A stretch of 64,000 nucleotides of DNA. Source: an uncultured delta proteobacterium. Lineage in GTDB: Bacteria > Desulfobacterota > Binatia > UBA9968. The position numbers were made by a program, and so were the translations under genes. The notes below the pieces were generated by a model that was given only the letters and a program-made list of their open reading frames with translations, was not told where the DNA came from and did not search any database. Of this stretch, positions 1 to 64,000 are shown in pieces (the stretch's first letter is position 1; every line of letters begins with the position of its first letter). Location of the stretch: contig CAVTUQ010000002.1 of NCBI GenBank assembly GCA_963737905.1, positions 64,001 through 128,000 of the forward strand, given 5' to 3'.

Positions 1-484
1 CATCCCGATTAGGATCCATGCCGTGCTTTCGAATAATGTACTTGAAGAGAAAATCGCCTAGCGATCCCAAGCTCGAGGTGGCGATTTTTTTCCCTTTGAT
101 ATCTTCGGGTCTTTTAATGTCCTGCTTGACCAGCAGTTTGCTCTGAACCCCAGGCACAGTGTGAGCGATATTCACCAGATCAGCGCCTCCTAGGTCCGCG
201 AGCATCACGGTGGGCAGTGCCACCGGTGCGGCAAAGAGGCTGCCGCCAAGAATCGCTGTCGACGTTTGGCCCGATCCTTTAACTAAGATTAGCTGAACAT
301 CGAGTCCGTTCTTCTCGTAGATCTTCGCCTCTTTGGCGAGCCAGGGAATCCAATTGGACGCGGACAACGACGTTACACCCCAGCTGATCTTCTTGAGCGG
401 CTTATCTTGAGCTTCCGCAAGCGGACCGTGGGCGACGAGCCCAATGAAAGTTACGAACAGCACTTGAACGAACAATTTTTTCAT
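1..484 (-). CDS. ABC transporter substrate-binding protein, NMT1/TauA-like (3' end runs off the window)
   Basis: Not in the ORF track; translated by hand from ATG at 484: MKKLFVQVLFVTFIGLVAHGPLAEAQDKPLKKISWGVTSLSASNWIPWLAKEAKIYEKNGLDVQLILVKGSG. Signal peptide, GAAGGGG RBS, similar to the SBPs at 576 and 11016. Confidence 0.85.
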   Translation of the reverse strand, partial: MKKLFVQVLFVTFIGLVAHGPLAEAQDKPLKKISWGVTSLSASNWIPWLAKEAKIYEKNGLDVQLILVKGSGQTSTAILGGSLFAAPVALPTVMLADLGGADLVNIAHTVPGVQSKLLVKQDIKRPEDIKGKKIATSSLGSLGDFLFKYIIRKHGMDPNRD

Positions 485-575
485 AGATTTCCCCTTCACT
501 AGTTTTTGTTGTCTATTTGAACCTGAGGTTGATCGGGCTTAAATTGACTGAACCCACCTCTGGAGGATCGTTTGG

Positions 576-1727
576 CTAGCGCTTGCCAGCCAACGTCTTT
601 GTAAAGCCGCTATCCTCGATCTTTTTTAGAAAACTATTGTCGTAGAATTCTTCCGGACTCGCCGTCGCTGCTTTGGGCTGGCCCGCAGCAAGAAACTGCA
701 ACACGCTCTTTACTCCACTAGCACTTGCGTAGGGCATCGCCGGTGTCATCTCCACGTAATAGTCATAGCCCTCTTCAGCGCGGGCGCGATCCGTCATCTT
801 CAAAAATTTCATGATGCCGGCCAGTGACTTTTCCTTTTGGGTTTTGAAGTAATGCAAAGACTCGATGTAACCTTTGAGAAAATTTTCGACCAGCTGCGGG
901 TGACTTTTGATGTAGGGTGTCATTCCGGCGATGGAATTACCTGCATATTCGATGTCGATCTTCCTCAAATCGGCAAGCTCGCGAAAGCCCAGCTGCTTTG
1001 CGACTCCGCTAAAGGGCGGCGTTAGCACGGTGGCGGACACCGCTCCGCGTTGCAATGCGTTCAATCTTCCCTGTTGGCTTTCCGCGACGGATATGAAGAC
1101 AACATCTTTGCCCGGTTCTAAACCCGACTGTCGCAAGTAGAGACGCAACGCGCTGTCGGCGGACGCGCCGGGCCGTGTTCCTGTAACGACCTTTCCCTTC
1201 AGGTCGTGCACCGATTTTATTTCCGGTGCGGCAAAAACAACATAGTCGAACTTGTTAGACTGCACTGCAAGTATAGTAATATCGACTCCGCCCAGCCGGG
1301 CGCTAATCGTAGCCGTCGAGCCGGCGGCGAGAAATTGCACGGAGTTGGAGGTGACGGCGGCTAACGAGTTCATCCCGCCGCCCATATAGATGGTTTCGAG
1401 ATCGATCCCATGCTTTGCGAAGAGCCCCGCTTGGTTGCCGAGCGGGAGGATGCTGGAATTGACGGAGATCGAGCCCAGGGCAACGCGGACCTTTTCCTTC
1501 GTTTGAGCAAGAGCGTGATGAGAAGCCACCAGCAGAAAAAACGCAATCAAAAAGATGCGCCGGAGAGTTCCACTGACGGTGCCTGCTCGATCCTCCTCTC
1601 CCTTGACGGGAGAGGACTGAGGTGAGGGTGCTTGATTTTGCCCCCTCACCCTAACCTTCTCCCACGAGGGGAGAGGGAATTTGTCTACGGCACTCCGTGG
1701 AAAAACAGAATTCATTGGCTGTATCAT
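576..1727 (-). CDS. ABC transporter substrate-binding protein, NMT1/TauA-like (true start probably near 1550-1575)
   Basis: Signal peptide LRRIFLIAFFLLVASHHALAQ, then GLFAKHGIDLE and DLKGKVVTGTRPG. The first ~50 ORF codons read through a palindromic repeat, so the start is uncertain. Confidence 0.85.
   Translation of the reverse strand: MIQPMNSVFPRSAVDKFPLPSWEKVRVRGQNQAPSPQSSPVKGEEDRAGTVSGTLRRIFLIAFFLLVASHHALAQTKEKVRVALGSISVNSSILPLGNQAGLFAKHGIDLETIYMGGGMNSLAAVTSNSVQFLAAGSTATISARLGGVDITILAVQSNKFDYVVFAAPEIKSVHDLKGKVVTGTRPGASADSALRLYLRQSGLEPGKDVVFISVAESQQGRLNALQRGAVSATVLTPPFSGVAKQLGFRELADLRKIDIEYAGNSIAGMTPYIKSHPQLVENFLKGYIESLHYFKTQKEKSLAGIMKFLKMTDRARAEEGYDYYVEMTPAMPYASASGVKSVLQFLAAGQPKAATASPEEFYDNSFLKKIEDSGFTKTLAGKR
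1595..1677. repeat. Composite REP-like palindrome (CCTCTCCC/GGGAGAGG type)
   Basis: cctctccc-ttgac-gggagagg, then ggtgaggg...ccctcacc, then ccttctccc-acgag-gggagaggg: two hairpins in inverted arrangement. Confidence 0.75.
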
Positions 1728-1760
1728 GAAGACCCCAAAAGATTTGGCCGAATAGTCGGA

Positions 1761-3705
1761 TTACTCTTCATATTGCTCCTTCAACTTTGCCACGACCGCC
1801 GGATCAGCCAAAGTCGTCGTATCGCCCAACGTGCGCCCGTCGGCGATGTCGCGGAGGAGGCGGCGCATGATCTTGCCGCTGCGGGTTTTGGGAAGCTCCG
1901 CGGCAAAGAGAATCTCGTCCGGTCGAGCAATGGGCCCGATCTTCTTGGCCACGTGTGCTTTCAGCTCCTCCACCAGCTCGGTACCCCCATCTACTCCCGC
2001 CTTAAGCGAGACGAAAGCGCAAATCGCCTGACCTTTGATTTCGTGCGCTTTGCCGATAACAGCCGATTCGGCTACCTTCTGGTGATCCACCAGCGCGCTC
2101 TCGACTTCCATCGTGCTGATCCTGTGCCCGGCAATGTTCATGACGTCGTCAACGCGTCCGAGTAGCCAGAAGTAACCATCCTTGTCTCGCTTCGCGCCGT
2201 CGCCAGCAAAGTACTTGCCCGGGAATCGGCTCCAGTAGGTCTGCACGAAACGATCCGGGTCGCCGTATATCGTCCGCATCATCGCAGGCCATGGCTTAGT
2301 CAAAACCAAATAGCCCCCGCCGCCTTTGGGAACGGATTTTCCATGCTCGTCCACGATATCGGCTTCGATCCCCGGAAACGGCAATGTTGCGGAGCCCGGT
2401 TTGAGCTTCGTCAGAGCCGGCAAAGGCGTGATCAGCGGATGTCCGGTCTCGGTCTGCCACCAGGTGTCCATCACCGGACAGCGTCCCCCTCCGATATATT
2501 TATGATACCAGACCCAGGCTTCCGGATTGATCGGCTCGCCGACAGTGCCAAGAAGTCTCAAGCTCTTGAGGTCGTGCTTTCCTGGGAACTCCGTTCCCCA
2601 GCGCATGAAAGTCCGGATGGCCGTCGGCGCGGTATGGAAAATCGTTACGCCATATTTCTCGACGATGCGCCACAAACGGTCTTTGTCCGGCCAGTCGGGC
2701 GTCCCTTCGTACATCACCTGGGTAACGCCGTTGGTCATGGGCCCATAGACGATATGGGTATGCCCCGTTACCCAGCCGATATCCGCCGCACACCAGAAGA
2801 TATCGTCTTCCTTCATATCGAAAATCCATTTATTCGCCAGGTGAACACCGGTAAGATAACCGCCGGTGGTATGGACGATGCCCTTCGGTTTTCCGGTGGT
2901 ACCACTGGTATACAGGAGAAAAAGGATGTCCTCGCTGTCCATCTTCTCCGGTTCGCACCACAGAGGCGCGTCGGCCATCAACTCATGCCACCAATGGTCC
3001 CTGCCCGATTTCATATGCGTACCGGTCTCATCGCCCACTCGTTTTAAGACCACCGCATGTTCGATCGACGGCGTATCGGTCATCGCTTCGTCGGCGTTGC
3101 GTCTTGAGCGGTACAACCGCTCCGCGCCGATAGCCGCCGTCCGCCGTAACCAAAACCTTCGCTTGCGCGTCGTTAATCCGATCACGCAGCGCCTCTGCGC
3201 TGAAACCGCCGAACACAACGCTGTGCGGGGCGCCGATGCGGTTACAGCCGTGCATCGCGATCACCAACTCCGGCACCATGCCCATGTAAATGCACACGCG
3301 GTCGCCTTTCTTGACGCCGAGCCCCTTCAAAACATTGGCGAACTTGTTGACCTCCCTCCAAACATCGCGGTAGGTGAGCACTCGCGCGTCTCCGGGCTCC
3401 CCTTCCCAGATGATGGCCGCTTTGTTTTTGCGCTCGGTCTTGACATGGCGATCGAGACAGTTGTAAGAGGCGTTGATCTTCCCGCCGATAAACCACTTGG
3501 CCCAAGGAGAATCCCATTCCAACACCTTTTTCCATGGTTTGAACCAATCCAGCTCCTTGGCGGCTTTGGCCCAGAACGCTTGGGGATTCTTTCGGGCGGA
3601 ATTAAAAATGCTCGCGCTTCTTGCGTGGGCGGATTTCTTGAACGCCTTTGGCGGCGGAAAGTTTCTCTTCTCGTCCAAAAGAACTTCAATGGCCTTGTCT
3701 GCCAT
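1761..3705 (-). CDS. acs: Acetyl-CoA synthetase (one-base frameshift at ~3102)
   Basis: N-terminal ORF ([24 protein letters not shown]) and C-terminal ORF ([33 protein letters not shown]) join if one extra A in aag-a-cgc-aac is removed. Confidence 0.93.
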
Positions 3706-3925
3706 GGTGCATCCTCCTTACTTGGAATATACGCTGAAATTGAACAGAGTGTCGATCAGAGCGAACGAATTTTATTCAAGCCCTCGCTGATTGGCAAGTG
3801 CCCTACACTCCCGCTCGAAAACCATGCCCGCGGGCCCGTTGTCGTGATTGACGGATATAGTAGGATAACCTTTGTATGAAGCAAGCACGTTCGATAAGGT
3901 CTTGGCTCCTGAGCCACGGGGTCTA

Positions 3926-4732
3926 ATGAGACATTTTTTGTCGTTTTCCGTTGGATCGTATAATGTTCTGGCAAACGCGTACGTCCAATACGGGCTCTAC
4001 CGACACACGCCAAAGATGGTGCTGGATCCGTTATGGCGTATGCCGGCGGTGGTGCACCAGGTCGCAAGTATCGGAACCGACGTGCTTTGTTTACAGGAAG
4101 TAGAACTGGGCGCGTTCGCCGCGTTGAAGCACCGCTTGACGTCCTTGGGCTATGCGGCCGAGCACGCGCGCAAGCGGGGGAGCAAGCCGGACGGCTGCGC
4201 GATTTTTTACCGGGAGGATACCTTTGAGTTGCTTGCAACACGAGTCATTGAGTATGCCGATGGAGCGGAAGGACAGGCCAACTCCGGACACATCGCACTT
4301 GTGGTTTTACTGCGCGCAGGGAAACGTGTGGTTGCCGTCGCCAACACGCATCTAAGCTGGGATCCCCCCGACACCCCAACTACCGCAAAGGTGGGCCAGC
4401 GACAAGCGCTGCAGTTGCTCAAGGAATCTTGGAGTTTGGCGGCATCGAGTGATGGAACGCTCCTTTGTGGCGATCTCAACGCAACTCCGGAAAGTGACAT
4501 CGTTGCGCTTCTAGAAAACGCCGGCTTTCGATATTCACATGCCGGACTTGAGCATGCCTACACGTGCAAGGTCAATACCGAAGCAAAAATGATCGACTAT
4601 CTCTTTTACTCGCCGGCGTTTCGCGCTGAGCCACAAAGCATCCTGCAGATCTCTGATCGAACGATTTTGCCATCCTCCGACCAGCCATCCGATCACCTGC
4701 CTATCGCGGCACGGTTTCTTTGGAGAAATTAA
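3926..4732 (+). CDS. Endonuclease/exonuclease/phosphatase (EEP) protein, CCR4/nocturnin/Angel-like
   Basis: SYNVLANAY, VLCLQEV, KPDGCAIFYR, VANTHL, LCGDLN, IDYLFYS and PSDHLPI motifs. The start could be 3872 or 3926. Confidence 0.85.
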   Translation: MRHFLSFSVGSYNVLANAYVQYGLYRHTPKMVLDPLWRMPAVVHQVASIGTDVLCLQEVELGAFAALKHRLTSLGYAAEHARKRGSKPDGCAIFYREDTFELLATRVIEYADGAEGQANSGHIALVVLLRAGKRVVAVANTHLSWDPPDTPTTAKVGQRQALQLLKESWSLAASSDGTLLCGDLNATPESDIVALLENAGFRYSHAGLEHAYTCKVNTEAKMIDYLFYSPAFRAEPQSILQISDRTILPSSDQPSDHLPIAARFLWRN

Positions 4733-4745
4733 GCTGTCTTAGATT

Positions 4746-5798
4746 ATGGATAACACTCTGACAATCGGGCTCTCTCTTATCTTCACAGTCGTACTCCTCG
4801 GCCCCTTCTTGAACAAGTGGATCGAAAGCAATCTAGAAGTTTTTCTTTTCTTGATGGGCGCCATGAGTGCCACGGTCTCCAACGCCTGGAGTTCCGAGGT
4901 CTTCCATGAAGCAATAGTCGCCCCGATCAACATCACCCTCGCGGTCGTCGGTGCTGGAGTGGTCTTTCACTATCTGCGACACGCCATCGACAGAGGAATG
5001 CGGCGTCTGCTGATAACTACACCCCTTCCTGTAGTCGTTTGTTTTGGAATCATAATCCTGGGCCTCCTCTCAAGCGTGATCTCGGCGATCATCGCGGCTT
5101 TGCTCTTGGTCGAATTCATCACCGTGCTGCCGCTGCACCGGCACGCCGAGGTCAATTTGACCATCATCGCCTGTTTCGCCATCGGCTTGGGAGCCGCCCT
5201 GACCCCCCTCGGAGAGCCCCTTTCCACGATCGCCACTTCTAAACTGAGCGGCGAACCTTATCACGCCCATTTCTTTTACTTGGCCAAGCTTCTTTGGTTT
5301 TACGTGATCCCATCGGTCGTCGTCTTGGGTGTCGGCGCGATTTTCCTCGTTCACCAATCAGCCGCTGACACCGAGGCGACTCTGGCAGCCGAACCCCAGG
5401 AAGAAAAATTAGGCGCGGTTTTTATCCGTGGGTTTAAAGTCTATGTCTTTGTCATGGCACTGATCTTTCTCGGCGCCGGTTTCAAGCCTTTCATCGACGC
5501 CTATCTCATTAAAGTATCCTCACTAACGCTTTTCTGGGTGAACATGGTCTCGGCGGTTCTCGACAACGCCACGTTGGCGGCGGCGGAGATCGGCCCGACA
5601 CTGAACGAGGCACAGATCAAGAGCGCGTTGTTGGGTTTGCTGATCTCCGGCGGCATGTTAATCTCGGGCAATATTCCCAACATCATCGCAGCGCATGCCC
5701 TCCACATCAAAACCACGGAATGGGCCAAGCTCGGTGTACCTCTGGGCATAGTTATGATGATGGTCACCGCGCTGATGCTGTTCTTTGGTTTGGTTTAG
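4746..5798 (+). CDS. DUF1646 family putative ion-transporter-superfamily membrane protein
   Basis: Many TM helices; GAALTPLGEPLSTI, LDNATLAAAE and GGMLISGNIPNII motifs. Confidence 0.8.
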   Translation: MDNTLTIGLSLIFTVVLLGPFLNKWIESNLEVFLFLMGAMSATVSNAWSSEVFHEAIVAPINITLAVVGAGVVFHYLRHAIDRGMRRLLITTPLPVVVCFGIIILGLLSSVISAIIAALLLVEFITVLPLHRHAEVNLTIIACFAIGLGAALTPLGEPLSTIATSKLSGEPYHAHFFYLAKLLWFYVIPSVVVLGVGAIFLVHQSAADTEATLAAEPQEEKLGAVFIRGFKVYVFVMALIFLGAGFKPFIDAYLIKVSSLTLFWVNMVSAVLDNATLAAAEIGPTLNEAQIKSALLGLLISGGMLISGNIPNIIAAHALHIKTTEWAKLGVPLGIVMMMVTALMLFFGLV

Positions 5799-5861
5799 TA
5801 CCGGTGCGGCGGTGAACACAAGGATAGGACCCGGCATGCCCGGCGCTTGCACCAGGTTCTT

Positions 5862-7262
5862 CTACCCCATACGGCTAATAGGCAAGTCCGCACGAATGCC
5901 GTCTTGAATGCGCCGAATCATCACAAATCCATCTTTCAAGTGACGCCGCTCCAGAGCCGAAAGCGCGTTTAGATGAACATTGTGATCGAGCGGACGGTTG
6001 GCGCGCAGCGCCGCCAACTGCTGGCGCAAGCGAAGATGCAGCAAAAACTGAAAGATCTCTGCGAGCTCCGTAGCGTCATTCTGGCTGAGAATATTTCCGG
6101 ATTTGCCCGCCGTAGCCAATCTTTCCAAAGTCGAGCGCTCTCGTGATCCGCTGGCCAGCGCAGCCGCGCGTGCCAAGCCGACGATGGGCATGATCCCCCC
6201 TTTCTTGATATCGACCATTCCATTGTCGCTGCGTATACGGTTGAAAAAGCCCAGCGGCGGACCGAAGACCAGCGCGTCTTTTGTCATGTGAGCGATAAAA
6301 AGTTTTTCCGTTTTCGCACTCACCACAATCTCTTCCACTGCAGTCAGCGAAAGTTCGCCGGCCACTGCGCGAAAATCGAAGAAGATCGCGGCGTCCAGCA
6401 AAGCCTGTGGCTCCGGAGTACGCACCCAGCCGGCAAAAAGACGGCGCCATTCTTCGAGCGATTTGCACCAGCGAGTCGCCATAAAGCCACCGGCGCATGG
6501 GGGAAAGCCCACCTGAATCAGTCCATTGACGACGCGCTCGGCCAAGGCGGTGAAGTACACACGCGCCGCTTCAGAATCTTCGCCGTAGATCAACGCGTTG
6601 TCCTGGTCGGTGAGCAGCGTTTGCTCTAACCGCCCCTCGGAACCAAAGACAATCCAGGCGAATTTGGCAGGCGCTGGACCAAACTCTCTTTGGGCCAAAT
6701 GCACCAACCGTTTGATCAGGGCATCGTTGAGGCTGGAAACGATCTGGCCGATCTGGACTGCACCGAGACCACCGCGGAAGAGTGTCTGTACCGTGCCAGC
6801 AACCTCACTCGAGTAGTGAGCGAGCGCCGTCGGGTCTTCGACGCTATCTAACGTGCGGCGCAAATAAAACGCGCCGGTGGCCTCATGACGTAGCAAATCC
6901 GTACTGCTGATTATCCCAACGATTTTTCCTTCCTCAACAAGCGCCAAATGGTGAATGTGCTCTTCGAGCATGAGTCGTAGCGCAGCAAACACCGGCGCGT
7001 CCGAATCCAGCGTCTTTAAAGGGCGGCTCATTATTTGCCGCACGGGCGTTTCCGACCCAAGGCCCGCCGCCAACACGCGCCCGCGCAAATCGCGGTCGGT
7101 AATGATGCCCGTTGGATTCGTTGCCACCAAAACGGAACCAATGCCAGCCTCTTGCATGACCAACGCCGCTTGCGCGACAGAAGCCGCTTCGTCGATAAAG
7201 ACCGGCAAGCGCTTTATCAGATATTTTACCGGAAGCGCTAGATCATATTCGGGCGAGGACAT
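5862..7262 (-). CDS. CBS-pair + DUF294 putative nucleotidyltransferase
   Basis: Two CBS domains (GIITDRDLR, GIISSTDLL), NTase motif FGSEGRLEQTLLTDQDNAL, and AIFFDFR / DIKKGG in the C-terminal part. No N-terminal cNMP-binding domain. Confidence 0.9.
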   Translation of the reverse strand: MSSPEYDLALPVKYLIKRLPVFIDEAASVAQAALVMQEAGIGSVLVATNPTGIITDRDLRGRVLAAGLGSETPVRQIMSRPLKTLDSDAPVFAALRLMLEEHIHHLALVEEGKIVGIISSTDLLRHEATGAFYLRRTLDSVEDPTALAHYSSEVAGTVQTLFRGGLGAVQIGQIVSSLNDALIKRLVHLAQREFGPAPAKFAWIVFGSEGRLEQTLLTDQDNALIYGEDSEAARVYFTALAERVVNGLIQVGFPPCAGGFMATRWCKSLEEWRRLFAGWVRTPEPQALLDAAIFFDFRAVAGELSLTAVEEIVVSAKTEKLFIAHMTKDALVFGPPLGFFNRIRSDNGMVDIKKGGIMPIVGLARAAALASGSRERSTLERLATAGKSGNILSQNDATELAEIFQFLLHLRLRQQLAALRANRPLDHNVHLNALSALERRHLKDGFVMIRRIQDGIRADLPISRMG

Positions 7263-7349
7263 ACAGGTTATTTTATAGCACCCCAGGAAGCCGCAAGCCG
7301 ATCGTGCTGCCCATCACCTCGACCTCCAGGACGGCCGTAGGGCAGGCGC

Positions 7350-7637
7350 TCAGCGCGGTGTAGGCGCGGCCATGCTCGTCAAGAACAGAATGAGTGTCCA
7401 GAGCAAGCCATAGACGAGGAGCGCGGTCAACCGTAGATGCGACTCGGTTGCCTTCGGCACAAGCCAGGTCCGCACGGGCCAAGTTAGCGGCAAGGTAACC
7501 ACCGAAAAGAACCAAAGTACCTTGCTATCGGGTCTGGAGATGAGGCGCGAAAAAATGATGTGTAGCCCCAGATAGACGACTGCCACGAAGCAGAGAAACC
7601 GTACCAACACGAGCAGCGGAAGTGCCGACTCGCTCAT
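7350..7637 (-). CDS. Small membrane protein (YggT-like) in the symporter operon
   Basis: 95 aa, hydrophobic, FFSVVTLPLTWPVR segment, co-oriented between the symporter and DUF294 genes. Confidence 0.6.
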   Translation of the reverse strand: MSESALPLLVLVRFLCFVAVVYLGLHIIFSRLISRPDSKVLWFFSVVTLPLTWPVRTWLVPKATESHLRLTALLVYGLLWTLILFLTSMAAPTPR

Positions 7638-7695
7638 ATCAATAGCCGAGAAGCGAGAAGGTCACCCCTCCCGCTCCTCGCATTTCGACAAGATT

Positions 7696-9624
7696 CTAGT
7701 GCGCACCGACTGGAATATTACGCCCCAGCGGATCACCCGCGATAGCCTGCCCGGTCTTGGGATAGCGCACGCTGGCCACGAGGTCCTGCACCTGTTTCGG
7801 CGGCGCCTCGGTGAGCAGCGAGACGAGCCAGATAGTAATGAACCCCACGGGAAGCCCGAAAACAGCCGAAGCGATCGTCTGAGTTCCGAACCACGACACA
7901 CCAAAGAATCGGCTGCCGATCATGTAGTATGTGGTTACCGCAAGCCCGGCGATCATCCCCAGGCATGCCCCGGCTTTGTTTGCCCGCTTCCACCAAATGC
8001 CCATGACCAAGGCGGGGAAGAAGGAAGCTCCGGCCAGACTGAAAGCCCAGGCCACCAGCTCGACGATAATCGCGACACGGAAGGTGGCGACCCACGCGGC
8101 GAACAGGGCCGTAACCACGAGCAGCACCTTGGTGATAGTCAGCCGCTTGGTTAATGACGCTTTGGGGTCGAGGACGTTGTAGTACAGGTCGTGAGAGAAG
8201 GCATTGGCAATCGTCAGCAACAGGCCGTCGGCGGTGGAGAGAGCTGCTGCAAGACCTCCCGCCATGACAAGGCCGGTAATCACAAAAGGCAGGCCCGCGA
8301 TTTCGGGCATGGCAAGGACGACAAAGTCGGTGGATTTGACTACGAAGTCTGCCCACTCGACGAGGCCGTTGCCACTCTTGTCTATCACCTCGAAAAGGCC
8401 GGCGGGCGCCCACAACGTGACCCAGCGAGGCAGGTCGGCAATGTGAGTGCCGACCAGCTTCGTGTAGATCACAAAGCGCGCGAACGCCGCATAGGCCGGC
8501 GCCGTGAAGTAGAGTAGGAAGATAAAGAAAAGCGACCACGCCACCGATCGGCGTGCTTCTCTCACCGATGGCGTCGTGTAGTAGCGCGTGAGAATGTGGG
8601 GAAGCCCGGCAGTGCCTACCATCAAGCAAAAGGTCAAGGCAAGAAAGTTCCACATGCCCACGCCGCTGGGCACCGTCAGGTATCGGCCGATTTTTGCATC
8701 GTCACTGGTAGCGGGTGCTGTCGCTTGCTTCGTAGCCAAGCTAGCCTCTGCTTTCAGCTTGTCAATGGCGTCCTCGTCAAGGCCCCCGGCCTTGATTTTG
8801 GCATTCGCCTCATCGGCCGATTTTTTCCATAGAGCGCGAGTCTCCTTTTCCCTAGGATCGCGCGTAATTTCCAGCGCCTTGGTATTGTTGATCTGAAGGA
8901 GTTTACCGTAGGTCAACTGGGGGAGTGGAAGACCAAACATAATCCCTGAGAGATATACCACCGGCACGAGGTACGAGACTATCAGAATGATATATTGCGC
9001 CACCTGTGTCCATGTCACGGATCTCATGCCGCCGAGAACGGAGCAAAAGAGTACCCCGATCAAGCCCGCGAAGACGCCCACGTTGAAGGGCAGGCCAACG
9101 AAGCGCGAGACGATCAGGCCAACGCCCGTTACCTGAGCGATAAGGTAGGTGAAGGAACACGCGATCGCCGCGATGACACCGATCACACGCGCAAAGTTAC
9201 CACCGTATCTAGCGCCGAGAAAGTCCGGGATGGTGTAGGCGCCAAACTGGCGCAGATACGGGCCGAGAAATACCGCCAGTAGAAGGTAGCCCCCCGTCCA
9301 GCCCATCACATAGGCGAGCCCCGAAAACCCCAGTGCGGAGAGCGCGCCGGCCATTGAGATGAAGGATGCGGCGGACATCCAGTCCGAGCCGGTGGCCATG
9401 CCGTTGAACACGGCGGGGACGCCGCGACCCGCCACATAATACTGGTCGGGGTTTGAGGTGCGCGTAATGATGCCGATGACAATATAGATCCCGAGCGACA
9501 ATCCCATGAAAATCCAGCCGATCCACCGATTCGGCAATCCAAATAGCTGCTCGGCGATACCAATGAGAATTGTGACTCCCAGAAATCCGAGGGTATAAAG
9601 GATAAAAATTTTCCGTAAACTCAT
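7696..9624 (-). CDS. actP: Sodium/cation:solute symporter, ActP (acetate permease)-like
   Basis: YYVAGR, NGMATGSDWMSAASF, GTAGLPHILTRYYT and GGLAAALSTADGLL motifs; next to DUF4212 and near acs. Confidence 0.85.
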   Translation of the reverse strand: MSLRKIFILYTLGFLGVTILIGIAEQLFGLPNRWIGWIFMGLSLGIYIVIGIITRTSNPDQYYVAGRGVPAVFNGMATGSDWMSAASFISMAGALSALGFSGLAYVMGWTGGYLLLAVFLGPYLRQFGAYTIPDFLGARYGGNFARVIGVIAAIACSFTYLIAQVTGVGLIVSRFVGLPFNVGVFAGLIGVLFCSVLGGMRSVTWTQVAQYIILIVSYLVPVVYLSGIMFGLPLPQLTYGKLLQINNTKALEITRDPREKETRALWKKSADEANAKIKAGGLDEDAIDKLKAEASLATKQATAPATSDDAKIGRYLTVPSGVGMWNFLALTFCLMVGTAGLPHILTRYYTTPSVREARRSVAWSLFFIFLLYFTAPAYAAFARFVIYTKLVGTHIADLPRWVTLWAPAGLFEVIDKSGNGLVEWADFVVKSTDFVVLAMPEIAGLPFVITGLVMAGGLAAALSTADGLLLTIANAFSHDLYYNVLDPKASLTKRLTITKVLLVVTALFAAWVATFRVAIIVELVAWAFSLAGASFFPALVMGIWWKRANKAGACLGMIAGLAVTTYYMIGSRFFGVSWFGTQTIASAVFGLPVGFITIWLVSLLTEAPPKQVQDLVASVRYPKTGQAIAGDPLGRNIPVGAH

Positions 9625-9625
9625 G

Positions 9626-9895
9626 TTATCCCTCCTCTCTGATGCCGTATTTGAGGTCTTGCTTGTTCATGAGATAGGCGTATACCGCGATCTCGATGAC
9701 AAAGATCACCAGCGCTCCCTGCGCCGCCATGTAATAACCAAGCGGGAAGCCAAGGAACGAAAACTGATTGAGCCATCCCGCCCAGAGACCGGACACAAGA
9801 TAGGCGACTACGAACCAGATAATCAGCAAGATCGTGGTGAGAGTTATGTTGTATCGCCAGTACGCTTGCTTCTGCGATTCAGTGAGATCCGCCAT
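9626..9895 (-). CDS. DUF4212 small symporter-associated subunit
   Basis: YWRYN, GFPLGYYMAAQG, two TM helices; directly upstream of the symporter. Confidence 0.88.
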   Translation of the reverse strand: MADLTESQKQAYWRYNITLTTILLIIWFVVAYLVSGLWAGWLNQFSFLGFPLGYYMAAQGALVIFVIEIAVYAYLMNKQDLKYGIREEG

Positions 9896-10062
9896 GAGTA
9901 TCCTCCCTTGTGTGAATTAGATTCAGTCACTTCGGTGCTCGGTGCGGCATAACAAAAACTCACGCGAAGTGTCAAGCGGAATGTAAATGTGTTATTCCAG
10001 TCTTGGCGGAGGAATGACCAATACATGAATTATGGGCGCCGAATAGAAGGAGTGATTTTGAC

Positions 10063-10803
10063 ATGAGCAAAGTCGCCGTGGTTACGGGTGCTGCATCGGG
10101 GATTGGACAGGCGGTCGCGGAGCGTCTAGCCCGGGACGATTTCACCGGAGTGATTCTCGACATCAACGAGGAAGGCGGCAGTCAGATTGCGGCCGAACTC
10201 CGAAAACGCGGCAAACAGGCAATGTTTATTCGTCTAGATGTGACCCGGGAAGCCGATGTGCAGAAAACTTTTCAGAAAATCATCTCGGATCACAGCCGCA
10301 TCGATGTCCTCGTCAACGTTGCCGGCGGCAGCTTGCATCGACACAAAATTGAAGAGTTTCCATTGGACCGTTGGCAAGCCGTCATCGACGTTAATCTGAC
10401 CTCGACCTTTCTCTGCTGCCGGGCAGTTATCGGTTTGATGAAAAGTCAAAAAAGCGGCGCGATCGTGAATATTTCTTCCGATATCGGTTTCAGCGGAGAT
10501 GCCGGCCGCTCGGCCTATGCCGCGGCCAAGGCAGGCATTGTGGGATTTTCGATGACGTTGGCCCTTGAACTAGCGCCCTTCGGCGTGCGCGCCAATGTCG
10601 TGGCTCCGGGACGGATTGCGACCAGGCGCGTCCGGGCGACGTACTCCGATTCTGAGTGGGAAGCCGCAGCGAAACGAATCCCCCTCGGCCATGCCGGAGA
10701 ACCGGAAGACGTCGCCGAAGCCGTGGCCTTCCTCGCCAGCGACTCGAGCAGACATATGACCGGGCAAACGCTTCACGTGAACGGCGGGAGAATCATGGGG
10801 TAG
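10063..10803 (+). CDS. Short-chain dehydrogenase/reductase (FabG-like)
   Basis: TGAASGIG, VNVAG, YAAAK and TGQTLHVNGG motifs; AAGGAG RBS. Confidence 0.93.
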   Translation: MSKVAVVTGAASGIGQAVAERLARDDFTGVILDINEEGGSQIAAELRKRGKQAMFIRLDVTREADVQKTFQKIISDHSRIDVLVNVAGGSLHRHKIEEFPLDRWQAVIDVNLTSTFLCCRAVIGLMKSQKSGAIVNISSDIGFSGDAGRSAYAAAKAGIVGFSMTLALELAPFGVRANVVAPGRIATRRVRATYSDSEWEAAAKRIPLGHAGEPEDVAEAVAFLASDSSRHMTGQTLHVNGGRIMG

Positions 10804-11015
10804 GCCGACTGTGGGCGTGGGTTAGAAAGTTTCGTCCCGATTTTTGTTCCTACCCGCTACATTTAGTCCTGCCCGGATAAGAGGTTTCAGTCAAGTCCCT
10901 AAGGCGGGACGTCATCGCTCGGACGGTTCTTCCCTTTCTGCGACTCTTACAACCTAAATTCATTGACCTACAGACCGAGATCGGCTATCTGTGCCTCAGC
11001 GCTTAGCATCAGGGA

Positions 11016-12026
11016 ATGACCATGAAAAAAAATTGCCTCCTTCTTGCCTTATGTGTTTTCGGTTGTCTCAGCGCCAACATGTCCGCAGGTGCAGGAGAAC
11101 CACTGCCGCTCCGTAAGATTCGCGCAGCTATTACTTCCATCTCCGGCTCCATGGTCCCTCCCTGGGCCGCCCACGAGGCGGGCATTTTCAGAAAGTACGG
11201 CTTAGAGGTCGAGGTGATCGCAATGCCCAGCGGTGTGCAAGGAATCAACGCGCTGATTGCGGGTGAAGTGGCGTTCGTACAGATCGCCGGGGGGACGACG
11301 GCGGGAGCCGCGGTGGGCGGCGCCAACGTAAAGATTGTCGCAACCACGGTTGGAACCTTGTTGTTAAATCTGATCGCGCGGCCAGAGATTGAGAAACCGG
11401 CGCAACTCCGCGGCAAGAACATAGGGATTAGCCGTTACGGCACGTCACTCCACACCGGAGCACGCATAGCCATGAAACATTTTGGCCTGGAGCCTGGGAA
11501 AGACGTTGCCATTGTCGAAATCGGTTCCGGCGATTGGATTGTCGGCGCGCTCCAAGGCGGCCGAGTCCAAGCCGCGGTGTTTGGATACCCCGCCACGAGC
11601 AGGGCCGTGAAGCTCGGAAACCGCGTGTTATTGCATTTACCGACCCTCAATATTCCTTATGCGTCCACGGGCGTCTCTACCCGGGGAGACATCATCCGTG
11701 ACGATCCGGACCTGGTTAAGGGGTATCTTTCGGCGGAAATTGAAGCGATTGCTCTGATGAAAAAAGATCGGGAGTTTACCATAAAGGTCTTGTCGAAGTA
11801 TCTCCGAACGAACGACATGGATCTGCTTTCGGAGTCCTATGACATCCAAATAACCAAATACATGATGAAGGTGCCCCTGACGACTGCGGACGCAGTCAGG
11901 TCGGTTTTAGATGAGCTTACCGAGAGACGTCCAAAGGCAAAGGAACAAGAACCCGGCAAATTTTTCGACGACAGATTCGTTCGCCAGTTACTGGCCAGCG
12001 ATTTTATTGACCCCCTCTACCGTTAG
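11016..12026 (+). CDS. ABC transporter substrate-binding protein, NMT1/TauA-like
   Basis: Signal peptide; GIFRKYGLEVEV, LRGKNIGISRYG, GLEPGKDV. Confidence 0.88.
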   Translation: MTMKKNCLLLALCVFGCLSANMSAGAGEPLPLRKIRAAITSISGSMVPPWAAHEAGIFRKYGLEVEVIAMPSGVQGINALIAGEVAFVQIAGGTTAGAAVGGANVKIVATTVGTLLLNLIARPEIEKPAQLRGKNIGISRYGTSLHTGARIAMKHFGLEPGKDVAIVEIGSGDWIVGALQGGRVQAAVFGYPATSRAVKLGNRVLLHLPTLNIPYASTGVSTRGDIIRDDPDLVKGYLSAEIEAIALMKKDREFTIKVLSKYLRTNDMDLLSESYDIQITKYMMKVPLTTADAVRSVLDELTERRPKAKEQEPGKFFDDRFVRQLLASDFIDPLYR

Positions 12027-12072
12027 ACTAAGACTAGATCGAGGTGAGTTATGCATGCGCAAACTATCACCG

Positions 12073-12097
12073 TTTGGATACGCTGATCGTATCCAAA
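12073..12097. promoter_or_regulatory. Perfect 10-5-10 inverted repeat, candidate enhancer-binding-protein site
   Basis: tttggatacg-ctgat-cgtatccaaa, about 75-95 bp upstream of the sigma54-type motif. Confidence 0.5.
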
Positions 12098-12169
12098 AGT
12101 ATATCGTTTCTGCTTGCGATTAACGATACAACGAGTCAAAAGTTGCGCCAAATAAAGCACATTCTCGGT

Positions 12170-12185
12170 TGGCATTGAGATTGCT
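12170..12185 (+). promoter_or_regulatory. Sigma-54 (-24/-12) promoter upstream of the M4 peptidase
   Basis: TGGCATTGAGATTGCT has GG-N10-GC spacing and matches TGGCA-N6-TTGC(A/T). Confidence 0.65.
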
Positions 12186-12283
12186 GATTCCTGTTAACCA
12201 AGCATCGACGCTGATCCGAAATATTTCAAACTGATCGATATCAAGAAATTTACATGTTTGAGGAGAAAAGGAGGAATCCAAAG

Positions 12284-13350
12284 ATGACTATTGAGACCAA
12301 AAATTAACGGACGTGGGAGTAGGAATTTGCTGCATCATTCCTCCCTACGTTATGGATCGTCTTGCGCGATCCACCGATTCGAAGATTCGTCAACTTGCCA
12401 TAGACACAATTGCAAATTCGTCGGCTATGCGCGCGATCCGCGCAACCATGGCGATGATGCCGGCCTTGGCCGCCATACCATCTCCGGCTGCCAAGCGTCA
12501 TCGTCTGGTCTATGATTTGAAAAACGGAGAATTCAACGACCTGCCTGGACAACTGATTCGCTCCGAAGGTGAGCCAAAGACCCAGGATATCGCTGAAAAC
12601 GAGGCCTATAACTACTCGGGAACAACTTATAATTTCTATAAAAGCGTTCTGGCAGAAATTCGCTCGACGACAATGGGATGACGTTGATTTCAAGCGTGCA
12701 TTTTGGGGAAAGGTACAACAACGCTTTCTGGAACGGTGAGCAAATGTGCTACGGCGATGGCGACGGACAGATTTTTATCCGATTCACGAAATCGGTGGAC
12801 GTGGTTGGCCATGAACTGACTCATGGTGTCGTTTCCAACACGTGCAACCTGATCTATTCCCGTGAATCTGGCGCGCTTAATGAGCATTTCGCTGATGTGT
12901 TTGGCACTCTCGTCAAGCAGTGGCGCAAGCGGCAAACCGTAAAGCAAGGCGACTGGCTTATCGGGGCGGAAATCATGGGACCGGGTACGACCGCGAAGTC
13001 GTTACGAACCTTTAAGGCAGAGAAGGCTTACGAGAACGACGCGCTTTTAGGGACGGACCCTCAACCCAAACATTTGAAAAACAAGTATACCGGTTCCGCC
13101 GATAACGGGGGTGTCCATATCAACTCTGGTATTCCTAACCACGCCTTCTATCTCGCCGCTCTGGAAATTGGCGGCAAAGCATGGGAAAGAGCTGGCAAGA
13201 TTTGGTATGCGACGATGCTCAAGCTGACGAGCCACGAGTCAGTTTAGCGATATGGTCCGGTCCACGACGGAGAGTGCGGCGACGCTTTATGGCAACAATA
13301 GTCGCGAGCAAAAGGCGGTAGTGAAGGCATGGAAGAGCGTGGGATTTTAA
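12284..13350 (+). CDS. Protealysin-like M4 metallopeptidase (frameshifted at ~12300, ~12650 and ~13230)
   Basis: AGGAGG RBS before ATG 12284; propeptide CCIIPPY, NNAFWNG, HELTH, ESGALNEH, GGVHINSG; the corrected C-terminus ends KAWKSVGF-TAA at 13350. Confidence 0.85.
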
Positions 13351-13658
13351 ATGAAAATTCGTTTTCGCCAAACCGGTGGTTTCGGGGGGCTCGTCATGGG
13401 CTGTGATCTCGATACGAGCACCCTGTCACCGCCCGAAGCACAAGAGCTCGCGCGACTCGATCAAACAGGCAAATCTGGAAAATATTCACTCTCCACCGAA
13501 GCGCAGAGCGCGAGATTTGCAGAATTATGAAATTGCCGTTGAAGGTGAAGGAACCACCGCCAAGGCGTACCTTTGACGATATGAGCATGCCAGCCAACAT
13601 GAAACCCTTGCTCGATTTTTTGCGTCGGCGGGCTCGTGCGGTACCGCTGGACGGATAG
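13351..13658 (+). CDS. Emfourin-like protealysin inhibitor (two frameshifts)
   Basis: Starts directly after the peptidase stop. Reconstructed as MKIRFRQTGGFGGLVMGCDLDTSTLSPPEAQELARL...ARDLQNYEIAVE...MPANMKPLLDFL. The GGFxG and DxxxYEI motifs are typical of emfourin. Confidence 0.78.
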
Positions 13659-13805
13659 CCCGAATTATTTTTCTCAGGCGTTCGCTCCACAAATTCAGTT
13701 TACAGACGCCTCCGAGGTAAAGGTCCAGTGGCTTCGCTCCGGAGGGTTCGCTCCACGATCGTTGTGAATAATCCGGATTAGCACAACGCGTTACTCGCGC
13801 GGAAT

Positions 13806-14792
13806 CTACCAGTCTTCTTTTTCGAATCGCATACCGGTGGTTTCCGCGGCATATTTGATATCTTCCATCGACCAGGGATTACCGCATGTAATAACAACAC
13901 TGGTTGCGGGATCCATGCGGTCACGCAGAGTTTCGCGAGTCAGATGCTTCGGTAATGCCGGTTTGACGGTCTTCTCCAGAACCGCTTTTGCCTTTGCCAC
14001 ATCGCTGCCGTTCGCTGCAATCTGCTGCAAGTCCTGTTCTTCTTTGAGAGGCATCTCCAGCAGATAGCGCAGCATGTTATTCGCCCGTCCCCTGCCGAGT
14101 TTCGGGTCGTCCCAGTCGCGTTGGGTAGGCCGGCTCACCGACGGAACGTAGACAAAATCAAAACGCTGTGCCGCCTCGAGGTCGAGCAAGTCCTGGTAGT
14201 AATCCAGCTCTTCGTAGGTCCGGTTGGTATGGAGCAGCGTGTACCTGACGGAATTGCTTTTGCCTGACTTCGCCTCAAAGTCGAGCTGCTTCGCCATGGA
14301 GATAAAAGGCGCCAAGCCGGTCCCCGTCCCGATCAAAATCACATTCTTCAAGCCGGCCGCCCGTTTGTCCAGCGTAAAGTCTCCCGCGATCTTTTCGTAA
14401 TAGACCATCTTGTTGTCTGCTTCCGGGCTCATACGGAACATCGACTCCGTCAGTCTTCCCTTCACACCCTTTTCATCGATCTCCAAAATAACGTAAAACT
14501 CCAAGTAGCCTTTTTCCTCCGTCTCAAACGGTGCGGAGGCAATGGAATAGGAGTGAGTCACCGCGCCGCGCTTGGGGGCTCCCTGCGTATCGAGAACGGC
14601 TAGGTATTCTACTTTGCCTCCGTCTCCAACAACTTTCTTCGTCAGCCTGCAGTCATTGCGCTGCAGGGCCATATACTGACCGGCCTTGTAACTCGGAAAC
14701 TTGCTGCCTCCCTGCGGCACGAGACGAAAGACCGCCAATATATCGGAAGAATATCGCCAGTAATCTACAGCTCCGACCTTCTTTTCAGCCAT
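13806..14792 (-). CDS. Ferredoxin/flavodoxin-NADP+ reductase-like flavoprotein with insertions
   Basis: AGQYM, HSYSIASAP, GRLT, IGTGTGLAPF, TCGNP and a C-terminal aromatic residue (EKEDW). Confidence 0.82.
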   Translation of the reverse strand: MAEKKVGAVDYWRYSSDILAVFRLVPQGGSKFPSYKAGQYMALQRNDCRLTKKVVGDGGKVEYLAVLDTQGAPKRGAVTHSYSIASAPFETEEKGYLEFYVILEIDEKGVKGRLTESMFRMSPEADNKMVYYEKIAGDFTLDKRAAGLKNVILIGTGTGLAPFISMAKQLDFEAKSGKSNSVRYTLLHTNRTYEELDYYQDLLDLEAAQRFDFVYVPSVSRPTQRDWDDPKLGRGRANNMLRYLLEMPLKEEQDLQQIAANGSDVAKAKAVLEKTVKPALPKHLTRETLRDRMDPATSVVITCGNPWSMEDIKYAAETTGMRFEKEDW

Positions 14793-14955
14793 ACCACTAC
14801 CCCTTATCCAATTGATAACGCGAGGGGAAAATGAACTCCTGTTGTCGATGGTCCCAAGTCAGCGTGCAATTATAGAAGTTTAATTCGATTGGAAACCGGC
14901 CGGTCTTGGAGACTCCAATGCCTAGCCGGACCCATGGCATGAATCTAAGAGGATT

Positions 14956-15225
14956 CTACTGAAGCTCCCTTTTGCCTTCGTACTCTAACTCTGTACCGCG
15001 TGAATCTTTATGTGTAAAAGAGACGAGCTCCCAGGAGCTGTCTTCGAGGGGCCCCTTGAGGATATAAGAATTCTCATCATCGCCTAAGATACGATAGTAG
15101 CAGGCCTGCTCACCGTACCAGCGATCCACCACCGCGCCCACATTAATCGTTCGGGTCCCTAACAAAAACCGGGATGGAGTTTCTTGCCCCTTGGAGTCAG
15201 GAATGGATTCCACCTTGATCTTCAT
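14956..15225 (-). CDS. Hypothetical protein
   Basis: 89 aa ORF with an AGAGAG-type RBS and a VVDRWYG...YYRILGDD..YIL pattern. Confidence 0.65.
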   Translation of the reverse strand: MKIKVESIPDSKGQETPSRFLLGTRTINVGAVVDRWYGEQACYYRILGDDENSYILKGPLEDSSWELVSFTHKDSRGTELEYEGKRELQ

Positions 15226-15294
15226 AGTTCACTCTCTTTGCCAAATCACAACGACTTAATATAACGTAAATCGAACAAAATTCAAAGGAGTCCC

Positions 15295-15984
15295 ATGAAA
15301 TCAACCCGCCAACTTAAAAAAGACATTATCAGCGCGTGTCGCGTCCTCTCTCACCAGAAACTGGTCCAAGGTTTTGGCCATGTCAGCGCGCGCATTCTTA
15401 ATTCGGATCTCTTCCTGATAACGCCCCGGATTGGCCTCGCTTTGGTCACGGAGAACGAACTTCTAACCGTGAATTTCAACGGAGAAGTGGTCGAAGGCTG
15501 CCACCCGGCTCCTTCCGAAACTTGGCTCCATACGGCCATAATGAAGGCTAAACCCGGAATCAATGCGATCACACGGATTCACGGGCGGGTCGCCAATATG
15601 TTTTCGGTCACGGACAGGAAACTCGAGCCGGTGCACAACCATGGGAGTTTTTTCGCCGGCGGCGTCCCCGTATTCTATCAGCCGGATCTCATCACCACCC
15701 AGAAACTGGGTGAGGAAGTCGTGCAAGCACTCGGCGACGGCCCCGCAGTGTTGCTAAGAGGAAATGGCCAGGTAACCGTAGGGCGAACCATTCCTGAAGC
15801 AGTCATGATGGCAATTTATCTGGAGGAAGCCGCTCGGATTCTTTACGGGGCTCTTCAAATAGGCACACCCATCCCGCTGACGTCTGACGAATCGGCCAAG
15901 CGTCAGGTGGAAGCGCTCCCGCCGGTGGATATGGAACGGGCATGGAATTACTTCAAGAAGCGCGCTGAGCTACACAACGGTTAG
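15295..15984 (+). CDS. Class II aldolase/adducin family protein
   Basis: FGHVSAR, PSETWLHTAI, AVLLRGNG; AAGGAG RBS. Confidence 0.9.
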   Translation: MKSTRQLKKDIISACRVLSHQKLVQGFGHVSARILNSDLFLITPRIGLALVTENELLTVNFNGEVVEGCHPAPSETWLHTAIMKAKPGINAITRIHGRVANMFSVTDRKLEPVHNHGSFFAGGVPVFYQPDLITTQKLGEEVVQALGDGPAVLLRGNGQVTVGRTIPEAVMMAIYLEEAARILYGALQIGTPIPLTSDESAKRQVEALPPVDMERAWNYFKKRAELHNG

Positions 15985-16010
15985 CCCGTTCCTCGCTGGA
16001 GATCAATGCC

Positions 16011-16045
16011 AAAAAAAAGCACGGCACCCATTTAGGTGCCGTGCT
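16011..16045 (-). terminator. Rho-independent terminator of the cytochrome operon
   Basis: Stem agcacggcacc/ggtgccgtgct with a 6-nt loop, followed by a T run on the minus strand. Confidence 0.8.
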
Positions 16046-16070
16046 AGCTGATATTTTTTTTCGCTGAGTT

Positions 16071-16784
16071 TTACTTACCCGCCATTTCAAAGTTCACTTT
16101 TGTGTCTTCCTTCGCTTTTACCGTGACCTTCTGTGTCGTTTTGCCAAGTTTCTGCTGCCAAACTTCAACCGTATAGGTTCCCGGCGGCACATCGGTCAAT
16201 TTAAAGGTTCCCGAATTATCCGTCACTGCAAAATACGGATTGGCGGTGGCAACCAGCCAACCTTCCATCCAGCCGTGAACATCGCATCTCACTTCGATGG
16301 TCTCGGGCTTATCGATCTTAACATCCATGGTTTTTTTGAACTTCGGCTGAGCCATATTAAAAGCAGTGTTCACCTTGCTAAAGGAGTGGATATTGTGCAG
16401 AATCCCGTCCGGATTCACGATCGTGACTGTTGAACCGGCGGGAAAAGCCAAAACGTGGGGATGGTAACGGCAGCCTTGCTGATCCAAGGTAACTTTTCCC
16501 ACTTCCATTTTTTTCCCTTTGGAAATGTCGGTGATTGTAACAACGGCATTGACAAGATTGCCGTTCGATACAACAAGGGATTCATCGGTTAGGGGCGTTT
16601 TGCCGCAAACTTCCTTGTCTTTGCTCGCATCTAGTTTTTTGGGCACTGGCGCAGTACCCTTGAATTTGACGGTTCCGGAAATAGTCCCACCGTCTTTCAC
16701 GTCGCCGCCTTCATAAGCCGCCATGCCACTGACCGGCAGGGCGATCAAAACGGCAGCCAAAACCATTGAACTCAGTTTATTCAT
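16071..16784 (-). CDS. Periplasmic cupredoxin-like protein with carboxypeptidase-regulatory-like domain
   Basis: Signal peptide; LHNIHS and CDVHGWM (His...Cys-x2-His-x2-Met); C-terminal GTFKLTDVPPGTYTV. Confidence 0.75.
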   Translation of the reverse strand: MNKLSSMVLAAVLIALPVSGMAAYEGGDVKDGGTISGTVKFKGTAPVPKKLDASKDKEVCGKTPLTDESLVVSNGNLVNAVVTITDISKGKKMEVGKVTLDQQGCRYHPHVLAFPAGSTVTIVNPDGILHNIHSFSKVNTAFNMAQPKFKKTMDVKIDKPETIEVRCDVHGWMEGWLVATANPYFAVTDNSGTFKLTDVPPGTYTVEVWQQKLGKTTQKVTVKAKEDTKVNFEMAGK

Positions 16785-16843
16785 AATGCCTCCTTCAAAC
16801 TACAATAACGTTTAACTGTTGGACGTTCAATAACATTTGCCAT

Positions 16844-19558
16844 TCATCGACCCGCAACTTTGGCTTTCACCGCCGGAACGCGAGGAGCGGGAGAAACGGA
16901 GACAGTGGCGGCGCTGTGGCCGAGGCTCATGATGTAATCACGCAGAGCTTCGATTTGTAGATCCTCTTTGCCGCCGAGGATATCGTCCGGCCCACCGGGA
17001 TAGAACGATGGCATCTTCGTTCCGGGTTGAACTTTTTGCGGATCGTGCAGCCATTTGATGATCCAATCCGGACGCAACCGCTGCCGTGCCAATGTCAGAT
17101 CGGGCGCCCAGCCCTCTTCCGGACCCTCGGGTTTCTTTTCACCTTGCTGATGGCAGCTAAAACAGTTGAAATAATCTTTGGATACCAGTTTACGCCCCGC
17201 GTCAAGAAATTCTGGTGGGACATTGGCCTCGTTAAAATAGGTGAAGGGGTTATCCACTCTCGAAAGGCCATTGAAGAAAGCGACCAACGTGTGGTCTTCC
17301 TGGTCCGAAACGCCGAAGGTCGGCATCCTCAACTTGAGCCATGGACGAATCGGAACAGGCCCTTTAAGAAAAGCGAACAACCATGGCGACTGCACCTTCT
17401 CTCCCTCGCCGTTGAGAATGGGCGGCGCGAGCGTCGGGGTCTCCTGATAGTATTTTCGAATGAACCCACCCCGTCCTTCGATTTCATGACAACCAATGCA
17501 ATTGTACTGGTGCATCAGGCGGCGCCCCTCGACAATCTGAACGGTCCTGGCGCTGTGATCCGCCAGATAACGAGTGGGAATCTTTCGATCGCGGAAACCG
17601 GCGAGAACAACGCGCAAGGCCCTGATGTCAGAGTCCGCCAAATCGAACTGCGGCATCAACTGCTCAACACGTTCGGTCGCGTAAGTTCGGGGTGTTTTAA
17701 GTTTGTTGTAAGTCCAGGCGTCCCAAGTTTCAGGGATATCCGTGTGGTTCCCGAAGAAAAGCTCTTCAACGGTCTTGCTACCAAAAGTAGTGAGCTCGAC
17801 GCCGATGCGGGATTCTTTTTCCATTCCCGGGATGTCGTGACAACCGAAGCAGCCATACTTGCGAATCAGGGATTGGCCGCGAGCAATGTTTTGTTGGTCC
17901 TGCAACCGCCCGTCAATATTCGCGATGGGATCCGATTTGCTTCCCAGGGTCGAGAGATAAGCCGTGATCGCCAACGCTTCCTGATCGCCCAGCCGTAGGC
18001 TCGGCATACGGGTTTCGGCGAAATAACCGCGCGGGTTCTTGATCCAGTGGTAAATCCACTGGGGACCGACTTTTGCGGCAATGTTTTGGAGATTAGGAAC
18101 GACATCCTTCGCCTGACCGAGCACGGTGGAAAACTCACCGTTGGCGAATCCGTGACAGCCCTTGCACCCGATGGTTTCAGTCAGCTGCTTACCCTGATCA
18201 ATGAGAGTTTTGTCGCCCTCTCGAAGGCCTGAAGGCATCGGATTATCCTGCAGCCACTTCTCCCCCTCTTGCTTTGAAACCGACCAGAGATAAGACGCAA
18301 TCGCGACCGCTTCATCCTCCCTGAAAGCAAAGTTCGGCATGCGGGTGCGCGGGCGAAAACGATGCGGGTTCTCGATCCAATGGACCATCCAGCTTGGATC
18401 GACTTTGGCGCTGATTCGCCTCAGGCTCGGGCCGATTTTGGGAATATCTTCGTATCCCTTGGCCAAGTGGCAACCCGTGCAGCCGACCTGCTCGAACAAC
18501 CGCTGTCCATCGGCCAGAAGCGCAGCATCCTTAAGCGGCTGCACGTCCAAGTGACAAGAGACGCAGCTGCTCTGGACCTTGGCGCCGCGCAGAAGCGGCG
18601 TCTCCCAATAAGGGACCTCGCCATGTGCCTGGTTGACGCTGTTGATGGCGGGTCCTTGGCCTTCGTGACAGGAAGTACAGCCAAACTTCTCCGGCGGATG
18701 CGCGTTATCCGCAAACAACACCTCGCGGTTCGGATGAGTGCGAAAAGGGTTCGGCTCTTTTTCAAAGCCCGGCCGGTTGATGCCAACGTGACAGCTCTGA
18801 CAGCGGTCCACACGCGCGACGGGCTCATCGAAATTGTTGCGCTCGAACTCGGGCAAGGACACTTGCTTGATGCTGGGGATCTTATAAAAGGAGAGAACCT
18901 TGAACTCGTTGATTTTGACGCTCGACCTGGCGTTGTCCATGACACGGATCCACTTGTCTCGTTCCGCCGTCATTTTCGCACGCTGTTCCTCGAGCTGTTT
19001 GACGCTGCCGTTGATTTTTTCGATTTCCTCTTTCAGCTGGTCACGCTTCTGCCGTGCCGTGTCGAGTTGAGGGTCCAATTTCGCCTTCGCCTTGTTGAGC
19101 TCGTCGATTTGCGCCAAAGCCGCCTTCGGGTTGCCTCCGGTCTGGACCGCATGATCGTGCTCATACCAGGCCTCTTCCAACTCGCTCTTGAGAAATTTGA
19201 TTTCCTGATCCAGCTCAGTGAATCGAACCTGGACTCCTGTCTCTTCCTGGCTTAGAGGCGCAAGCTTGTTCCTTAGCTCCCCTGTGGCCAGGCTATTCTC
19301 CGTAGCCGCAATTTTCTTGTTGAGATCTTGATAAGCCGGGTCGGCCTGAAGCTTTTTGTCCTCTGCATTGTATGCTGCCTGAGCTTTTTGATAATCGAGC
19401 CGGTAGAACTGCGTCTGGAAACGTTTCCATGGACGTCGGGTGATGTTGTCATCCCAGAACGACCAGAAGGTGAGAACCACCAGCAGGGCACTGCCAAGGA
19501 CAAAGACACTGCCGTAGGACTTTTTTTCTTCGCGCTCGTCTACACCTCTAACCGCCAT
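16844..19558 (-). CDS. Membrane-anchored octaheme cytochrome c
   Basis: N-terminal TM helix, long coiled coil, eight CxxCH motifs (CQSCH, CTSCH, CVSCH, CTGCH, CKGCH, CFGCH, CIGCH, CFSCH) and repeated RMP/LMP/KMP distal-Met motifs. Confidence 0.92.
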   Translation of the reverse strand: MAVRGVDEREEKKSYGSVFVLGSALLVVLTFWSFWDDNITRRPWKRFQTQFYRLDYQKAQAAYNAEDKKLQADPAYQDLNKKIAATENSLATGELRNKLAPLSQEETGVQVRFTELDQEIKFLKSELEEAWYEHDHAVQTGGNPKAALAQIDELNKAKAKLDPQLDTARQKRDQLKEEIEKINGSVKQLEEQRAKMTAERDKWIRVMDNARSSVKINEFKVLSFYKIPSIKQVSLPEFERNNFDEPVARVDRCQSCHVGINRPGFEKEPNPFRTHPNREVLFADNAHPPEKFGCTSCHEGQGPAINSVNQAHGEVPYWETPLLRGAKVQSSCVSCHLDVQPLKDAALLADGQRLFEQVGCTGCHLAKGYEDIPKIGPSLRRISAKVDPSWMVHWIENPHRFRPRTRMPNFAFREDEAVAIASYLWSVSKQEGEKWLQDNPMPSGLREGDKTLIDQGKQLTETIGCKGCHGFANGEFSTVLGQAKDVVPNLQNIAAKVGPQWIYHWIKNPRGYFAETRMPSLRLGDQEALAITAYLSTLGSKSDPIANIDGRLQDQQNIARGQSLIRKYGCFGCHDIPGMEKESRIGVELTTFGSKTVEELFFGNHTDIPETWDAWTYNKLKTPRTYATERVEQLMPQFDLADSDIRALRVVLAGFRDRKIPTRYLADHSARTVQIVEGRRLMHQYNCIGCHEIEGRGGFIRKYYQETPTLAPPILNGEGEKVQSPWLFAFLKGPVPIRPWLKLRMPTFGVSDQEDHTLVAFFNGLSRVDNPFTYFNEANVPPEFLDAGRKLVSKDYFNCFSCHQQGEKKPEGPEEGWAPDLTLARQRLRPDWIIKWLHDPQKVQPGTKMPSFYPGGPDDILGGKEDLQIEALRDYIMSLGHSAATVSVSPAPRVPAVKAKVAGR

Positions 19559-19567
19559 CCGCGCCTC

Positions 19568-19732
19568 TCAGGTTTTGTTTTCCAGCGTTCGACCCAGGGA
19601 AAAGACCCCGACACCGATCAAAGTCAACACGATCTCCTCTGCCATCGACGCATGCTGCACCACGCCGGCATAAAGGGCGTAACCCACGTCAGCAACACCG
19701 ATCGCTTGGAAAATCTTAGCGAGGTAGAACAT
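19568..19732 (-). CDS. 54-aa two-TM small protein in the cytochrome b operon
   Basis: ATG overlaps the upstream stop (TGATG). MFYLAKIFQAIGVADVGYALYAGVVQHASMAEEIVLTLIGVGVFSLGRTLENKT. Its stop runs into the GAGG RBS of the cytochrome c gene. Confidence 0.65.
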   Translation of the reverse strand: MFYLAKIFQAIGVADVGYALYAGVVQHASMAEEIVLTLIGVGVFSLGRTLENKT

Positions 19733-20505
19733 CAGATGTTCAGCCACGGTGTGACCATGATGTACTTCACGTTGAAGGCCAGGCGCAAGAATATCTTGAC
19801 GGGAAGAGACGCCATCGTGACGAAAAGAAAAGCGGTAATGGCAAAACGCACAGGACCCCAACGCTGCATGAACTCCCTTCCCTTGACGCGGATGACCCAT
19901 GCGTAGAAGAGCCAAATCGCTACGACAAAATACGCCCCGATACAAATGAGTCCAAACACCGCCGACCATACGTAGTTGCGGAAGCCGACGAGGTAGGGCA
20001 AATCGACGTTGGTTAATGCCACGACTTTATGCGGGTCCCAATGTTGCCACGGCCAAAACAGGTTCCACCCAGGGCCGCGGAAAAAAGTTCCGATGATGAT
20101 CATACTGACCCACAGCACGTGGAAGCCCAGAAAGAAAGTCAAGATCTCGTATTTCCTGTCTTTGAAGCAGAAATAGCCGTTTCCTTTAGGGTTGATGTCG
20201 ATAAAAGGGATCACCATGAGGCCGACGATAATCAGGCTGGGCATCACCACGCCAGCGTTCCACGGATCAAAATAGACCAGCATTTCCTGCAATCCAAGAA
20301 AGTACCAGGGGGCCTTCGACGGATTGGGAGTGCGCGTGGGATTCGCCGGCGCTTCTAAAGGCGCGTCGATCAACAAGGCCCAGAGAATCAGGACGATCAT
20401 GACGAACATCGCGCACAGAAACTCGTTGCGCACGAGATTGGGCCACGTGTAAATCTTATCGTCGACCGGTAGAACCCTTTTCTTCGCTTCAGTGACCTCA
20501 GCCAT
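19732..20505 (-). CDS. Cytochrome b C-terminal / subunit IV (PetD/QcrC-like)
   Basis: TWPNL and APANPTRTPNPSKAPWYFLGLQE (PEWY-equivalent motif); extra C-terminal TM helices. Confidence 0.85.
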   Translation of the reverse strand: MAEVTEAKKRVLPVDDKIYTWPNLVRNEFLCAMFVMIVLILWALLIDAPLEAPANPTRTPNPSKAPWYFLGLQEMLVYFDPWNAGVVMPSLIIVGLMVIPFIDINPKGNGYFCFKDRKYEILTFFLGFHVLWVSMIIIGTFFRGPGWNLFWPWQHWDPHKVVALTNVDLPYLVGFRNYVWSAVFGLICIGAYFVVAIWLFYAWVIRVKGREFMQRWGPVRFAITAFLFVTMASLPVKIFLRLAFNVKYIMVTPWLNI

Positions 20506-20548
20506 CTTGATCCCTTCTTAATCCTCTCAAAACTTCGAAATCTTTTCT

Positions 20549-21325
20549 TTATAGTGACGGACCCGAGAAGCCATCGCGGCGAATGCGCCAGAAGTGCACC
20601 GCCATGAGAACGCTCGCGACCAGGGGGATAAAAATACAGTGGAGGATATAAAAGCGCAGTAATGTATGCGGACCGATCTCACCGCCACCGAACAAGAAAG
20701 CCCTCGCATCGTAGATGGGATTGGCGCCGACGAACTCCGCAAAGGGTCCCTCGTTTCCAAGCAAAGGAGTCGCGCGAGCCATATTGGAGCCAACCGTGAC
20801 CGCCCAGATGGAGAGTTGGTCCCACGGCAAGAGATACCCCGTGAAGCTCAGCAGCAGGGTGAGCACGAGAAGCAAAACACCGACGACCCAATTGAATTCC
20901 CTCGGCGGTTTGTACGAGCCGGTGAGGAAAACGCGGAACATATGCAGCCACACAAAAACGATCATGGCGTGAGCGGACCAGCGATGCATGTTGCGCATCA
21001 GCATCCCGAAGGGCATGTCGAACTCCAGATATTTCATGTCGGCGTAAGCGTACTCGGCGACCGGCCGGTAATAAAACATCAAGTAAATGCCGGTGACCAC
21101 GGTAACCAGGAACATCAGGAAAGTCAGCCCGCCCATACACCAGGTAAAGCGCATTCGGACGGCATGGCGCCTGACCTTGGCGGGGTGCAGGTGCAGGAAA
21201 ACATTGGCCGTAACCATCATGACGCGATTCCGCGGCGTGTCCTCGTAGCCGTGGCGGAAAATCGCCCTCCAAACGTGGCTCTCGACAATATCCCGCTTAA
21301 TGTCTTCCCACTTCTTTGAACTCAT
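20549..21325 (-). CDS. petB: Cytochrome b6-like subunit
   Basis: TWCMGG (heme ci Cys position), MHRWSAH, WLHMFRV, TGYLLPWDQ, LHC...VHFW. Split cytochrome b architecture. Confidence 0.92.
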   Translation of the reverse strand: MSSKKWEDIKRDIVESHVWRAIFRHGYEDTPRNRVMMVTANVFLHLHPAKVRRHAVRMRFTWCMGGLTFLMFLVTVVTGIYLMFYYRPVAEYAYADMKYLEFDMPFGMLMRNMHRWSAHAMIVFVWLHMFRVFLTGSYKPPREFNWVVGVLLLVLTLLLSFTGYLLPWDQLSIWAVTVGSNMARATPLLGNEGPFAEFVGANPIYDARAFLFGGGEIGPHTLLRFYILHCIFIPLVASVLMAVHFWRIRRDGFSGPSL

Positions 21326-21338
21326 AGGATCTTTCCCA

Positions 21339-21863
21339 TCAAACTTTCAGGATACTCTGGGGAAATTGTTCATCGGGTTCGACCCCCGGTTGCATTTTGA
21401 AAACCGTGCTCTTGTCCACGACCAATTGACCGCTCTCGCTGACGTCAACCTTGAATCGGTCCATCGGTCTGGGTGCGGGACCTTCGAAATTGAGTCCGCT
21501 CCTATAATACCCGCTGCCGTGACAAGGGCACTTGAACTTATCCTCGGCGGCGAGCCACCGCGGAGTACAACCCAAGTGGGTGCACTTTGCGAAGATCGCG
21601 TAGATGCCTTCCTTCTCGCGTATAATCCAGACCCGTTGCTCGGCCATGAATTTGTCGCTTACCTCGCCGACCGAAAAGTCACTAGCGTTACCGGCCTTAA
21701 AAGTTGACGACGGTTGAAACAGCACCCGCGGGAACGCGGAACGGACAAAACCGAGTAAAATGCCTACGCCGAAAAGTCCGAAGCTACCCCAGCCAAGCCG
21801 AGTAAAAAAATCTCTTCGCGACCAGATACCGCTTTTTTGTTTCTCTTGTTCCGCCATAACCAT
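21339..21863 (-). CDS. petC: Rieske iron-sulfur subunit
   Basis: Tat motif SRRDFF plus a TM helix; CTHLGC and CPCHGS; GPAPRP. Confidence 0.93.
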   Translation of the reverse strand: MVMAEQEKQKSGIWSRRDFFTRLGWGSFGLFGVGILLGFVRSAFPRVLFQPSSTFKAGNASDFSVGEVSDKFMAEQRVWIIREKEGIYAIFAKCTHLGCTPRWLAAEDKFKCPCHGSGYYRSGLNFEGPAPRPMDRFKVDVSESGQLVVDKSTVFKMQPGVEPDEQFPQSILKV

Positions 21864-22211
21864 CTACCTTTTTAACCAGCTGATGAGGCCTCCCCAAACT
21901 ACAAAGATGACCCCACCTAACATCAAAACTAAACCTACCGGGCCAACGATAAATGACAAACCGGCTCCCAAAACAAATATTAGAACTCCTGTTCCCAGGG
22001 GATTGAATGGGGCCGGAGTCGATCCCCCCGCGCTCTCTTCACCCTCGGCCTTGTGGATCAACTCCTCGCGGATGAGGGCAAACGCCAACTCTTTAAGATC
22101 TTCCCGCCGCTCAGGGTCGGCGCCCTGGATGAGACGGCCAATCTCTTGAGCTAACCCCTCGATCTCTTGTTCACGCGCTTGCGACGCGCCATTGGGAGGA
22201 TCAGATGTCAC
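21864..22211 (-). CDS. Hypothetical membrane protein, first gene of the cytochrome operon
   Basis: Stop codon directly abuts the Rieske ATG; helical N-terminus and two C-terminal TM helices. Confidence 0.7.
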   Translation of the reverse strand: MTSDPPNGASQAREQEIEGLAQEIGRLIQGADPERREDLKELAFALIREELIHKAEGEESAGGSTPAPFNPLGTGVLIFVLGAGLSFIVGPVGLVLMLGGVIFVVWGGLISWLKR

Positions 22212-22279
22212 TTCAGATTAGAATGATTGACTAATATAGAAACGATTTATTGTCAACCTTTTCACGGTGTAGCAATCCT

Positions 22280-22762
22280 TTATGTCCGCAACAAAACGAC
22301 CGCAGTTGCGGCCATTCCTCTACCTTGGCCCAACCATCCAAGCTTCTCGGTAGTCGTCGCCTTGATACTGATCTTGTTTTCCGCCACTCCAAATCGGCCG
22401 GCTATATTTTTTTTCATGGCAGCATAATAAGGCGCCAGTTTGGGTTGCTGTGTTACAAGAGTAACATCCACATTGACCAGTTTAAAGCGCCTGCGCCGCA
22501 TGATGCGCAAGACTGTATCCAGCATTTCTGTGCTGGCGATTCCCTTGTATCGTGCATCTGTATCCGGGAAATGCATTCCGATATCGCCCTCGGACATCGC
22601 GCCGAGAACAGCATTGATCACGGCATGGCACAGCACGTCCGCGTCCGAGTGACCCGCAAGACCCATCCGATACGGAATCTCCACGCCCCCGAGAATAAGC
22701 TTTCTCCCGCGACGAAATCGATGAACGTCGAAACCATGTCCTACGCGAAATTCTCGAGCCAT
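22280..22762 (-). CDS. ispF: 2-C-methyl-D-erythritol 2,4-cyclodiphosphate synthase
   Basis: RVGHGFDVH, GHSDADVLCHA, GDIGMHFPDTD and KATTTEKLG motifs. Confidence 0.96.
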   Translation of the reverse strand: MAREFRVGHGFDVHRFRRGRKLILGGVEIPYRMGLAGHSDADVLCHAVINAVLGAMSEGDIGMHFPDTDARYKGIASTEMLDTVLRIMRRRRFKLVNVDVTLVTQQPKLAPYYAAMKKNIAGRFGVAENKISIKATTTEKLGWLGQGRGMAATAVVLLRT

Positions 22763-23031
22763 TTTACAAAAACCGGGGTTCAGCTTCCAGTGAGTCCGGA
22801 TGCTTTACTAGATTCTCCGTTCCTGCCTAGTCCAAGCATATTTCATGGGGTTTTTAGAGTGGGCATGCTTTTCTATGTGTCTTGACAAACGGCTTGTCCG
22901 ACGTTAGCACAGTGGCATCATCACTTGATTCGAAGGAACAATCAAGAATGCCGTGAATGACTTTCGCAACTCGGCTACCTGGAGTTGGACTTATCCCTGG
23001 GCTATAGTCTCCGTGAAGTAGGAGAATCCAG

Positions 23032-23775
23032 TTGACTCGAATGTTTCTGCTGTTTCCACTCTTTCTCGTAGCGATACCTTTGTTCATGGTCGTTTCCGGC
23101 CAAGCACAGTTGGGAAGGGATTACCGCCGAGCGGACCGCTCCAGCGCGGGCATCGCACCCCCCGCTGAAACGACCCCTGAAGCCGTGGTTCAGGTCTACG
23201 CCGCCCGCGCCCTAAACTGGCGCGGCATTTTCGGCGTGCACACCTGGATCGCCACCAAACCTGAGAATGCGACCGAGTATACATTGCATCAGGTGATCGG
23301 GTGGCGCACATTTCGCGGTCTACCCGCCGTAGTTTCCGCCCCTGGCATTCCGGACGGTAGGTGGTTCGGCAATGAACCGGAGCTTATCTGTGAACTGCGT
23401 GGCGAGGCCGCCGCGAAAGCCATTCCGAAGATCATCGAAGCGGTTGCGAGTTATCCCTACCCGAGCCAATACACGCTTTGGCCCGGCCCCAATAGCAATA
23501 CCTTTACCGCCTATGTCGGACGACAGGTTCCAGAGTTGAGACTGGACCTTCCAACTACGGCCATCGGCAAAGACTACCCGATCAATGGTTCGCTGGTGGA
23601 TCGCACGCCCAGCGGGACCGGATATCAATTTTCGATGCTCGGCGTTCTCGGTCTAACCTTGGCGCGCGAGGAAGGCATTGAGCTAAATCTACTGGGGTTG
23701 AGCTTCGGCGTCGACTTTGCTCGGCCCGCTCTTAAACTTCCCTTCATCGGCAGGCTTGGTGTCAGCCAGAACTAA
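23032..23775 (+). CDS. DUF3750 domain protein
   Basis: ADRSSAGIAP, GIFGVHTWI, WPGPNSNTF and LPTTAIGKDY motifs. Confidence 0.85.
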   Translation: MTRMFLLFPLFLVAIPLFMVVSGQAQLGRDYRRADRSSAGIAPPAETTPEAVVQVYAARALNWRGIFGVHTWIATKPENATEYTLHQVIGWRTFRGLPAVVSAPGIPDGRWFGNEPELICELRGEAAAKAIPKIIEAVASYPYPSQYTLWPGPNSNTFTAYVGRQVPELRLDLPTTAIGKDYPINGSLVDRTPSGTGYQFSMLGVLGLTLAREEGIELNLLGLSFGVDFARPALKLPFIGRLGVSQN

Positions 23776-23783
23776 CCTCAAAC

Positions 23784-25265
23784 TTACTGCGGTTCAGACA
23801 CGCGAATGGCGCTCAGCGCCGCGCCGACGAAACAAAGCACCGCTGCTATCAGATACGCGTAATGAAAGCCCTGCAGGAAAGCGGTAAGCACCGATTCTCC
23901 ATTTTTCGTTGCCAGATCTCCCCCAAGATTTTCCAGCGAACTGCGCCCTGTTGCCGCTATCAGTTGCGCGCTAACGACGGTTGCCGCCAGGGCTGCTCCA
24001 ACCGCGTTGCCGAGGCTGCGAATGATCGACAAGAAAGACGATCCGACTCCCAAGCGGTGGCGTGGAACTGAGCTCATCAACAAGTTGTTGTTCGGGGTTT
24101 GAAAAAGACCCATGCCAAACCCCAGAACACTTAGCCAAAAAATGACCGCAAACGAGGTCGTTTCCACCGAGAGCAGGCTTAAGAAAAGAAAAGCAACAGC
24201 ATTGACTATCAACCCCAGGCTACAGAGACGCTCGGGTATGAACCTTTCCGACATCCAGCCGGTAAGCGGAGCCAGTAATGCCATCGCAAAAGGCGTCGGC
24301 ACCACGAGAAAACCAGCATGCAGTGGATCCAATCGCATCCCGAGTTGAAGAAAGAAGGGCATCAGCAACACATGGATGCTCATGGTGACAAAGCTGATCC
24401 ATCGGGCGGTGTTTCCCAACGTAAACGCTGGGATCCGGAAGAGCGTCAGATCGAGAAGTGGAAAACACGCACGCCCTTCCAACCGAACAAATAAAACGAG
24501 CACGATAATTCCTGCAAGAAACTCCATGCCGACTAGCGCGCTTCGCCAGGTCCCTTTTTGAGCCGTAGCCAGCGCGAGCAAAAGCAAAGAGATACCGAGC
24601 GCGAACGTAATCGTGCCAAGAAAATCGAAAGGCTCTTTTCTCCGCGATGAGCCTGTGAAACTTTCCGGTGGCAACAAATAGCGGGCGGCAACCAAACCCA
24701 TGAATGCCAGCGCCGCAGATAGATACAAATTTGAACGCCACCCGAAGGCGTAGGTAAGCATTCCGCCGAGCACCGGGCCCAGCGTATAGCCAAGGGCCGA
24801 CACCGTTCCGCCTGATATCCCCATGGCCCGTCCCCGTTCTTCCGGCGGAAACAAAGCCGTCACCAGCGCGAAATTGTTAGCCATGATAAGCGCGCTGCCG
24901 GCGGCCTGGAACGCCCGAAACAAGATCAATTGCTCGGCACTCTGAGACCATCCCGCAGCCAAAGCACTGGCCGCATAGAGAACAAACCCGGCACTGAATA
25001 CCTTGCCGATTCCGACAAGATCCGACAATCTTCCGCAGGGTAAATACAGAGAGGACGTGATCAGCGCATAAACCAGGGCTATCCAACTCGCTAATGTCAA
25101 ATCTGCGTTGAATTCGCTGATGATCACCGGAAGCGCGATGCTCAGCTGTCCGCTATCGGCGGTAACCAGCAGAGTCGCGAGGGACGCGACGGACAACGAC
25201 AGCCAACGTTTGCGGCGGGGCAACGGAGATTGGTCTTGCGATAAAGTCATGGGGTGGCGGTTCAA
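23784..25265 (-). CDS. MFS transporter, DHA2 (EmrB/QacA)-like
   Basis: About 14 TM helices; GRLSDLVG, ERGRAMG, GPVLGG, PLLDLTLFR. Confidence 0.9.
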   Translation of the reverse strand: MNRHPMTLSQDQSPLPRRKRWLSLSVASLATLLVTADSGQLSIALPVIISEFNADLTLASWIALVYALITSSLYLPCGRLSDLVGIGKVFSAGFVLYAASALAAGWSQSAEQLILFRAFQAAGSALIMANNFALVTALFPPEERGRAMGISGGTVSALGYTLGPVLGGMLTYAFGWRSNLYLSAALAFMGLVAARYLLPPESFTGSSRRKEPFDFLGTITFALGISLLLLALATAQKGTWRSALVGMEFLAGIIVLVLFVRLEGRACFPLLDLTLFRIPAFTLGNTARWISFVTMSIHVLLMPFFLQLGMRLDPLHAGFLVVPTPFAMALLAPLTGWMSERFIPERLCSLGLIVNAVAFLFLSLLSVETTSFAVIFWLSVLGFGMGLFQTPNNNLLMSSVPRHRLGVGSSFLSIIRSLGNAVGAALAATVVSAQLIAATGRSSLENLGGDLATKNGESVLTAFLQGFHYAYLIAAVLCFVGAALSAIRVSEPQ

Positions 25266-25340
25266 GGTTCAACGCTAATGCAGTCGGGTGCCTCTGCATT
25301 CTTTGACCAACTTTGACCCTTAAACCTTGAGCTTTGAACT
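25259..25340. repeat. Period-7 palindromic tandem repeat element
   Basis: Left arm ggttcaa x2, central hairpin aatgcag/ctgcatt, right arm ctttgac-ccttaaa-ccttgag-ctttgaa. Confidence 0.55.
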
Positions 25341-25342
25341 CT

Positions 25343-26140
25343 CTACTTGATGACCGGCCAGCGGCGCCCCTTCTTCTTAATGATCTGCAGAGACACCCCG
25401 TACAGTTCCCGCAAGAGATCTGGTTTCAGCGCAGCGCGCGTCGCGCCGGCGTAAAGCACCTTGCCGTCTTTCAGGATCAAGGTCTTGCCAAACAACGGCA
25501 GAATTTCCTCAACGTGGTGGGTTACGTAGATCAGCGATGGTATTATTTTCTGCTTTCCCACCGCCTGTAATGTTGCGAGAAAATTCTCCCGCGCGCCCGG
25601 ATCCATTCCGGCGCAGGGCTCGTCCAGGACAATGAGATACGGCTTGGTCATCCGCGCTCGCGCAATCAGAACTTTTTGTTGTTCTCCTTGGGACAATACA
25701 CCGAATTCTTCATTACCGAGATCACCGCAGCCCATCTGCGCCAAGTATTTTTCTGCAAGAAAATAATCTCCTCGACTCGCCTCGCCGCCGAATTTTTCCA
25801 AATAGCCAATCTGAGCGAATTTTCCGGACACGACGGTGCGAATGACTTTTTCTCCGGCGGGAATTTGCGACGGTAAGATCGACGTTACCCACCCGATACT
25901 TTTCCTTAACTCGGGAAGATTGATCAGTACCCTCCCTTTTCGGAGGACCTCCCCACCCGCATTGGGCCAAAGATAGCCACAGGCAATTCTCAACAACGTA
26001 GTCTTGCCGGAGCCATTGGGTCCTAAAATCGCCCAATGATCGCCCGGTTCCACCGTCCAGTTAATGGAGTGGAGAATGGGCTTACCGTTCCCAACGTAGG
26101 AGACGTTGCGAAGTTCAAGCGCGGGGGTTCGCGAAGCCAT
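25343..26140 (-). CDS. ABC transporter ATP-binding protein (ModF/YlmA-like)
   Basis: GPNGSGKTT, LSQGEQQ, LDEP and VTHH motifs. Confidence 0.92.
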   Translation of the reverse strand: MASRTPALELRNVSYVGNGKPILHSINWTVEPGDHWAILGPNGSGKTTLLRIACGYLWPNAGGEVLRKGRVLINLPELRKSIGWVTSILPSQIPAGEKVIRTVVSGKFAQIGYLEKFGGEASRGDYFLAEKYLAQMGCGDLGNEEFGVLSQGEQQKVLIARARMTKPYLIVLDEPCAGMDPGARENFLATLQAVGKQKIIPSLIYVTHHVEEILPLFGKTLILKDGKVLYAGATRAALKPDLLRELYGVSLQIIKKKGRRWPVIK

Positions 26141-26184
26141 CGAGAATTGGCGTGCTGGAGTGTTACTCCATCACTCCATTCACT

Positions 26185-27180
26185 CTACTGCTTGAACCGC
26201 GTGAAGACCTGCTCGGCGTTCTTGTGAAAAATCTGTTCCTTCTGGTCCGCTGTTAGCCAAGAAATGCTTTCGATATTCGGCCGCACGTCGTCGTACCACT
26301 TGCCGGTGCGAGGATCGGTCTTGGAACCCGCCCCCGGACGCTCTGTGCCGAACAAGCAGCGAGCCGGCCCAACGATTCGGAAAAGCAGCTTCAAGGACTC
26401 AACATTGTAAAGCGCCGTATCGAAGTAGAGTTGTTGCAACTGCTGGTCGAAGTTCTCCGTATCGTTGGGGCCGCGCAACTGCGAGCGCCACCTGCCGACC
26501 TGGTACGGCACCGAGCCGCCGCCATGGGAGATGATGAGTCTTAGCTTGGGAAAGTCTTGAAACACTTTCGAATCGATCAGAGACAAGATCGCGATGCTTT
26601 CCTCGGTAATAAAGTGACCGTGGAAAGACTCCCGCGGATTCTTGCAGCTCGCCGCGTGAATAAGTGCCGGAATATCCATCTTCACCATCTTCTCATAAAG
26701 CGGATACCAGTATTCATTGCCCATCGCCGGCGTCTGCCCATCGCCTTCCCCCGGATCCGGGTTGATCATGATGCCGACAAATCCGAGATCGTTGATGCAA
26801 CGATCGATCTCGTCAAAGGTATTGTGTACGCCTACCCCGGCGTTTTGCGGCAAACCGCCGATTGCGCGAAACTTCTTCGGCTCCATTTTAACCTGCAACG
26901 CCAGCGCGTCATTCACCGCTTGACAATACCAGTGCACGATCTTCTCAGGTTTCGCCGAGTGCATCATGGTATAGGGCCGCGGCGAGATAAATGCGAAGTC
27001 CGTCCCGACTTGATCCAGGACTTCCGAATGCTTGTGGCCACGCCACTTCGCTCGTTGAATATTTTCCTCCGTCACGACAGTGCCGCCGGGGCGATGGAAC
27101 CCCGCGCTATTGATCAAACCCGCCTGGAAGGTTTGGAGTTGCTCGCCCGCGACGATATGGTTGTGAATATCGATAATCAT
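26185..27180 (-). CDS. Amidohydrolase_2 family protein, LigJ (4-oxalomesaconate hydratase)-like
   Basis: MIIDIHNH, SPRP, INPDP, WYPLYEKM, SHGGGSVPYQ and LFGTE motifs. Confidence 0.85.
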   Translation of the reverse strand: MIIDIHNHIVAGEQLQTFQAGLINSAGFHRPGGTVVTEENIQRAKWRGHKHSEVLDQVGTDFAFISPRPYTMMHSAKPEKIVHWYCQAVNDALALQVKMEPKKFRAIGGLPQNAGVGVHNTFDEIDRCINDLGFVGIMINPDPGEGDGQTPAMGNEYWYPLYEKMVKMDIPALIHAASCKNPRESFHGHFITEESIAILSLIDSKVFQDFPKLRLIISHGGGSVPYQVGRWRSQLRGPNDTENFDQQLQQLYFDTALYNVESLKLLFRIVGPARCLFGTERPGAGSKTDPRTGKWYDDVRPNIESISWLTADQKEQIFHKNAEQVFTRFKQ

Positions 27181-27238
27181 GTTTCAATCCTTTCCCCGTG
27201 GATTGGTTTCGAACCTATCAGACTGGCGGCCCGCTTTG

Positions 27239-28573
27239 TCAAGCCGCAGTTTTGCTCGGCTTGAGTTCATTTGTCATCAACGGTTTTTGTGGCGCCTGCA
27301 GCATGAGACTTAGAAATGCCGACGTAATCAAGGCACAACCAAAAATGATAAACGAAAGACCGTAACCGTGGGTAAGATCGAAAAGGAAACCAAAAAAAGG
27401 CGGCCCTGCGGCCGCCAACCCCTGAGAGATAAGGATGCCCAAACCTCGCACTCTGCCCAGGGAGCGGCGACCAAAGTAATTCGCCCAGAGAATCTCTGGC
27501 AAAACCATGTTGCCCCCTAAACCGATGCCATAGAGAAAGAATCCCGCATAGAGACAGAAAAGATTTTTCGTCGAAATGGCCAATCCCAAACCGATCGCTT
27601 GGATAACGAATCTGAGCATGGCCGCAACGCGAACATCCATGCGCTCGGCCAGAATCCCCCATGGAAGGGGCGAAGCGAGCTGCATGGAAGCAATGACGCT
27701 CATAACGGTAGCGGCGATGACCGGCGGATGACCGAGGTCGGTAACATAAGGGTAGACGTGCAGATTGAGGCCCGTGACTCCCATACTGGCGATACCAAAC
27801 GTCACCACCAGTAACCAGAAGGTCGGCGTCCGCATCGCTTCTCCGCGCGTCCAAAGCAAATTCTGATCCGCGATCTGATCCGATGCGGGTCTTTTCGGCT
27901 TTGCGGAACTCTCGCCGGAAGCAACCGATTCTCGGACTCCGTCAGGCAATAGACCCATTTCTTCAGGCGAACGCCTGATGATAGCCAGCACAGGGCCGAC
28001 CCCAAGGACCACGGCCACCAAACCGAATACCATCCAGGTTTGACGCCATCCCAGCCAGACGATGAGCGAGGCCGCAACGATCGGCATGCACACTTTGGCA
28101 AAACCGATGCCCATGCTCGAGAAGGCGAGGGCACGCCCACGTAGGCGCAAAAACCACTGGGCAATGACGATATTGACGACCATGGAGCCCATCATTGCGT
28201 CGCCCAGGGTCACAAACGTCAATCGCACCACAACAAATTGCGTAAAGCTTTCTACCTGACCAAGCAACAGATAACCGACACCTACGATAACCGCGCCGAT
28301 CGCAAGCAACCAACGCCCGCCATAACGGTCGACGAGTTGCCCTACCAGAGGCGCAACGCCAGCCCCGATCAAGCCTTCACCGGATCGAACCAATGAAAAC
28401 ACGCCGCGAGAAACACCAAGATCTGCAGTCAGTGGCTTGAGGAAAATGCTAAGGGTGCTGGCAAGCGCAAACGCAGACGCGACATTGGCGAAAAAGCCGG
28501 CACCGACGATGTACCAGCCGTAGAAGATTTTCCGGTTGCCCGTGCGAGCTGCCGCCTCCGCCGTCGATGCCAC
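27239..28573 (-). CDS. MFS transporter (OFA-like)
   Basis: FYGWYIV, GQLVDRYGGR, PEEMGLLPDG, YFGRRSLG; about 12 TM helices. Confidence 0.9.
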   Translation of the reverse strand: MASTAEAAARTGNRKIFYGWYIVGAGFFANVASAFALASTLSIFLKPLTADLGVSRGVFSLVRSGEGLIGAGVAPLVGQLVDRYGGRWLLAIGAVIVGVGYLLLGQVESFTQFVVVRLTFVTLGDAMMGSMVVNIVIAQWFLRLRGRALAFSSMGIGFAKVCMPIVAASLIVWLGWRQTWMVFGLVAVVLGVGPVLAIIRRSPEEMGLLPDGVRESVASGESSAKPKRPASDQIADQNLLWTRGEAMRTPTFWLLVVTFGIASMGVTGLNLHVYPYVTDLGHPPVIAATVMSVIASMQLASPLPWGILAERMDVRVAAMLRFVIQAIGLGLAISTKNLFCLYAGFFLYGIGLGGNMVLPEILWANYFGRRSLGRVRGLGILISQGLAAAGPPFFGFLFDLTHGYGLSFIIFGCALITSAFLSLMLQAPQKPLMTNELKPSKTAA

Positions 28574-28655
28574 TGATATGCATTAGCAGGGATCGATGGC
28601 TGTGTGCAATGGAATGCACGCATCGACGAGGTACAAAGGAGACGACATGCTCGCA

Positions 28656-29480
28656 TTATCGAGCCGAGCGGCTAGGATCTATGCGGTTTTGTTGCTTCGC
28701 ACCGAGGTCGGATTTTTTGGCCTCGATCAGCTTTTTCAAATTTTCGATTCGTTCCTCGCCGCCCGGATGACTGCTCAAAAAAGGTACCTTCAATCCTCCA
28801 GGCAGCCGGAGCATCTTTTCCTGAAGCCGAACCGCGCCCTGAGGATCAAATCCATTCGCCAGCATATACTCGATGCTCGCCGCATCAGCTTCCCGTTCGT
28901 CGTCCCGGCTATAGGAGGCTTCGATCAAATCGGCGCTCAGTCCGGTGATCACACCCGCAGCCGGAATACCGGCCACGCCAAGACCGACTCCCACCATAGT
29001 GCCGATTCCTTGAATCGTGCTCGAGCGTGTCTTGCTCGCATCCACGTGTCCCTTTGCCCAGTGCGCGGCTTCGTGGCCCAACAGGGCAGCGAACTCATCA
29101 ACGTTCTCGCCGATGAGTTTAACCATCGCGATATTTACGGCGATCATAGGGCGGTCGTTTATAAATCCCGCGAAAGCGTTCGGATCTTCCCCTTCGACAA
29201 TAAACAGTTCGGCCTGGATGCCGGCACTGCGGGCGATGCGAAAGTGCGCCAGCAGCAACCTCTGAACCGTCTGCCTTCTCATCTTTAGAAGAACCGTCTC
29301 GCCGGGACCGTAAAGCGTGACGGTGGAAGTCGGCGCCACGGCCATCTCGCGCACGCGCCAGCTGAAATCACCTCTTGGCGTCGAGCAACCGGCTACGACT
29401 ACCAGCAGCAATATAAAAGCAAACAGGCTCATAAGGAAAATTTTGAATGTCCTATTATGGACGCGAAAGAAATCCGTCAA
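28656..29480 (-). CDS. M48 family zinc metallopeptidase, probable lipoprotein
   Basis: Lipobox VAGC, PNAFA, LGHEAAH, YSRDDEREAD, FLSSHP. Confidence 0.88.
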   Translation of the reverse strand: MTDFFRVHNRTFKIFLMSLFAFILLLVVVAGCSTPRGDFSWRVREMAVAPTSTVTLYGPGETVLLKMRRQTVQRLLLAHFRIARSAGIQAELFIVEGEDPNAFAGFINDRPMIAVNIAMVKLIGENVDEFAALLGHEAAHWAKGHVDASKTRSSTIQGIGTMVGVGLGVAGIPAAGVITGLSADLIEASYSRDDEREADAASIEYMLANGFDPQGAVRLQEKMLRLPGGLKVPFLSSHPGGEERIENLKKLIEAKKSDLGAKQQNRIDPSRSAR

Positions 29481-29546
29481 GACTGGCAGCGGTCACCCTT
29501 TTGCTGTAGCTTTTTACGTAGCAGTGAGTCTAGCAGTGGAGGTCCT

Positions 29547-30266
29547 ATGAGAAAATCCGTCGCGCTGTTGGCCATGCTGGTCATCTTGCCGAGTGTCGCT
29601 TCAGCCCAGCAAACCGAAAGACGACCCAACCTGCCGTCAGTTACGGCCAATGGCGAAGCCGTCATTAACGTGGAACCGGACCAGGCGCAGATCGATATCG
29701 GGGTCGTTACCCAGGCAAGGAACGCCCCCGACGCAGCCAAAGAGAATGCCGAGAAACTCGCCCGCGTGATGAGCGAAGTCAAAAAGCTTCTCGGCAAAGG
29801 TGACGAAATCAAAACCGCCAATTACTCACTCAATCCCAATTACCGTTATCCTCAGGGCGGCAAACCGGAGATCGTCGGTTACACGGCAACCAATGTGCTT
29901 CACATTAAAACCGGCGCTTTGGAAAACGTCGGCAAGCTCATCGACGTCGCGATGCAGTCTGGAGCGAATACGATTCAACGCCTGGTCTTTACATTGAAGG
30001 ACGAACACAGCGCCCAACTCCAAGCTTTGCGTCTCGCCTCCACCAAGGCCAAAGCAAAAGTCGAGGAAATGGCCAATGCCCTCGGCCTCGAAATCATCAA
30101 GATCCTCTCCGTCACCGAAGGTGAACGCGGAGTTCGACCGATCATTATGCCCCAGCCGCGCGTAACGCAAATGGAGGCTGCGGCCGCAGCTCCCACCCCG
30201 GTGGAGGCCGGCAATATCGAGGTACGGTCGTCGGTAACCCTCACGGCAGAGGTCGGACCAAAATAA
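29547..30266 (+). CDS. SIMPL (DUF541) domain periplasmic protein
   Basis: GGAGG RBS, signal peptide, VEPDQAQIDIGV, GYTATN, GANTI. Confidence 0.9.
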   Translation: MRKSVALLAMLVILPSVASAQQTERRPNLPSVTANGEAVINVEPDQAQIDIGVVTQARNAPDAAKENAEKLARVMSEVKKLLGKGDEIKTANYSLNPNYRYPQGGKPEIVGYTATNVLHIKTGALENVGKLIDVAMQSGANTIQRLVFTLKDEHSAQLQALRLASTKAKAKVEEMANALGLEIIKILSVTEGERGVRPIIMPQPRVTQMEAAAAAPTPVEAGNIEVRSSVTLTAEVGPK

Positions 30267-30299
30267 TTCGCTGCACCACTCCATTGCTCCAATTGCTCT

Positions 30300-31181
30300 T
30301 TATCCCTCAAACTTTCCCGGATCCACGTAATAGTGTTTATAGTACCACTCTGCAATTTCCCAACCCGTCGTGCGCCATACGCCATCGTGGGAACAGATGT
30401 AATCCAAAGCCTTTTCCAGATACTTGATCCGATAGGGCATGCCGATGACAAACGGATGAAGCGGAAGACAAAGAACCCTGCCGCCTGTCGCGCTGTCCCG
30501 ATAGAGTGTGTCAAAGTGGTCACAAACCATCCGGTAGTACTGCTCCGGTGTGTGGCTCTCGCGGATGAAGACACGGATATCGTTGACGCCCAACTCGTAG
30601 GGGACAACGACCATGCGGCCGTTTTTAACCCGCATCGGCACCGGCTGTTCGTCGCAACCCCAATCGCAGACATACTCGAAGCCTTCGGCCGCGAGGTGAT
30701 CCGGCGTGTTGAAGGTCTCGCCCAAGCCCGGGCCGAGCCAACCCTTCGGCGCCTTGCCTGTCGCCGACGTAATCAGTTCTTTGACTTTCCGAATCACCTT
30801 TCGCTCTTCTTCCGCCGGATAATCGAGCATAGAAATGCTGTTGGTCATGCCGTGGCCCAGCCACTCCCACTGCCGCTTGTTGCCCTCTTCGATAATCGGC
30901 GGATGTTGCTCGCACACCTCGGCATTAAGAAGCACGCTGGCGCGAATGCTGTATTTGTCGAGCACGTCCATAATGCGAAAAACGCCGACCCGCGATCCAT
31001 AGTCGCGTAACGTGTAGCCCGGTACGTCCGGTGCGTGATTGCTTCCCGATCCGCGGATCGGCATGTCGAAATGAAAATACTCGATATTGGGCGCCACCCA
31101 TAGCGCAATGCGCCCGTCGTTGGGCCAGACAATTTTCTTGCGTTTCGTGATGGGAAGATAGTCGTAACGAGGATTGTTCAT
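30300..31181 (-). CDS. Polysaccharide deacetylase family protein, PuuE (allantoinase)-like
   Basis: WPNDGRIALWV, RDYGSRVG, GWLGPG and LHPFVIG motifs. Confidence 0.88.
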   Translation of the reverse strand: MNNPRYDYLPITKRKKIVWPNDGRIALWVAPNIEYFHFDMPIRGSGSNHAPDVPGYTLRDYGSRVGVFRIMDVLDKYSIRASVLLNAEVCEQHPPIIEEGNKRQWEWLGHGMTNSISMLDYPAEEERKVIRKVKELITSATGKAPKGWLGPGLGETFNTPDHLAAEGFEYVCDWGCDEQPVPMRVKNGRMVVVPYELGVNDIRVFIRESHTPEQYYRMVCDHFDTLYRDSATGGRVLCLPLHPFVIGMPYRIKYLEKALDYICSHDGVWRTTGWEIAEWYYKHYYVDPGKFEG

Positions 31182-31260
31182 CGGCTTTTCCTCCTGTTTA
31201 ACTTGCGAAATAACAATAACTTAACCTAATCCAGCGCTGAAAGATGCGTCAAGCACAGAA

Positions 31261-31290
31261 AGGCCCGGCTGGGGAAAACCAGCCGGGCCT
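31261..31290 (-). terminator. GC-rich hairpin, probable terminator downstream of tpx
   Basis: aggcccggctgg-ggaaaa-ccagccgggcct perfect 12-bp stem; only a short U tract. Confidence 0.6.
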
Positions 31291-31321
31291 CGTGATATCA
31301 TCAGCGTTGAACCGAGAATAG

Positions 31322-31388
31322 TTAACCACAAAGAACTCAAAGAAAGTATTCTCTGAGGACCCTACGCCCTTTGCGTTTTTTGCGGCCA
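31322..31388. repeat. Period-9 palindromic repeat element (CAAAG/CTTTG type)
   Basis: ttaaccacaaagaactcaaag ... ctacgccctttgcgttttttgcggcc. Confidence 0.55.
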
Positions 31389-31401
31389 AAACTGCTTAAA
31401 G

Positions 31402-31905
31402 CTATTTCGCTGCGGCGAGTGCGGCATCGTAATTGGGGTGATCACCGATGCTGCCTACGTATTCCACGTGTTTGAGTTTATTATCCGGTCCGATGACAAA
31501 CACCGCGCGGGCGAGAACACGATCAAGCGGTCCGCCGGAGATCAAGACCCCGTAATTCTTACCGAAAGAAGCGTCGCGATGATCGCTCGCGGTCACCACT
31601 TTATCGACGTTCGCAGCGCCGCACCAGCGTTTCTGCGCGAATGGCAAGTCCATGCTGATGCAGACAATCTCGACGTTGGAGAGCTTGCTGGCTTCCTCGT
31701 TGAATCGCTTCGTTTCCAGGTCGCACACGGGGGTGTCGAGGGAAGGCACCGTGGCAATAATCCGGGTCTTCCCGCCCGCGCTGGCCAACGTATAGTCGCT
31801 CATATCCGCGCTTTTCTGAACCTTGAAGTCCGGCGCCGCCTGTCCGACCTTCACTTCATTGCCCAAGAGTGTTACCGGGCTACCTTTAAACGTAACTGTC
31901 GCCAT
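31402..31905 (-). CDS. tpx: Thiol peroxidase (atypical 2-Cys peroxiredoxin)
   Basis: MATVTFKG after a GGAGG RBS; VPSLDTPVC, ISMDLPFAQKRWC, ARAVFV. Confidence 0.95.
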   Translation of the reverse strand: MATVTFKGSPVTLLGNEVKVGQAAPDFKVQKSADMSDYTLASAGGKTRIIATVPSLDTPVCDLETKRFNEEASKLSNVEIVCISMDLPFAQKRWCGAANVDKVVTASDHRDASFGKNYGVLISGGPLDRVLARAVFVIGPDNKLKHVEYVGSIGDHPNYDAALAAAK

Positions 31906-31994
31906 AAATGTTCCTCCAGTTTTAAAATTATTGACGCACGCAAGAATAAAAAAGTCCGAGGCTTCGATTGCACTCAATCGCCTCGTACTAGTCG

Positions 31995-32067
31995 GCCTAT
32001 GGCGTATCGCTTATAGCGTATGCTTCTTATGTCCCAACTATATGCCCTAAGCTATCAGCCCTATGCG
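31995..32067. repeat. Period-7 palindromic repeat element (CGTATAG/CTATATG type)
   Basis: cctatgg-cgtatcg-cttatag-cgtatg ... ctatatg-ccctaag-ctatcag-ccctatg; sister copy at 34955-35030. Confidence 0.6.
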
Positions 32068-32109
32068 AATCGATATCACGAACCTTTGACAACTGTAAAC
32101 AGTATCTGT

Positions 32110-32502
32110 CTAGCGCGCGCAATGCCTGCAGGCGCCATAGAAAGCGGTTTGGTGGGACGTGACCTTAAATCCTCGATGCGGAAGTCTCGTCGGCTTGATC
32201 TCATTTTTCGTATCGACCAAAACATCGTAGACCCGCCCGCACTGCTCGCAGATGAAATGCTGATGGCGCTGGACGAGAGGATCGAAATGTTGCGTGCGTC
32301 CCAACATTAACACCTGGAGTTTTTCGTCAGCGACCAATTTTTGCAAATTACGATACACGGTTCCGAGGCTCACGTTGGGCAAACGTTCCCGCACTTTGTC
32401 GTAAACCTGATCCGCAGTTGGATGAGACGCATCGTCTTTAATCGCCTCCCAGACAACTTGCAACTGCTTCGTGTTTCTTGGCTTCTTATCCACCTTCGGC
32501 AT
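32110..32502 (-). CDS. perR: Fur family regulator, PerR-like
   Basis: HPTADQVY, VSLGTVYRNL, HQHFICEQC and C-terminal CRHC; lies in a peroxide-defence operon. Confidence 0.82.
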   Translation of the reverse strand: MPKVDKKPRNTKQLQVVWEAIKDDASHPTADQVYDKVRERLPNVSLGTVYRNLQKLVADEKLQVLMLGRTQHFDPLVQRHQHFICEQCGRVYDVLVDTKNEIKPTRLPHRGFKVTSHQTAFYGACRHCAR

Positions 32503-32504
32503 GG

Positions 32505-33080
32505 TTATCTCGTAAGATCCTCTACCAAAGATTTTCGCGTATTAGGTTCGATAACTGCGCTTGCCTGGTAACTCGGATGATCGATCACAAGCTCGGCCCT
32601 TTCACCTTTGATAAACGCCTGGAGCGCGGCCTCGGAAAAGGGGAATTTCACGTACTGCACCGCACTGATCTTGTCTTCCTTGCTGTGGCCCTCTTCAAAG
32701 CGCGCATGCATGGAATGGCTTCCGACCTTGAGGCAAACCGACTCGTCGATGCCTAAGAATTTCAGCAAATCTTCCCGGAGATGGGTCTGATCCTCGATCT
32801 CTAAAAAAAGTGTGGCACTCAGCTCTCCGGGCGCCGGGACGAGCTCATTATAGACCTCAATTTCCTCCCGAATCTTATCCAGGTCGGAAATTTTTTCCGC
32901 CCGCATCATCTCTTGGATTTGAAAGATCACCGTGTCCCGGTTCTCGAAGACCAGGGTCACTTTGTCTCCCACGGATACTCGTCTCTCCCGTTTGAGCTCG
33001 ATAATGCGCTGGCGAGACTTTTCGCGCAGCTTTTCATAAGCGGCGGTGCCTACGATATCTTCTAACGCAACCTTGTTCAT
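32505..33080 (-). CDS. DUF3501 family protein
   Basis: FENRDTVIFQIQEM, YNELVP, SATLFLE, SAVQYVKF and IDHP; typical partner of aerobic-type rubrerythrin. Confidence 0.87.
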   Translation of the reverse strand: MNKVALEDIVGTAAYEKLREKSRQRIIELKRERRVSVGDKVTLVFENRDTVIFQIQEMMRAEKISDLDKIREEIEVYNELVPAPGELSATLFLEIEDQTHLREDLLKFLGIDESVCLKVGSHSMHARFEEGHSKEDKISAVQYVKFPFSEAALQAFIKGERAELVIDHPSYQASAVIEPNTRKSLVEDLTR

Positions 33081-34354
33081 GATTTACCGCCTTCCGCTAA
33101 ACCGTAAGCCAGCTCCAGAACCTGAACGGGGTGAAGCGGTTTCTTTCGAATCCCTTGCTGAATTTGCAAACCGGCCAAGGAGCAGTCGGATACGGTGAGA
33201 TCCGGCTTCGCCTCGCGAATGTCGCGCAGGAGCGGCTCAGCCACCTTTAATGACAAGTCGAAATACTGTTGCTTCAATCCCCACGTTCCATCGATGGCGG
33301 CACATTTCTCAAAAACCTGTACGGTGGTCCCGGGAATCAGTTCCATCAAGTCCCGAGACTTGAAACCGATATTCTGGGCTCTCAAGTGGCAAGGCATTTG
33401 ATAGGCGATTTTGCCTGCGTTTCGGACAAAACGAGTGTCTAGTTTGCCTCCGCGATGAAGAGACATGAGATATTCACACACATCAAACGTCTTAGCGGCC
33501 ACCTCCCTGGCAGCGTCTGATTTTAGCAGCCATGGATATTCTTGCTTCAACACGTAGCTGCAAGTCGGTTGCGGCACAACGACGTCATAGCCTTTCGCCA
33601 CCCACGCTTGAAGGGAATCAATATTGAATTTGGCGTTATTTTTAGTCGACTCGATATCCCCACCGTCGAGAAACGGCATACCGCAGCAGCGTTGCTCGGG
33701 GCATTGAACCTCGACGCCATTCTTTTCCAAAACTTGCATGCAAGCTTTTCCCACTTGAGGCTCATTGAAATTGACGCTGCAGGTATAGAACAGAACGACT
33801 TTGCTGCCGGCTGCGGGTGCTCTATTCGAAGCACGTTTGTCGAACCACTGGCGGAAAGTTTCCGCAGCATACTGTGGCAATATGCGTCTCCGATGAATGC
33901 CGATCATTTTTTCCATGAACCACCGATTGAGCGAATTGCGGTTGAGCCAATTCACCAGCGGCGCAAATAAGCTCCCCAGACGGCCAATGGCATCCACGTG
34001 TCCTAAGAAGCGATCCTGCAGCGACTGTCCCTCGCGTTTCGTTTGAATTGCCCGAGACCGGAGCATGAGCCGCGGGAAGTCGATCTCCCAGCGATGCGGC
34101 GGCGTATAAGGGCAGTGATTAAAGCAGAGCTTGCACTGATAGCAAAGATCGGTGACGCTCTTGAGATCGGCGGAATTCAGCTTTTCCGCTTCGCCGTCGA
34201 CCTCTCCTCGATCCAACCGCTCAAAAAGGTCGTTGAAAGAGGGACATAGATTATAGCAACGACGACAACCATTACAGATGTCGAAGACGCGCCTGAGCTC
34301 GCCTTCGACATCCGATGGATCCCAAAACGCTCTGCTTTCCGTATCAAGACTCAT
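33077..34354 (-). CDS. Rubrerythrin-associated Fe-S oxidoreductase (GlpC/HdrD-like)
   Basis: CNGCRRCYNLCP, CYQCKLCFNHCPY, RCCGMP, PCHLR and CSLA motifs; start placed at MSLDTESRAFW. Confidence 0.88.
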   Translation of the reverse strand: MSLDTESRAFWDPSDVEGELRRVFDICNGCRRCYNLCPSFNDLFERLDRGEVDGEAEKLNSADLKSVTDLCYQCKLCFNHCPYTPPHRWEIDFPRLMLRSRAIQTKREGQSLQDRFLGHVDAIGRLGSLFAPLVNWLNRNSLNRWFMEKMIGIHRRRILPQYAAETFRQWFDKRASNRAPAAGSKVVLFYTCSVNFNEPQVGKACMQVLEKNGVEVQCPEQRCCGMPFLDGGDIESTKNNAKFNIDSLQAWVAKGYDVVVPQPTCSYVLKQEYPWLLKSDAAREVAAKTFDVCEYLMSLHRGGKLDTRFVRNAGKIAYQMPCHLRAQNIGFKSRDLMELIPGTTVQVFEKCAAIDGTWGLKQQYFDLSLKVAEPLLRDIREAKPDLTVSDCSLAGLQIQQGIRKKPLHPVQVLELAYGLAEGGKS

Positions 34355-34409
34355 GATGAGATCCAAGGTCAGGGATGGAGACTGCCATCCCTGACCTACC
34401 CTAGATGGG

Positions 34410-34862
34410 TCAGCTTGCGGCGTCCGCGGGCTCTCTACCGGCAATCTTCTCCAACCCTTTGGAGAATCGCCCGGCGTGAGATTTTTCCGCTTTGGCTAGC
34501 GTTTCGAACCACTCTGCCAATTCCGCATATCCTTCCTCGCGCGCTGTCTTGGCGAATCCGGGATACATCTCGGTATACTCGTACGTCTCGCCCTCGACGG
34601 CAGACTTGAGATTCTTCTCTGTGCTGCCGATGGGAACGTCGGTGACCGGATCGCCTACTTCTTTCAAGAAATCCAGATGGCCGAAGGCATGTCCCGTCTC
34701 AGCCTCAGAGGTGTCACGGAACAAACCTCCGACGTCCGGGTACCCTTCGATATCGGCTACCCTTGCGAAATAGAGATAGCGCCGGTTAGCCTGAGACTCC
34801 GCCGCGAAGGCGTTCTTCAGGTTTCCATGGCTCTTGGAGCCCTCTAAACTTTTTGCCATCAT
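34410..34862 (-). CDS. rbr: Rubrerythrin (aerobic type, no rubredoxin domain)
   Basis: [25 protein letters not shown] and AEKSHA diiron motifs; GGAGG RBS. Confidence 0.93.
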
Positions 34863-34874
34863 GCTGTCCTCCAC

Positions 34875-34898
34875 TTATTAATAATAATTGCTATTATA
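34875..34898 (-). promoter_or_regulatory. Putative PerR/Fur box at the rubrerythrin promoter
   Basis: AT-rich imperfect dyad TATAATAGCAATTATTATTAATAA just upstream of the RBS; the cognate regulator type is encoded in the same operon. Confidence 0.5.
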
Positions 34899-34954
34899 GA
34901 AAGCACATCCACTGTCAAGGAACGGAGAATGAATTTTCTTTGTTACAAAGCTAA

Positions 34955-35030
34955 ATGGCGTATCCATATAGCGTATAGCGCATGGTTCCATATGTTCGAA
35001 CCATATGCCATAAGCGATCAGCCCTATGCG
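34955..35030. repeat. Period-7 palindromic repeat element, sister of 31995-32067
   Basis: catatag-cgtatag-cgcatgg ... ccatatg-ccataag-cgatcag-ccctatg; the last 20 bp differ by one base from 32048-32067. Confidence 0.6.
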
Positions 35031-35064
35031 CTTCGAGGCGCGCGACTCGCCTCTGAGATCCCGT

Positions 35065-35776
35065 TCAGCGAAGGCGATATTTAGCGCGCATCTCGTCCCA
35101 GCCATCAATTCCCGCAAGATCTTCTAAAACTGTGGTTGTCGGAGGCAGGATGGGGAAGTCGTTGTGATAAACTTCCGCCAACGCTTCGGCGGGTTTGAGC
35201 CACACGGCATGTGTTACCTCTTCGGACCGCGACAGCGCCGTTTGCTGCGCGGGCAATAGAGCCAGGTAAAAGCGGGTATCGAATCGCATAGGATAGAATT
35301 CCGGCGTCACGCGATGGAAAAAATAAATCATGCGCGACAGGTTACACCACAGTTCTTCTGATTCGAGGAACTCTCCGAAACTCTAGTTCTTCCCTGACGA
35401 TCGCCTTTCGTTTGAACTCGAACCTTTCTTTTGTCGTCTCGTCGCGCAGTTCAATGGGCTCTCCCGATTTCGCCTCACAAAGAAGAATTCCAACTTCTTC
35501 AAACAATTCTCGAATGCCGGCGATCCAATGACCCAACGCCAACTCCGGCTCATGCCGGCGGCCGAGAAGCTTTTGCGCGTCGCTTACTGATAATCCCCGG
35601 CAACGCTGCAGCACCCTTGCCGAATAGTCGTCGTTGTGGACAGCGCCACCCGGAAAAACGTAGAAGCCGCCCAAAAACTTCATCTCAGCCGGCCGTCGAG
35701 TCAGAAGGAGTTCGAAGCTGCCATCCTCATCCGGCCGGAGGAGAACGACCGTGGAAGCGTAACGCGCCTGCGTCAT
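35065..35776 (-). CDS. NUDIX hydrolase (frameshift at ~35383)
   Basis: ASTVVLLR, FYVFPGG, IRELFEEVG; continues after a 1-nt shift into HRVTP..RFDTRFY..ILPPT. Confidence 0.83.
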
Positions 35777-35790
35777 AAAAGCGGGAGAAT

Positions 35791-36834
35791 TTACTTTCGC
35801 CCAATGTCCCGCAGCAGTTTCTCCCATTTGCCGGTTTCTTTTTCGTATTGCTCGACGGTCATGCCCGCCTCGGCGTACCAACGCTTGAAATCAGGCTTGT
35901 TCATAGCGCTGTCGAGCCCGAATTTGCCGAGAAACTTCTGTCCCTCGGGGCTGAGCAGGAAGTCGGCCAACAAAAGAGCCGCGTGCGGATGGGGCGCATG
36001 CGCCGGCAGGGCGACTCCTCCCGCGTTAGTCGGAACAACGTCCATGGGCACCCACTTGATCGGCGCGCCTTTTGAAATCGATACCCGCGAGTGGCTGAGA
36101 AATACCGTGGGCGATACGCCCAGTTCCCCGGAAATCACCATGTCCAGTATCGCCCGGCCCGAAACACCATGAAGGGTGATATCCTGCGATTTGAGCTTCT
36201 GGACGAACTCGCCGCCCTTGGTGGCCAACATAGCCCCGATCACTCGGTTCCCCGTATCGCTGGTGGCGAATCCGATCTTCCCTTTGAGCTCGGGCTTTAG
36301 GAGGTCTTCGAATCGTTTCGGCGCCGCGGCGGCTGGCACCACATTGGTATTGTATGCGACTCCGATATAGGACTCGCGGTCGGTCGCCCAGTAGACGAGT
36401 CCCTTTTCGGCTTTTTCTTTAACCTCGTCGGGATAAGAGGCCAGATAGGGTGAGAAGTAGCGGCCAATGATTTTTTCATCCTGCATAACTTTTAGGATTG
36501 GGAACGTGGTCTCGATCGTATCCACCAGATAACGCTTCGCTTGCGCCTCCTGAAGTATCCTCGAGATCAGGGCATCGCTGTCGCCGCGATAGACTTCCAT
36601 CTTGACGCCTGGATACTTTGCCTCGAAGACCTTCGGCGCCTCAATATTCGGTCCACCGGTAAGCGACGTGTACCACATCAACTTGCCCTCTTTTTTCGCC
36701 CCTTCGTAAAGAACCTGCTCGCGATCCGGTTTGTTGTAGGCCGCCAGATCGGCGACTGTCGCCGGCTTTACTTGAGCCCATAGTCTTGGCTGCCAACTCA
36801 ACGCGACGATTAGCGTGAATACGAAAAGTTTCAT
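35791..36834 (-). CDS. Extracellular solute-binding protein (Fe3+/AfuA-like family)
   Basis: Signal peptide MKLFVFTLIVALSWQPRLWA; GAKKEGKLMWYTSL, YNTNVV, APHPHAALL, LSPEGQ. Confidence 0.87.
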   Translation of the reverse strand: MKLFVFTLIVALSWQPRLWAQVKPATVADLAAYNKPDREQVLYEGAKKEGKLMWYTSLTGGPNIEAPKVFEAKYPGVKMEVYRGDSDALISRILQEAQAKRYLVDTIETTFPILKVMQDEKIIGRYFSPYLASYPDEVKEKAEKGLVYWATDRESYIGVAYNTNVVPAAAAPKRFEDLLKPELKGKIGFATSDTGNRVIGAMLATKGGEFVQKLKSQDITLHGVSGRAILDMVISGELGVSPTVFLSHSRVSISKGAPIKWVPMDVVPTNAGGVALPAHAPHPHAALLLADFLLSPEGQKFLGKFGLDSAMNKPDFKRWYAEAGMTVEQYEKETGKWEKLLRDIGRK

Positions 36835-36938
36835 TCTTGCTCTCCTTGCTTCGCGAGATCTTACAGAATTGTTATAACCCCTCGATGCGGGAAAACTAAA
36901 GAGGGGTGAAACTCGAGTCGGTATTTGTGTTGGGGCCG

Positions 36939-37114
36939 CTAGTGTGGTGTTTTCCGAAATCCGTTGAATAAGTTGAGCGTCATTCCGGGCAAGCTGGCGA
37001 TAGCTAGCGCGACCCGGAATCCAGAATTTCAAAGACTTCTGGATGCCCACTTTCGCGAGCATGACGGTCGGGAGACCCTGACTTCTTTTGCGAACTTTAG
37101 TTCCACGACACTAG
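36939..37114. mobile_element. 176-bp MITE-like element with CTAG ends enclosing a GTCATTCC-type REP
   Basis: Left end ctagtgtggtg versus reverse complement of the right end ctagtgtcgtg (10/11 match); internal gtcattccggg...cccggaatcca...ctggat...catgac. Confidence 0.6.
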
Positions 37115-38230
37115 TCAGTCTTTCAGCCGCAGGACATTGTGCGCTGTGATCGGGCGGTGAAAGCCCTTCAGTGTTAGCTCGCCTGCGGGCTCCACTTCCA
37201 CCAAATCTTCCACAGTCCCGAGCAGGCGTTGGGAAACCAGGATCTGACTGGGTTTGGCCTCACCGCAGAGGCGTGACGCAAGATTGGTGACGGTGCCGAT
37301 GGCGCCGTAATCCCAGCGGCCTTCAAATCCGATGCCGCCGATGGTGGCGTAGCCCTGCGCGATACCGACTCCCAAGTCGAGGTCATAACCTAATTTACGC
37401 CATTTTACGATCATCTCTTTCACTCGCTCCCGCATCGCCAGCGCCATCCCAATTGCCCGTTCCGCCGGATTGGGAACCGGCACCGGATCATTAAAAAAAA
37501 TCATCATGCCGTCGCCAGTGAATCGTTCCAAAGTCCCTTCGTGCTCCAGGATCAGCTTCCCCATTTCGGTATGGTACTCGCGCAGGACACCCATAACTTC
37601 TTCCGGCTCAGCGGTCTCGGCGAAAGCAGTGAAGCCCCGCAGGTCGAGAAAAACCACAGTGACCTCTCGCCGGTGGGTCTTCAGCGGGTCATCGGCGCCT
37701 CCGGCCACAATTAACTCGGCAAGCTGAGGCGAAAAGAAACGTTTTAGTCGCCCAAGTTGTTCAAGCTGAGTCACCTGATCTTCGACTCGCTGTTGCAGAG
37801 TCTTGTTCCAATCTGAAAGCTCGGCGGCTTGAACTTGAACGGTGTCATAAAGTTCTTTGATTCTAAGAAGCGACTTCGTTCGCGCGAGAAGCTCAGCCTG
37901 ATTGATCGGCTTCGTAAGAAAGTCATCAGCTCCAGCTTCGATCCCTTTGATTCGCTCTTCAGCGGGATCAAGCGCCGTCACCATCACCACGGGAAGAGTC
38001 CTCGTCTCCGGAATCTCGCGAATTTTACGGCACACCTCATAGCCGCTCATCTCGGGCATCACGACATCAAGAAGCACCAAATCGGGCTGCTCTCGCTCGA
38101 TCTTGTCTAGGGCTTCCTGCCCCGATACCGCGGTCACGACAGCGTATCCTTTGACGGTCAAAAGATCGGCCAGGAGCTTTACGTTCCTGGGAGTGTCATC
38201 GACAACAAGAATTTTGGCCGGTGATTTCAC
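37115..38230 (-). CDS. Response regulator receiver + class III nucleotidyl cyclase (copy A)
   Basis: REC domain (LVVDD, LLDVVMP, FLTKP), coiled linker, cyclase motifs VFLDLRGFT, ERFTGDG, TNLASRL, LKG. Confidence 0.93.
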   Translation of the reverse strand: MKSPAKILVVDDTPRNVKLLADLLTVKGYAVVTAVSGQEALDKIEREQPDLVLLDVVMPEMSGYEVCRKIREIPETRTLPVVMVTALDPAEERIKGIEAGADDFLTKPINQAELLARTKSLLRIKELYDTVQVQAAELSDWNKTLQQRVEDQVTQLEQLGRLKRFFSPQLAELIVAGGADDPLKTHRREVTVVFLDLRGFTAFAETAEPEEVMGVLREYHTEMGKLILEHEGTLERFTGDGMMIFFNDPVPVPNPAERAIGMALAMRERVKEMIVKWRKLGYDLDLGVGIAQGYATIGGIGFEGRWDYGAIGTVTNLASRLCGEAKPSQILVSQRLLGTVEDLVEVEPAGELTLKGFHRPITAHNVLRLKD

Positions 38231-38242
38231 GTCTCAATCGCA

Positions 38243-38316
38243 GGTGAGGAGTAAGGGATGAAGGGTCAGGCGAGAAAAGCAGGGACGCCCTCACGACTTA
38301 CCCCTGACGCCTTACG
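38243..38316. repeat. Period-7 palindromic repeat element (GTAAGG/CCTTAC type)
   Basis: ggtgagg-agtaagg-gatgaag-ggtcagg ... ccctcac-gacttac-ccctgac-gccttac; contains the stop codon of the receiver gene. Confidence 0.6.
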
Positions 38317-38692
38317 TTTTTGTCTCTCGAAGGACCCTTTCCACTTCCCCGAGAAAGTCCTTCAAGCTGATCGGCTTGGTCTGGTAGCCGTCAAACCCTT
38401 CAGCCAACATCGTTTTTCTATTGTGGGTCATGGCCGACGCGGTAATCGCGATGATAGGTATGCTCTGTGTTTGTGGCTTGGCCCGGAGTTGCTTCAGCGC
38501 GGTAATTCCGTCTATCCCCGGGAGCTGGATGTCCATGAGGATAAGAGCAGGCGATTTGTCCAGCGCGAGCTTTATTCCTTCTTCGGCCGTCTCAGCCTCT
38601 ATGGTCGTATAGCCCTTGACCTGAAGCACGTCTCGAACCAGCTTCCGGTTCTTCTCGTTATCTTCGATGATCAGTACCAGTTCGTTAGGCAT
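38312..38692 (-). CDS. Single-domain response regulator, DivK-like (copy A)
   Basis: IIEDN, LMDIQLPGIDG, ITASA and TKPI motifs. Confidence 0.92.
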   Translation of the reverse strand: MPNELVLIIEDNEKNRKLVRDVLQVKGYTTIEAETAEEGIKLALDKSPALILMDIQLPGIDGITALKQLRAKPQTQSIPIIAITASAMTHNRKTMLAEGFDGYQTKPISLKDFLGEVERVLRETKT

Positions 38693-38707
38693 AAAAGTTC
38701 GATGATC

Positions 38708-38800
38708 CTCCCGCAAAGGCGCAAAGACGCCAAGTTTAGAAGAAAAGATGGCTGATAATTCTAATAATAATTCTTCTAACACTTTGCGCCTTTGCGGGAG
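38708..38800. repeat. Period-9 palindromic repeat element with a perfect 19-bp inverted repeat
   Basis: ctcccgcaaaggcgcaaag (38708-38726) and ctttgcgcctttgcgggag (38782-38800) around an AT-rich spacer. Confidence 0.7.
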
Positions 38801-38806
38801 AAATTC

Positions 38807-41800
38807 TTATCTTATCGGAAGCGTGAACGTGAACGTCGATCCCCTTCCCATCTCGCTCTGCACCCAAATTTTGCCTTCGTGCAATTCGACGAATTTTCTG
38901 GTTAGACTCAACCCGAGCCCAGTTCCCTCGCGCTTCTGTGCATAGTTGGTCCCTACCTGGCGGAATTCCTCAAAGATCGCTTCCTGATCTTGCGGCGCGA
39001 TGCCGATGCCCGTGTCGGTGACCGAAATAATCACCGCACTGTCGCCCAGTGTCGCCTCGATCTTAATTCGCCCGCCCTCCGGCGTAAATTTCACCGCGTT
39101 GGACAGCAAGTTGACTAACACCTGCTTCACCTTGCGCTCGTCTCCGGTGAAGTCGCCAAGGCGGTCGTCGATGATACGTTCGAGCTTGATACCATGACGG
39201 CTGGCGCGCTCCCGTATGAGTAACAGCGCGTTCTCGATGGCGTCCGGCATGTAGAACGTCGTTACCTCCAACTCCATGCGTCCCGCCTCGATTTTGGACA
39301 GATCCAAGATGTCGTTGATGAGTGAAAGCAGGTGGCGGCCGGAGGAAAGAATGTCCTCGGTGTACTCAGCTTGCTTTTCATTTAGCTCGCCGAACAGTCT
39401 CTCCCCCAAGACTTCAGAGAAACCGATGATCGCATTGAGCGGCGTGCGCAGCTCATGCGAAACGTTGGCGAGAAATTCAGATTTATGACGGTTCGCCGTC
39501 TCCAGCTCTACACCCTTTGCTTCGATCTCGCGGAATAGCCGCGCATTTTGTATCGCCAATGCCGATTGAGTCGCAAAGGTCTGCAGAAGATTGACGACTT
39601 CCGGCGAAAAGCTGCCTGCTTCGCTTCGCCAGACCGTCAAGGCCCCCATGATTTGCTCCTCGCGGAGTAGCGGCACCGCCAAGGACAGACCGATAGCCGA
39701 GACGCGACAAGCATGGGCCGCATCGCGTAGTACCCGTAATTCCCGTTCCTCTAGAAGGTTCGCGACCTGAACTGGCGCGCGCACGTGTCGCCGCTTGACC
39801 GGTCGCGCCCTTGTCCCGGACGGACCGGGGTCGCCTGAAAGCGCTTGAACTATCTCCTCTTCCATGCGGTAACTGGCCCTGAGATGAAACTCTTGCGCAG
39901 TTTCATCGTACTCGTAGATAACGCCGCCATCGGTTCCGGAGAGTTGAACCGCGTGGCCAACGATGGTGCTAAGCACGGTCTGGAGATCGAGAGTAGAGCT
40001 GACCGCTTGTCCGACCTCCCCCAGCGCTTTCAGTTCTCCGACGGATCGCGCTAACTCGCTTCGTTCGTTGTTGTAGCTCTTGGAACAGGCGAACATTCTC
40101 GATGGCGATCACGGCTTGGTCGGCAAAGGTTTTGAGAAGCGCGATTTGCTTCTCGGTGAACGGTCGGACCTCCGTGCGGCGAATCAAGAATCGCTCCGAT
40201 CGGGACCCCCTCGCGCAGGAAGGCGTGGCTAGGCATCGTCCGAGTCGCCAATTTGTTGCTGATAATGGTCTGGCATCTGGAAACTCGCTTCTGAAGTTCT
40301 GCCGCAGGTCAAGGATGTGAACCGTTTGACGATCCATGACAGCTCGGCCTACCGCAGAACCGCGAGCTAAGGCCGATGAGCCGGTCCGAGTGGAATCGGC
40401 CCATATGCGCAACCGGCCGAAGAATGTCCCCATCAATACGATAGATCGAACCGTCAATGCCTCGCATAATCGCGCTGCGCATTTCCGCCACCGCATCCAG
40501 CACCGGCTGGATGTCGGTCGGCGAGCTAGCGATCACGCCCAGGATTTCACTCGTCGCAGTTTGTTGCTCCAACGCTTCGGTGAGTTGGCGGTTGCGATCC
40601 TCCAATTCCTTGAACAATCGTACATTCTCGATGGCTATCACCGCCTGATCGGCGAAGGTTTCTAGCAGCTTGATCTGCGCCGGTGTGAAGGGGCGTACTT
40701 CGATGCGACGTGCGTTCAATACTCCAATGAATTCTCCGCTGCTGACGAAGCGGAACGACCAATAAGGTGCGCCAGCCGCCGGTGGAACCCACCATTGGGA
40801 AATCGTTCTGCGCGCGGGCGTCTGGAATGTGAAGCGTGCCATGCTCGCGCATCCAGCGATACTGTGGCTCATCAATACTGATCTCGACGCGGCCAATGGG
40901 TATAGGACCAAAATGAGCCCGCGAAACCAACATGTTCCCCTCGTGGAGTCGCAGCACCACGTCATCAATCCCGCAAACCCGTGCGGCGCTCTCGACGATG
41001 GCGTCGAGCACCGGCTGCACGTCCGTGGGCGAGCGGCTGATGATGCCGAGGACCTCGCGGTTGCGGTCTGATGCTCCAGTGCCTCGCGCAACTCCGCGTT
41101 GCGTTCCTGAGTTCTTTGAACAGCCGGACGTTCTCGATAGCGATCACGGCCTGGTCGGCGAAGGTCTTCAGAAGCGCGATCTGCTTTCGGAAAACGGATG
41201 GACCTCGGTTCGGCGGATGAAGAATAGCCCCGACGGGCAGCGCCTTCGCGTAACAAGGGCACGGCCAGCGCGGTGCGAATGCGCTCCTGCTGCACCGCAT
41301 GCCACACTTCCGGAAATTCTTCTTCGCGTTCCGCCAGCATGTCGTGGATGTGCACGGTCTGGCGGTGCACAATCGCTCGTCCGGTGTTGGAACCGCCGCT
41401 GATCCGCCTCGTACTCCCGAGCGGAATGCCAATCCGGGCACGGTGCCGTAGCGCGCAACCTTGCGCATCATGTCGCCGTCGACGCGATAGATCTGTGCGT
41501 CTTGGGCGTCACATAGGCGCGCGGCACTTTCCGCCACAGCATCGAGCACGGGCTGAAGATCGGTGGGCGAGCTGGCAATCACGCGCAGAATCTCGCTCGT
41601 CGCGGTTTGTTGCTCCAGGGCCTCGGTGAGATCGCGGTTGCGGATTTCGGTAGTTCCTAAATAAGCGGGCGTTCTCGATCGCAATGACCGCTTGATCGGC
41701 AAAGGTCTGAAGCAGCGCCACTTGCTTCTGCGAGAATGGGGCGATGGCGGCGTGCCAAACTGTAATTGCGCCGATCGGATCAGCTCCCCCGGAGCATCGG

Positions 41801-44403
41801 CACGGATAACACGCTTCGGAAGCTCGCGATCTCACTGGCCGCATGCTCGGGATCATTCTCCACGTCCGGGACGTGGATGACCGCGCGATCGAAGATTGCT
41901 CGTGCCACGAACAGATGTCGGCCCGGCCGAGTTGGAAAAAGCTGCCGGGATAGCTCCAGGGCTGCTGGTGGATAGTTGTTATCGGCTACCATGTGGATGA
42001 GCTCGCCGTCGAATCGGTATACCGATCCGAAGAGAGCCCACAGAGTTTGACCGAATGTTCGGCGATGGTATCGAACACGGGCTGCAATTCGGTCGGCGCG
42101 CTGCTTATGACCGCGAGGATATCACTTGTCGCTGTCTGCTGTTCCAACGCCTCAGTCAGATCGCCGTTACGGACTTGCAGTTCTTGAAACAGCCGCACGT
42201 TCTCGATCGCGATCACCGCCTGGTCAGCGAAAGTGTGACCAGTGCGATCTGCTTTTCTGCAAAGGGCTCGGACTACACTCCTTCGGATCATGATCCCTCC
42301 GGAGTTGGCCCTCTCGTGAGCAGCGGGACTCCCAAAAGCGTTCTAACGAACCAATTCGGGCTCCCACTTCCCTAAATTAAATCCAGGATCAGTTAGGCAT
42401 CCGGGAAGATGAACTGGCCGTCGCTCAAGAGCGAACGGCCCATAACCGTACCGCGGTCATTAGGGGAGATAGGAGTTCGCTCGAAGAATTCATCTCAATT
42501 CGGGAGTCACGTTGTAAGCAACCGCCAGGCGAAACACGTCGTCATCGACCTATAGATATATCCCTGGTTAGCACCCAAAGGCGTCGCGGCGTTCTCGATC
42601 AGTGTTTCCAGAACGGGATGAAGGTCAAACGTCGAGCGGCTGATGACCTTGAGCACTTCGCTCGTGGCAGTCTGCTGCTCTAACGCCTCGGTGAGGTCGC
42701 GGTTCCGCGCTTCTGAGTTCCTTGAACAGCCGCACATTCTCGATGGCGATCACGGCCTGGTCGGCGAAGGTCTTAACCAATTCGATTTGTCGGTCAGTGA
42801 AAGGCTCGACAACGTCGCGCCAAATTGTGATTGTTCCGATTCCTGCTCCTTCTCGCAATAAAGGCACTGCCAACAACGTTCGCACCCCGGAGTCGGATGA
42901 CGTGGGAATAGTCTGCCGCGCTATAAATTGTGCATCGGCGGCGTGTAGTCGGGCGTCAAGGATGTGGATAGGTTTGCGGTCGAGGAAAGCTCGAGCGCCT
43001 GGAATGTTGGGACTTACTGGGAGGGGGTTGGACTGCAGGACCGCGATCCGTTCGGGACTTTCATTGTGATGAGCGACGACTCGCAAAAACTCTCCATCGA
43101 GTTGCCGGATATGGCCCTGTTTGGCCCCAGAAAGCTTCACAGCGTTGGCAACAAGGGTATCGAGTACTGGTTGGAGCTCAGTCGGTGAGGATGCGATAAC
43201 CCTCAAAACCTCACCGGTCGCCGTCTGTTGCTCCAGCGCTTCAGTCAGGTCGCGGTTCCGTTCCTGTAGTTCTTTGAAGAGCCGCACGTTCTCGATCGCG
43301 ATGACCGCTTGATCGGCAAAGGTTTCAAGCAGCTTTATCTGCTTGTCTGAGAAGGGGCGAACCTCTATCCGACGGATCATGATCGTTCCGATCGGCACAC
43401 TCTCACGCAGTAAAGGCGTGGCAAGCACGGTCCGAAGGCCGATCGTCTTAGCGAGCGACGCATTTGGGAACTCGTCCTCTGGTTCCGCTGCAAAGTCATG
43501 TATGTGAATGGTTTGTCTGTCAATGATGGCTCGACCGGATATCGAGCCACGGTCAATTGAGGTGGGACCTCCACCCAGCGACCCCGGCAGCGATCCATAA
43601 TTAGCCACCCTCTTCAAGGAATCACCATCGATGCGACTAATCAAAGCGTCGTCAGCCTCACACAGCCGCGCAGCACTTTCTGCGACTGCATTTAACACCG
43701 GCTGGATATCCGTCGGCGAGCTGGCGATGACGCCCAAAATTTCACTCGTTGCCGTTTGTTGCTCCAACGCTTCATTGAGTTCTTGAAACAGCCGCACATT
43801 CTCAATGGCGATGACCGCCTGGTCGGCAAAGGTTTCAAGCAAACGGATTTGCTGGTCCGAGAACGGACGAAGCTCCAGGCGACGAAGGTGGATTATCCCA
43901 AGCGGAATTCCATTTCGCAGCAGCGGCACAACTAGCACACTCTTCACGCCTGATGGAATTGCATAGATCTTGGCACCGGGGAACTCATTAATAGCTGCCT
44001 GAACGTCAGGGACATGGATTGTCCGCCGGTCGAGAATGGCTCGGCCGGGCACCGATCCGAAGTCGATGGATACATTTTCCCTTCCGGCCAAAGTTGGGAT
44101 AGAGCCAAAGTGAGAAACCGTTTGGTAGGTCTTACCATCGGTGCGCCGCACTAACACATCGTTGGCATCGCACAACCGCGCCACATTCTCGGCAATGGTG
44201 TCCATGACGGCCTGCAGATTAGCCGGAGCTTTGGCAATCATATGCAGGATGTCGCTAGCCGCAGCGAGTTGTTCCAGCGCCTCGTCGCGCTCCCGCTTTA
44301 GCTCCTCAGCTGCCTGTGGATGCTTGAGCTGAGACTTTTCAGATGAGACACGGGGCGGCTTTGCCCTTGTTTTCTTCGCGCCCTTTTTGGTGGTCGTTGC
44401 CAT
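38807..44403 (-). CDS. Giant cytoplasmic histidine kinase A: 9 tandem GAF modules + HisKA + HATPase_c (many frameshifts in this sequence)
   Basis: Start [11 protein letters not shown]. Eight [11 protein letters not shown](V/A)RLF module ends plus a final [46 protein letters not shown]. No TM helix seen. Fragments are collinear across the ORF track. Confidence 0.85.
43307..43737. repeat. GAF module copy 1, about 99% identical to 54353-54783
   Basis: Manual alignment at offset 11046: 431 bp, 5 substitutions, no indels. Confidence 0.92.
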
Positions 44404-44581
44404 AAAGCAGATCGAGACGGGACTGAACTGACTTTTACGCCAGGTGGTTGCAGGCGTCAAGGAAAGCTATGAAAGGGTTGCAACGCAACCGCTATGGGTT
44501 CGCTTTAGCGAGTCTACCGAATTTTTCGACGGGAAGACTACCTCACGAATCGCGCAACGTCCCAATTTCGGTCAAAAAAAG

Positions 44582-44610
44582 TTGACACTAAATGCCTCGG
44601 AGGATAAAAC
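44582..44610 (+). promoter_or_regulatory. Sigma-70-like promoter of the SEC-C gene
   Basis: TTGACA-17 bp-TAAAAC. Confidence 0.5.
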
Positions 44611-44752
44611 TCTCACAGATAACGGCCGGATTTTGACGAAAAAATAAAAAACACCGCTGAAGTTTGGGAGGTTCTGCCGCGCCGGTCGGTGCGAGATGTG
44701 CCAGAAGGATCAAATCCTTCTTACGAGGCGATGCAGCGGGGGAGAGACGCTC

Positions 44753-46117
44753 ATGAAACCACAGAGGAACGATCCCTGCCCTTGCGGGAGCGGCAAGAAA
44801 TACAAAAAGTGCTGCCTACCCAAGGAAAGAGACCAACAAGCCGGCGATTCCCCCTGGAGCCATGCCGGCAAAGTGCACCGCATTCAGCACGCCGACGATT
44901 ATCCGGTGGAGGCCTGCTATCTCAATGCTGATTGGAAAGGGCAGGGATTGGCCCGCATCGTGGTTACTCGGAGCCAAGAGAACGGGAAAATCATGGTAGC
45001 AGCGTTCCTGGTCGATATTTTCTGCCTGGGAGTCAAAAACGCCTTTTGTAATGAGGGCCTCGGCAGAAGGCAGATTGAGGCTCAACTTCTGCCTGGATAC
45101 TACCAGAATGAGGAACCCACGAGAGTCGGGATCAACTATGTCAAGGAGATCATCTACGGCGCGGTAGATTACGCCAGAAGTCTAGGATTTGAACCTCATC
45201 CTGATTTTGAACTTTCCCGCCAAGTGCTTGGATCTGAAGAGATTGGCAGGACCCGCAACCTGACCTTTGGCGGGCCGGAGGGAAAGCCGTTTTACGTGGC
45301 CGGCCCCGATGATGATACCGCAACGGTCCTGCAAAAGCTTCGCAAGAGACTAGGGGAAGACGGATTTAACTTTATTGCGCCGGAAGAGGACTGGGAGGAT
45401 ATAAAGGAAGACGAAGACCAGCAGCCCGGACTGGTGAGTCGGGTATTGGGTCAAGCGACGGAGCTTCTGGACGCTGACCTCAAGAGATACAAGCACCTTA
45501 GACAAATTGGGATGCGCTTAATGGGTGCGATCACAAGGTCGCTACCGAGGGAATTGATCCTCCAGGCTGCAAGAGATTTGCGGCTGTTGGATAAAAAGGG
45601 GAGGATCGTCTGCGATACGGAAGATGAAACGTCATTCATCATGGATCGCGCTATCCACGACATACCCTGGCCGGAACAGAGATACATAGAAATCTATCAC
45701 CAAGACGAGGCCTCAAAGCTATCTCTAGATCAGCAGGCGTATCTAGAGGCAAACATACAGCCGGTTTTTTCCTTGTACGAAGTTTTGAAGGTATCCCGCG
45801 GTCGCGGTGTATGGCTAGTGAATCTATTTTCGCCGGAAGAATTTTTTCTCATGGATACTGGATTAGGAACGACAGCCGAAAAAGGATGCCTTTTGGCCAG
45901 CAGGGTAATCCGCCTCAACGGAATCTGTTTCACCTCCGGGGTGACTATGCCTTTTGGCCCCGAACACAAAAGGCGCCTCACGCACCACTTTACTTCCCTG
46001 GCAGATGACAAAGAAGGAGCCGGAAGCTGGGAGAGGCTGATGCAGCGTCATGCTCCATATTTCTTTATTGAGTTTAAGAAGACCGGTGTTGCCGTCGAGT
46101 TTACTACGGTCACTTAA
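44753..46117 (+). CDS. SEC-C metal-binding motif protein of unknown function
   Basis: GGAG RBS; RNDPCPCGSGKKYKKCC at the N-terminus; FLVDIFCLGVKNA, GFEPHPDF, GKPFYVAGPDDD. Confidence 0.85.
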   Translation: MKPQRNDPCPCGSGKKYKKCCLPKERDQQAGDSPWSHAGKVHRIQHADDYPVEACYLNADWKGQGLARIVVTRSQENGKIMVAAFLVDIFCLGVKNAFCNEGLGRRQIEAQLLPGYYQNEEPTRVGINYVKEIIYGAVDYARSLGFEPHPDFELSRQVLGSEEIGRTRNLTFGGPEGKPFYVAGPDDDTATVLQKLRKRLGEDGFNFIAPEEDWEDIKEDEDQQPGLVSRVLGQATELLDADLKRYKHLRQIGMRLMGAITRSLPRELILQAARDLRLLDKKGRIVCDTEDETSFIMDRAIHDIPWPEQRYIEIYHQDEASKLSLDQQAYLEANIQPVFSLYEVLKVSRGRGVWLVNLFSPEEFFLMDTGLGTTAEKGCLLASRVIRLNGICFTSGVTMPFGPEHKRRLTHHFTSLADDKEGAGSWERLMQRHAPYFFIEFKKTGVAVEFTTVT

Positions 46118-46604
46118 GCCACGTGCCGTACGGACCAGGATTTTCTTTTTGCTCTTTCGGGCTTACTGTGAAGAAGCATTCACCCGAGGGGGGTCCAATC
46201 GCTCAAGCCGTTAGAACTGAAAGCACGGGCTGACAACCTGAGCGTTTTTAAAAGCCCACGATCTCTGCGAGCGGTTGGGGCTCTTCCGATATTGATGATA
46301 AAAGGAAGTCCTGGTTCAGCGTTTACGTTCTTTACCTGAACGAATTCCTTGTTTCTCTGGGGACCCCGGCGCCAACCTCGCAAAGACTCCAGTCAACCTC
46401 GTCTTTATTTTGGCTTTCCGAAACTTGCCATGTTTTGCGTGAGATGATTCTTCTCCGACTTCGGATCTATTTCCCGCCAACTCGCCAAGATTTGAAGGCC
46501 ATGCCTTTTGTCGAGCGAATCTTCGTTCCGCACACGCGCTGCGTTACTTAATTCCCTTGCAGTAAAACAGTAAAAACTATAGGTCTTCAGGCCTTCCTGT
46601 GAAC

Positions 46605-46935
46605 CAGGACTCGGAGATTGCGCCGCGGATCCGCCAAAGGATGGATCAGCGACAGTTTTTAAGGCTGAGGCGCGGAGGACCCAGAGTAAACGAGTTCTTG
46701 GTAAAAAAATTTTTCTCCTCGCAAACTCTGTCTATGCTTGAAAGTTTTCGCCGCTTGCGTAAATTTGCCGATATATGAAACATCTCGGATTCGGATATTT
46801 CTCCCGCCATGCCGCGAAGAACGCCAAGTTTTGATAACTATTATTTCTCTTTCTTTGCAGCCTTTGCGTGTTTTCGGGAAAATATTCCGCTTCTTTGGGT
46901 TGCGGCGCAGCCGCGCTGTGCCTCTGCGGTGAACA
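46605..46935. repeat. Cluster of degenerate REP-like and period-9 repeats
   Basis: gccgcgaagaacgccaag ... ctttgcagcctttgcg; ggttgcggcgcagccgcgct; cctctgcggtgaa; agattgcgccgcggatcc...ggatc. Confidence 0.5.
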
Positions 46936-47083
46936 CTTCTTCACAGAAAAACCGGAATAACCAAAACTATAAACCGCTACAAAAAGCAGCGAGTGTGAAG
47001 AGGAGAGGCCTAAGTATCGCATTGAGCCAACGGGAAGACGCCCTCGCTCAGCCTCCAAAGAGAGATGTTCGAACGAACTTGTC

Positions 47084-48216
47084 TTAGCTTTTCAGTCGGA
47101 GAATATTGTGGGCGGTGACCGGCCGGTGAAATCCTTTCAGCGTTAGTTCCCCTACAGGTTCCACTTCCACCAGCTCTTCCACAGTCCCCAGCAGCCGTTG
47201 GGAAACCAAGATCTGACTTGGTTTGGCCTCGCCGCAAAGGCGTGAGGCCAGATTAGTGACGGTGCCGATGGCACCGTAATCCCACCGACCTTCAAATCCG
47301 ATTCCGCCGATGGTCGCGTAGCCCTGCGCGATACCGACACCGAAATCGAGCTCGTAGCCTAGCTTACGCCATTTGCCGTCAGCTCTACCACACTCTCCCG
47401 CATCGCAAGCGCCATGCGGATCGCTCGCTCCGCCGGGTTCGGAACCGACACTGGATCATTAAAAAAAATCATCATGCCGTCGCCAGTGAATCGTTCCAAA
47501 GTCCCTTCGTGTTCCAGAATCAGCTTGCCCATTGCAGCATGGTACTCGCGGAGAACTCCCATTACTTCCTCGGGCTCGGAGGTCTCGGCAAAGGCGGTAA
47601 AGCCGCGCAGGTCGAGAAAAACCACCGTGATCTCTCGCCGGTGGGTCTTGAGCGGATCCTCGGTGCCTCCGGAGACGATCAGCTCTGCAAGTTGAGGCGA
47701 GAAAAAACGTTTTAGCCGACTGAGTCTGTCAAGCTGAGCCACTTGCTCCTTTACACGTTCTTCCAGACGCTTGTTCCACTCCTCCAGCTCGTTGCGGAGC
47801 CGAACCTCCTGGTCGCGCAAACGCTTTTTCTCCAGGCACGCGCCGATGCGCGCCCGCAAGAGGACCGGGTCGAATGGCTTGGGCAGATAATCCTCGGCCC
47901 CGAGCTCGATACAACGGACCACGCTGCCGATCTCGTCTAGAGCGGACAGTACAATGACCGGAATGTCGCGTAGTGCATGATCCGACTTCATCTGTTCCAG
48001 AACCTGGTAACCGTTCATCTCCGGCATCATGACATCGAGCAGGACAAGGTCGTACGGATCTGCCTTGATCGTCTCTAACCCAAGTCGCCCGTTTTCCGCA
48101 ACGGCGGTTTTATGCCCGTCCGCCTCCAAAAGCGCGCACAGCATATCCCGGTTCATCTCGATGTCGTCGACGACAAGAACGGAGCGGGATTGAATGTTGG
48201 CATTTTTCTCAGTCAC
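47084..48216 (-). CDS. Response regulator receiver + class III nucleotidyl cyclase (copy B; frameshift at ~47373)
   Basis: REC domain (VVDD, LLDVMMP, LPKP); cyclase nearly identical to copy A. Restoring one A in GCA-AAA-TGG gives KWRKLGYEL...HNILRLKS-TAA. Confidence 0.88.
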
Positions 48217-48261
48217 GATGTGTGCTTCTTGCAGTTTCGCCCATCTGGCTAGGAGACTTTC

Positions 48262-48786
48262 TTAACCGCAAAGAACGCAAAGTTCGCATAGGAAAAATTC
48301 TTTTGCATTTCTTTGCAATTGTCCGACGACCGTTCAACATTCGCCGAAACACCTTCTCACCACGAAGATCAGGAAGACCACGAAGGGCGGGTTTGAAAAG
48401 CACCTCTATTTTTTTGCGTCCTTTGCACTTTATGTTTAAGCGTTTTCGCAGCTTGCGCAAATTTTCCAGTGCCCCGTGGCTATCCAAAACTGGGATTTGC
48501 TCGTGCCAAGACGCGAAGCACGCCAAGTGGCGGGCCAGGCCCGTCATCCCGAGCGGAGACGAGGGATCTGAGAAAGATTTCTCCCTTCGGTCGAAATGAC
48601 AATACGTTTTTCTTTGCGGCCTTTGCGCGAGATATTCCCAGTTCTTCTTTTGTGTTCTTTGCGCCCTTTGCGGTTAATTCTCCGGTTCCGAATCGACTTT
48701 GGTTGCGGCTTTTGCCGCGCTAGGTTCTTTGCGGTTAAATTCCTCTCCGTCCTTAATCTAAAATCGGCAATCTAAAATCCAAAATC
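48262..48786. repeat. Pile-up of nested repeats between receiver B and cyclase B
   Basis: Period-9 arms (aaccgcaaagaacgcaaag; ctttgcgccctttgcggttaa), a GTCATC...ATGAC REP at 48543-48600, ggttgcggc..gccgcgctagg, and a period-7 aatctaa/aatccaa tract at 48755-48786. Confidence 0.65.
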
Positions 48787-49150
48787 ATAGGAACTCCTGG
48801 ATTTTGGCCAGCAGCTCGGCTGGATCAAACGGCTTCGTTACATAGGCATCGCAGCCGGCCTCGGCCGCCTTAATGTCATCGCCGCTGAGCGCATAGGAGG
48901 TCACTGCGATGATGGGGATATGGCGGAGCGCGGCATTGGCTTTGATCCGCCGCGTCACCTCGTATCCGTCAATGCCGGGAAGCTGGATATCCATAAGGAT
49001 CAGATCCGGCACCTGCGCCTCCGCCGACGTCAACCCTTCCTCACCCGTGACCGCCTCAATCAATTCATAACCAACGCTTGTGAGAAGGTCGCGCAAGAGG
49101 CGCCGATTTTCTTCGTGGTCCTCGATAACCAATATCCGCTTTCCAGCCAT
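48785..49150 (-). CDS. Single-domain response regulator, DivK-like (copy B)
   Basis: LVIEDH, LMDIQLPGIDG, VTSYA and TKPF motifs. Confidence 0.92.
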   Translation of the reverse strand: MAGKRILVIEDHEENRRLLRDLLTSVGYELIEAVTGEEGLTSAEAQVPDLILMDIQLPGIDGYEVTRRIKANAALRHIPIIAVTSYALSGDDIKAAEAGCDAYVTKPFDPAELLAKIQEFL

Positions 49151-49174
49151 AGCAAATCTCAACTTTAAAGACTT

Positions 49175-49380
49175 TTAACCGCAAAGATCGCAAAGTTCGC
49201 ATAGAATTTTTTTGCGTTCTATGCGTTCTTTGTGGTTAGCCTCTTGGTTTGCTCCTCTTCCCTTGCGCCTTTGCGCGAGATTGATTCTTTCTTTTTTATC
49301 CCGCCAAGACGCCAAGCTCGCAAAGAAAATCTCCTTAACTAATTTTCCTAACTTGGCGTACTTTGCGCCTTTGCGCGAGA
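49175..49380. repeat. Two period-9 palindromic repeat elements
   Basis: ttaaccgcaaagatcgcaaag / ttgcgttctatgcgttctttgtggtta and cgccaagacgccaagctcgcaaag / cttggcgtactttgcgcctttgcg. 49175-49204 differs by one base from 48262-48291. Confidence 0.7.
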
Positions 49381-52300
49381 AAACTCTTCTCCGTACGGTA
49401 GCGTGAAAGTAAACTTACTCCCTTTCCCCACTTCGCTTTCCACCCAGATCTTTCCTCCGTGTAATTCGACGATTCTTTTTGCGATGGCGAGCCCGAGCCC
49501 CGTGCCCCCCTTCTTCTGCGTGATGGAGCCCTCGGCCTGTCGGAACTCGTCGAAGATTTTTTCGCGATCCGTCTCCGGGATCCCTGGCCCGGTATCCGAC
49601 ACCGACACCAGCAAATTCCCGTTCTCCGCTGCCACGTCGATCCGAACCTCCCCCGAGTCCGTGAACTTGATCGCGTTGCCAACGAGATTCAACAACACTT
49701 GCGCAATTCGCCGCTCGTCCCCTAGCGCGGCAGGCAAGTCGGCAGGAACTGTGACCTTCAGCGGAAGATTCTTCTCCGCGGCCAGAGATTGCGTGCCGGA
49801 GACGACGGCCTGAATCACGTCTTTAATCGAATAAGGGTTGATCGCCAAAGTTAGTTGGCCGGCCTCGATCTTGGAGAAATCGAGCACGTCGTTGATCAGG
49901 CCGAGCAGATGACGGCCGCTTTTGTCGATTCGTCCGTGGACGTCTCTAACCTTCTCGGGCAGCTCGCCGTACACGTTCATCAGGAGCATCCGCGTATAGC
50001 CCAGGACGGCATTCATCGGCGTGCGCAGCTCATGGCTCATACTCGCCAAAAACTGCGATTTGTACTTGCTCGCCAGCTCCAGTTGATGTCCCTTTTCCTC
50101 GATCTCTCGAAAGAGCCGTGCATTTTGTATCGCCAAGGCCGATTGAGTCGCGAAGGTCTGAAGAAGTGGACGACTTCCGGCGAAAAGCTGCCGGCCTGCT
50201 TCCGCCACACCGTCAACGCCCCCATGATGCGCCCTTCTCGGAGAAGCGGAACCGCCAGAACAGATCGATATCCGAGCCGAGCCGCGATAGGCCGGAGTCG
50301 CGTAGCCCCGAGTTCCTGCTCCTCTAGCAGATTAACGACTTGAACTGGAGCCCGAGTGATTGTCGCCCGCCCGGTCGCGCCCTCTCCCTGTCGTATCGGC
50401 GCTGCCCGAATGGCTTCGACTAGTTCTTCTTCCATACGGTGGCTAGCCCTGAGACGAAATTCCTGCCCACCTTCGTCGTACTCGTAGATAACTCCACTGT
50501 TGGTACCTGAAAGCTGGACCGCATGGCCAACGATGGTGCTGAGCACGGTCTGGAGATCGAGAGTAGAGCTGACCGCCTGACCGACCTCGCCTAACGCTCT
50601 AAGCTCGCCGACCGACTGTGCCAGCTCGCGGGTCCGCGCCTCCAGTTCCTGGAACAGCCGCACGTTCTCGATTGCGATCACCGCCTGGTCGGCGAAGGTT
50701 TCTGAGCAGTTTGATCTGCTTGTCGGTGAAGGGACGGACCTCCATGCGGCGAATATGAATCGCCCCGATGGGTAGTTCCTTCGCGCAGCAATGGCGTGGC
50801 AAGATCGTCCGAACGCCCACGTGCTGGCAAAGCTGCAGACTCCGGAAAGTCATCTCTCTGCCGCGCAAGTCATCGGAATGTGAATTGTTCGTCGGTCAAT
50901 TATGGCTCGCGCCGTTGGTAGAGCCACGGTCGATTGGAGAATTCCCGCAGGTCCCACCCGGCAAGGCCCGTAATTAGCCACGATCTGAAGCATGTCACCA
51001 TCAACGCGATAAATCACCGCGTCAGTTGCATCGCACAGCCGCGCCGCATTCTCGGCGACCACATCCAGCACCGGCTGAATGTCAGTCGGCGAGCTGGCGA
51101 TGACGCGGAGGATTTCGCTCGTAGCCGTCTGCTGCTCCAACGCTTCAGTGAGATCGCGATTGCGGACTTGCAATTCTTGGAAAAGCCGCACGTTTTCGAT
51201 CGCGATCACGGCCTGGTCGGCGAAGGTCTTGAGTAGCGCGATCTGCTTGTCGGTGAAAGGGTTGACTTCCGCGCGACGAATCAGAATGGCCCCGATGGCG
51301 ACCCCCTCACGGAGCAATGGGGTCGCCAGTCTCGTCTGCAGGCCGAATTGTTTCTGATAATCCATGCTCACCGTGAATTCGTCCTGCGACGCCGCTTCCA
51401 AGTCATGGACATGGATTGTCTCTCGATCAAGCACTGCTCGGGCAGGCACCGAGCCGCGGTCCATAGGTCCTGCTTCTCCGATTGGTCCTGTAGGTAGCGT
51501 CCCATATTTAGCCACTCGCCGAAGGTTGCTACCATCTACACGGAAAATAACTGCGAGGTCCCCACCGCAAACACGTGCGGCACTCTCGGCCACTACATTC
51601 AGCACCGGCTGGATATCTGTCGGCGAACTGGCGATGACACCCAAGATTTCACTCGTAGCCGTTTGCTGCTCCAACGACTCCTTGAGTTCTCGGAACAGCC
51701 GCACGTTCTCGATGGCGATCACCGCTTGATCGGCGAAGGTTTCGAGCAGTTTGATCTGCGCCGGGGTGAAGGGGCGCACCTCGGTGCGACGCGCGGTCAA
51801 TACTCCAATGAGTTCCCCCTGCTGACGAAGGGGAGCGGCCAAGAAGGTGCGGAAGTTGCCGGCGGAACCCAACATCGGGAAATCGTTCTGCGCGCGGACG
51901 TCGGGAATGTGGAGCGCGCCGTGCTCGCGCATCCAGCCATACTGTGGCTCATCAATACTGATCTCGGGGCGGTCAATAGGTATGGGACCAAAATGAGCCC
52001 GCGGAACCATGGCGTTCCCCTCGCGGAGTCGCAGCACCACGTCATCAATCCCACAAACCCGCGCGGCGCTCTCGACGATGGCATCCAGCACCGGCTGCAC
52101 ATCCGTTGGCGAGCGGCTGATGATGCCGAGCACCTCAGCCGTTGCAGTCTGATGCTCCAGGGCTTCCCGCAATTCAGCGTTCCGCTCTTGGATATCCTTA
52201 AACAGCCGGACGTTCTCGATGGCGATGACCGCTTGGTCGGCGAAGGTTTTGAGAAGCGCGATCTGTTTGTCGGTGAACGGCCGGACTTCTTTTCGATGGA

Positions 52301-55300
52301 TTACAATCGCGCCGATCAAATCATTCTCTTTTAGCAAGGGAACGGCTAAGACACTCCGCATCCCCTGGTCACGATAAGGCCCGGTGCGATAAGCGGTCAG
52401 TTCTGGATCGGCAAGAACATCCGGTACATGGACCAACCGCCGTTCCAATGCGACCCGGCGTACCGCGCTCTCTCGCCCTGGACGAAAAGGCGTACCCAGC
52501 GCATACGCCTCCATCGCAGGTGCCACATTGTATAATGCAACGCCTCGAAGGGTCTCGCCATCAAATCTAAACATCGCACCATTTTGCGCCTCGCAGAGGC
52601 GGACTGCATTGTCGAGGATCGTCTGAAAGACGGGCTGCAAATCAGTTGGCGAACTGGCGATCACGCCAAGAATTTCGCTTGTCGCCGTTTGCTGTTCCAA
52701 CGCTCTCGGTACTGGTTCCTTCAGCTCTTGGAACAATCGCACGTTTTCGATGGCGATGACGGCTTGGTCGGCGAAAGTTTCGAGCAGTTTGATCTGCACC
52801 GGGGTAAAGGGGCGCACTTCAGTGCGACGCGTAAACAGCGATCCGATAAGTTCCCCTTGCTGGCGAAGGGGGACGGACAAGAAGGTGCGCCAGCCGCTGC
52901 GGGAATCAACCGTCGGGAAGTGGAAGTCTTTCCGTTCGCGGGCGTCAGGAATATGGAGTGTGCCGTGCTCGCGTAACCAGCCGTACAATGGTGCATCCAC
53001 ATCGGTCTCGACGCGGAGAACGGGTATTGGGCCAAAATGAGCCCGCGCAACCATTGCGTTCCCCTCGCGGAGTCGCAGCACCACGTCATCAATCCCACAA
53101 ACCCGGGCAGCGCTTTCAACAATCGCATCGAGCACCGGCTGGACATCGGTGGGTGACCGGCTGATGATGCCGAGCACTTCGGATGTGGCTGTTTGATGCT
53201 CCAGGGCCTCTCGCAATTCAGCGTTGCGCGCTTCGAGTTCCTTGAAGCAGCCGCACATTCTCGATAGCGATCACGGCTTGGTCGGCGAAGGTTGTGACAA
53301 GCTCGATCTGTCTCTCGGTAAATGGCCTGACTAGCATCGGACCAGATCGAGATCGGCCGATGCGATTCGCCTCGCGAAGCAGCGGAACGACTAGCAGGGT
53401 GCGCGCTCCGAACGTGCTGGAGTCGGCCTTAGACTCCGGAATCTCAGTTCGATGTCCGCAATATAGATCGGCTTGCGCTCCAGGAACGCCTGACCCGACG
53501 ACGTATCACGCCCGGGCCGCACTGACGCTTCGACTGCATAGCTGATCACGCCTTTGGACGCCGACGTCTGAAATAGGCAACAACTTGGAGAAACTCCCCA
53601 TCGAACTGGCGAATATGAGCCTTGCTTCGCGCCGGCAGAGCCTCACCGCATTTTCTACGAACCGTATCGAGCACCGGTTGAAGTATCAGTCGGCGAACTC
53701 GCAATGACTCTTAAGCACTTCGCTCGTCGCTGTCTGCTGCTCTAGAGCTTCCGTAAGATCGCGGTTGCGGACTTGCAATTCTTGGAAAAGCCGCACGTTT
53801 TCGATCGCGATCACGGCCTGATCGGCGAACGTCGTAACTAGCTCAATTTGCTTCTCTGTGAAAGGCTCGAACTACAGTCCTTCGAATCAAGATTACGCCA
53901 ATGAGGGTGCCCTCTCTGAGCATCGGGACTCCGAGAGTCGTCCGAGTGCCTCCCAGAGTGTGAGCTTCCGCAAGTTGATACTCAGGATCCGCGACGATGT
54001 CGTGAATATGAATGACACGGTGTTCAAGGGCGACCCGCGCCACGGTGGTTCCTCGCCCCGGTCGAATCGGGTTTTGCTCGAGGAAATCCTTGAATTCAGG
54101 CGGAACATTGTAAGCGACAGCCCGCCGCAGCACTTCCCCATCGACTCGCAAAATAAACCCGGAATTCGCACCGCACAATCTTGTTGCATTCTCGATGAGT
54201 GTTTCCAGCACCGGCTGCAAGGTCGAAAGTTGAGCGGCTGATGACTTTCAAGCACTTCGCTGGTCGCGGTCTGCTGCTCTAGCGCTTCGCTCAGGTCACG
54301 ATTTCGTGATTGGAGTTCCTGAAACAACCGGACGTTCTCAATGGCGATGACGGCTTGATCGGCAAAGGTTTCAAGCAGCTTTATCTGCTTGTCTGAGAAG
54401 GGGCGAACCTCTATCCGACGGATCATGATCGTTCCGATCGGCACACTCTCACGCAGTAAAGGCGTGGCAAGCACGGTCCGAAGGCCGATCGTCTTAGCGA
54501 GCGACGCATTTGGGAACTCGTCCTCTGGTTCCGCTGCAAAGTCATGTATGTGAATGGTTTGTCTGTCAATGATGGCTCGACCGGATATCGAGCCACGGTC
54601 AATTGAGGCGGGACCCCCACCCAGCGACCCCGGCAGCGATCCATAATTAGCCACCCTCTTCAAGGAATCACCATCGATGCGACTAATCAAAGCGTCGTCA
54701 GCCTCACACAACCGCGCAGCACTTTCTGCGACCGCATTTAACACCGGCTGGATATCCGTCGGCGAGCTGGCAATGACGCCCAAGATTTCGCTCGTCGCCG
54801 TTTGCTGTTCCAACGCCTCCTTGAGCTCTTGAAACAGGCGGACGTTCTCGATGGCAATCACCGCTTGATCGGCGAAGGTTTCGAGTAATTTGATCTGCGC
54901 CGGGGTGAAGGGGCGCACCTCGATGCGACGCGCGCCTAGTCCTCCAATGAGTTCCCCCTGCTGACGAAGGGGCACTACTAATAAGGTGCGGTAGTTGCTG
55001 AAGGGTGCCAACATTGGGAAATCATTCTGCGCGCGGACATCGGGAATGTGGAGCGAGCCATGCTCGCGCATCCAGTGATACCGTGGTTCATCAATACTCA
55101 TCTCGATTTGGGCAACGGGTATGGGACCAAAATGAGCCCGCGCAATCATAGTGTTCCGCTCGTGGAGTCGCAGCACCACGTCATCGATCCCACAAACCCG
55201 GGCGGCGCTCTCGACGATGGCGTTAAGCACCGGCTGCACGTCCGTCGGCGAGCGGCTGATGATGCCGAGCACCTCGGCAGTCGCCGTCTGATGCTCCAGG

Positions 55301-57533
55301 GCCTCGCGCAATTCTGCGTTGCGCTCCTGGAGTTCTTTGAACAACCGCACGTTTTCTATGGCGATCACGGCCTGGTCAGCGAAGGTTTCAAGGAGTTTGA
55401 TCTGTTTGTCTGTGAACGGCCGCACCTCGTTCCGACGGATGGTAATTGCCCCGATAGGAGTACCTTCACGCATAAGGGGAACCGCCAGCCCGGTCCGAAT
55501 ACCCAGACTCTTTAAGCTATGCCAGACATCCGCATAGTCCGCTTCGCGCTCTGCCAACATGTCATGGACGTGGACCGGCTGCTGGTTGAGTATGGCGCGG
55601 CCGCTCAACGAACCACGCCGAATTGGCCGTGTCTCGCCGACGGCGAGCACCGGTGAGACGACCCCGTAGTTCGCCACTTTCCGCGCCATGTCACCTTCGA
55701 CGCGCCAGATTTGAGCATCGACGGAGCCACAACTCGAGCAGCGTTTTCAGCAACAGCAGCCAACACCGGCTGAATATCCGTCGGAGAGCTGGCGATGACA
55801 CGAAGTATCTCACTCGTCGCGGTCTGCTGTTCGAGCGCCTCGGTAAGATCGCGGTTGCGAACCTGTAGTTCGTTCAGCAGTCGGGTATTCTCCATCGCGA
55901 TCACGGCCTGATCGGCAAAGGTAGTTACCAAATCGATCTGCTTGTCGGTAAAGGGCCGTGCTTCCGTTCGACTGAGCGTGATGACGCCGAGCAGGTCATG
56001 TCCCCTAAGCAGTGGCACACCCAGCGCTGCCCGGTATGGTTGCACTTGCCACGCCTGATAGGTGTACTCCGGATCCGACAAAATATCCGGTATGTGAATG
56101 GTCTGTCGTTCAAGCGCAGCTCTCGCAGTGACGCTGTAACGTCCGGGCGTGAGCGGGTTGCGCTCGACAAATTCTCGCAGTTCCGCAGAAACGTTGTAGG
56201 TGACCGCTAGCCGCAATACTCCGTCTTCGAGCCGCAGAATGAACGCCTGCTCCGCCGCGCACAGTCTCGCCGCGTTCTCAACCAGTGTTTCAAGGACCGG
56301 CTGCAGGTCAAAGGCCGATTGACTGATGACTTTGAGCACTTCACTGGTCGCCGTCTGTTGCTCCAACGCTTCGGTGAGATCGCGGTTGCGAACTTGTAGT
56401 TCGTTGAACAAGCGCACGTTTTCGATGGCAATGACCGCCTGATCAGCAAAGGTCTGAAGTAGAGCGACTTGCTTGTCAGAAAAGGGACGAACCTCTAATC
56501 GGCGAATAATAATCGCCCCGAGGGGAATTCCCTCGCGCAGTAACGGGGTGGCAAGCACGGTACGATAACCAAAGCGGCGTGCCAAAGCGATGCCGACTGG
56601 GAATTCATCTTCCGACTCTGCCGCGAGATCATGAATGTGGATCGTTTGCCTGTCGATGACGGAACGAGCAAGTACCGAGCCACGCTGGAGCGGCATTTTA
56701 TCAGCCTCGGTAAGGCCAGGGATATGTCCGTACTGAGCGACCAAGGGAAGGACATCGCCGTCAATGCGCCGGATAAGAGCGTCGCTTGCACCGCATAATC
56801 GAGCTGCATTTTCCGCCACAGTATCCAGCACCTGCTGAATGTCAGTCGGTGAACTAGCAATAACACCGAGAATTTCGCTCGTCGCCGTTTGTTGTTCCAA
56901 TGATTCAGTGAGCTCCTGAAACAGCCGAACATTCTCAATGGCGATGACAGCCTGGTCGGCGAAGGTCTTCAGAAGTCGAATTTGGCCGTCTGTGAACGGC
57001 TTAACCTCGAGGCGCCGGAGCCCTATCAACCCGATCGCTTGCCCCTTCCAGAGGAGAGGCGTGTACACAAGGGTGCGGAGCCCGATTGGCTGTACCCGGG
57101 CGCGGGTTGGCGCAAACATCGGATCTTCTTCAGCCAGAATGTCGTGGATATGCACGGTCTCACCGGACGTAAGAACATGCCGGTTCAGTGGTTCATCGGC
57201 GATCGGGAGCGCGACAATCGTAATCGGGATTGGACCGACATGGGCCATCAGTCGGAGCATGTTACCGTCGACCAGGCGCACTGAGGCATCCTCCGCGCTA
57301 CATAGACGCGCGGTGCTCTCGACGATCGCGTCGAGAACCGATTGAAGTCTGTCGGCGAGCTCGCGATCATCCGCAGGATGTCGCTAGCCGCAGCGAGTTG
57401 TTCCAGCGCTTCGTCGCGCTCGCGCTTTAACTCCTCAGTTGCCTGTGGATACTTGAGACTGAGACTTTTTCGGCAGGGCACGGGGTTGCTTTGTCGTTGA
57501 TTTTTTCGAGCCTCTTTTGGTGGTCGTTGCCAT
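49348..57533 (-). CDS. Giant cytoplasmic histidine kinase B: 14 tandem GAF modules + HisKA + HATPase_c (many frameshifts in this sequence)
   Basis: Start [11 protein letters not shown], homologous to the kinase A leader. Thirteen FADQAVIA(I/M)EN module ends plus a final [46 protein letters not shown]. About 2700 aa if intact. Confidence 0.85.
54353..54783. repeat. GAF module copy 2, about 99% identical to 43307-43737
   Basis: Same alignment as copy 1; a single amino-acid difference (GGGPTSID vs GGGPASID). Confidence 0.92.
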
Positions 57534-58155
57534 TTTCTGCTTTGATTTCAAAGAGGATTCACCGAGGAGACACCGAGTTTACAGAGAGTTTATTCAACGC
57601 CATTATCGTTTGATTTTCTTGGCAACTTCCGCGCGCGGCAGTTAGCCAGCACGGAAGCCCCAATTCCAAAGATGTCGCTGAGGCTATTCCATGTGTGGCA
57701 CGAGCGTCAAGAGCGATCACACCCAAGGTTTAACAATATCGCCGAAGCGAATGAAAGTTACTAAACCCGGTCGAATTTACCATCCTGTAGGATTTAGACT
57801 GAAAGTCCGTGCCTTCAAAGACGAGGAGAGCCAATTAAAAACGGTCGTTATTCTAATGAAGGAACTCGGACCGTTGGAGGCTAGCCGAGCCTTAGCTTTG
57901 CCAAGAAGAAACGGATCGAATCGGTGAAACACCATTGGCGATGGCAATCTCAATTGCAGCAAGGCCAGTTCTTTGACCGAGTGTTTGCGGCAAAGTTTGA
58001 AAGATCTGTGAGAAAGTATGATTATCGGCGGTTCGAGAGAGAATGCAAATCTAAAGACGCCTAGGTTAGCGGCTTCAACACCAATCTAGCGTTAACCAAT
58101 TCGACTTTAGGATCAGATCTATTTTTCAACGGAACTCTGCCGCGTTTAACCGACC

Positions 58156-58395
58156 TCACACGGCTTCTTTAAATTGAACTACATCCACACTGATGCGGGA
58201 GGATGGTTTTACTCGACCAATGACGAGCTTCTCCATCGCTTTATAAATAGTGGCTTGAAAATATTTCTCTCCACATTGTTGGCAAACGCGTGCGGGAACG
58301 TCTTTAAGAACCTTGAGCTTTTTGCCCCAGCGAAAATCGACCTCGGTCTTGGCTTCGACCACTTTACCCTTGCAGAAGTAACATTCCGTAATCAT
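58156..58395 (-). CDS. YgiT/MqsA-type zinc-finger protein (putative antitoxin)
   Basis: MITECYFCKG and DVPARVCQQCGEKYF; directly downstream of DUF4258. Confidence 0.85.
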   Translation of the reverse strand: MITECYFCKGKVVEAKTEVDFRWGKKLKVLKDVPARVCQQCGEKYFQATIYKAMEKLVIGRVKPSSRISVDVVQFKEAV

Positions 58396-58399
58396 GAAA

Positions 58400-58711
58400 T
58401 CACCTGGCCTTCCTTGTTTGCCAATCGTCCTGCCACTCTTCCGGATCAGGCTCATATGCAGTTACAACCAGAATCTCTTCCGCTTCCAATCGGGCAACAA
58501 GAATATGTAAAGGCCTGTTGCCGATACGGCCAAGGATTAAACAACTGGCCCCCCTGGGATCGTTAGGATAGTCTTCGATGATATTACCCGATTTTACCGC
58601 CCGCTCAATGTCCGCGGCTTTTATCCTTCTCAATCGTAATTTTTCAGTGTGAGTAAAAGAAATCGAGTACCTTCCCTCACCAAACTTCTGCCTGATATCT
58701 TCTATATCCAC
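58400..58711 (-). CDS. DUF4258 family protein (putative RelE-like toxin)
   Basis: IIEDYPND, SCLILG, RPLHI and VTAYEPDPEEW motifs. Confidence 0.87.
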   Translation of the reverse strand: MDIEDIRQKFGEGRYSISFTHTEKLRLRRIKAADIERAVKSGNIIEDYPNDPRGASCLILGRIGNRPLHILVARLEAEEILVVTAYEPDPEEWQDDWQTRKAR

Positions 58712-58989
58712 ATCTGGCCCTCATCTTGGCCATGCCGCAGCACGACGCTTGCCCGGTATCCGAACGAGTCGTGACTAAAGTCAGTACCACAGGAGACACC
58801 GAGCCTTCAGAATCTACTCCGTGTCTTCTGCGCCGGGTGGTTAGGGTGGAATACGACTGAGCTGTCTTTTACGCCATGGGACTCGCTATCGTCAAGGCGA
58901 TATGATTCACCGATCTAACAAAACAAAGGCCGACGAAGCCTGAAAATAATTTCACGACATCGCCAAAGAGCGCCAGGGGAATCACTTGT

Positions 58990-59026
58990 TTGACAACGGG
59001 CGCGGAAGTGGACTAACCTTAGTCCA
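58990..59026 (+). promoter_or_regulatory. TA promoter with an operator palindrome over the -10 box
   Basis: TTGACA-18 bp-TAACCT; perfect tggactaa-cc-ttagtcca at 59009-59026; ATG at 59030 with no RBS. Confidence 0.65.
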
Positions 59027-59029
59027 GTC

Positions 59030-59269
59030 ATGTCTACGGTCAATATTCATCAGGCAAAAACGCAATTCTCTCGGCTTGTCGATCTGGCAGCCGGCGGTGA
59101 AGAAATTATCATCGCAAAAGCGGGCAAGCCGGTTGCCCGCTTGATACCCTACGCGCCGAAAGGCACGGTGCGCCGGCCTGGGACCATGCGCGGCAAGATT
59201 CGCATCAAAAAGAGCTTCGACGCGCCTCTTCCGAAGGAATTGCTAGACTCCTTCGATGGGAAGTCGTGA
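59030..59269 (+). CDS. Phd/YefM family antitoxin
   Basis: VNIHQAKTQFSRLV, GEEIIIAKAGKPVARL and FDAPLP motifs. Confidence 0.93.
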   Translation: MSTVNIHQAKTQFSRLVDLAAGGEEIIIAKAGKPVARLIPYAPKGTVRRPGTMRGKIRIKKSFDAPLPKELLDSFDGKS

Positions 59270-59272
59270 TCA

Positions 59273-59668
59273 GTGCGGCTGCTCCTTGATACTCACGTTC
59301 TTCTTTGGTGGTTGGCGGATGACCGAAAACTACCGAAACCCGCGCGGGAAATCATTGCTAAACCCGACAACGACGTGCTGGTGAGTTCGGCGTCCGTCTG
59401 GGAAGTCGCCATTAAAGTTGCGTTGGGCCGAATTGAGGTCGAGCTGGACGACCTGGAAGATGCGATTGCACGCAACGGCTTCCGCTCTCTACCGGTCGGG
59501 TTCCGGCATGCCATAAGGGCCGGCCGTCTACCGGCCATACACCGCGACCCGTTTGATCGGATGCTCGTCGCCCAAGCCAGCGTCGAAGAGCTACGGTTGG
59601 TTTCTCATGATCGAGTTTTTGAGCGATACGGTCTCGGTGGTGAAGGTTTGCCGCCGATCATTGTGTGA
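59273..59668 (+). CDS. vapC: VapC family PIN-domain toxin
   Basis: LLLDTHVLLWW, VSSASVWE and HRDPFDRMLVAQA motifs. Confidence 0.93.
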   Translation: MRLLLDTHVLLWWLADDRKLPKPAREIIAKPDNDVLVSSASVWEVAIKVALGRIEVELDDLEDAIARNGFRSLPVGFRHAIRAGRLPAIHRDPFDRMLVAQASVEELRLVSHDRVFERYGLGGEGLPPIIV

Positions 59669-59697
59669 AGGCCTGCAAATTCCCAATTCTGAAAACT

Positions 59698-59726
59698 GTA
59701 GGGGCGGGGTTTGAGACCCGCCCCTA
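59698..59726. repeat. GTAG-type REP hairpin
   Basis: gtaggggcggg-gtttgaga-cccgccccta, between convergent genes. Confidence 0.65.
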
Positions 59727-59762
59727 AAACCACCTAAAAAAATTCTGGCCGACTCGTAAAAA

Positions 59763-60875
59763 CTAATGATGCGCAGCCTGCTCGTCCAACGACAGATTCA
59801 CGTAATGGTGCGACTTCGATACCGGACCGATCCCTTTGACGATCGTCTGCCAGTGTTCGCCTTCATCATCGCTGTAGAAGACATCTCCGTCCGTGGTGCC
59901 GGCAAAAATCGCGTAGCCGCCGTTCCACACATCCATCGCCATGCCTTCGATATTGGCGCGGATATGGTCGGGCAGACCGCCGCTCAAGAGGTCCCATGAT
60001 TTGCCGCCATCACGGCTGCGCGCGATGCGCGCGTCTGCTGTGTGGAGGTTCCTCCAGGTCCCCGGGCCGGTCTTGGCTCCGGCCACGAACAGTAAATTAG
60101 CATCCTTGGGATGGACGAAGAACGGGTCGACATAGCCGATTCTAAAATCCCGCGGCGTCATGCTCTTCCAACTCGCGCCGCCATCCGTGCTCACGCAAAA
60201 ACCGGCCGGAACTTCCGGCCCGCAATTAGTCGTCGGCGCGGTGCCGTACAGTTTTCCGGGATCATTGGTAGGAACCAGCACCCGGTGCGCATCGGGGTTA
60301 ATGCTGTCGATCGTCGTCCAAGTTTTGCCGCCATCCGTGCTTCTCAGAAAACCGCCGACCTCGACGGCGACGTGAATGATGTTCGGGTCATTCGGGTGAA
60401 AGGTTATGCTTTTCGCATGCGCCTGATGGGGCGGGCCGGGGAAGGTCCACTTCTCGACGCCGGGCACTTGACGCAGGCCTGGAAGCTCCGTCCAGCTCTT
60501 GCCAAGGTCGTCACTGTAAAACAAGTGCGCCGGTTGCGTCCCGGCATAAACTCTCGGCTTACCGCCGACCAATTGGCTGGCGAGAGAATAGATTTCCTTG
60601 TCGACGATGCCTTGATCTCTTTCATCCCAGCTTTTACCCGAGTCGCCGCTGGCGAAGATTTTGCCGTTATAACTGCCGGCAAAGAGCATCCGGCTCGTCG
60701 GCTCGAAGATGATCGCGCTGATATGCTGGTCGGGTAGCATGGTTTCCTGCCGTTTCCACCCACCGTTGTTTTTCACGAAGGAAAAGATGCCGTTCACCGT
60801 ACCGACGAGCAGCTTGTCCTTTGCCGCCTCGCCAACCGTGACCGACTGACCTCCGGGCGATAAACATACAAACAT
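59763..60875 (-). CDS. BNR/Asp-box beta-propeller protein (sialidase/GH74-like fold)
   Basis: Repeated SxDxGxxW boxes (SGDSGKSW, SDDLGKSW, STDGGKTW, STDGGASW, SRDGGKSW, SDDEGEHW); AGGAGG RBS. Confidence 0.88.
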   Translation of the reverse strand: MFVCLSPGGQSVTVGEAAKDKLLVGTVNGIFSFVKNNGGWKRQETMLPDQHISAIIFEPTSRMLFAGSYNGKIFASGDSGKSWDERDQGIVDKEIYSLASQLVGGKPRVYAGTQPAHLFYSDDLGKSWTELPGLRQVPGVEKWTFPGPPHQAHAKSITFHPNDPNIIHVAVEVGGFLRSTDGGKTWTTIDSINPDAHRVLVPTNDPGKLYGTAPTTNCGPEVPAGFCVSTDGGASWKSMTPRDFRIGYVDPFFVHPKDANLLFVAGAKTGPGTWRNLHTADARIARSRDGGKSWDLLSGGLPDHIRANIEGMAMDVWNGGYAIFAGTTDGDVFYSDDEGEHWQTIVKGIGPVSKSHHYVNLSLDEQAAHH

Positions 60876-60989
60876 AATTCTGCCTCCTTTCTTCAGTTAC
60901 ATCCTGACGACAATCCGAAATAGGCTGGAGAACCCCAACTGAAGCTACTCTACTTAAGGTTGAGCTGTCTCGTCAAGGCATCAAAAGAT

Positions 60990-61144
60990 GATGCTTCTGA
61001 AAAACCCTAGGAATGCTTCGACTAGGCTCAGCATGAACGGAAAATCACCAACGATTCTAACCGCCGATCCGTTCGTCACTTCGATGAACTCAGTGCAGGC
61101 TCTGAGGATCTCGAAGGATGAACGGAGAGTTTTTCAACAGAATC
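60990..61144. mobile_element. 155-bp MITE-like element enclosing a CTTCGAC..GCTCAG / TGAACGG-CCGTTC REP
   Basis: Left end gatgcttctgaaaaa versus reverse complement of the right end gattctgttgaaaaa (12/15 match); internal cttcgactaggctcag-catgaacgg ... ccgttcg ... ctgag..tcgaag. Confidence 0.55.
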
Positions 61145-61237
61145 AAAAAGTCTTGTCCTCTGGAAGGATCTCAAACCCGACCCGACGAGACATGCACCAT
61201 GGAACCTTTTCCGGGCTCGATCGTCTAATCCGCCCAG

Positions 61238-62137
61238 ATGAAGACAAAACCAAACCCGAACTGGTCTTCGACCCTTGTCCGAAGCGACCCACGCTACTAC
61301 CAGATTGCGGCACTATCTTCCCTGCTGATCTACGGCGTCGGCTGGCTCGGGTTCGATGTTGAATGGCCGCAGGTCGTCATCTCGCTAGGAACGGTCCTGT
61401 TAACTCAATACGCCTGCACCGGGATATTTCGCCTGCCTTCTTTCGATCCCCGCAGCCCGCTAATTTCGGGCCTTTCGCTTTGTCTATTGCTTCGCACCAA
61501 CAGTCTGCTGCTAGCGTTCCTGACGGCCGTAGTCACGATCCTTAGCAAATTTGTTCTGAAGCACCGCCGAAAGCATATTTTCAATCCAACCAACTTTGGA
61601 ATCGTTGCCATGATGCTTCTAACCAGCCAGGTCTGGGTTTCGCCGGCACAATGGGGAAGCAAGCTATACTTCGCGTTTTTCATCGCCTGCGCGGGCGGGA
61701 TGGTCATCTACCGTGCGGCGCGAAGCGATGTGACCTACGCTTTCCTGCTAGCCTACGTCGGTATCTTGTTTGGCCGCGCGTTCTGGCTCGGCGATCCGTG
61801 GGCAATACCTCTCAAACAGTTGCAGAGCGGCTCTCTTTTGCTTTTCGCCTTCTACATGATCTCCGACCCCAAAACCACGCCCGATTCACGGATAGGGAGA
61901 ATTCTGTTCGCGATAATCGTCGCGGCCGGCGCCGCCTATGTCCAATTCGGGCTGTACCGCACCAATGGGCTCCTTTGGTCCTTGGCCGGCTGTGCAATCC
62001 TCGCTCCGATCATCGACCGTCTGCTGCCTGGAAGTAAGTACGAATGGACCATTCACTCTTCAGCCAAACAGTTGAAAGGAGAAATCCGTGAAACAAACCA
62101 TCTTATTCCTGGCCACACTGCTTATCCTTTGCGCTAG
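61238..62137 (+). CDS. Stand-alone NqrB/RnfD-like membrane protein
   Basis: DPRYYQI, SPLISGLSLCLLLR, HIFNPTNFG and FYMISDPKTTP motifs; no other rnf/nqr genes adjacent. Confidence 0.82.
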   Translation: MKTKPNPNWSSTLVRSDPRYYQIAALSSLLIYGVGWLGFDVEWPQVVISLGTVLLTQYACTGIFRLPSFDPRSPLISGLSLCLLLRTNSLLLAFLTAVVTILSKFVLKHRRKHIFNPTNFGIVAMMLLTSQVWVSPAQWGSKLYFAFFIACAGGMVIYRAARSDVTYAFLLAYVGILFGRAFWLGDPWAIPLKQLQSGSLLLFAFYMISDPKTTPDSRIGRILFAIIVAAGAAYVQFGLYRTNGLLWSLAGCAILAPIIDRLLPGSKYEWTIHSSAKQLKGEIRETNHLIPGHTAYPLR

Positions 62138-63443
62138 GCCGGAACTGGCCCGGAGCTTTTGCGGCTTCTACGTCGCTAAGGCCGACACGAAGATCTTTAA
62201 CAAAGCTTCGCAAGTCGTCCTCGCCCGCCAGGACGACAAGACGGTGATCACCATGGTGAACGACTTTAAAGGTGATCCGAAAGAATTTGCCGTGGTTATA
62301 CCCGTTCCGACATTGATCGAAAAAGGTCAGATCCATATCGGCGATAAGAAAATCATCGACCATCTCGACGCCTACACGTCCCCACGGCTCGTCGAGTACT
62401 ACGACGGAAATCCTTGCCGGCTTCAAGCTTTCCGCGAGCGCGCGATGGATCGAACACTTGCGGCACCTTCCTCCCTCAGCTCCTTACGGGCTACGGCCAA
62501 TGCTCTCGGCGTCACGATTCAAGCCCAATACACGGTGGGCGAATACGACATCGTGATTCTATCGGCTAAAGAAGGCCAAGGGTTGGAGGCTTGGCTCAAG
62601 CAAAATGGCTATCGGCTCCCGAAGGGCGCCTCAGAGGTGCTTGGCAGCTATATCAACCAAAAGATGCACTTCTTCGTCGCCCGAGTGAACCTCCGGGAGC
62701 AGTCCAAACTGGGCTACACCTACCTGCGACCCATTCAGGTAGCGTATGAATCGCCCAAGTTTATGCTGCCCCTCAGGCTCGGCACCTTGAACGCCGACGG
62801 CTATCAGGAACTTTTCGTCTACACATTGACCAAAAATGGCCGCGTCGAACCGACAAACTACGGCACCTTGAGATTGCCCACCGGCATGGATCTTCCCTTA
62901 TATGTCAAAGGCCGCTTCCAAGATTTCTATCGCGCGATGTTCGACCGCGCGGTCACAAGGGCGGACATGCGCGCCGTCTTTGTTGAATACGCGTGGGATA
63001 TGAACTGGTGCGATCCCTGCGTCGCTGATCCCCTATCATTTGAAGAGCTAAGAAACCTCGGCGTCTCTTGGACAAGTGAACCCACGCCGGCGGCGATGCC
63101 TCGGCCGGTTATTCCCGGTGCGCGGGATGTTTTCGTCACCCGCATGCATATTCGTTACGATGCCGAGCATTTCCCTGAAGACCTTGTGCTGCAAGAAACC
63201 GCCGATCGCGACAATTTCCAGGGCCGCTACGTGCTGCGCCATCCCTGGACCGGCAACGAAGATTGCCCGGCCACCGAAGAGTATCGGCGCCAATTGGTAC
63301 GACGCAACGAACAGGAAGCACAACAGCTCGCCGACCTCACCGGTTGGGACCTCGCCGACATCCGCACGCAAATGAACCTCCGCAGCACGATGCCCAATGG
63401 GTCCGGCAGCAAGACATGGTGGGAGAAAATCTGGGACAGGTAA
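62088..63443 (+). CDS. DUF2330 domain secreted protein
   Basis: GAAAGGAG RBS before GTG; signal peptide; FCGFYVAKAD, PRLVEYYDGNPC, WLKQNGY, EYAWDMNWCDPC. Confidence 0.87.
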   Translation: MKQTILFLATLLILCARPELARSFCGFYVAKADTKIFNKASQVVLARQDDKTVITMVNDFKGDPKEFAVVIPVPTLIEKGQIHIGDKKIIDHLDAYTSPRLVEYYDGNPCRLQAFRERAMDRTLAAPSSLSSLRATANALGVTIQAQYTVGEYDIVILSAKEGQGLEAWLKQNGYRLPKGASEVLGSYINQKMHFFVARVNLREQSKLGYTYLRPIQVAYESPKFMLPLRLGTLNADGYQELFVYTLTKNGRVEPTNYGTLRLPTGMDLPLYVKGRFQDFYRAMFDRAVTRADMRAVFVEYAWDMNWCDPCVADPLSFEELRNLGVSWTSEPTPAAMPRPVIPGARDVFVTRMHIRYDAEHFPEDLVLQETADRDNFQGRYVLRHPWTGNEDCPATEEYRRQLVRRNEQEAQQLADLTGWDLADIRTQMNLRSTMPNGSGSKTWWEKIWDR

Positions 63444-63552
63444 ATGCGAAATCCAAGCCCGTCGCGCTATTTCGTTAACACCACAATGACCGGGCCCGTG
63501 CCGCAAACTCGGGCTCGCTAGCCTTGTTAAACACTCGTGGCTGACGAAAGAT

Positions 63553-64000
63553 TCACGACCAGCGGTTGAGAATCAACCCGCGAATGAAACGTTGTAGCCG
63601 CTCCCTCTCACCGTTTTCAAACTGCAGGAATTCCACACCCACGCGACCCGCCCGTAGGGTGCGAATGATGACTGCTTCCACTCTGACGGGAGAGGTCTCC
63701 TCCGGCACATCCAGTCTCATCTGCAAAAGGTTTCCCTCCACGAGTTCGGTTTCGGTGTGAAACGTGCACCCCGCCATGGAAATATCCACGGCCAATCCGC
63801 GGCCCTGGAGCCCACGGGCGTCGAACGTAATCGGAAAACTCGCCGGTATACGTTCGTACTGGCGCCGGTCTTCCTCGATCCTTTTGTATTTGACACCCCA
63901 TTGAAGGAGTTGAAAACGGTGGCCGCACAGTTGGCACCTGAAGGGATATACGTAAAAGAGGCTTAATAAGCGCTCCCCGAGACCGACTCGGCTGACCCGC
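63553..64000 (-). CDS. Zinc-ribbon + PilZ domain protein (5' end outside the window)
   Basis: Open frame from the window edge: ...ERLLSLFYVYPFRCQLCGHRF...DRRQYER...DISMAG...VGVEF; RxxxR and DxSxxG c-di-GMP motifs. Confidence 0.85.
   Translation of the reverse strand, partial: RVSRVGLGERLLSLFYVYPFRCQLCGHRFQLLQWGVKYKRIEEDRRQYERIPASFPITFDARGLQGRGLAVDISMAGCTFHTETELVEGNLLQMRLDVPEETSPVRVEAVIIRTLRAGRVGVEFLQFENGERERLQRFIRGLILNRWS

Follow-up and report, generated by a model that had tools for sequence, protein, structure and literature searches.

Two paralogous multi-GAF histidine kinase operons with predicted receiver-cyclase output in an uncultured Binatia bacterium

Introduction

A stretch of 64,000 nt from the metagenome-assembled genome (MAG) GCA_963737905.1 (Desulfobacterota, Binatia, UBA9968; contig CAVTUQ010000002.1, positions 64,001 to 128,000), hereafter the window, contains two neighbouring operons whose histidine kinases carry long arrays of related GAF modules. 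The locus raises the question of whether these arrays are sensor cassettes that are actively exchanged through conserved linkers, as proposed in a sequence-only reading of the window, or products of slow family evolution, and whether kinase genes with many interruptions of their reading frames are likely to be functional. We favour, at a probability of roughly 0.7, the interpretation that the locus comprises two cytoplasmic two-component operons that are paralogues and probably functional, that their arrays were built slowly and that their frame shifts are consensus errors.

Organization of the two operons

Both operons are located on the minus strand and, by Pfam domain calls, encode a multi-GAF histidine kinase, a single receiver and a receiver-class III cyclase, in the order that had been claimed. 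The kinases contain GAF/GAF_2/GAF_3, HisKA and HATPase_c domains, with GAF, GAF_2 and GAF_3 calls on each open piece of both genes, while the single receivers carry Response_reg and the last gene of each operon Response_reg and Guanylate_cyc. In operon 1, the kinase K1 (38807..44403) consists of a basic leader, nine GAF modules (starts, taken at the F of FADQ, at 43830, 43320, 42768, 42231, 41703, 41162, 40656 and 40127), HisKA and HATPase_c, with the kinase core beginning at 39577. It is followed by the single-domain receiver REC1 (38312..38782; Pfam REC domain from residue 36 of the listed ORF) and by the receiver-cyclase CYC1 (37115..38230), an unbroken gene of 371 aa. Operon 2 encodes the kinase K2 (49348..57533) with 14 GAF modules (starts at 56963, 56450, 55919, 55383, 54876, 54366, 53829, 53289, 52775, 52244, 51737, 51224 and 50696; kinase core from 50154), HisKA and HATPase_c, the single-domain receiver REC2 (48785..49162) and the receiver-cyclase CYC2 (47084..48216). 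The gap between receiver and cyclase is 568 nt in operon 2 versus 81 nt in operon 1; it contains dispersed short repeat copies (48409..48744), and such dispersed copies are also present downstream of CYC2 (46574..46934).

The HisKA domain (PF00512) was detected with E-values of 1.5e-24 in K1 and 4.9e-21 in K2, with SHELRTP present in both translations, and HATPase_c (PF02518) with 7.4e-34 and 6.7e-36, respectively. PF00072 genes lie directly downstream of the kinase in both operons; the phosphotransfer partners named here are assigned from this adjacency alone. The kinase cores share 51% and the receivers 43% identity, and the HisKA residues differ as originally stated (TPLNAI in K1, TPMNAV in K2). 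No membrane segment was evident in the leader on inspection by eye, and an Rfam scan of positions 36000-58500 yielded no matches at the gathering threshold. A plus-strand gene encoding a SEC-C-motif protein (44696..46117) separates the two operons and, judged by sequence, lies outside the signalling system. Orthologues with 73-80% aa identity were identified in three of 40 related genomes, on contigs that are at most 3 kb long or lack GAF genes.

The predicted class III cyclase domain (PF00211) was identified with an E-value of 7.3e-22. The catalytic domain of CYC1 aligns to that of CyaB (3r5g; E 4.9e-38), including the 'fLDlRGFT' and 'GDg' motifs that contain the metal-binding aspartates, and the best solved match of its receiver is PleD. 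In class III cyclases, the substrate-determining pair is Lys/Asp-or-Thr for ATP and Glu/Cys-or-Gly for GTP. The putative pair of CYC1 and CYC2 consists of Arg (ERFTGD) and Gly (DYGAIG), compared to Lys/Thr in CyaB, Glu/Gly in Cya2 (2w01) and Lys in the engineered adenylate cyclase 6fht.

GAF modules and their helical connector

Regular-expression linker anchors, including the last one, [11 protein letters not shown], delimit nine modules in K1 and 14 in K2; nhmmer yields the same totals, in agreement with the numbers first proposed, and a repeat finder recovered 21 internal linker copies. Most of the claimed module anatomy was likewise recovered: CGIDDVV occurs four times (one copy in K1 and three in K2) and CEADDA twice, each module type carries its own upstream linker variant, and the LE(Q/H)QTAT block is present in seven copies in K1 and 12 in K2. 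VLKVIS..FDL, said to occur three times, is exact only twice (42656 and 56339), and a frame shift interrupts the third copy, 'VLKS' at 53718. The homology of the leaders (92% over 95 nt and 79% over 75 nt in the repeat comparison) and of the last GAFs (77% nt identity, within a terminal-module clade with support 100) was also borne out. In total, this MAG encodes ten multi-GAF arrays with 83 modules.

The modules of K1 and K2 form series of consecutive GAFs (nine and 14, respectively) with a conserved connector between them. When two-module units from the window and from 17 other loci were aligned, all 64 of them carried this connector, [15 protein letters not shown]. Among 72 regex-parsed modules out of 211, linkers are six (39), 13 (32) or ten (1) residues long, the two main classes thus being one heptad apart. 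An AlphaFold2 model of a two-module unit (mean pLDDT 92.1) features a single helix of 53 residues (162-214) containing both the 15-residue connector and LEQQTAT, which places the linker inside a predicted helix joining adjacent GAFs. The best Foldseek matches of this model are tandem GAFs, including 1ykd (E 1.6e-16), 1mc0 (3.6e-16), 3ibj, PDE5/6 and phytochrome GAF-PHY, all at about 1e-16, consistent with a GAF-helix-GAF fold; TM-scores against tandem GAF structures reach only about 0.35 because the domain orientation differs. Sequence searches against solved structures returned weak GAF matches only (8w26 at 2.7e-6, 3o5y, DevS 4ynr and 3oov) and therefore give no clue to the ligands.

Interrupted reading frames

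The kinases had been presented as whole genes with no mention of frame shifts, but each is broken by many of them, and neither has an uninterrupted sensor-to-kinase reading frame as assembled. K1 is distributed over at least seven and K2 over at least five ORFs, with at least 29 single-base frame shifts in K1 (between 42768 and 39578), at least 20 in K2 and one in cyclase 2. They affect six of the nine modules of K1 and seven of the 14 of K2, where the frame is lost approximately 26 codons past the start and the shifts are clustered in modules 1, 4, 7-9 and 13-14. In CYC2, a 1-nt gap near 47379 closes the open frame after 285 aa; the remainder of the catalytic domain is encoded in another frame, with 86% nt identity to CYC1.

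From the comparisons available, these approximately 50 breaks in the kinases and cyclase 2 are most likely consensus errors of the MAG assembly. The alternative, that real frameshift mutations have made true pseudogenes of K1, K2 and cyclase 2, which would now be decaying in this lineage, appears rather improbable. It would account for the roughly 50 shifts in the deposited sequence, for the other multi-GAF genes of the MAG that are likewise broken (two genes on C26, and those on C3 and C36) and for the dispersed repeats inserted in operon 2. Furthermore, housekeeping genes are mostly intact, so that the breaks do not reflect a genome-wide error rate. The unbroken frames of RpoB (1379 aa) and of three of four full-length PF00133 genes (932, 1143 and 880 aa), together with the normal ORFs in the remainder of the window, also agree with the consensus-error interpretation. 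One PF00133 gene (C22) is split into two frames, which indicates that the assembly is not clean elsewhere either. Decay is, however, difficult to reconcile with a frameshift-aware alignment of the 23 modules, which contains 47 shift events and not a single in-frame stop even with a stop scored as cheaper than a shift, with the continued conservation of linker and type-specific residues, and with the confinement of the shifts to contiguous patches that border on fully open sequence. In addition, all five kinase indels among the 12 of 31 listed restore the frame by frame arithmetic in independent metagenome contigs (+G at 41056; -1 at 50703, 53868, 54217 and 54250), four of them within 4 nt of a predicted shift event of matching sign, and the contigs concerned include some from a run with an otherwise 100% match. 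Run X1 also contains contigs that show no differences over 772 and 487 nt. In a congener (G002), the kinase ORF, with six modules and a length of at least 1255 aa, is uninterrupted and is followed by a receiver and a 371-aa receiver-cyclase.

None of the five indel sites seen in contigs is associated with a homopolymer, and hence there is no simple error signature. The crowding of about 50 errors in 14 kb stays without explanation under the consensus-error interpretation, and the frame-correcting contigs could stem from sister strains. Programmed frameshifting or a different genetic code was dismissed by argument, as the shifts are bidirectional, irregularly spaced and absent from intact paralogues.

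Module exchange and array stability

A tree of all 83 modules from the ten multi-GAF genes of the MAG was used to compare modules by type, gene and position, replacing single-linkage identity clustering, which chained the types together. Module orthology across genes depends on this quickly built tree, which leaves 38 of its 80 inner branches unresolved. There is no grouping by gene (59 label changes versus a shuffled mean of 59.6), and clustering by position is restricted to first and last modules, the internal ones grouping by type; the CGIDDVV type, for example, forms a 19-member clade with support 100. K1 modules 2, 3, 4 and 6 pair with K2 modules 6, 8, 7 and 4, respectively, and are thus non-collinear. 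Most modules differ by 13-35% in DNA (65-87% identity). The exception is a tract of approximately 420 nt on the minus strand of K1 module 2 (43307..43725), which has five mismatches to K2 module 6 (54353..54771; ~99% identity) and probably reflects recent gene conversion. Its ends lie within conserved blocks: one reaches 14 nt into the linker, and the other is located where the conserved N-helix block ends. Apart from this pair, no stretch of at least 80 nt within 37000-57600 matches any other part of the genome at 88% or more.

The earlier proposal that recombination through the linkers shuffles modules within and between genes is consistent with the non-collinear types, the lack of gene clustering and the near-identical tract, but nothing indicates that shuffling is ongoing or programmed. 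In its strong form, in which the linkers are recombination sites and GAF cassettes are frequently exchanged to yield a combinatorial repertoire on population time scales, we consider it quite unlikely. One end of the tract does fall inside a linker, the two arrays on C26 provide a second near-identical pair in their terminal modules (93.9%), and the congener G002 has a different module order. Against this, only a single tract of at least 88% identity was found across 20.6 kb, all remaining modules being far more diverged, and linker DNA would be a poor substrate for recombination: the linkers are 50% identical at third codon positions, exact runs common to two linkers have a median length of 11 nt, and runs of 20 nt or more occur in only 8.6% of 2628 linker pairs. 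Homogenization of linkers within genes was not seen either (codon identity 0.52 within and 0.52 between genes). Across phyla, it is the protein sequence of the linker that is conserved, its synonymous sites being scrambled; the linker sits in the middle of a long predicted inter-domain helix, so its conservation is attributable to function. No recombinase or reverse transcriptase was identified when 22 ORFs of the operons and their neighbourhood were searched with Pfam, and silent donor cassettes are absent from the locus, all modules being inside the two kinase genes. Contig joints between distant linkers (e.g. 42701>50647 and 52244>55399), considered as alternative module orders, were discounted, as their sides at the linkers measure at most 34 nt and such joints usually represent other organisms or repeats. 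A collapse or chimerism of repeats, which would make module number and order an artefact, is highly improbable. The architecture is repetitive, the bin has 6.7% contamination and many contigs cross-map at linkers; nevertheless, modules at this level of divergence are not confusable, independent contigs bridge at least four of the 21 junctions among 32 of 3380 contig pieces listed (K1 m1/m2, K2 m1/m2, K2 m6/m7 and K2 m12/m13), and intact relatives carry up to 18 modules per ORF. Given the high divergence, the scrambled linker DNA and the lone recent tract, shuffling is best regarded as slow family evolution and not as an active cassette system; reshuffling of modules appears to be mostly ancient, with one recent exchange between K1 and K2.

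No orthologue of K1 or K2 was found in the same-genus genomes G001 and G002, where the best matches are partial and reach 70-85% nt identity. Among metagenome contigs, the best match to the leader and module 1 has 80% aa identity and is located on a 2-kb contig. The public runs listed, which were compared through short contigs only, each contain at most 0.29 of the sampled words, and none of those listed is an RNA data set.

Relation to known systems

Judged by sequence comparison, the K1 and K2 operons belong, as unexceptional members, to a very large family of soil-bacterial multi-GAF kinases, annotated only as 'GAF domain-containing protein', which share the arrangement of multiple GAFs, HisKA and HATPase_c, the 15-residue connector and, in many phyla, a downstream receiver-cyclase. 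Among the candidates scored, at least 8000 proteins, 1071-3055 aa long, reached E<=1e-30, and 51 of 80 loci encoding relatives of the receiver-cyclase contain a same-strand ORF with one to 18 GAF modules. Other MAGs share the module types, with aa identities of up to 82-84%, but arrange them in a different order, and no orthologue with the module order of K1 or K2 was found in the family comparison. The locus described here differs in having two such operons 5 kb apart. No paper treating giant multi-GAF kinases was found in the literature searched.

The NKFDE motif is the cNMP-binding signature of tandem GAFs; NK[FYW]DE and a looser expression gave no matches in three frames of K1 and K2, which is a crude test. 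As in the tandem GAF-A/GAF-B proteins CyaB2 (PDB 1ykd), PDE2A, PDE5 and PDE6, adjacent GAFs are here predicted to be joined by one long helix, and inter-GAF helical linkers are noted in PMC1592074. Those proteins contain two GAFs, compared to nine to 14 here, and their GAFs are fused directly to a cyclase or phosphodiesterase, whereas the GAFs of K1 and K2 would drive a histidine kinase. Cyanobacteriochromes likewise combine GAF sensors of differing specificity in one signalling protein but bind bilins and are restricted to cyanobacteria, whereas the present organism belongs to an order with relatives labelled Nitrospira; 'GAF arrays' are mentioned in 10.1101/2022.09.22.509050. An equally crude regex search for two motifs of these photoreceptors gave no matches in K1 or K2. 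These motifs, DXCF and CH, contain the bilin-binding cysteines.

In the Caulobacter DivJ/PleC-DivK-PleD circuit, a kinase is combined with a single-domain receiver and a receiver-fused nucleotide cyclase. The operons follow the same logic of kinase, stand-alone receiver and receiver-fused second-messenger cyclase, with a class III cyclase (PF00211) instead of a GGDEF output and with kinases that are soluble GAF arrays. Programmed cassette systems include pilE/pilS and vls gene conversion, shufflons and diversity-generating retroelements. Repeated cassettes with conserved flanks and one gene-conversion-like tract are shared with these systems, but K1 and K2 lack silent cassettes and a nearby recombinase or reverse transcriptase, their cassettes are strongly diverged, and the flanks are conserved as protein and not as DNA.

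Proposed function and significance

Based on domain calls and the predicted helix, we hypothesize that each kinase is a chain of GAF sensors linked by unbroken helices, which continue into the HisKA helix. The ligand or redox state at single GAFs could be integrated along this helical spine and thereby set autophosphorylation. Gene order and domain types suggest that the phosphoryl group would then pass to the neighbouring single receiver, to the receiver domain fused to the class III cyclase, or to both, altering cyclic-nucleotide synthesis. With their diverged kinase cores and receivers, the two pathways may be insulated from each other while converging on near-identical cyclase catalytic domains. 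The arrays would have been assembled over long times from a few conserved module types, which were duplicated, lost and occasionally swapped through homologous exchange within the conserved helix-coding blocks, with one such exchange between K1 and K2 being recent. A bolder proposal treats GAF types as discrete ligand-specific parts that are exchanged between paralogous kinases often enough for strains to differ in the signals feeding each cyclase pathway, the K1 module 2/K2 module 6 tract being a snapshot of live, selectable exchange that rewires cyclic-nucleotide signalling; we regard this as unlikely.

The locus does not reveal a new mechanism. Frame breaks in such genes of long-contig MAGs are probably errors, and annotation as pseudogenes is unwarranted. 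Giant multi-GAF kinases abound in soil metagenomes, at least 8000 long relatives having been scored, and the locus provides a clean example of how their arrays may be built, with conserved types, first and last modules fixed by position and free internal order. It also exemplifies a helical connector quantized in heptads, rare gene conversion, and two apparently insulated pairs of kinase and receiver whose pathways converge on cyclase domains that are nearly identical.

Organization of the two operons

The minus-strand region 37115-57533 contains two three-gene sets of identical gene order, each encoding a multi-GAF histidine kinase (K1 in operon 1, K2 in operon 2), a single receiver (REC1, REC2) and a receiver-cyclase (CYC1, CYC2). 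The open pieces of both kinase genes match GAF, GAF_2 and GAF_3 repeats together with HisKA and HATPase_c in Pfam. REC1 (38312-38782, -) and REC2 (48785-49162, -) each consist of a lone Response_reg domain, and CYC1 (37115-38230, -) and CYC2 (gene 47084-48216, -; Pfam-called piece 47359-48216) combine Response_reg with Guanylate_cyc. A SEC-C-motif gene (44696-46117, +) stands between both operons.

K1 contains nine GAF modules and K2 14, as determined by regular expression, a DNA profile and 21 direct-repeat copies. The conserved 15-residue joint between modules is present eight times in K1 and 13 times in K2 (regular expression), and a variant of it precedes HisKA once per kinase. The sequence-only reading was largely right about this architecture: its four CGIDDVV and two CEADDA copies were recovered by motif search, the LE(Q/H)QTAT block occurs between modules (seven in K1, 12 in K2), the HisKA residues differ between the kinases and sequence comparison confirmed that the leaders are homologous. 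The VLKVIS..FDL motif, reported as threefold, is present with only two exact matches, and the breaks in the kinase reading frames were overlooked.

A PIN-domain gene, with small ORFs lacking a Pfam match alongside, is located directly upstream of K2 (59273-59668, +; 58156-58455, -), and together these may form a toxin-antitoxin pair. A short dispersed repeat (85-200 nt, 80-92% identity) has copies at 48409-48744 and 46574-46934 and recurs at dozens of places in the source MAG and in two same-genus genomes, G001 and G002; it has no match in Rfam. The set at 48409-48744 occupies the 568-nt gap between REC2 and CYC2, whereas the equivalent gap in operon 1 measures only 81 nt.

Relationship to other multi-GAF kinases

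The source MAG, a metagenome bin of 6.7 Mb in 46 contigs (87% complete, 6.7% contaminated), contains 89 joint copies according to a genome-wide DNA profile, and its 83 modules in total are spread over ten arrays with 3 to 14 modules each. The K1 kinase core shares 76-78% identity with the cores of six other arrays in this genome and just 51% with that of K2, whose nearest relative is the array on contig C36. REC1 and REC2 are 43% identical, and the catalytic halves of CYC1 and CYC2 share ~85% DNA identity (93% amino acid identity over the last 96 residues). As leader and output domain are similar and the kinase-receiver pairs divergent, the two operons are mosaics. CYC1 and CYC2 are mosaics themselves, their close catalytic halves being joined to far more divergent receiver halves (61% amino acid identity in the segment of residues 6-273).

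With the first 611 residues of K1 as query, at least 8000 proteins between 1071 and 3055 residues long scored E<=1e-30. Their Pfam string is the same, and any names they bear go no further than 'GAF domain-containing protein' or 'sensor kinase'. Furthermore, a same-strand ORF with 1 to 18 GAF modules is present at 51 of 80 loci encoding REC-cyclase relatives. Full-text literature searches returned no paper on such multi-GAF arrays. The closest published systems comprise the tandem GAF-A/B modules with inter-GAF helices (PMC1592074; PMC4411481) and the GAF arrays of cyanobacteriochromes (10.1101/2022.09.22.509050). Both operons belong to this known, unstudied family of multi-GAF kinases.

Interrupted kinase reading frames

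Neither K1 nor K2 is one open reading frame. K1 falls into at least seven ORF pieces and K2 into at least five, successive module pieces lie in different frames of the module profile, and six of nine modules in K1 and seven of 14 in K2 are broken when each module is required to be open and in frame. Frameshift-aware alignment of each module with its best intact relative, in which a stop was scored cheaper than a shift, required 29 single-base shifts in modules 4-9 of K1 and 18 in modules 1, 4, 7, 8, 9 and 13 of K2, which has at least two further shifts at the joint of modules 13 and 14 and at the end of module 14. The shifts form contiguous patches (42768-39578 in K1; 54366-52776 and 51224-50155 in K2) with long, perfectly open neighbouring stretches. 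In addition, a 1-nt gap near 47379 ends the CYC2 frame after 285 aa. ORFs in the remainder of the window are normal.

These breaks are probably not real but assembly errors (probability about 0.8). The same alignment found no in-frame stop codon in the 23 modules against 47 modelled shifts, which speaks against mutational decay, because decay should yield nonsense changes too. Contigs from four public soil metagenomes were compared with the kinase region, and the five kinase-internal indels among the 12 of 31 indel rows listed (a G inserted after 41056 and one base missing at each of 50703, 53868, 54217 and 54250) all restore the frame by frame arithmetic on the module-profile frames, four of them within 4 nt of a predicted shift of matching sign. 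One metagenome run (X1) essentially contains the same strain, since its contigs show no differences across 772 and 487 nt. Long genes are open elsewhere in the source MAG (RpoB, 1379 aa; three PF00133 genes, 932, 1143 and 880 aa), and in G002 a kinase with six modules is open without interruption over at least 1255 aa and is followed by genes for a REC protein and a REC-cyclase of 371 aa. The five contig-supported indel sites lie outside homopolymers, which offers no simple error signature for the concentration of breaks in these genes.

Other multi-GAF kinase genes in the source MAG are split by frame shifts as well (contig C26, 53.4-59.9 kb and 62.5-68.1 kb; C3, 43.6-49.2 kb; C36, 17.4-19.7 kb), and three are intact, two on C1 and one on C10 (1972, 1861 and 1175 aa). 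A class I aminoacyl-tRNA synthetase (PF00133) on contig C22 (174135-175948) was matched as two pieces whose frames are open over 280 and 422 aa, which may be another assembly frame break. At locus L162 of a Rokubacteria-labelled MAG, the GAF array upstream of the REC-cyclase is divided into seven ORFs of one module each. In other MAGs, a single ORF encodes an entire array of 8-18 modules.

Module relationships and rate of exchange

In a maximum-likelihood DNA tree covering the 83 modules of the source MAG (quick search; 22 of 80 inner branches starred, 38 unresolved), modules do not cluster by gene (59 label changes versus a shuffled mean of 59.6); the small C36 array alone is monophyletic. 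Strong groups comprise eight terminal modules (100*), five first modules (95*) and a 19-member CGIDDVV-type clade (100*) with members in nine arrays. The pattern expected of simple tandem duplication, with modules grouped by gene or position, thus holds solely for end modules and not for internal ones. Modules 2, 3, 4 and 6 of K1 pair with modules 6, 8, 7 and 4 of K2 (supports 99*, 98* for the clade, 86 and 97*) in non-collinear order. The same module types occur in arrays of other MAGs with up to 82-84% amino acid identity and in different orders; one type pair is arranged H-I at locus L085 and I-H in K1.

Judged from sequence identities, module shuffling is slow. Best matches between different modules show 65-87% DNA identity, with the exceptions of K1 module 2/K2 module 6 (95.7%) and the terminal modules of the two C26 arrays (93.9%). 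Across 37000-57600, only one tract of at least 80 nt matches elsewhere in the genome at >=88%. This tract (43725-43307, five mismatches in ~420 nt), shared by K1 module 2 and K2 module 6, is a clear gene conversion of cassette size whose two ends fall in conserved sequence: identity drops to ~80% upstream, where a conserved 18-residue block ends, and to ~73% on the downstream side, 14 nt inside the following FADQ joint. Recombination through the linkers, as proposed in the sequence-only reading, fits this recent exchange as an occasional event and describes how the family has evolved, but with a single tract at >=88% and other modules at 65-87% an active shuffling system is unsupported. Pfam searches of neighbouring and component ORFs revealed neither a recombinase nor a reverse transcriptase, and the locus lacks silent cassettes.

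Conservation of the inter-module joint

Among 2628 joint pairs, codon positions 1 and 2 are 89% identical and position 3 is 50% identical; in-register exact runs have a median length of 11 nt, and only 8.6% of pairs share at least 20 nt. Identical amino acids use the identical codon at 52% of joint positions versus 37% of core positions, partly because two-fold degenerate codons are frequent in the joint, and joint codon identity is the same within and between genes (0.52 each). The same joint peptide also links modules in Methylomirabilota-, Burkholderiales-, Actinomycetota- and Chloroflexi-labelled MAGs.

K1 modules 2-3 were modelled with AlphaFold2 from an alignment of 64 two-module units (mean pLDDT 92.1, pTM 0.73). 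In this model the joint lies midway along one predicted helix (residues 162-214), which starts as the final helix of one GAF, passes through the connector and continues as the opening helix of the following GAF. The best fold matches of the model are the tandem GAFs of CyaB2, PDE2A, PDE5 and PDE6 and phytochrome GAF-PHY pairs. In the 72 of 211 modules parsed by pattern, connectors measure 6 (n=39), 13 (n=32) or 10 residues (n=1), the main classes lying one heptad apart. The sole 10-residue connector belongs to K2 module 10 (52775-52245) and may reflect a compensated pair of indel errors. Conservation of the joint is explained by this predicted structural, signal-carrying helix, so homogenising recombination would be needless.

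Proposed signalling mechanism

Domain content, gene order and the predicted helical spine are what the analysis shows. In the mechanism proposed on this basis, each GAF type would sense its own small molecule or state, and the resulting changes would be relayed through the spine to the helix of HisKA, where they would determine how active the kinase is. Phosphotransfer to the stand-alone receiver, the cyclase receiver or both would follow and alter cyclic-nucleotide synthesis. CYC1 and CYC2 carry Arg (ERFTGD) and Gly (DYGAIG) at an aligned pair of positions that presumably bear on the nucleotide made. At this pair the adenylate cyclase CyaB (3r5g) has Lys/Thr and 2w01 has Glu/Gly, and the nucleotide product of CYC1 and CYC2 is uncertain from sequence. 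The divergent kinase cores and receivers suggest that the two operons provide two insulated inputs feeding the same kind of output.
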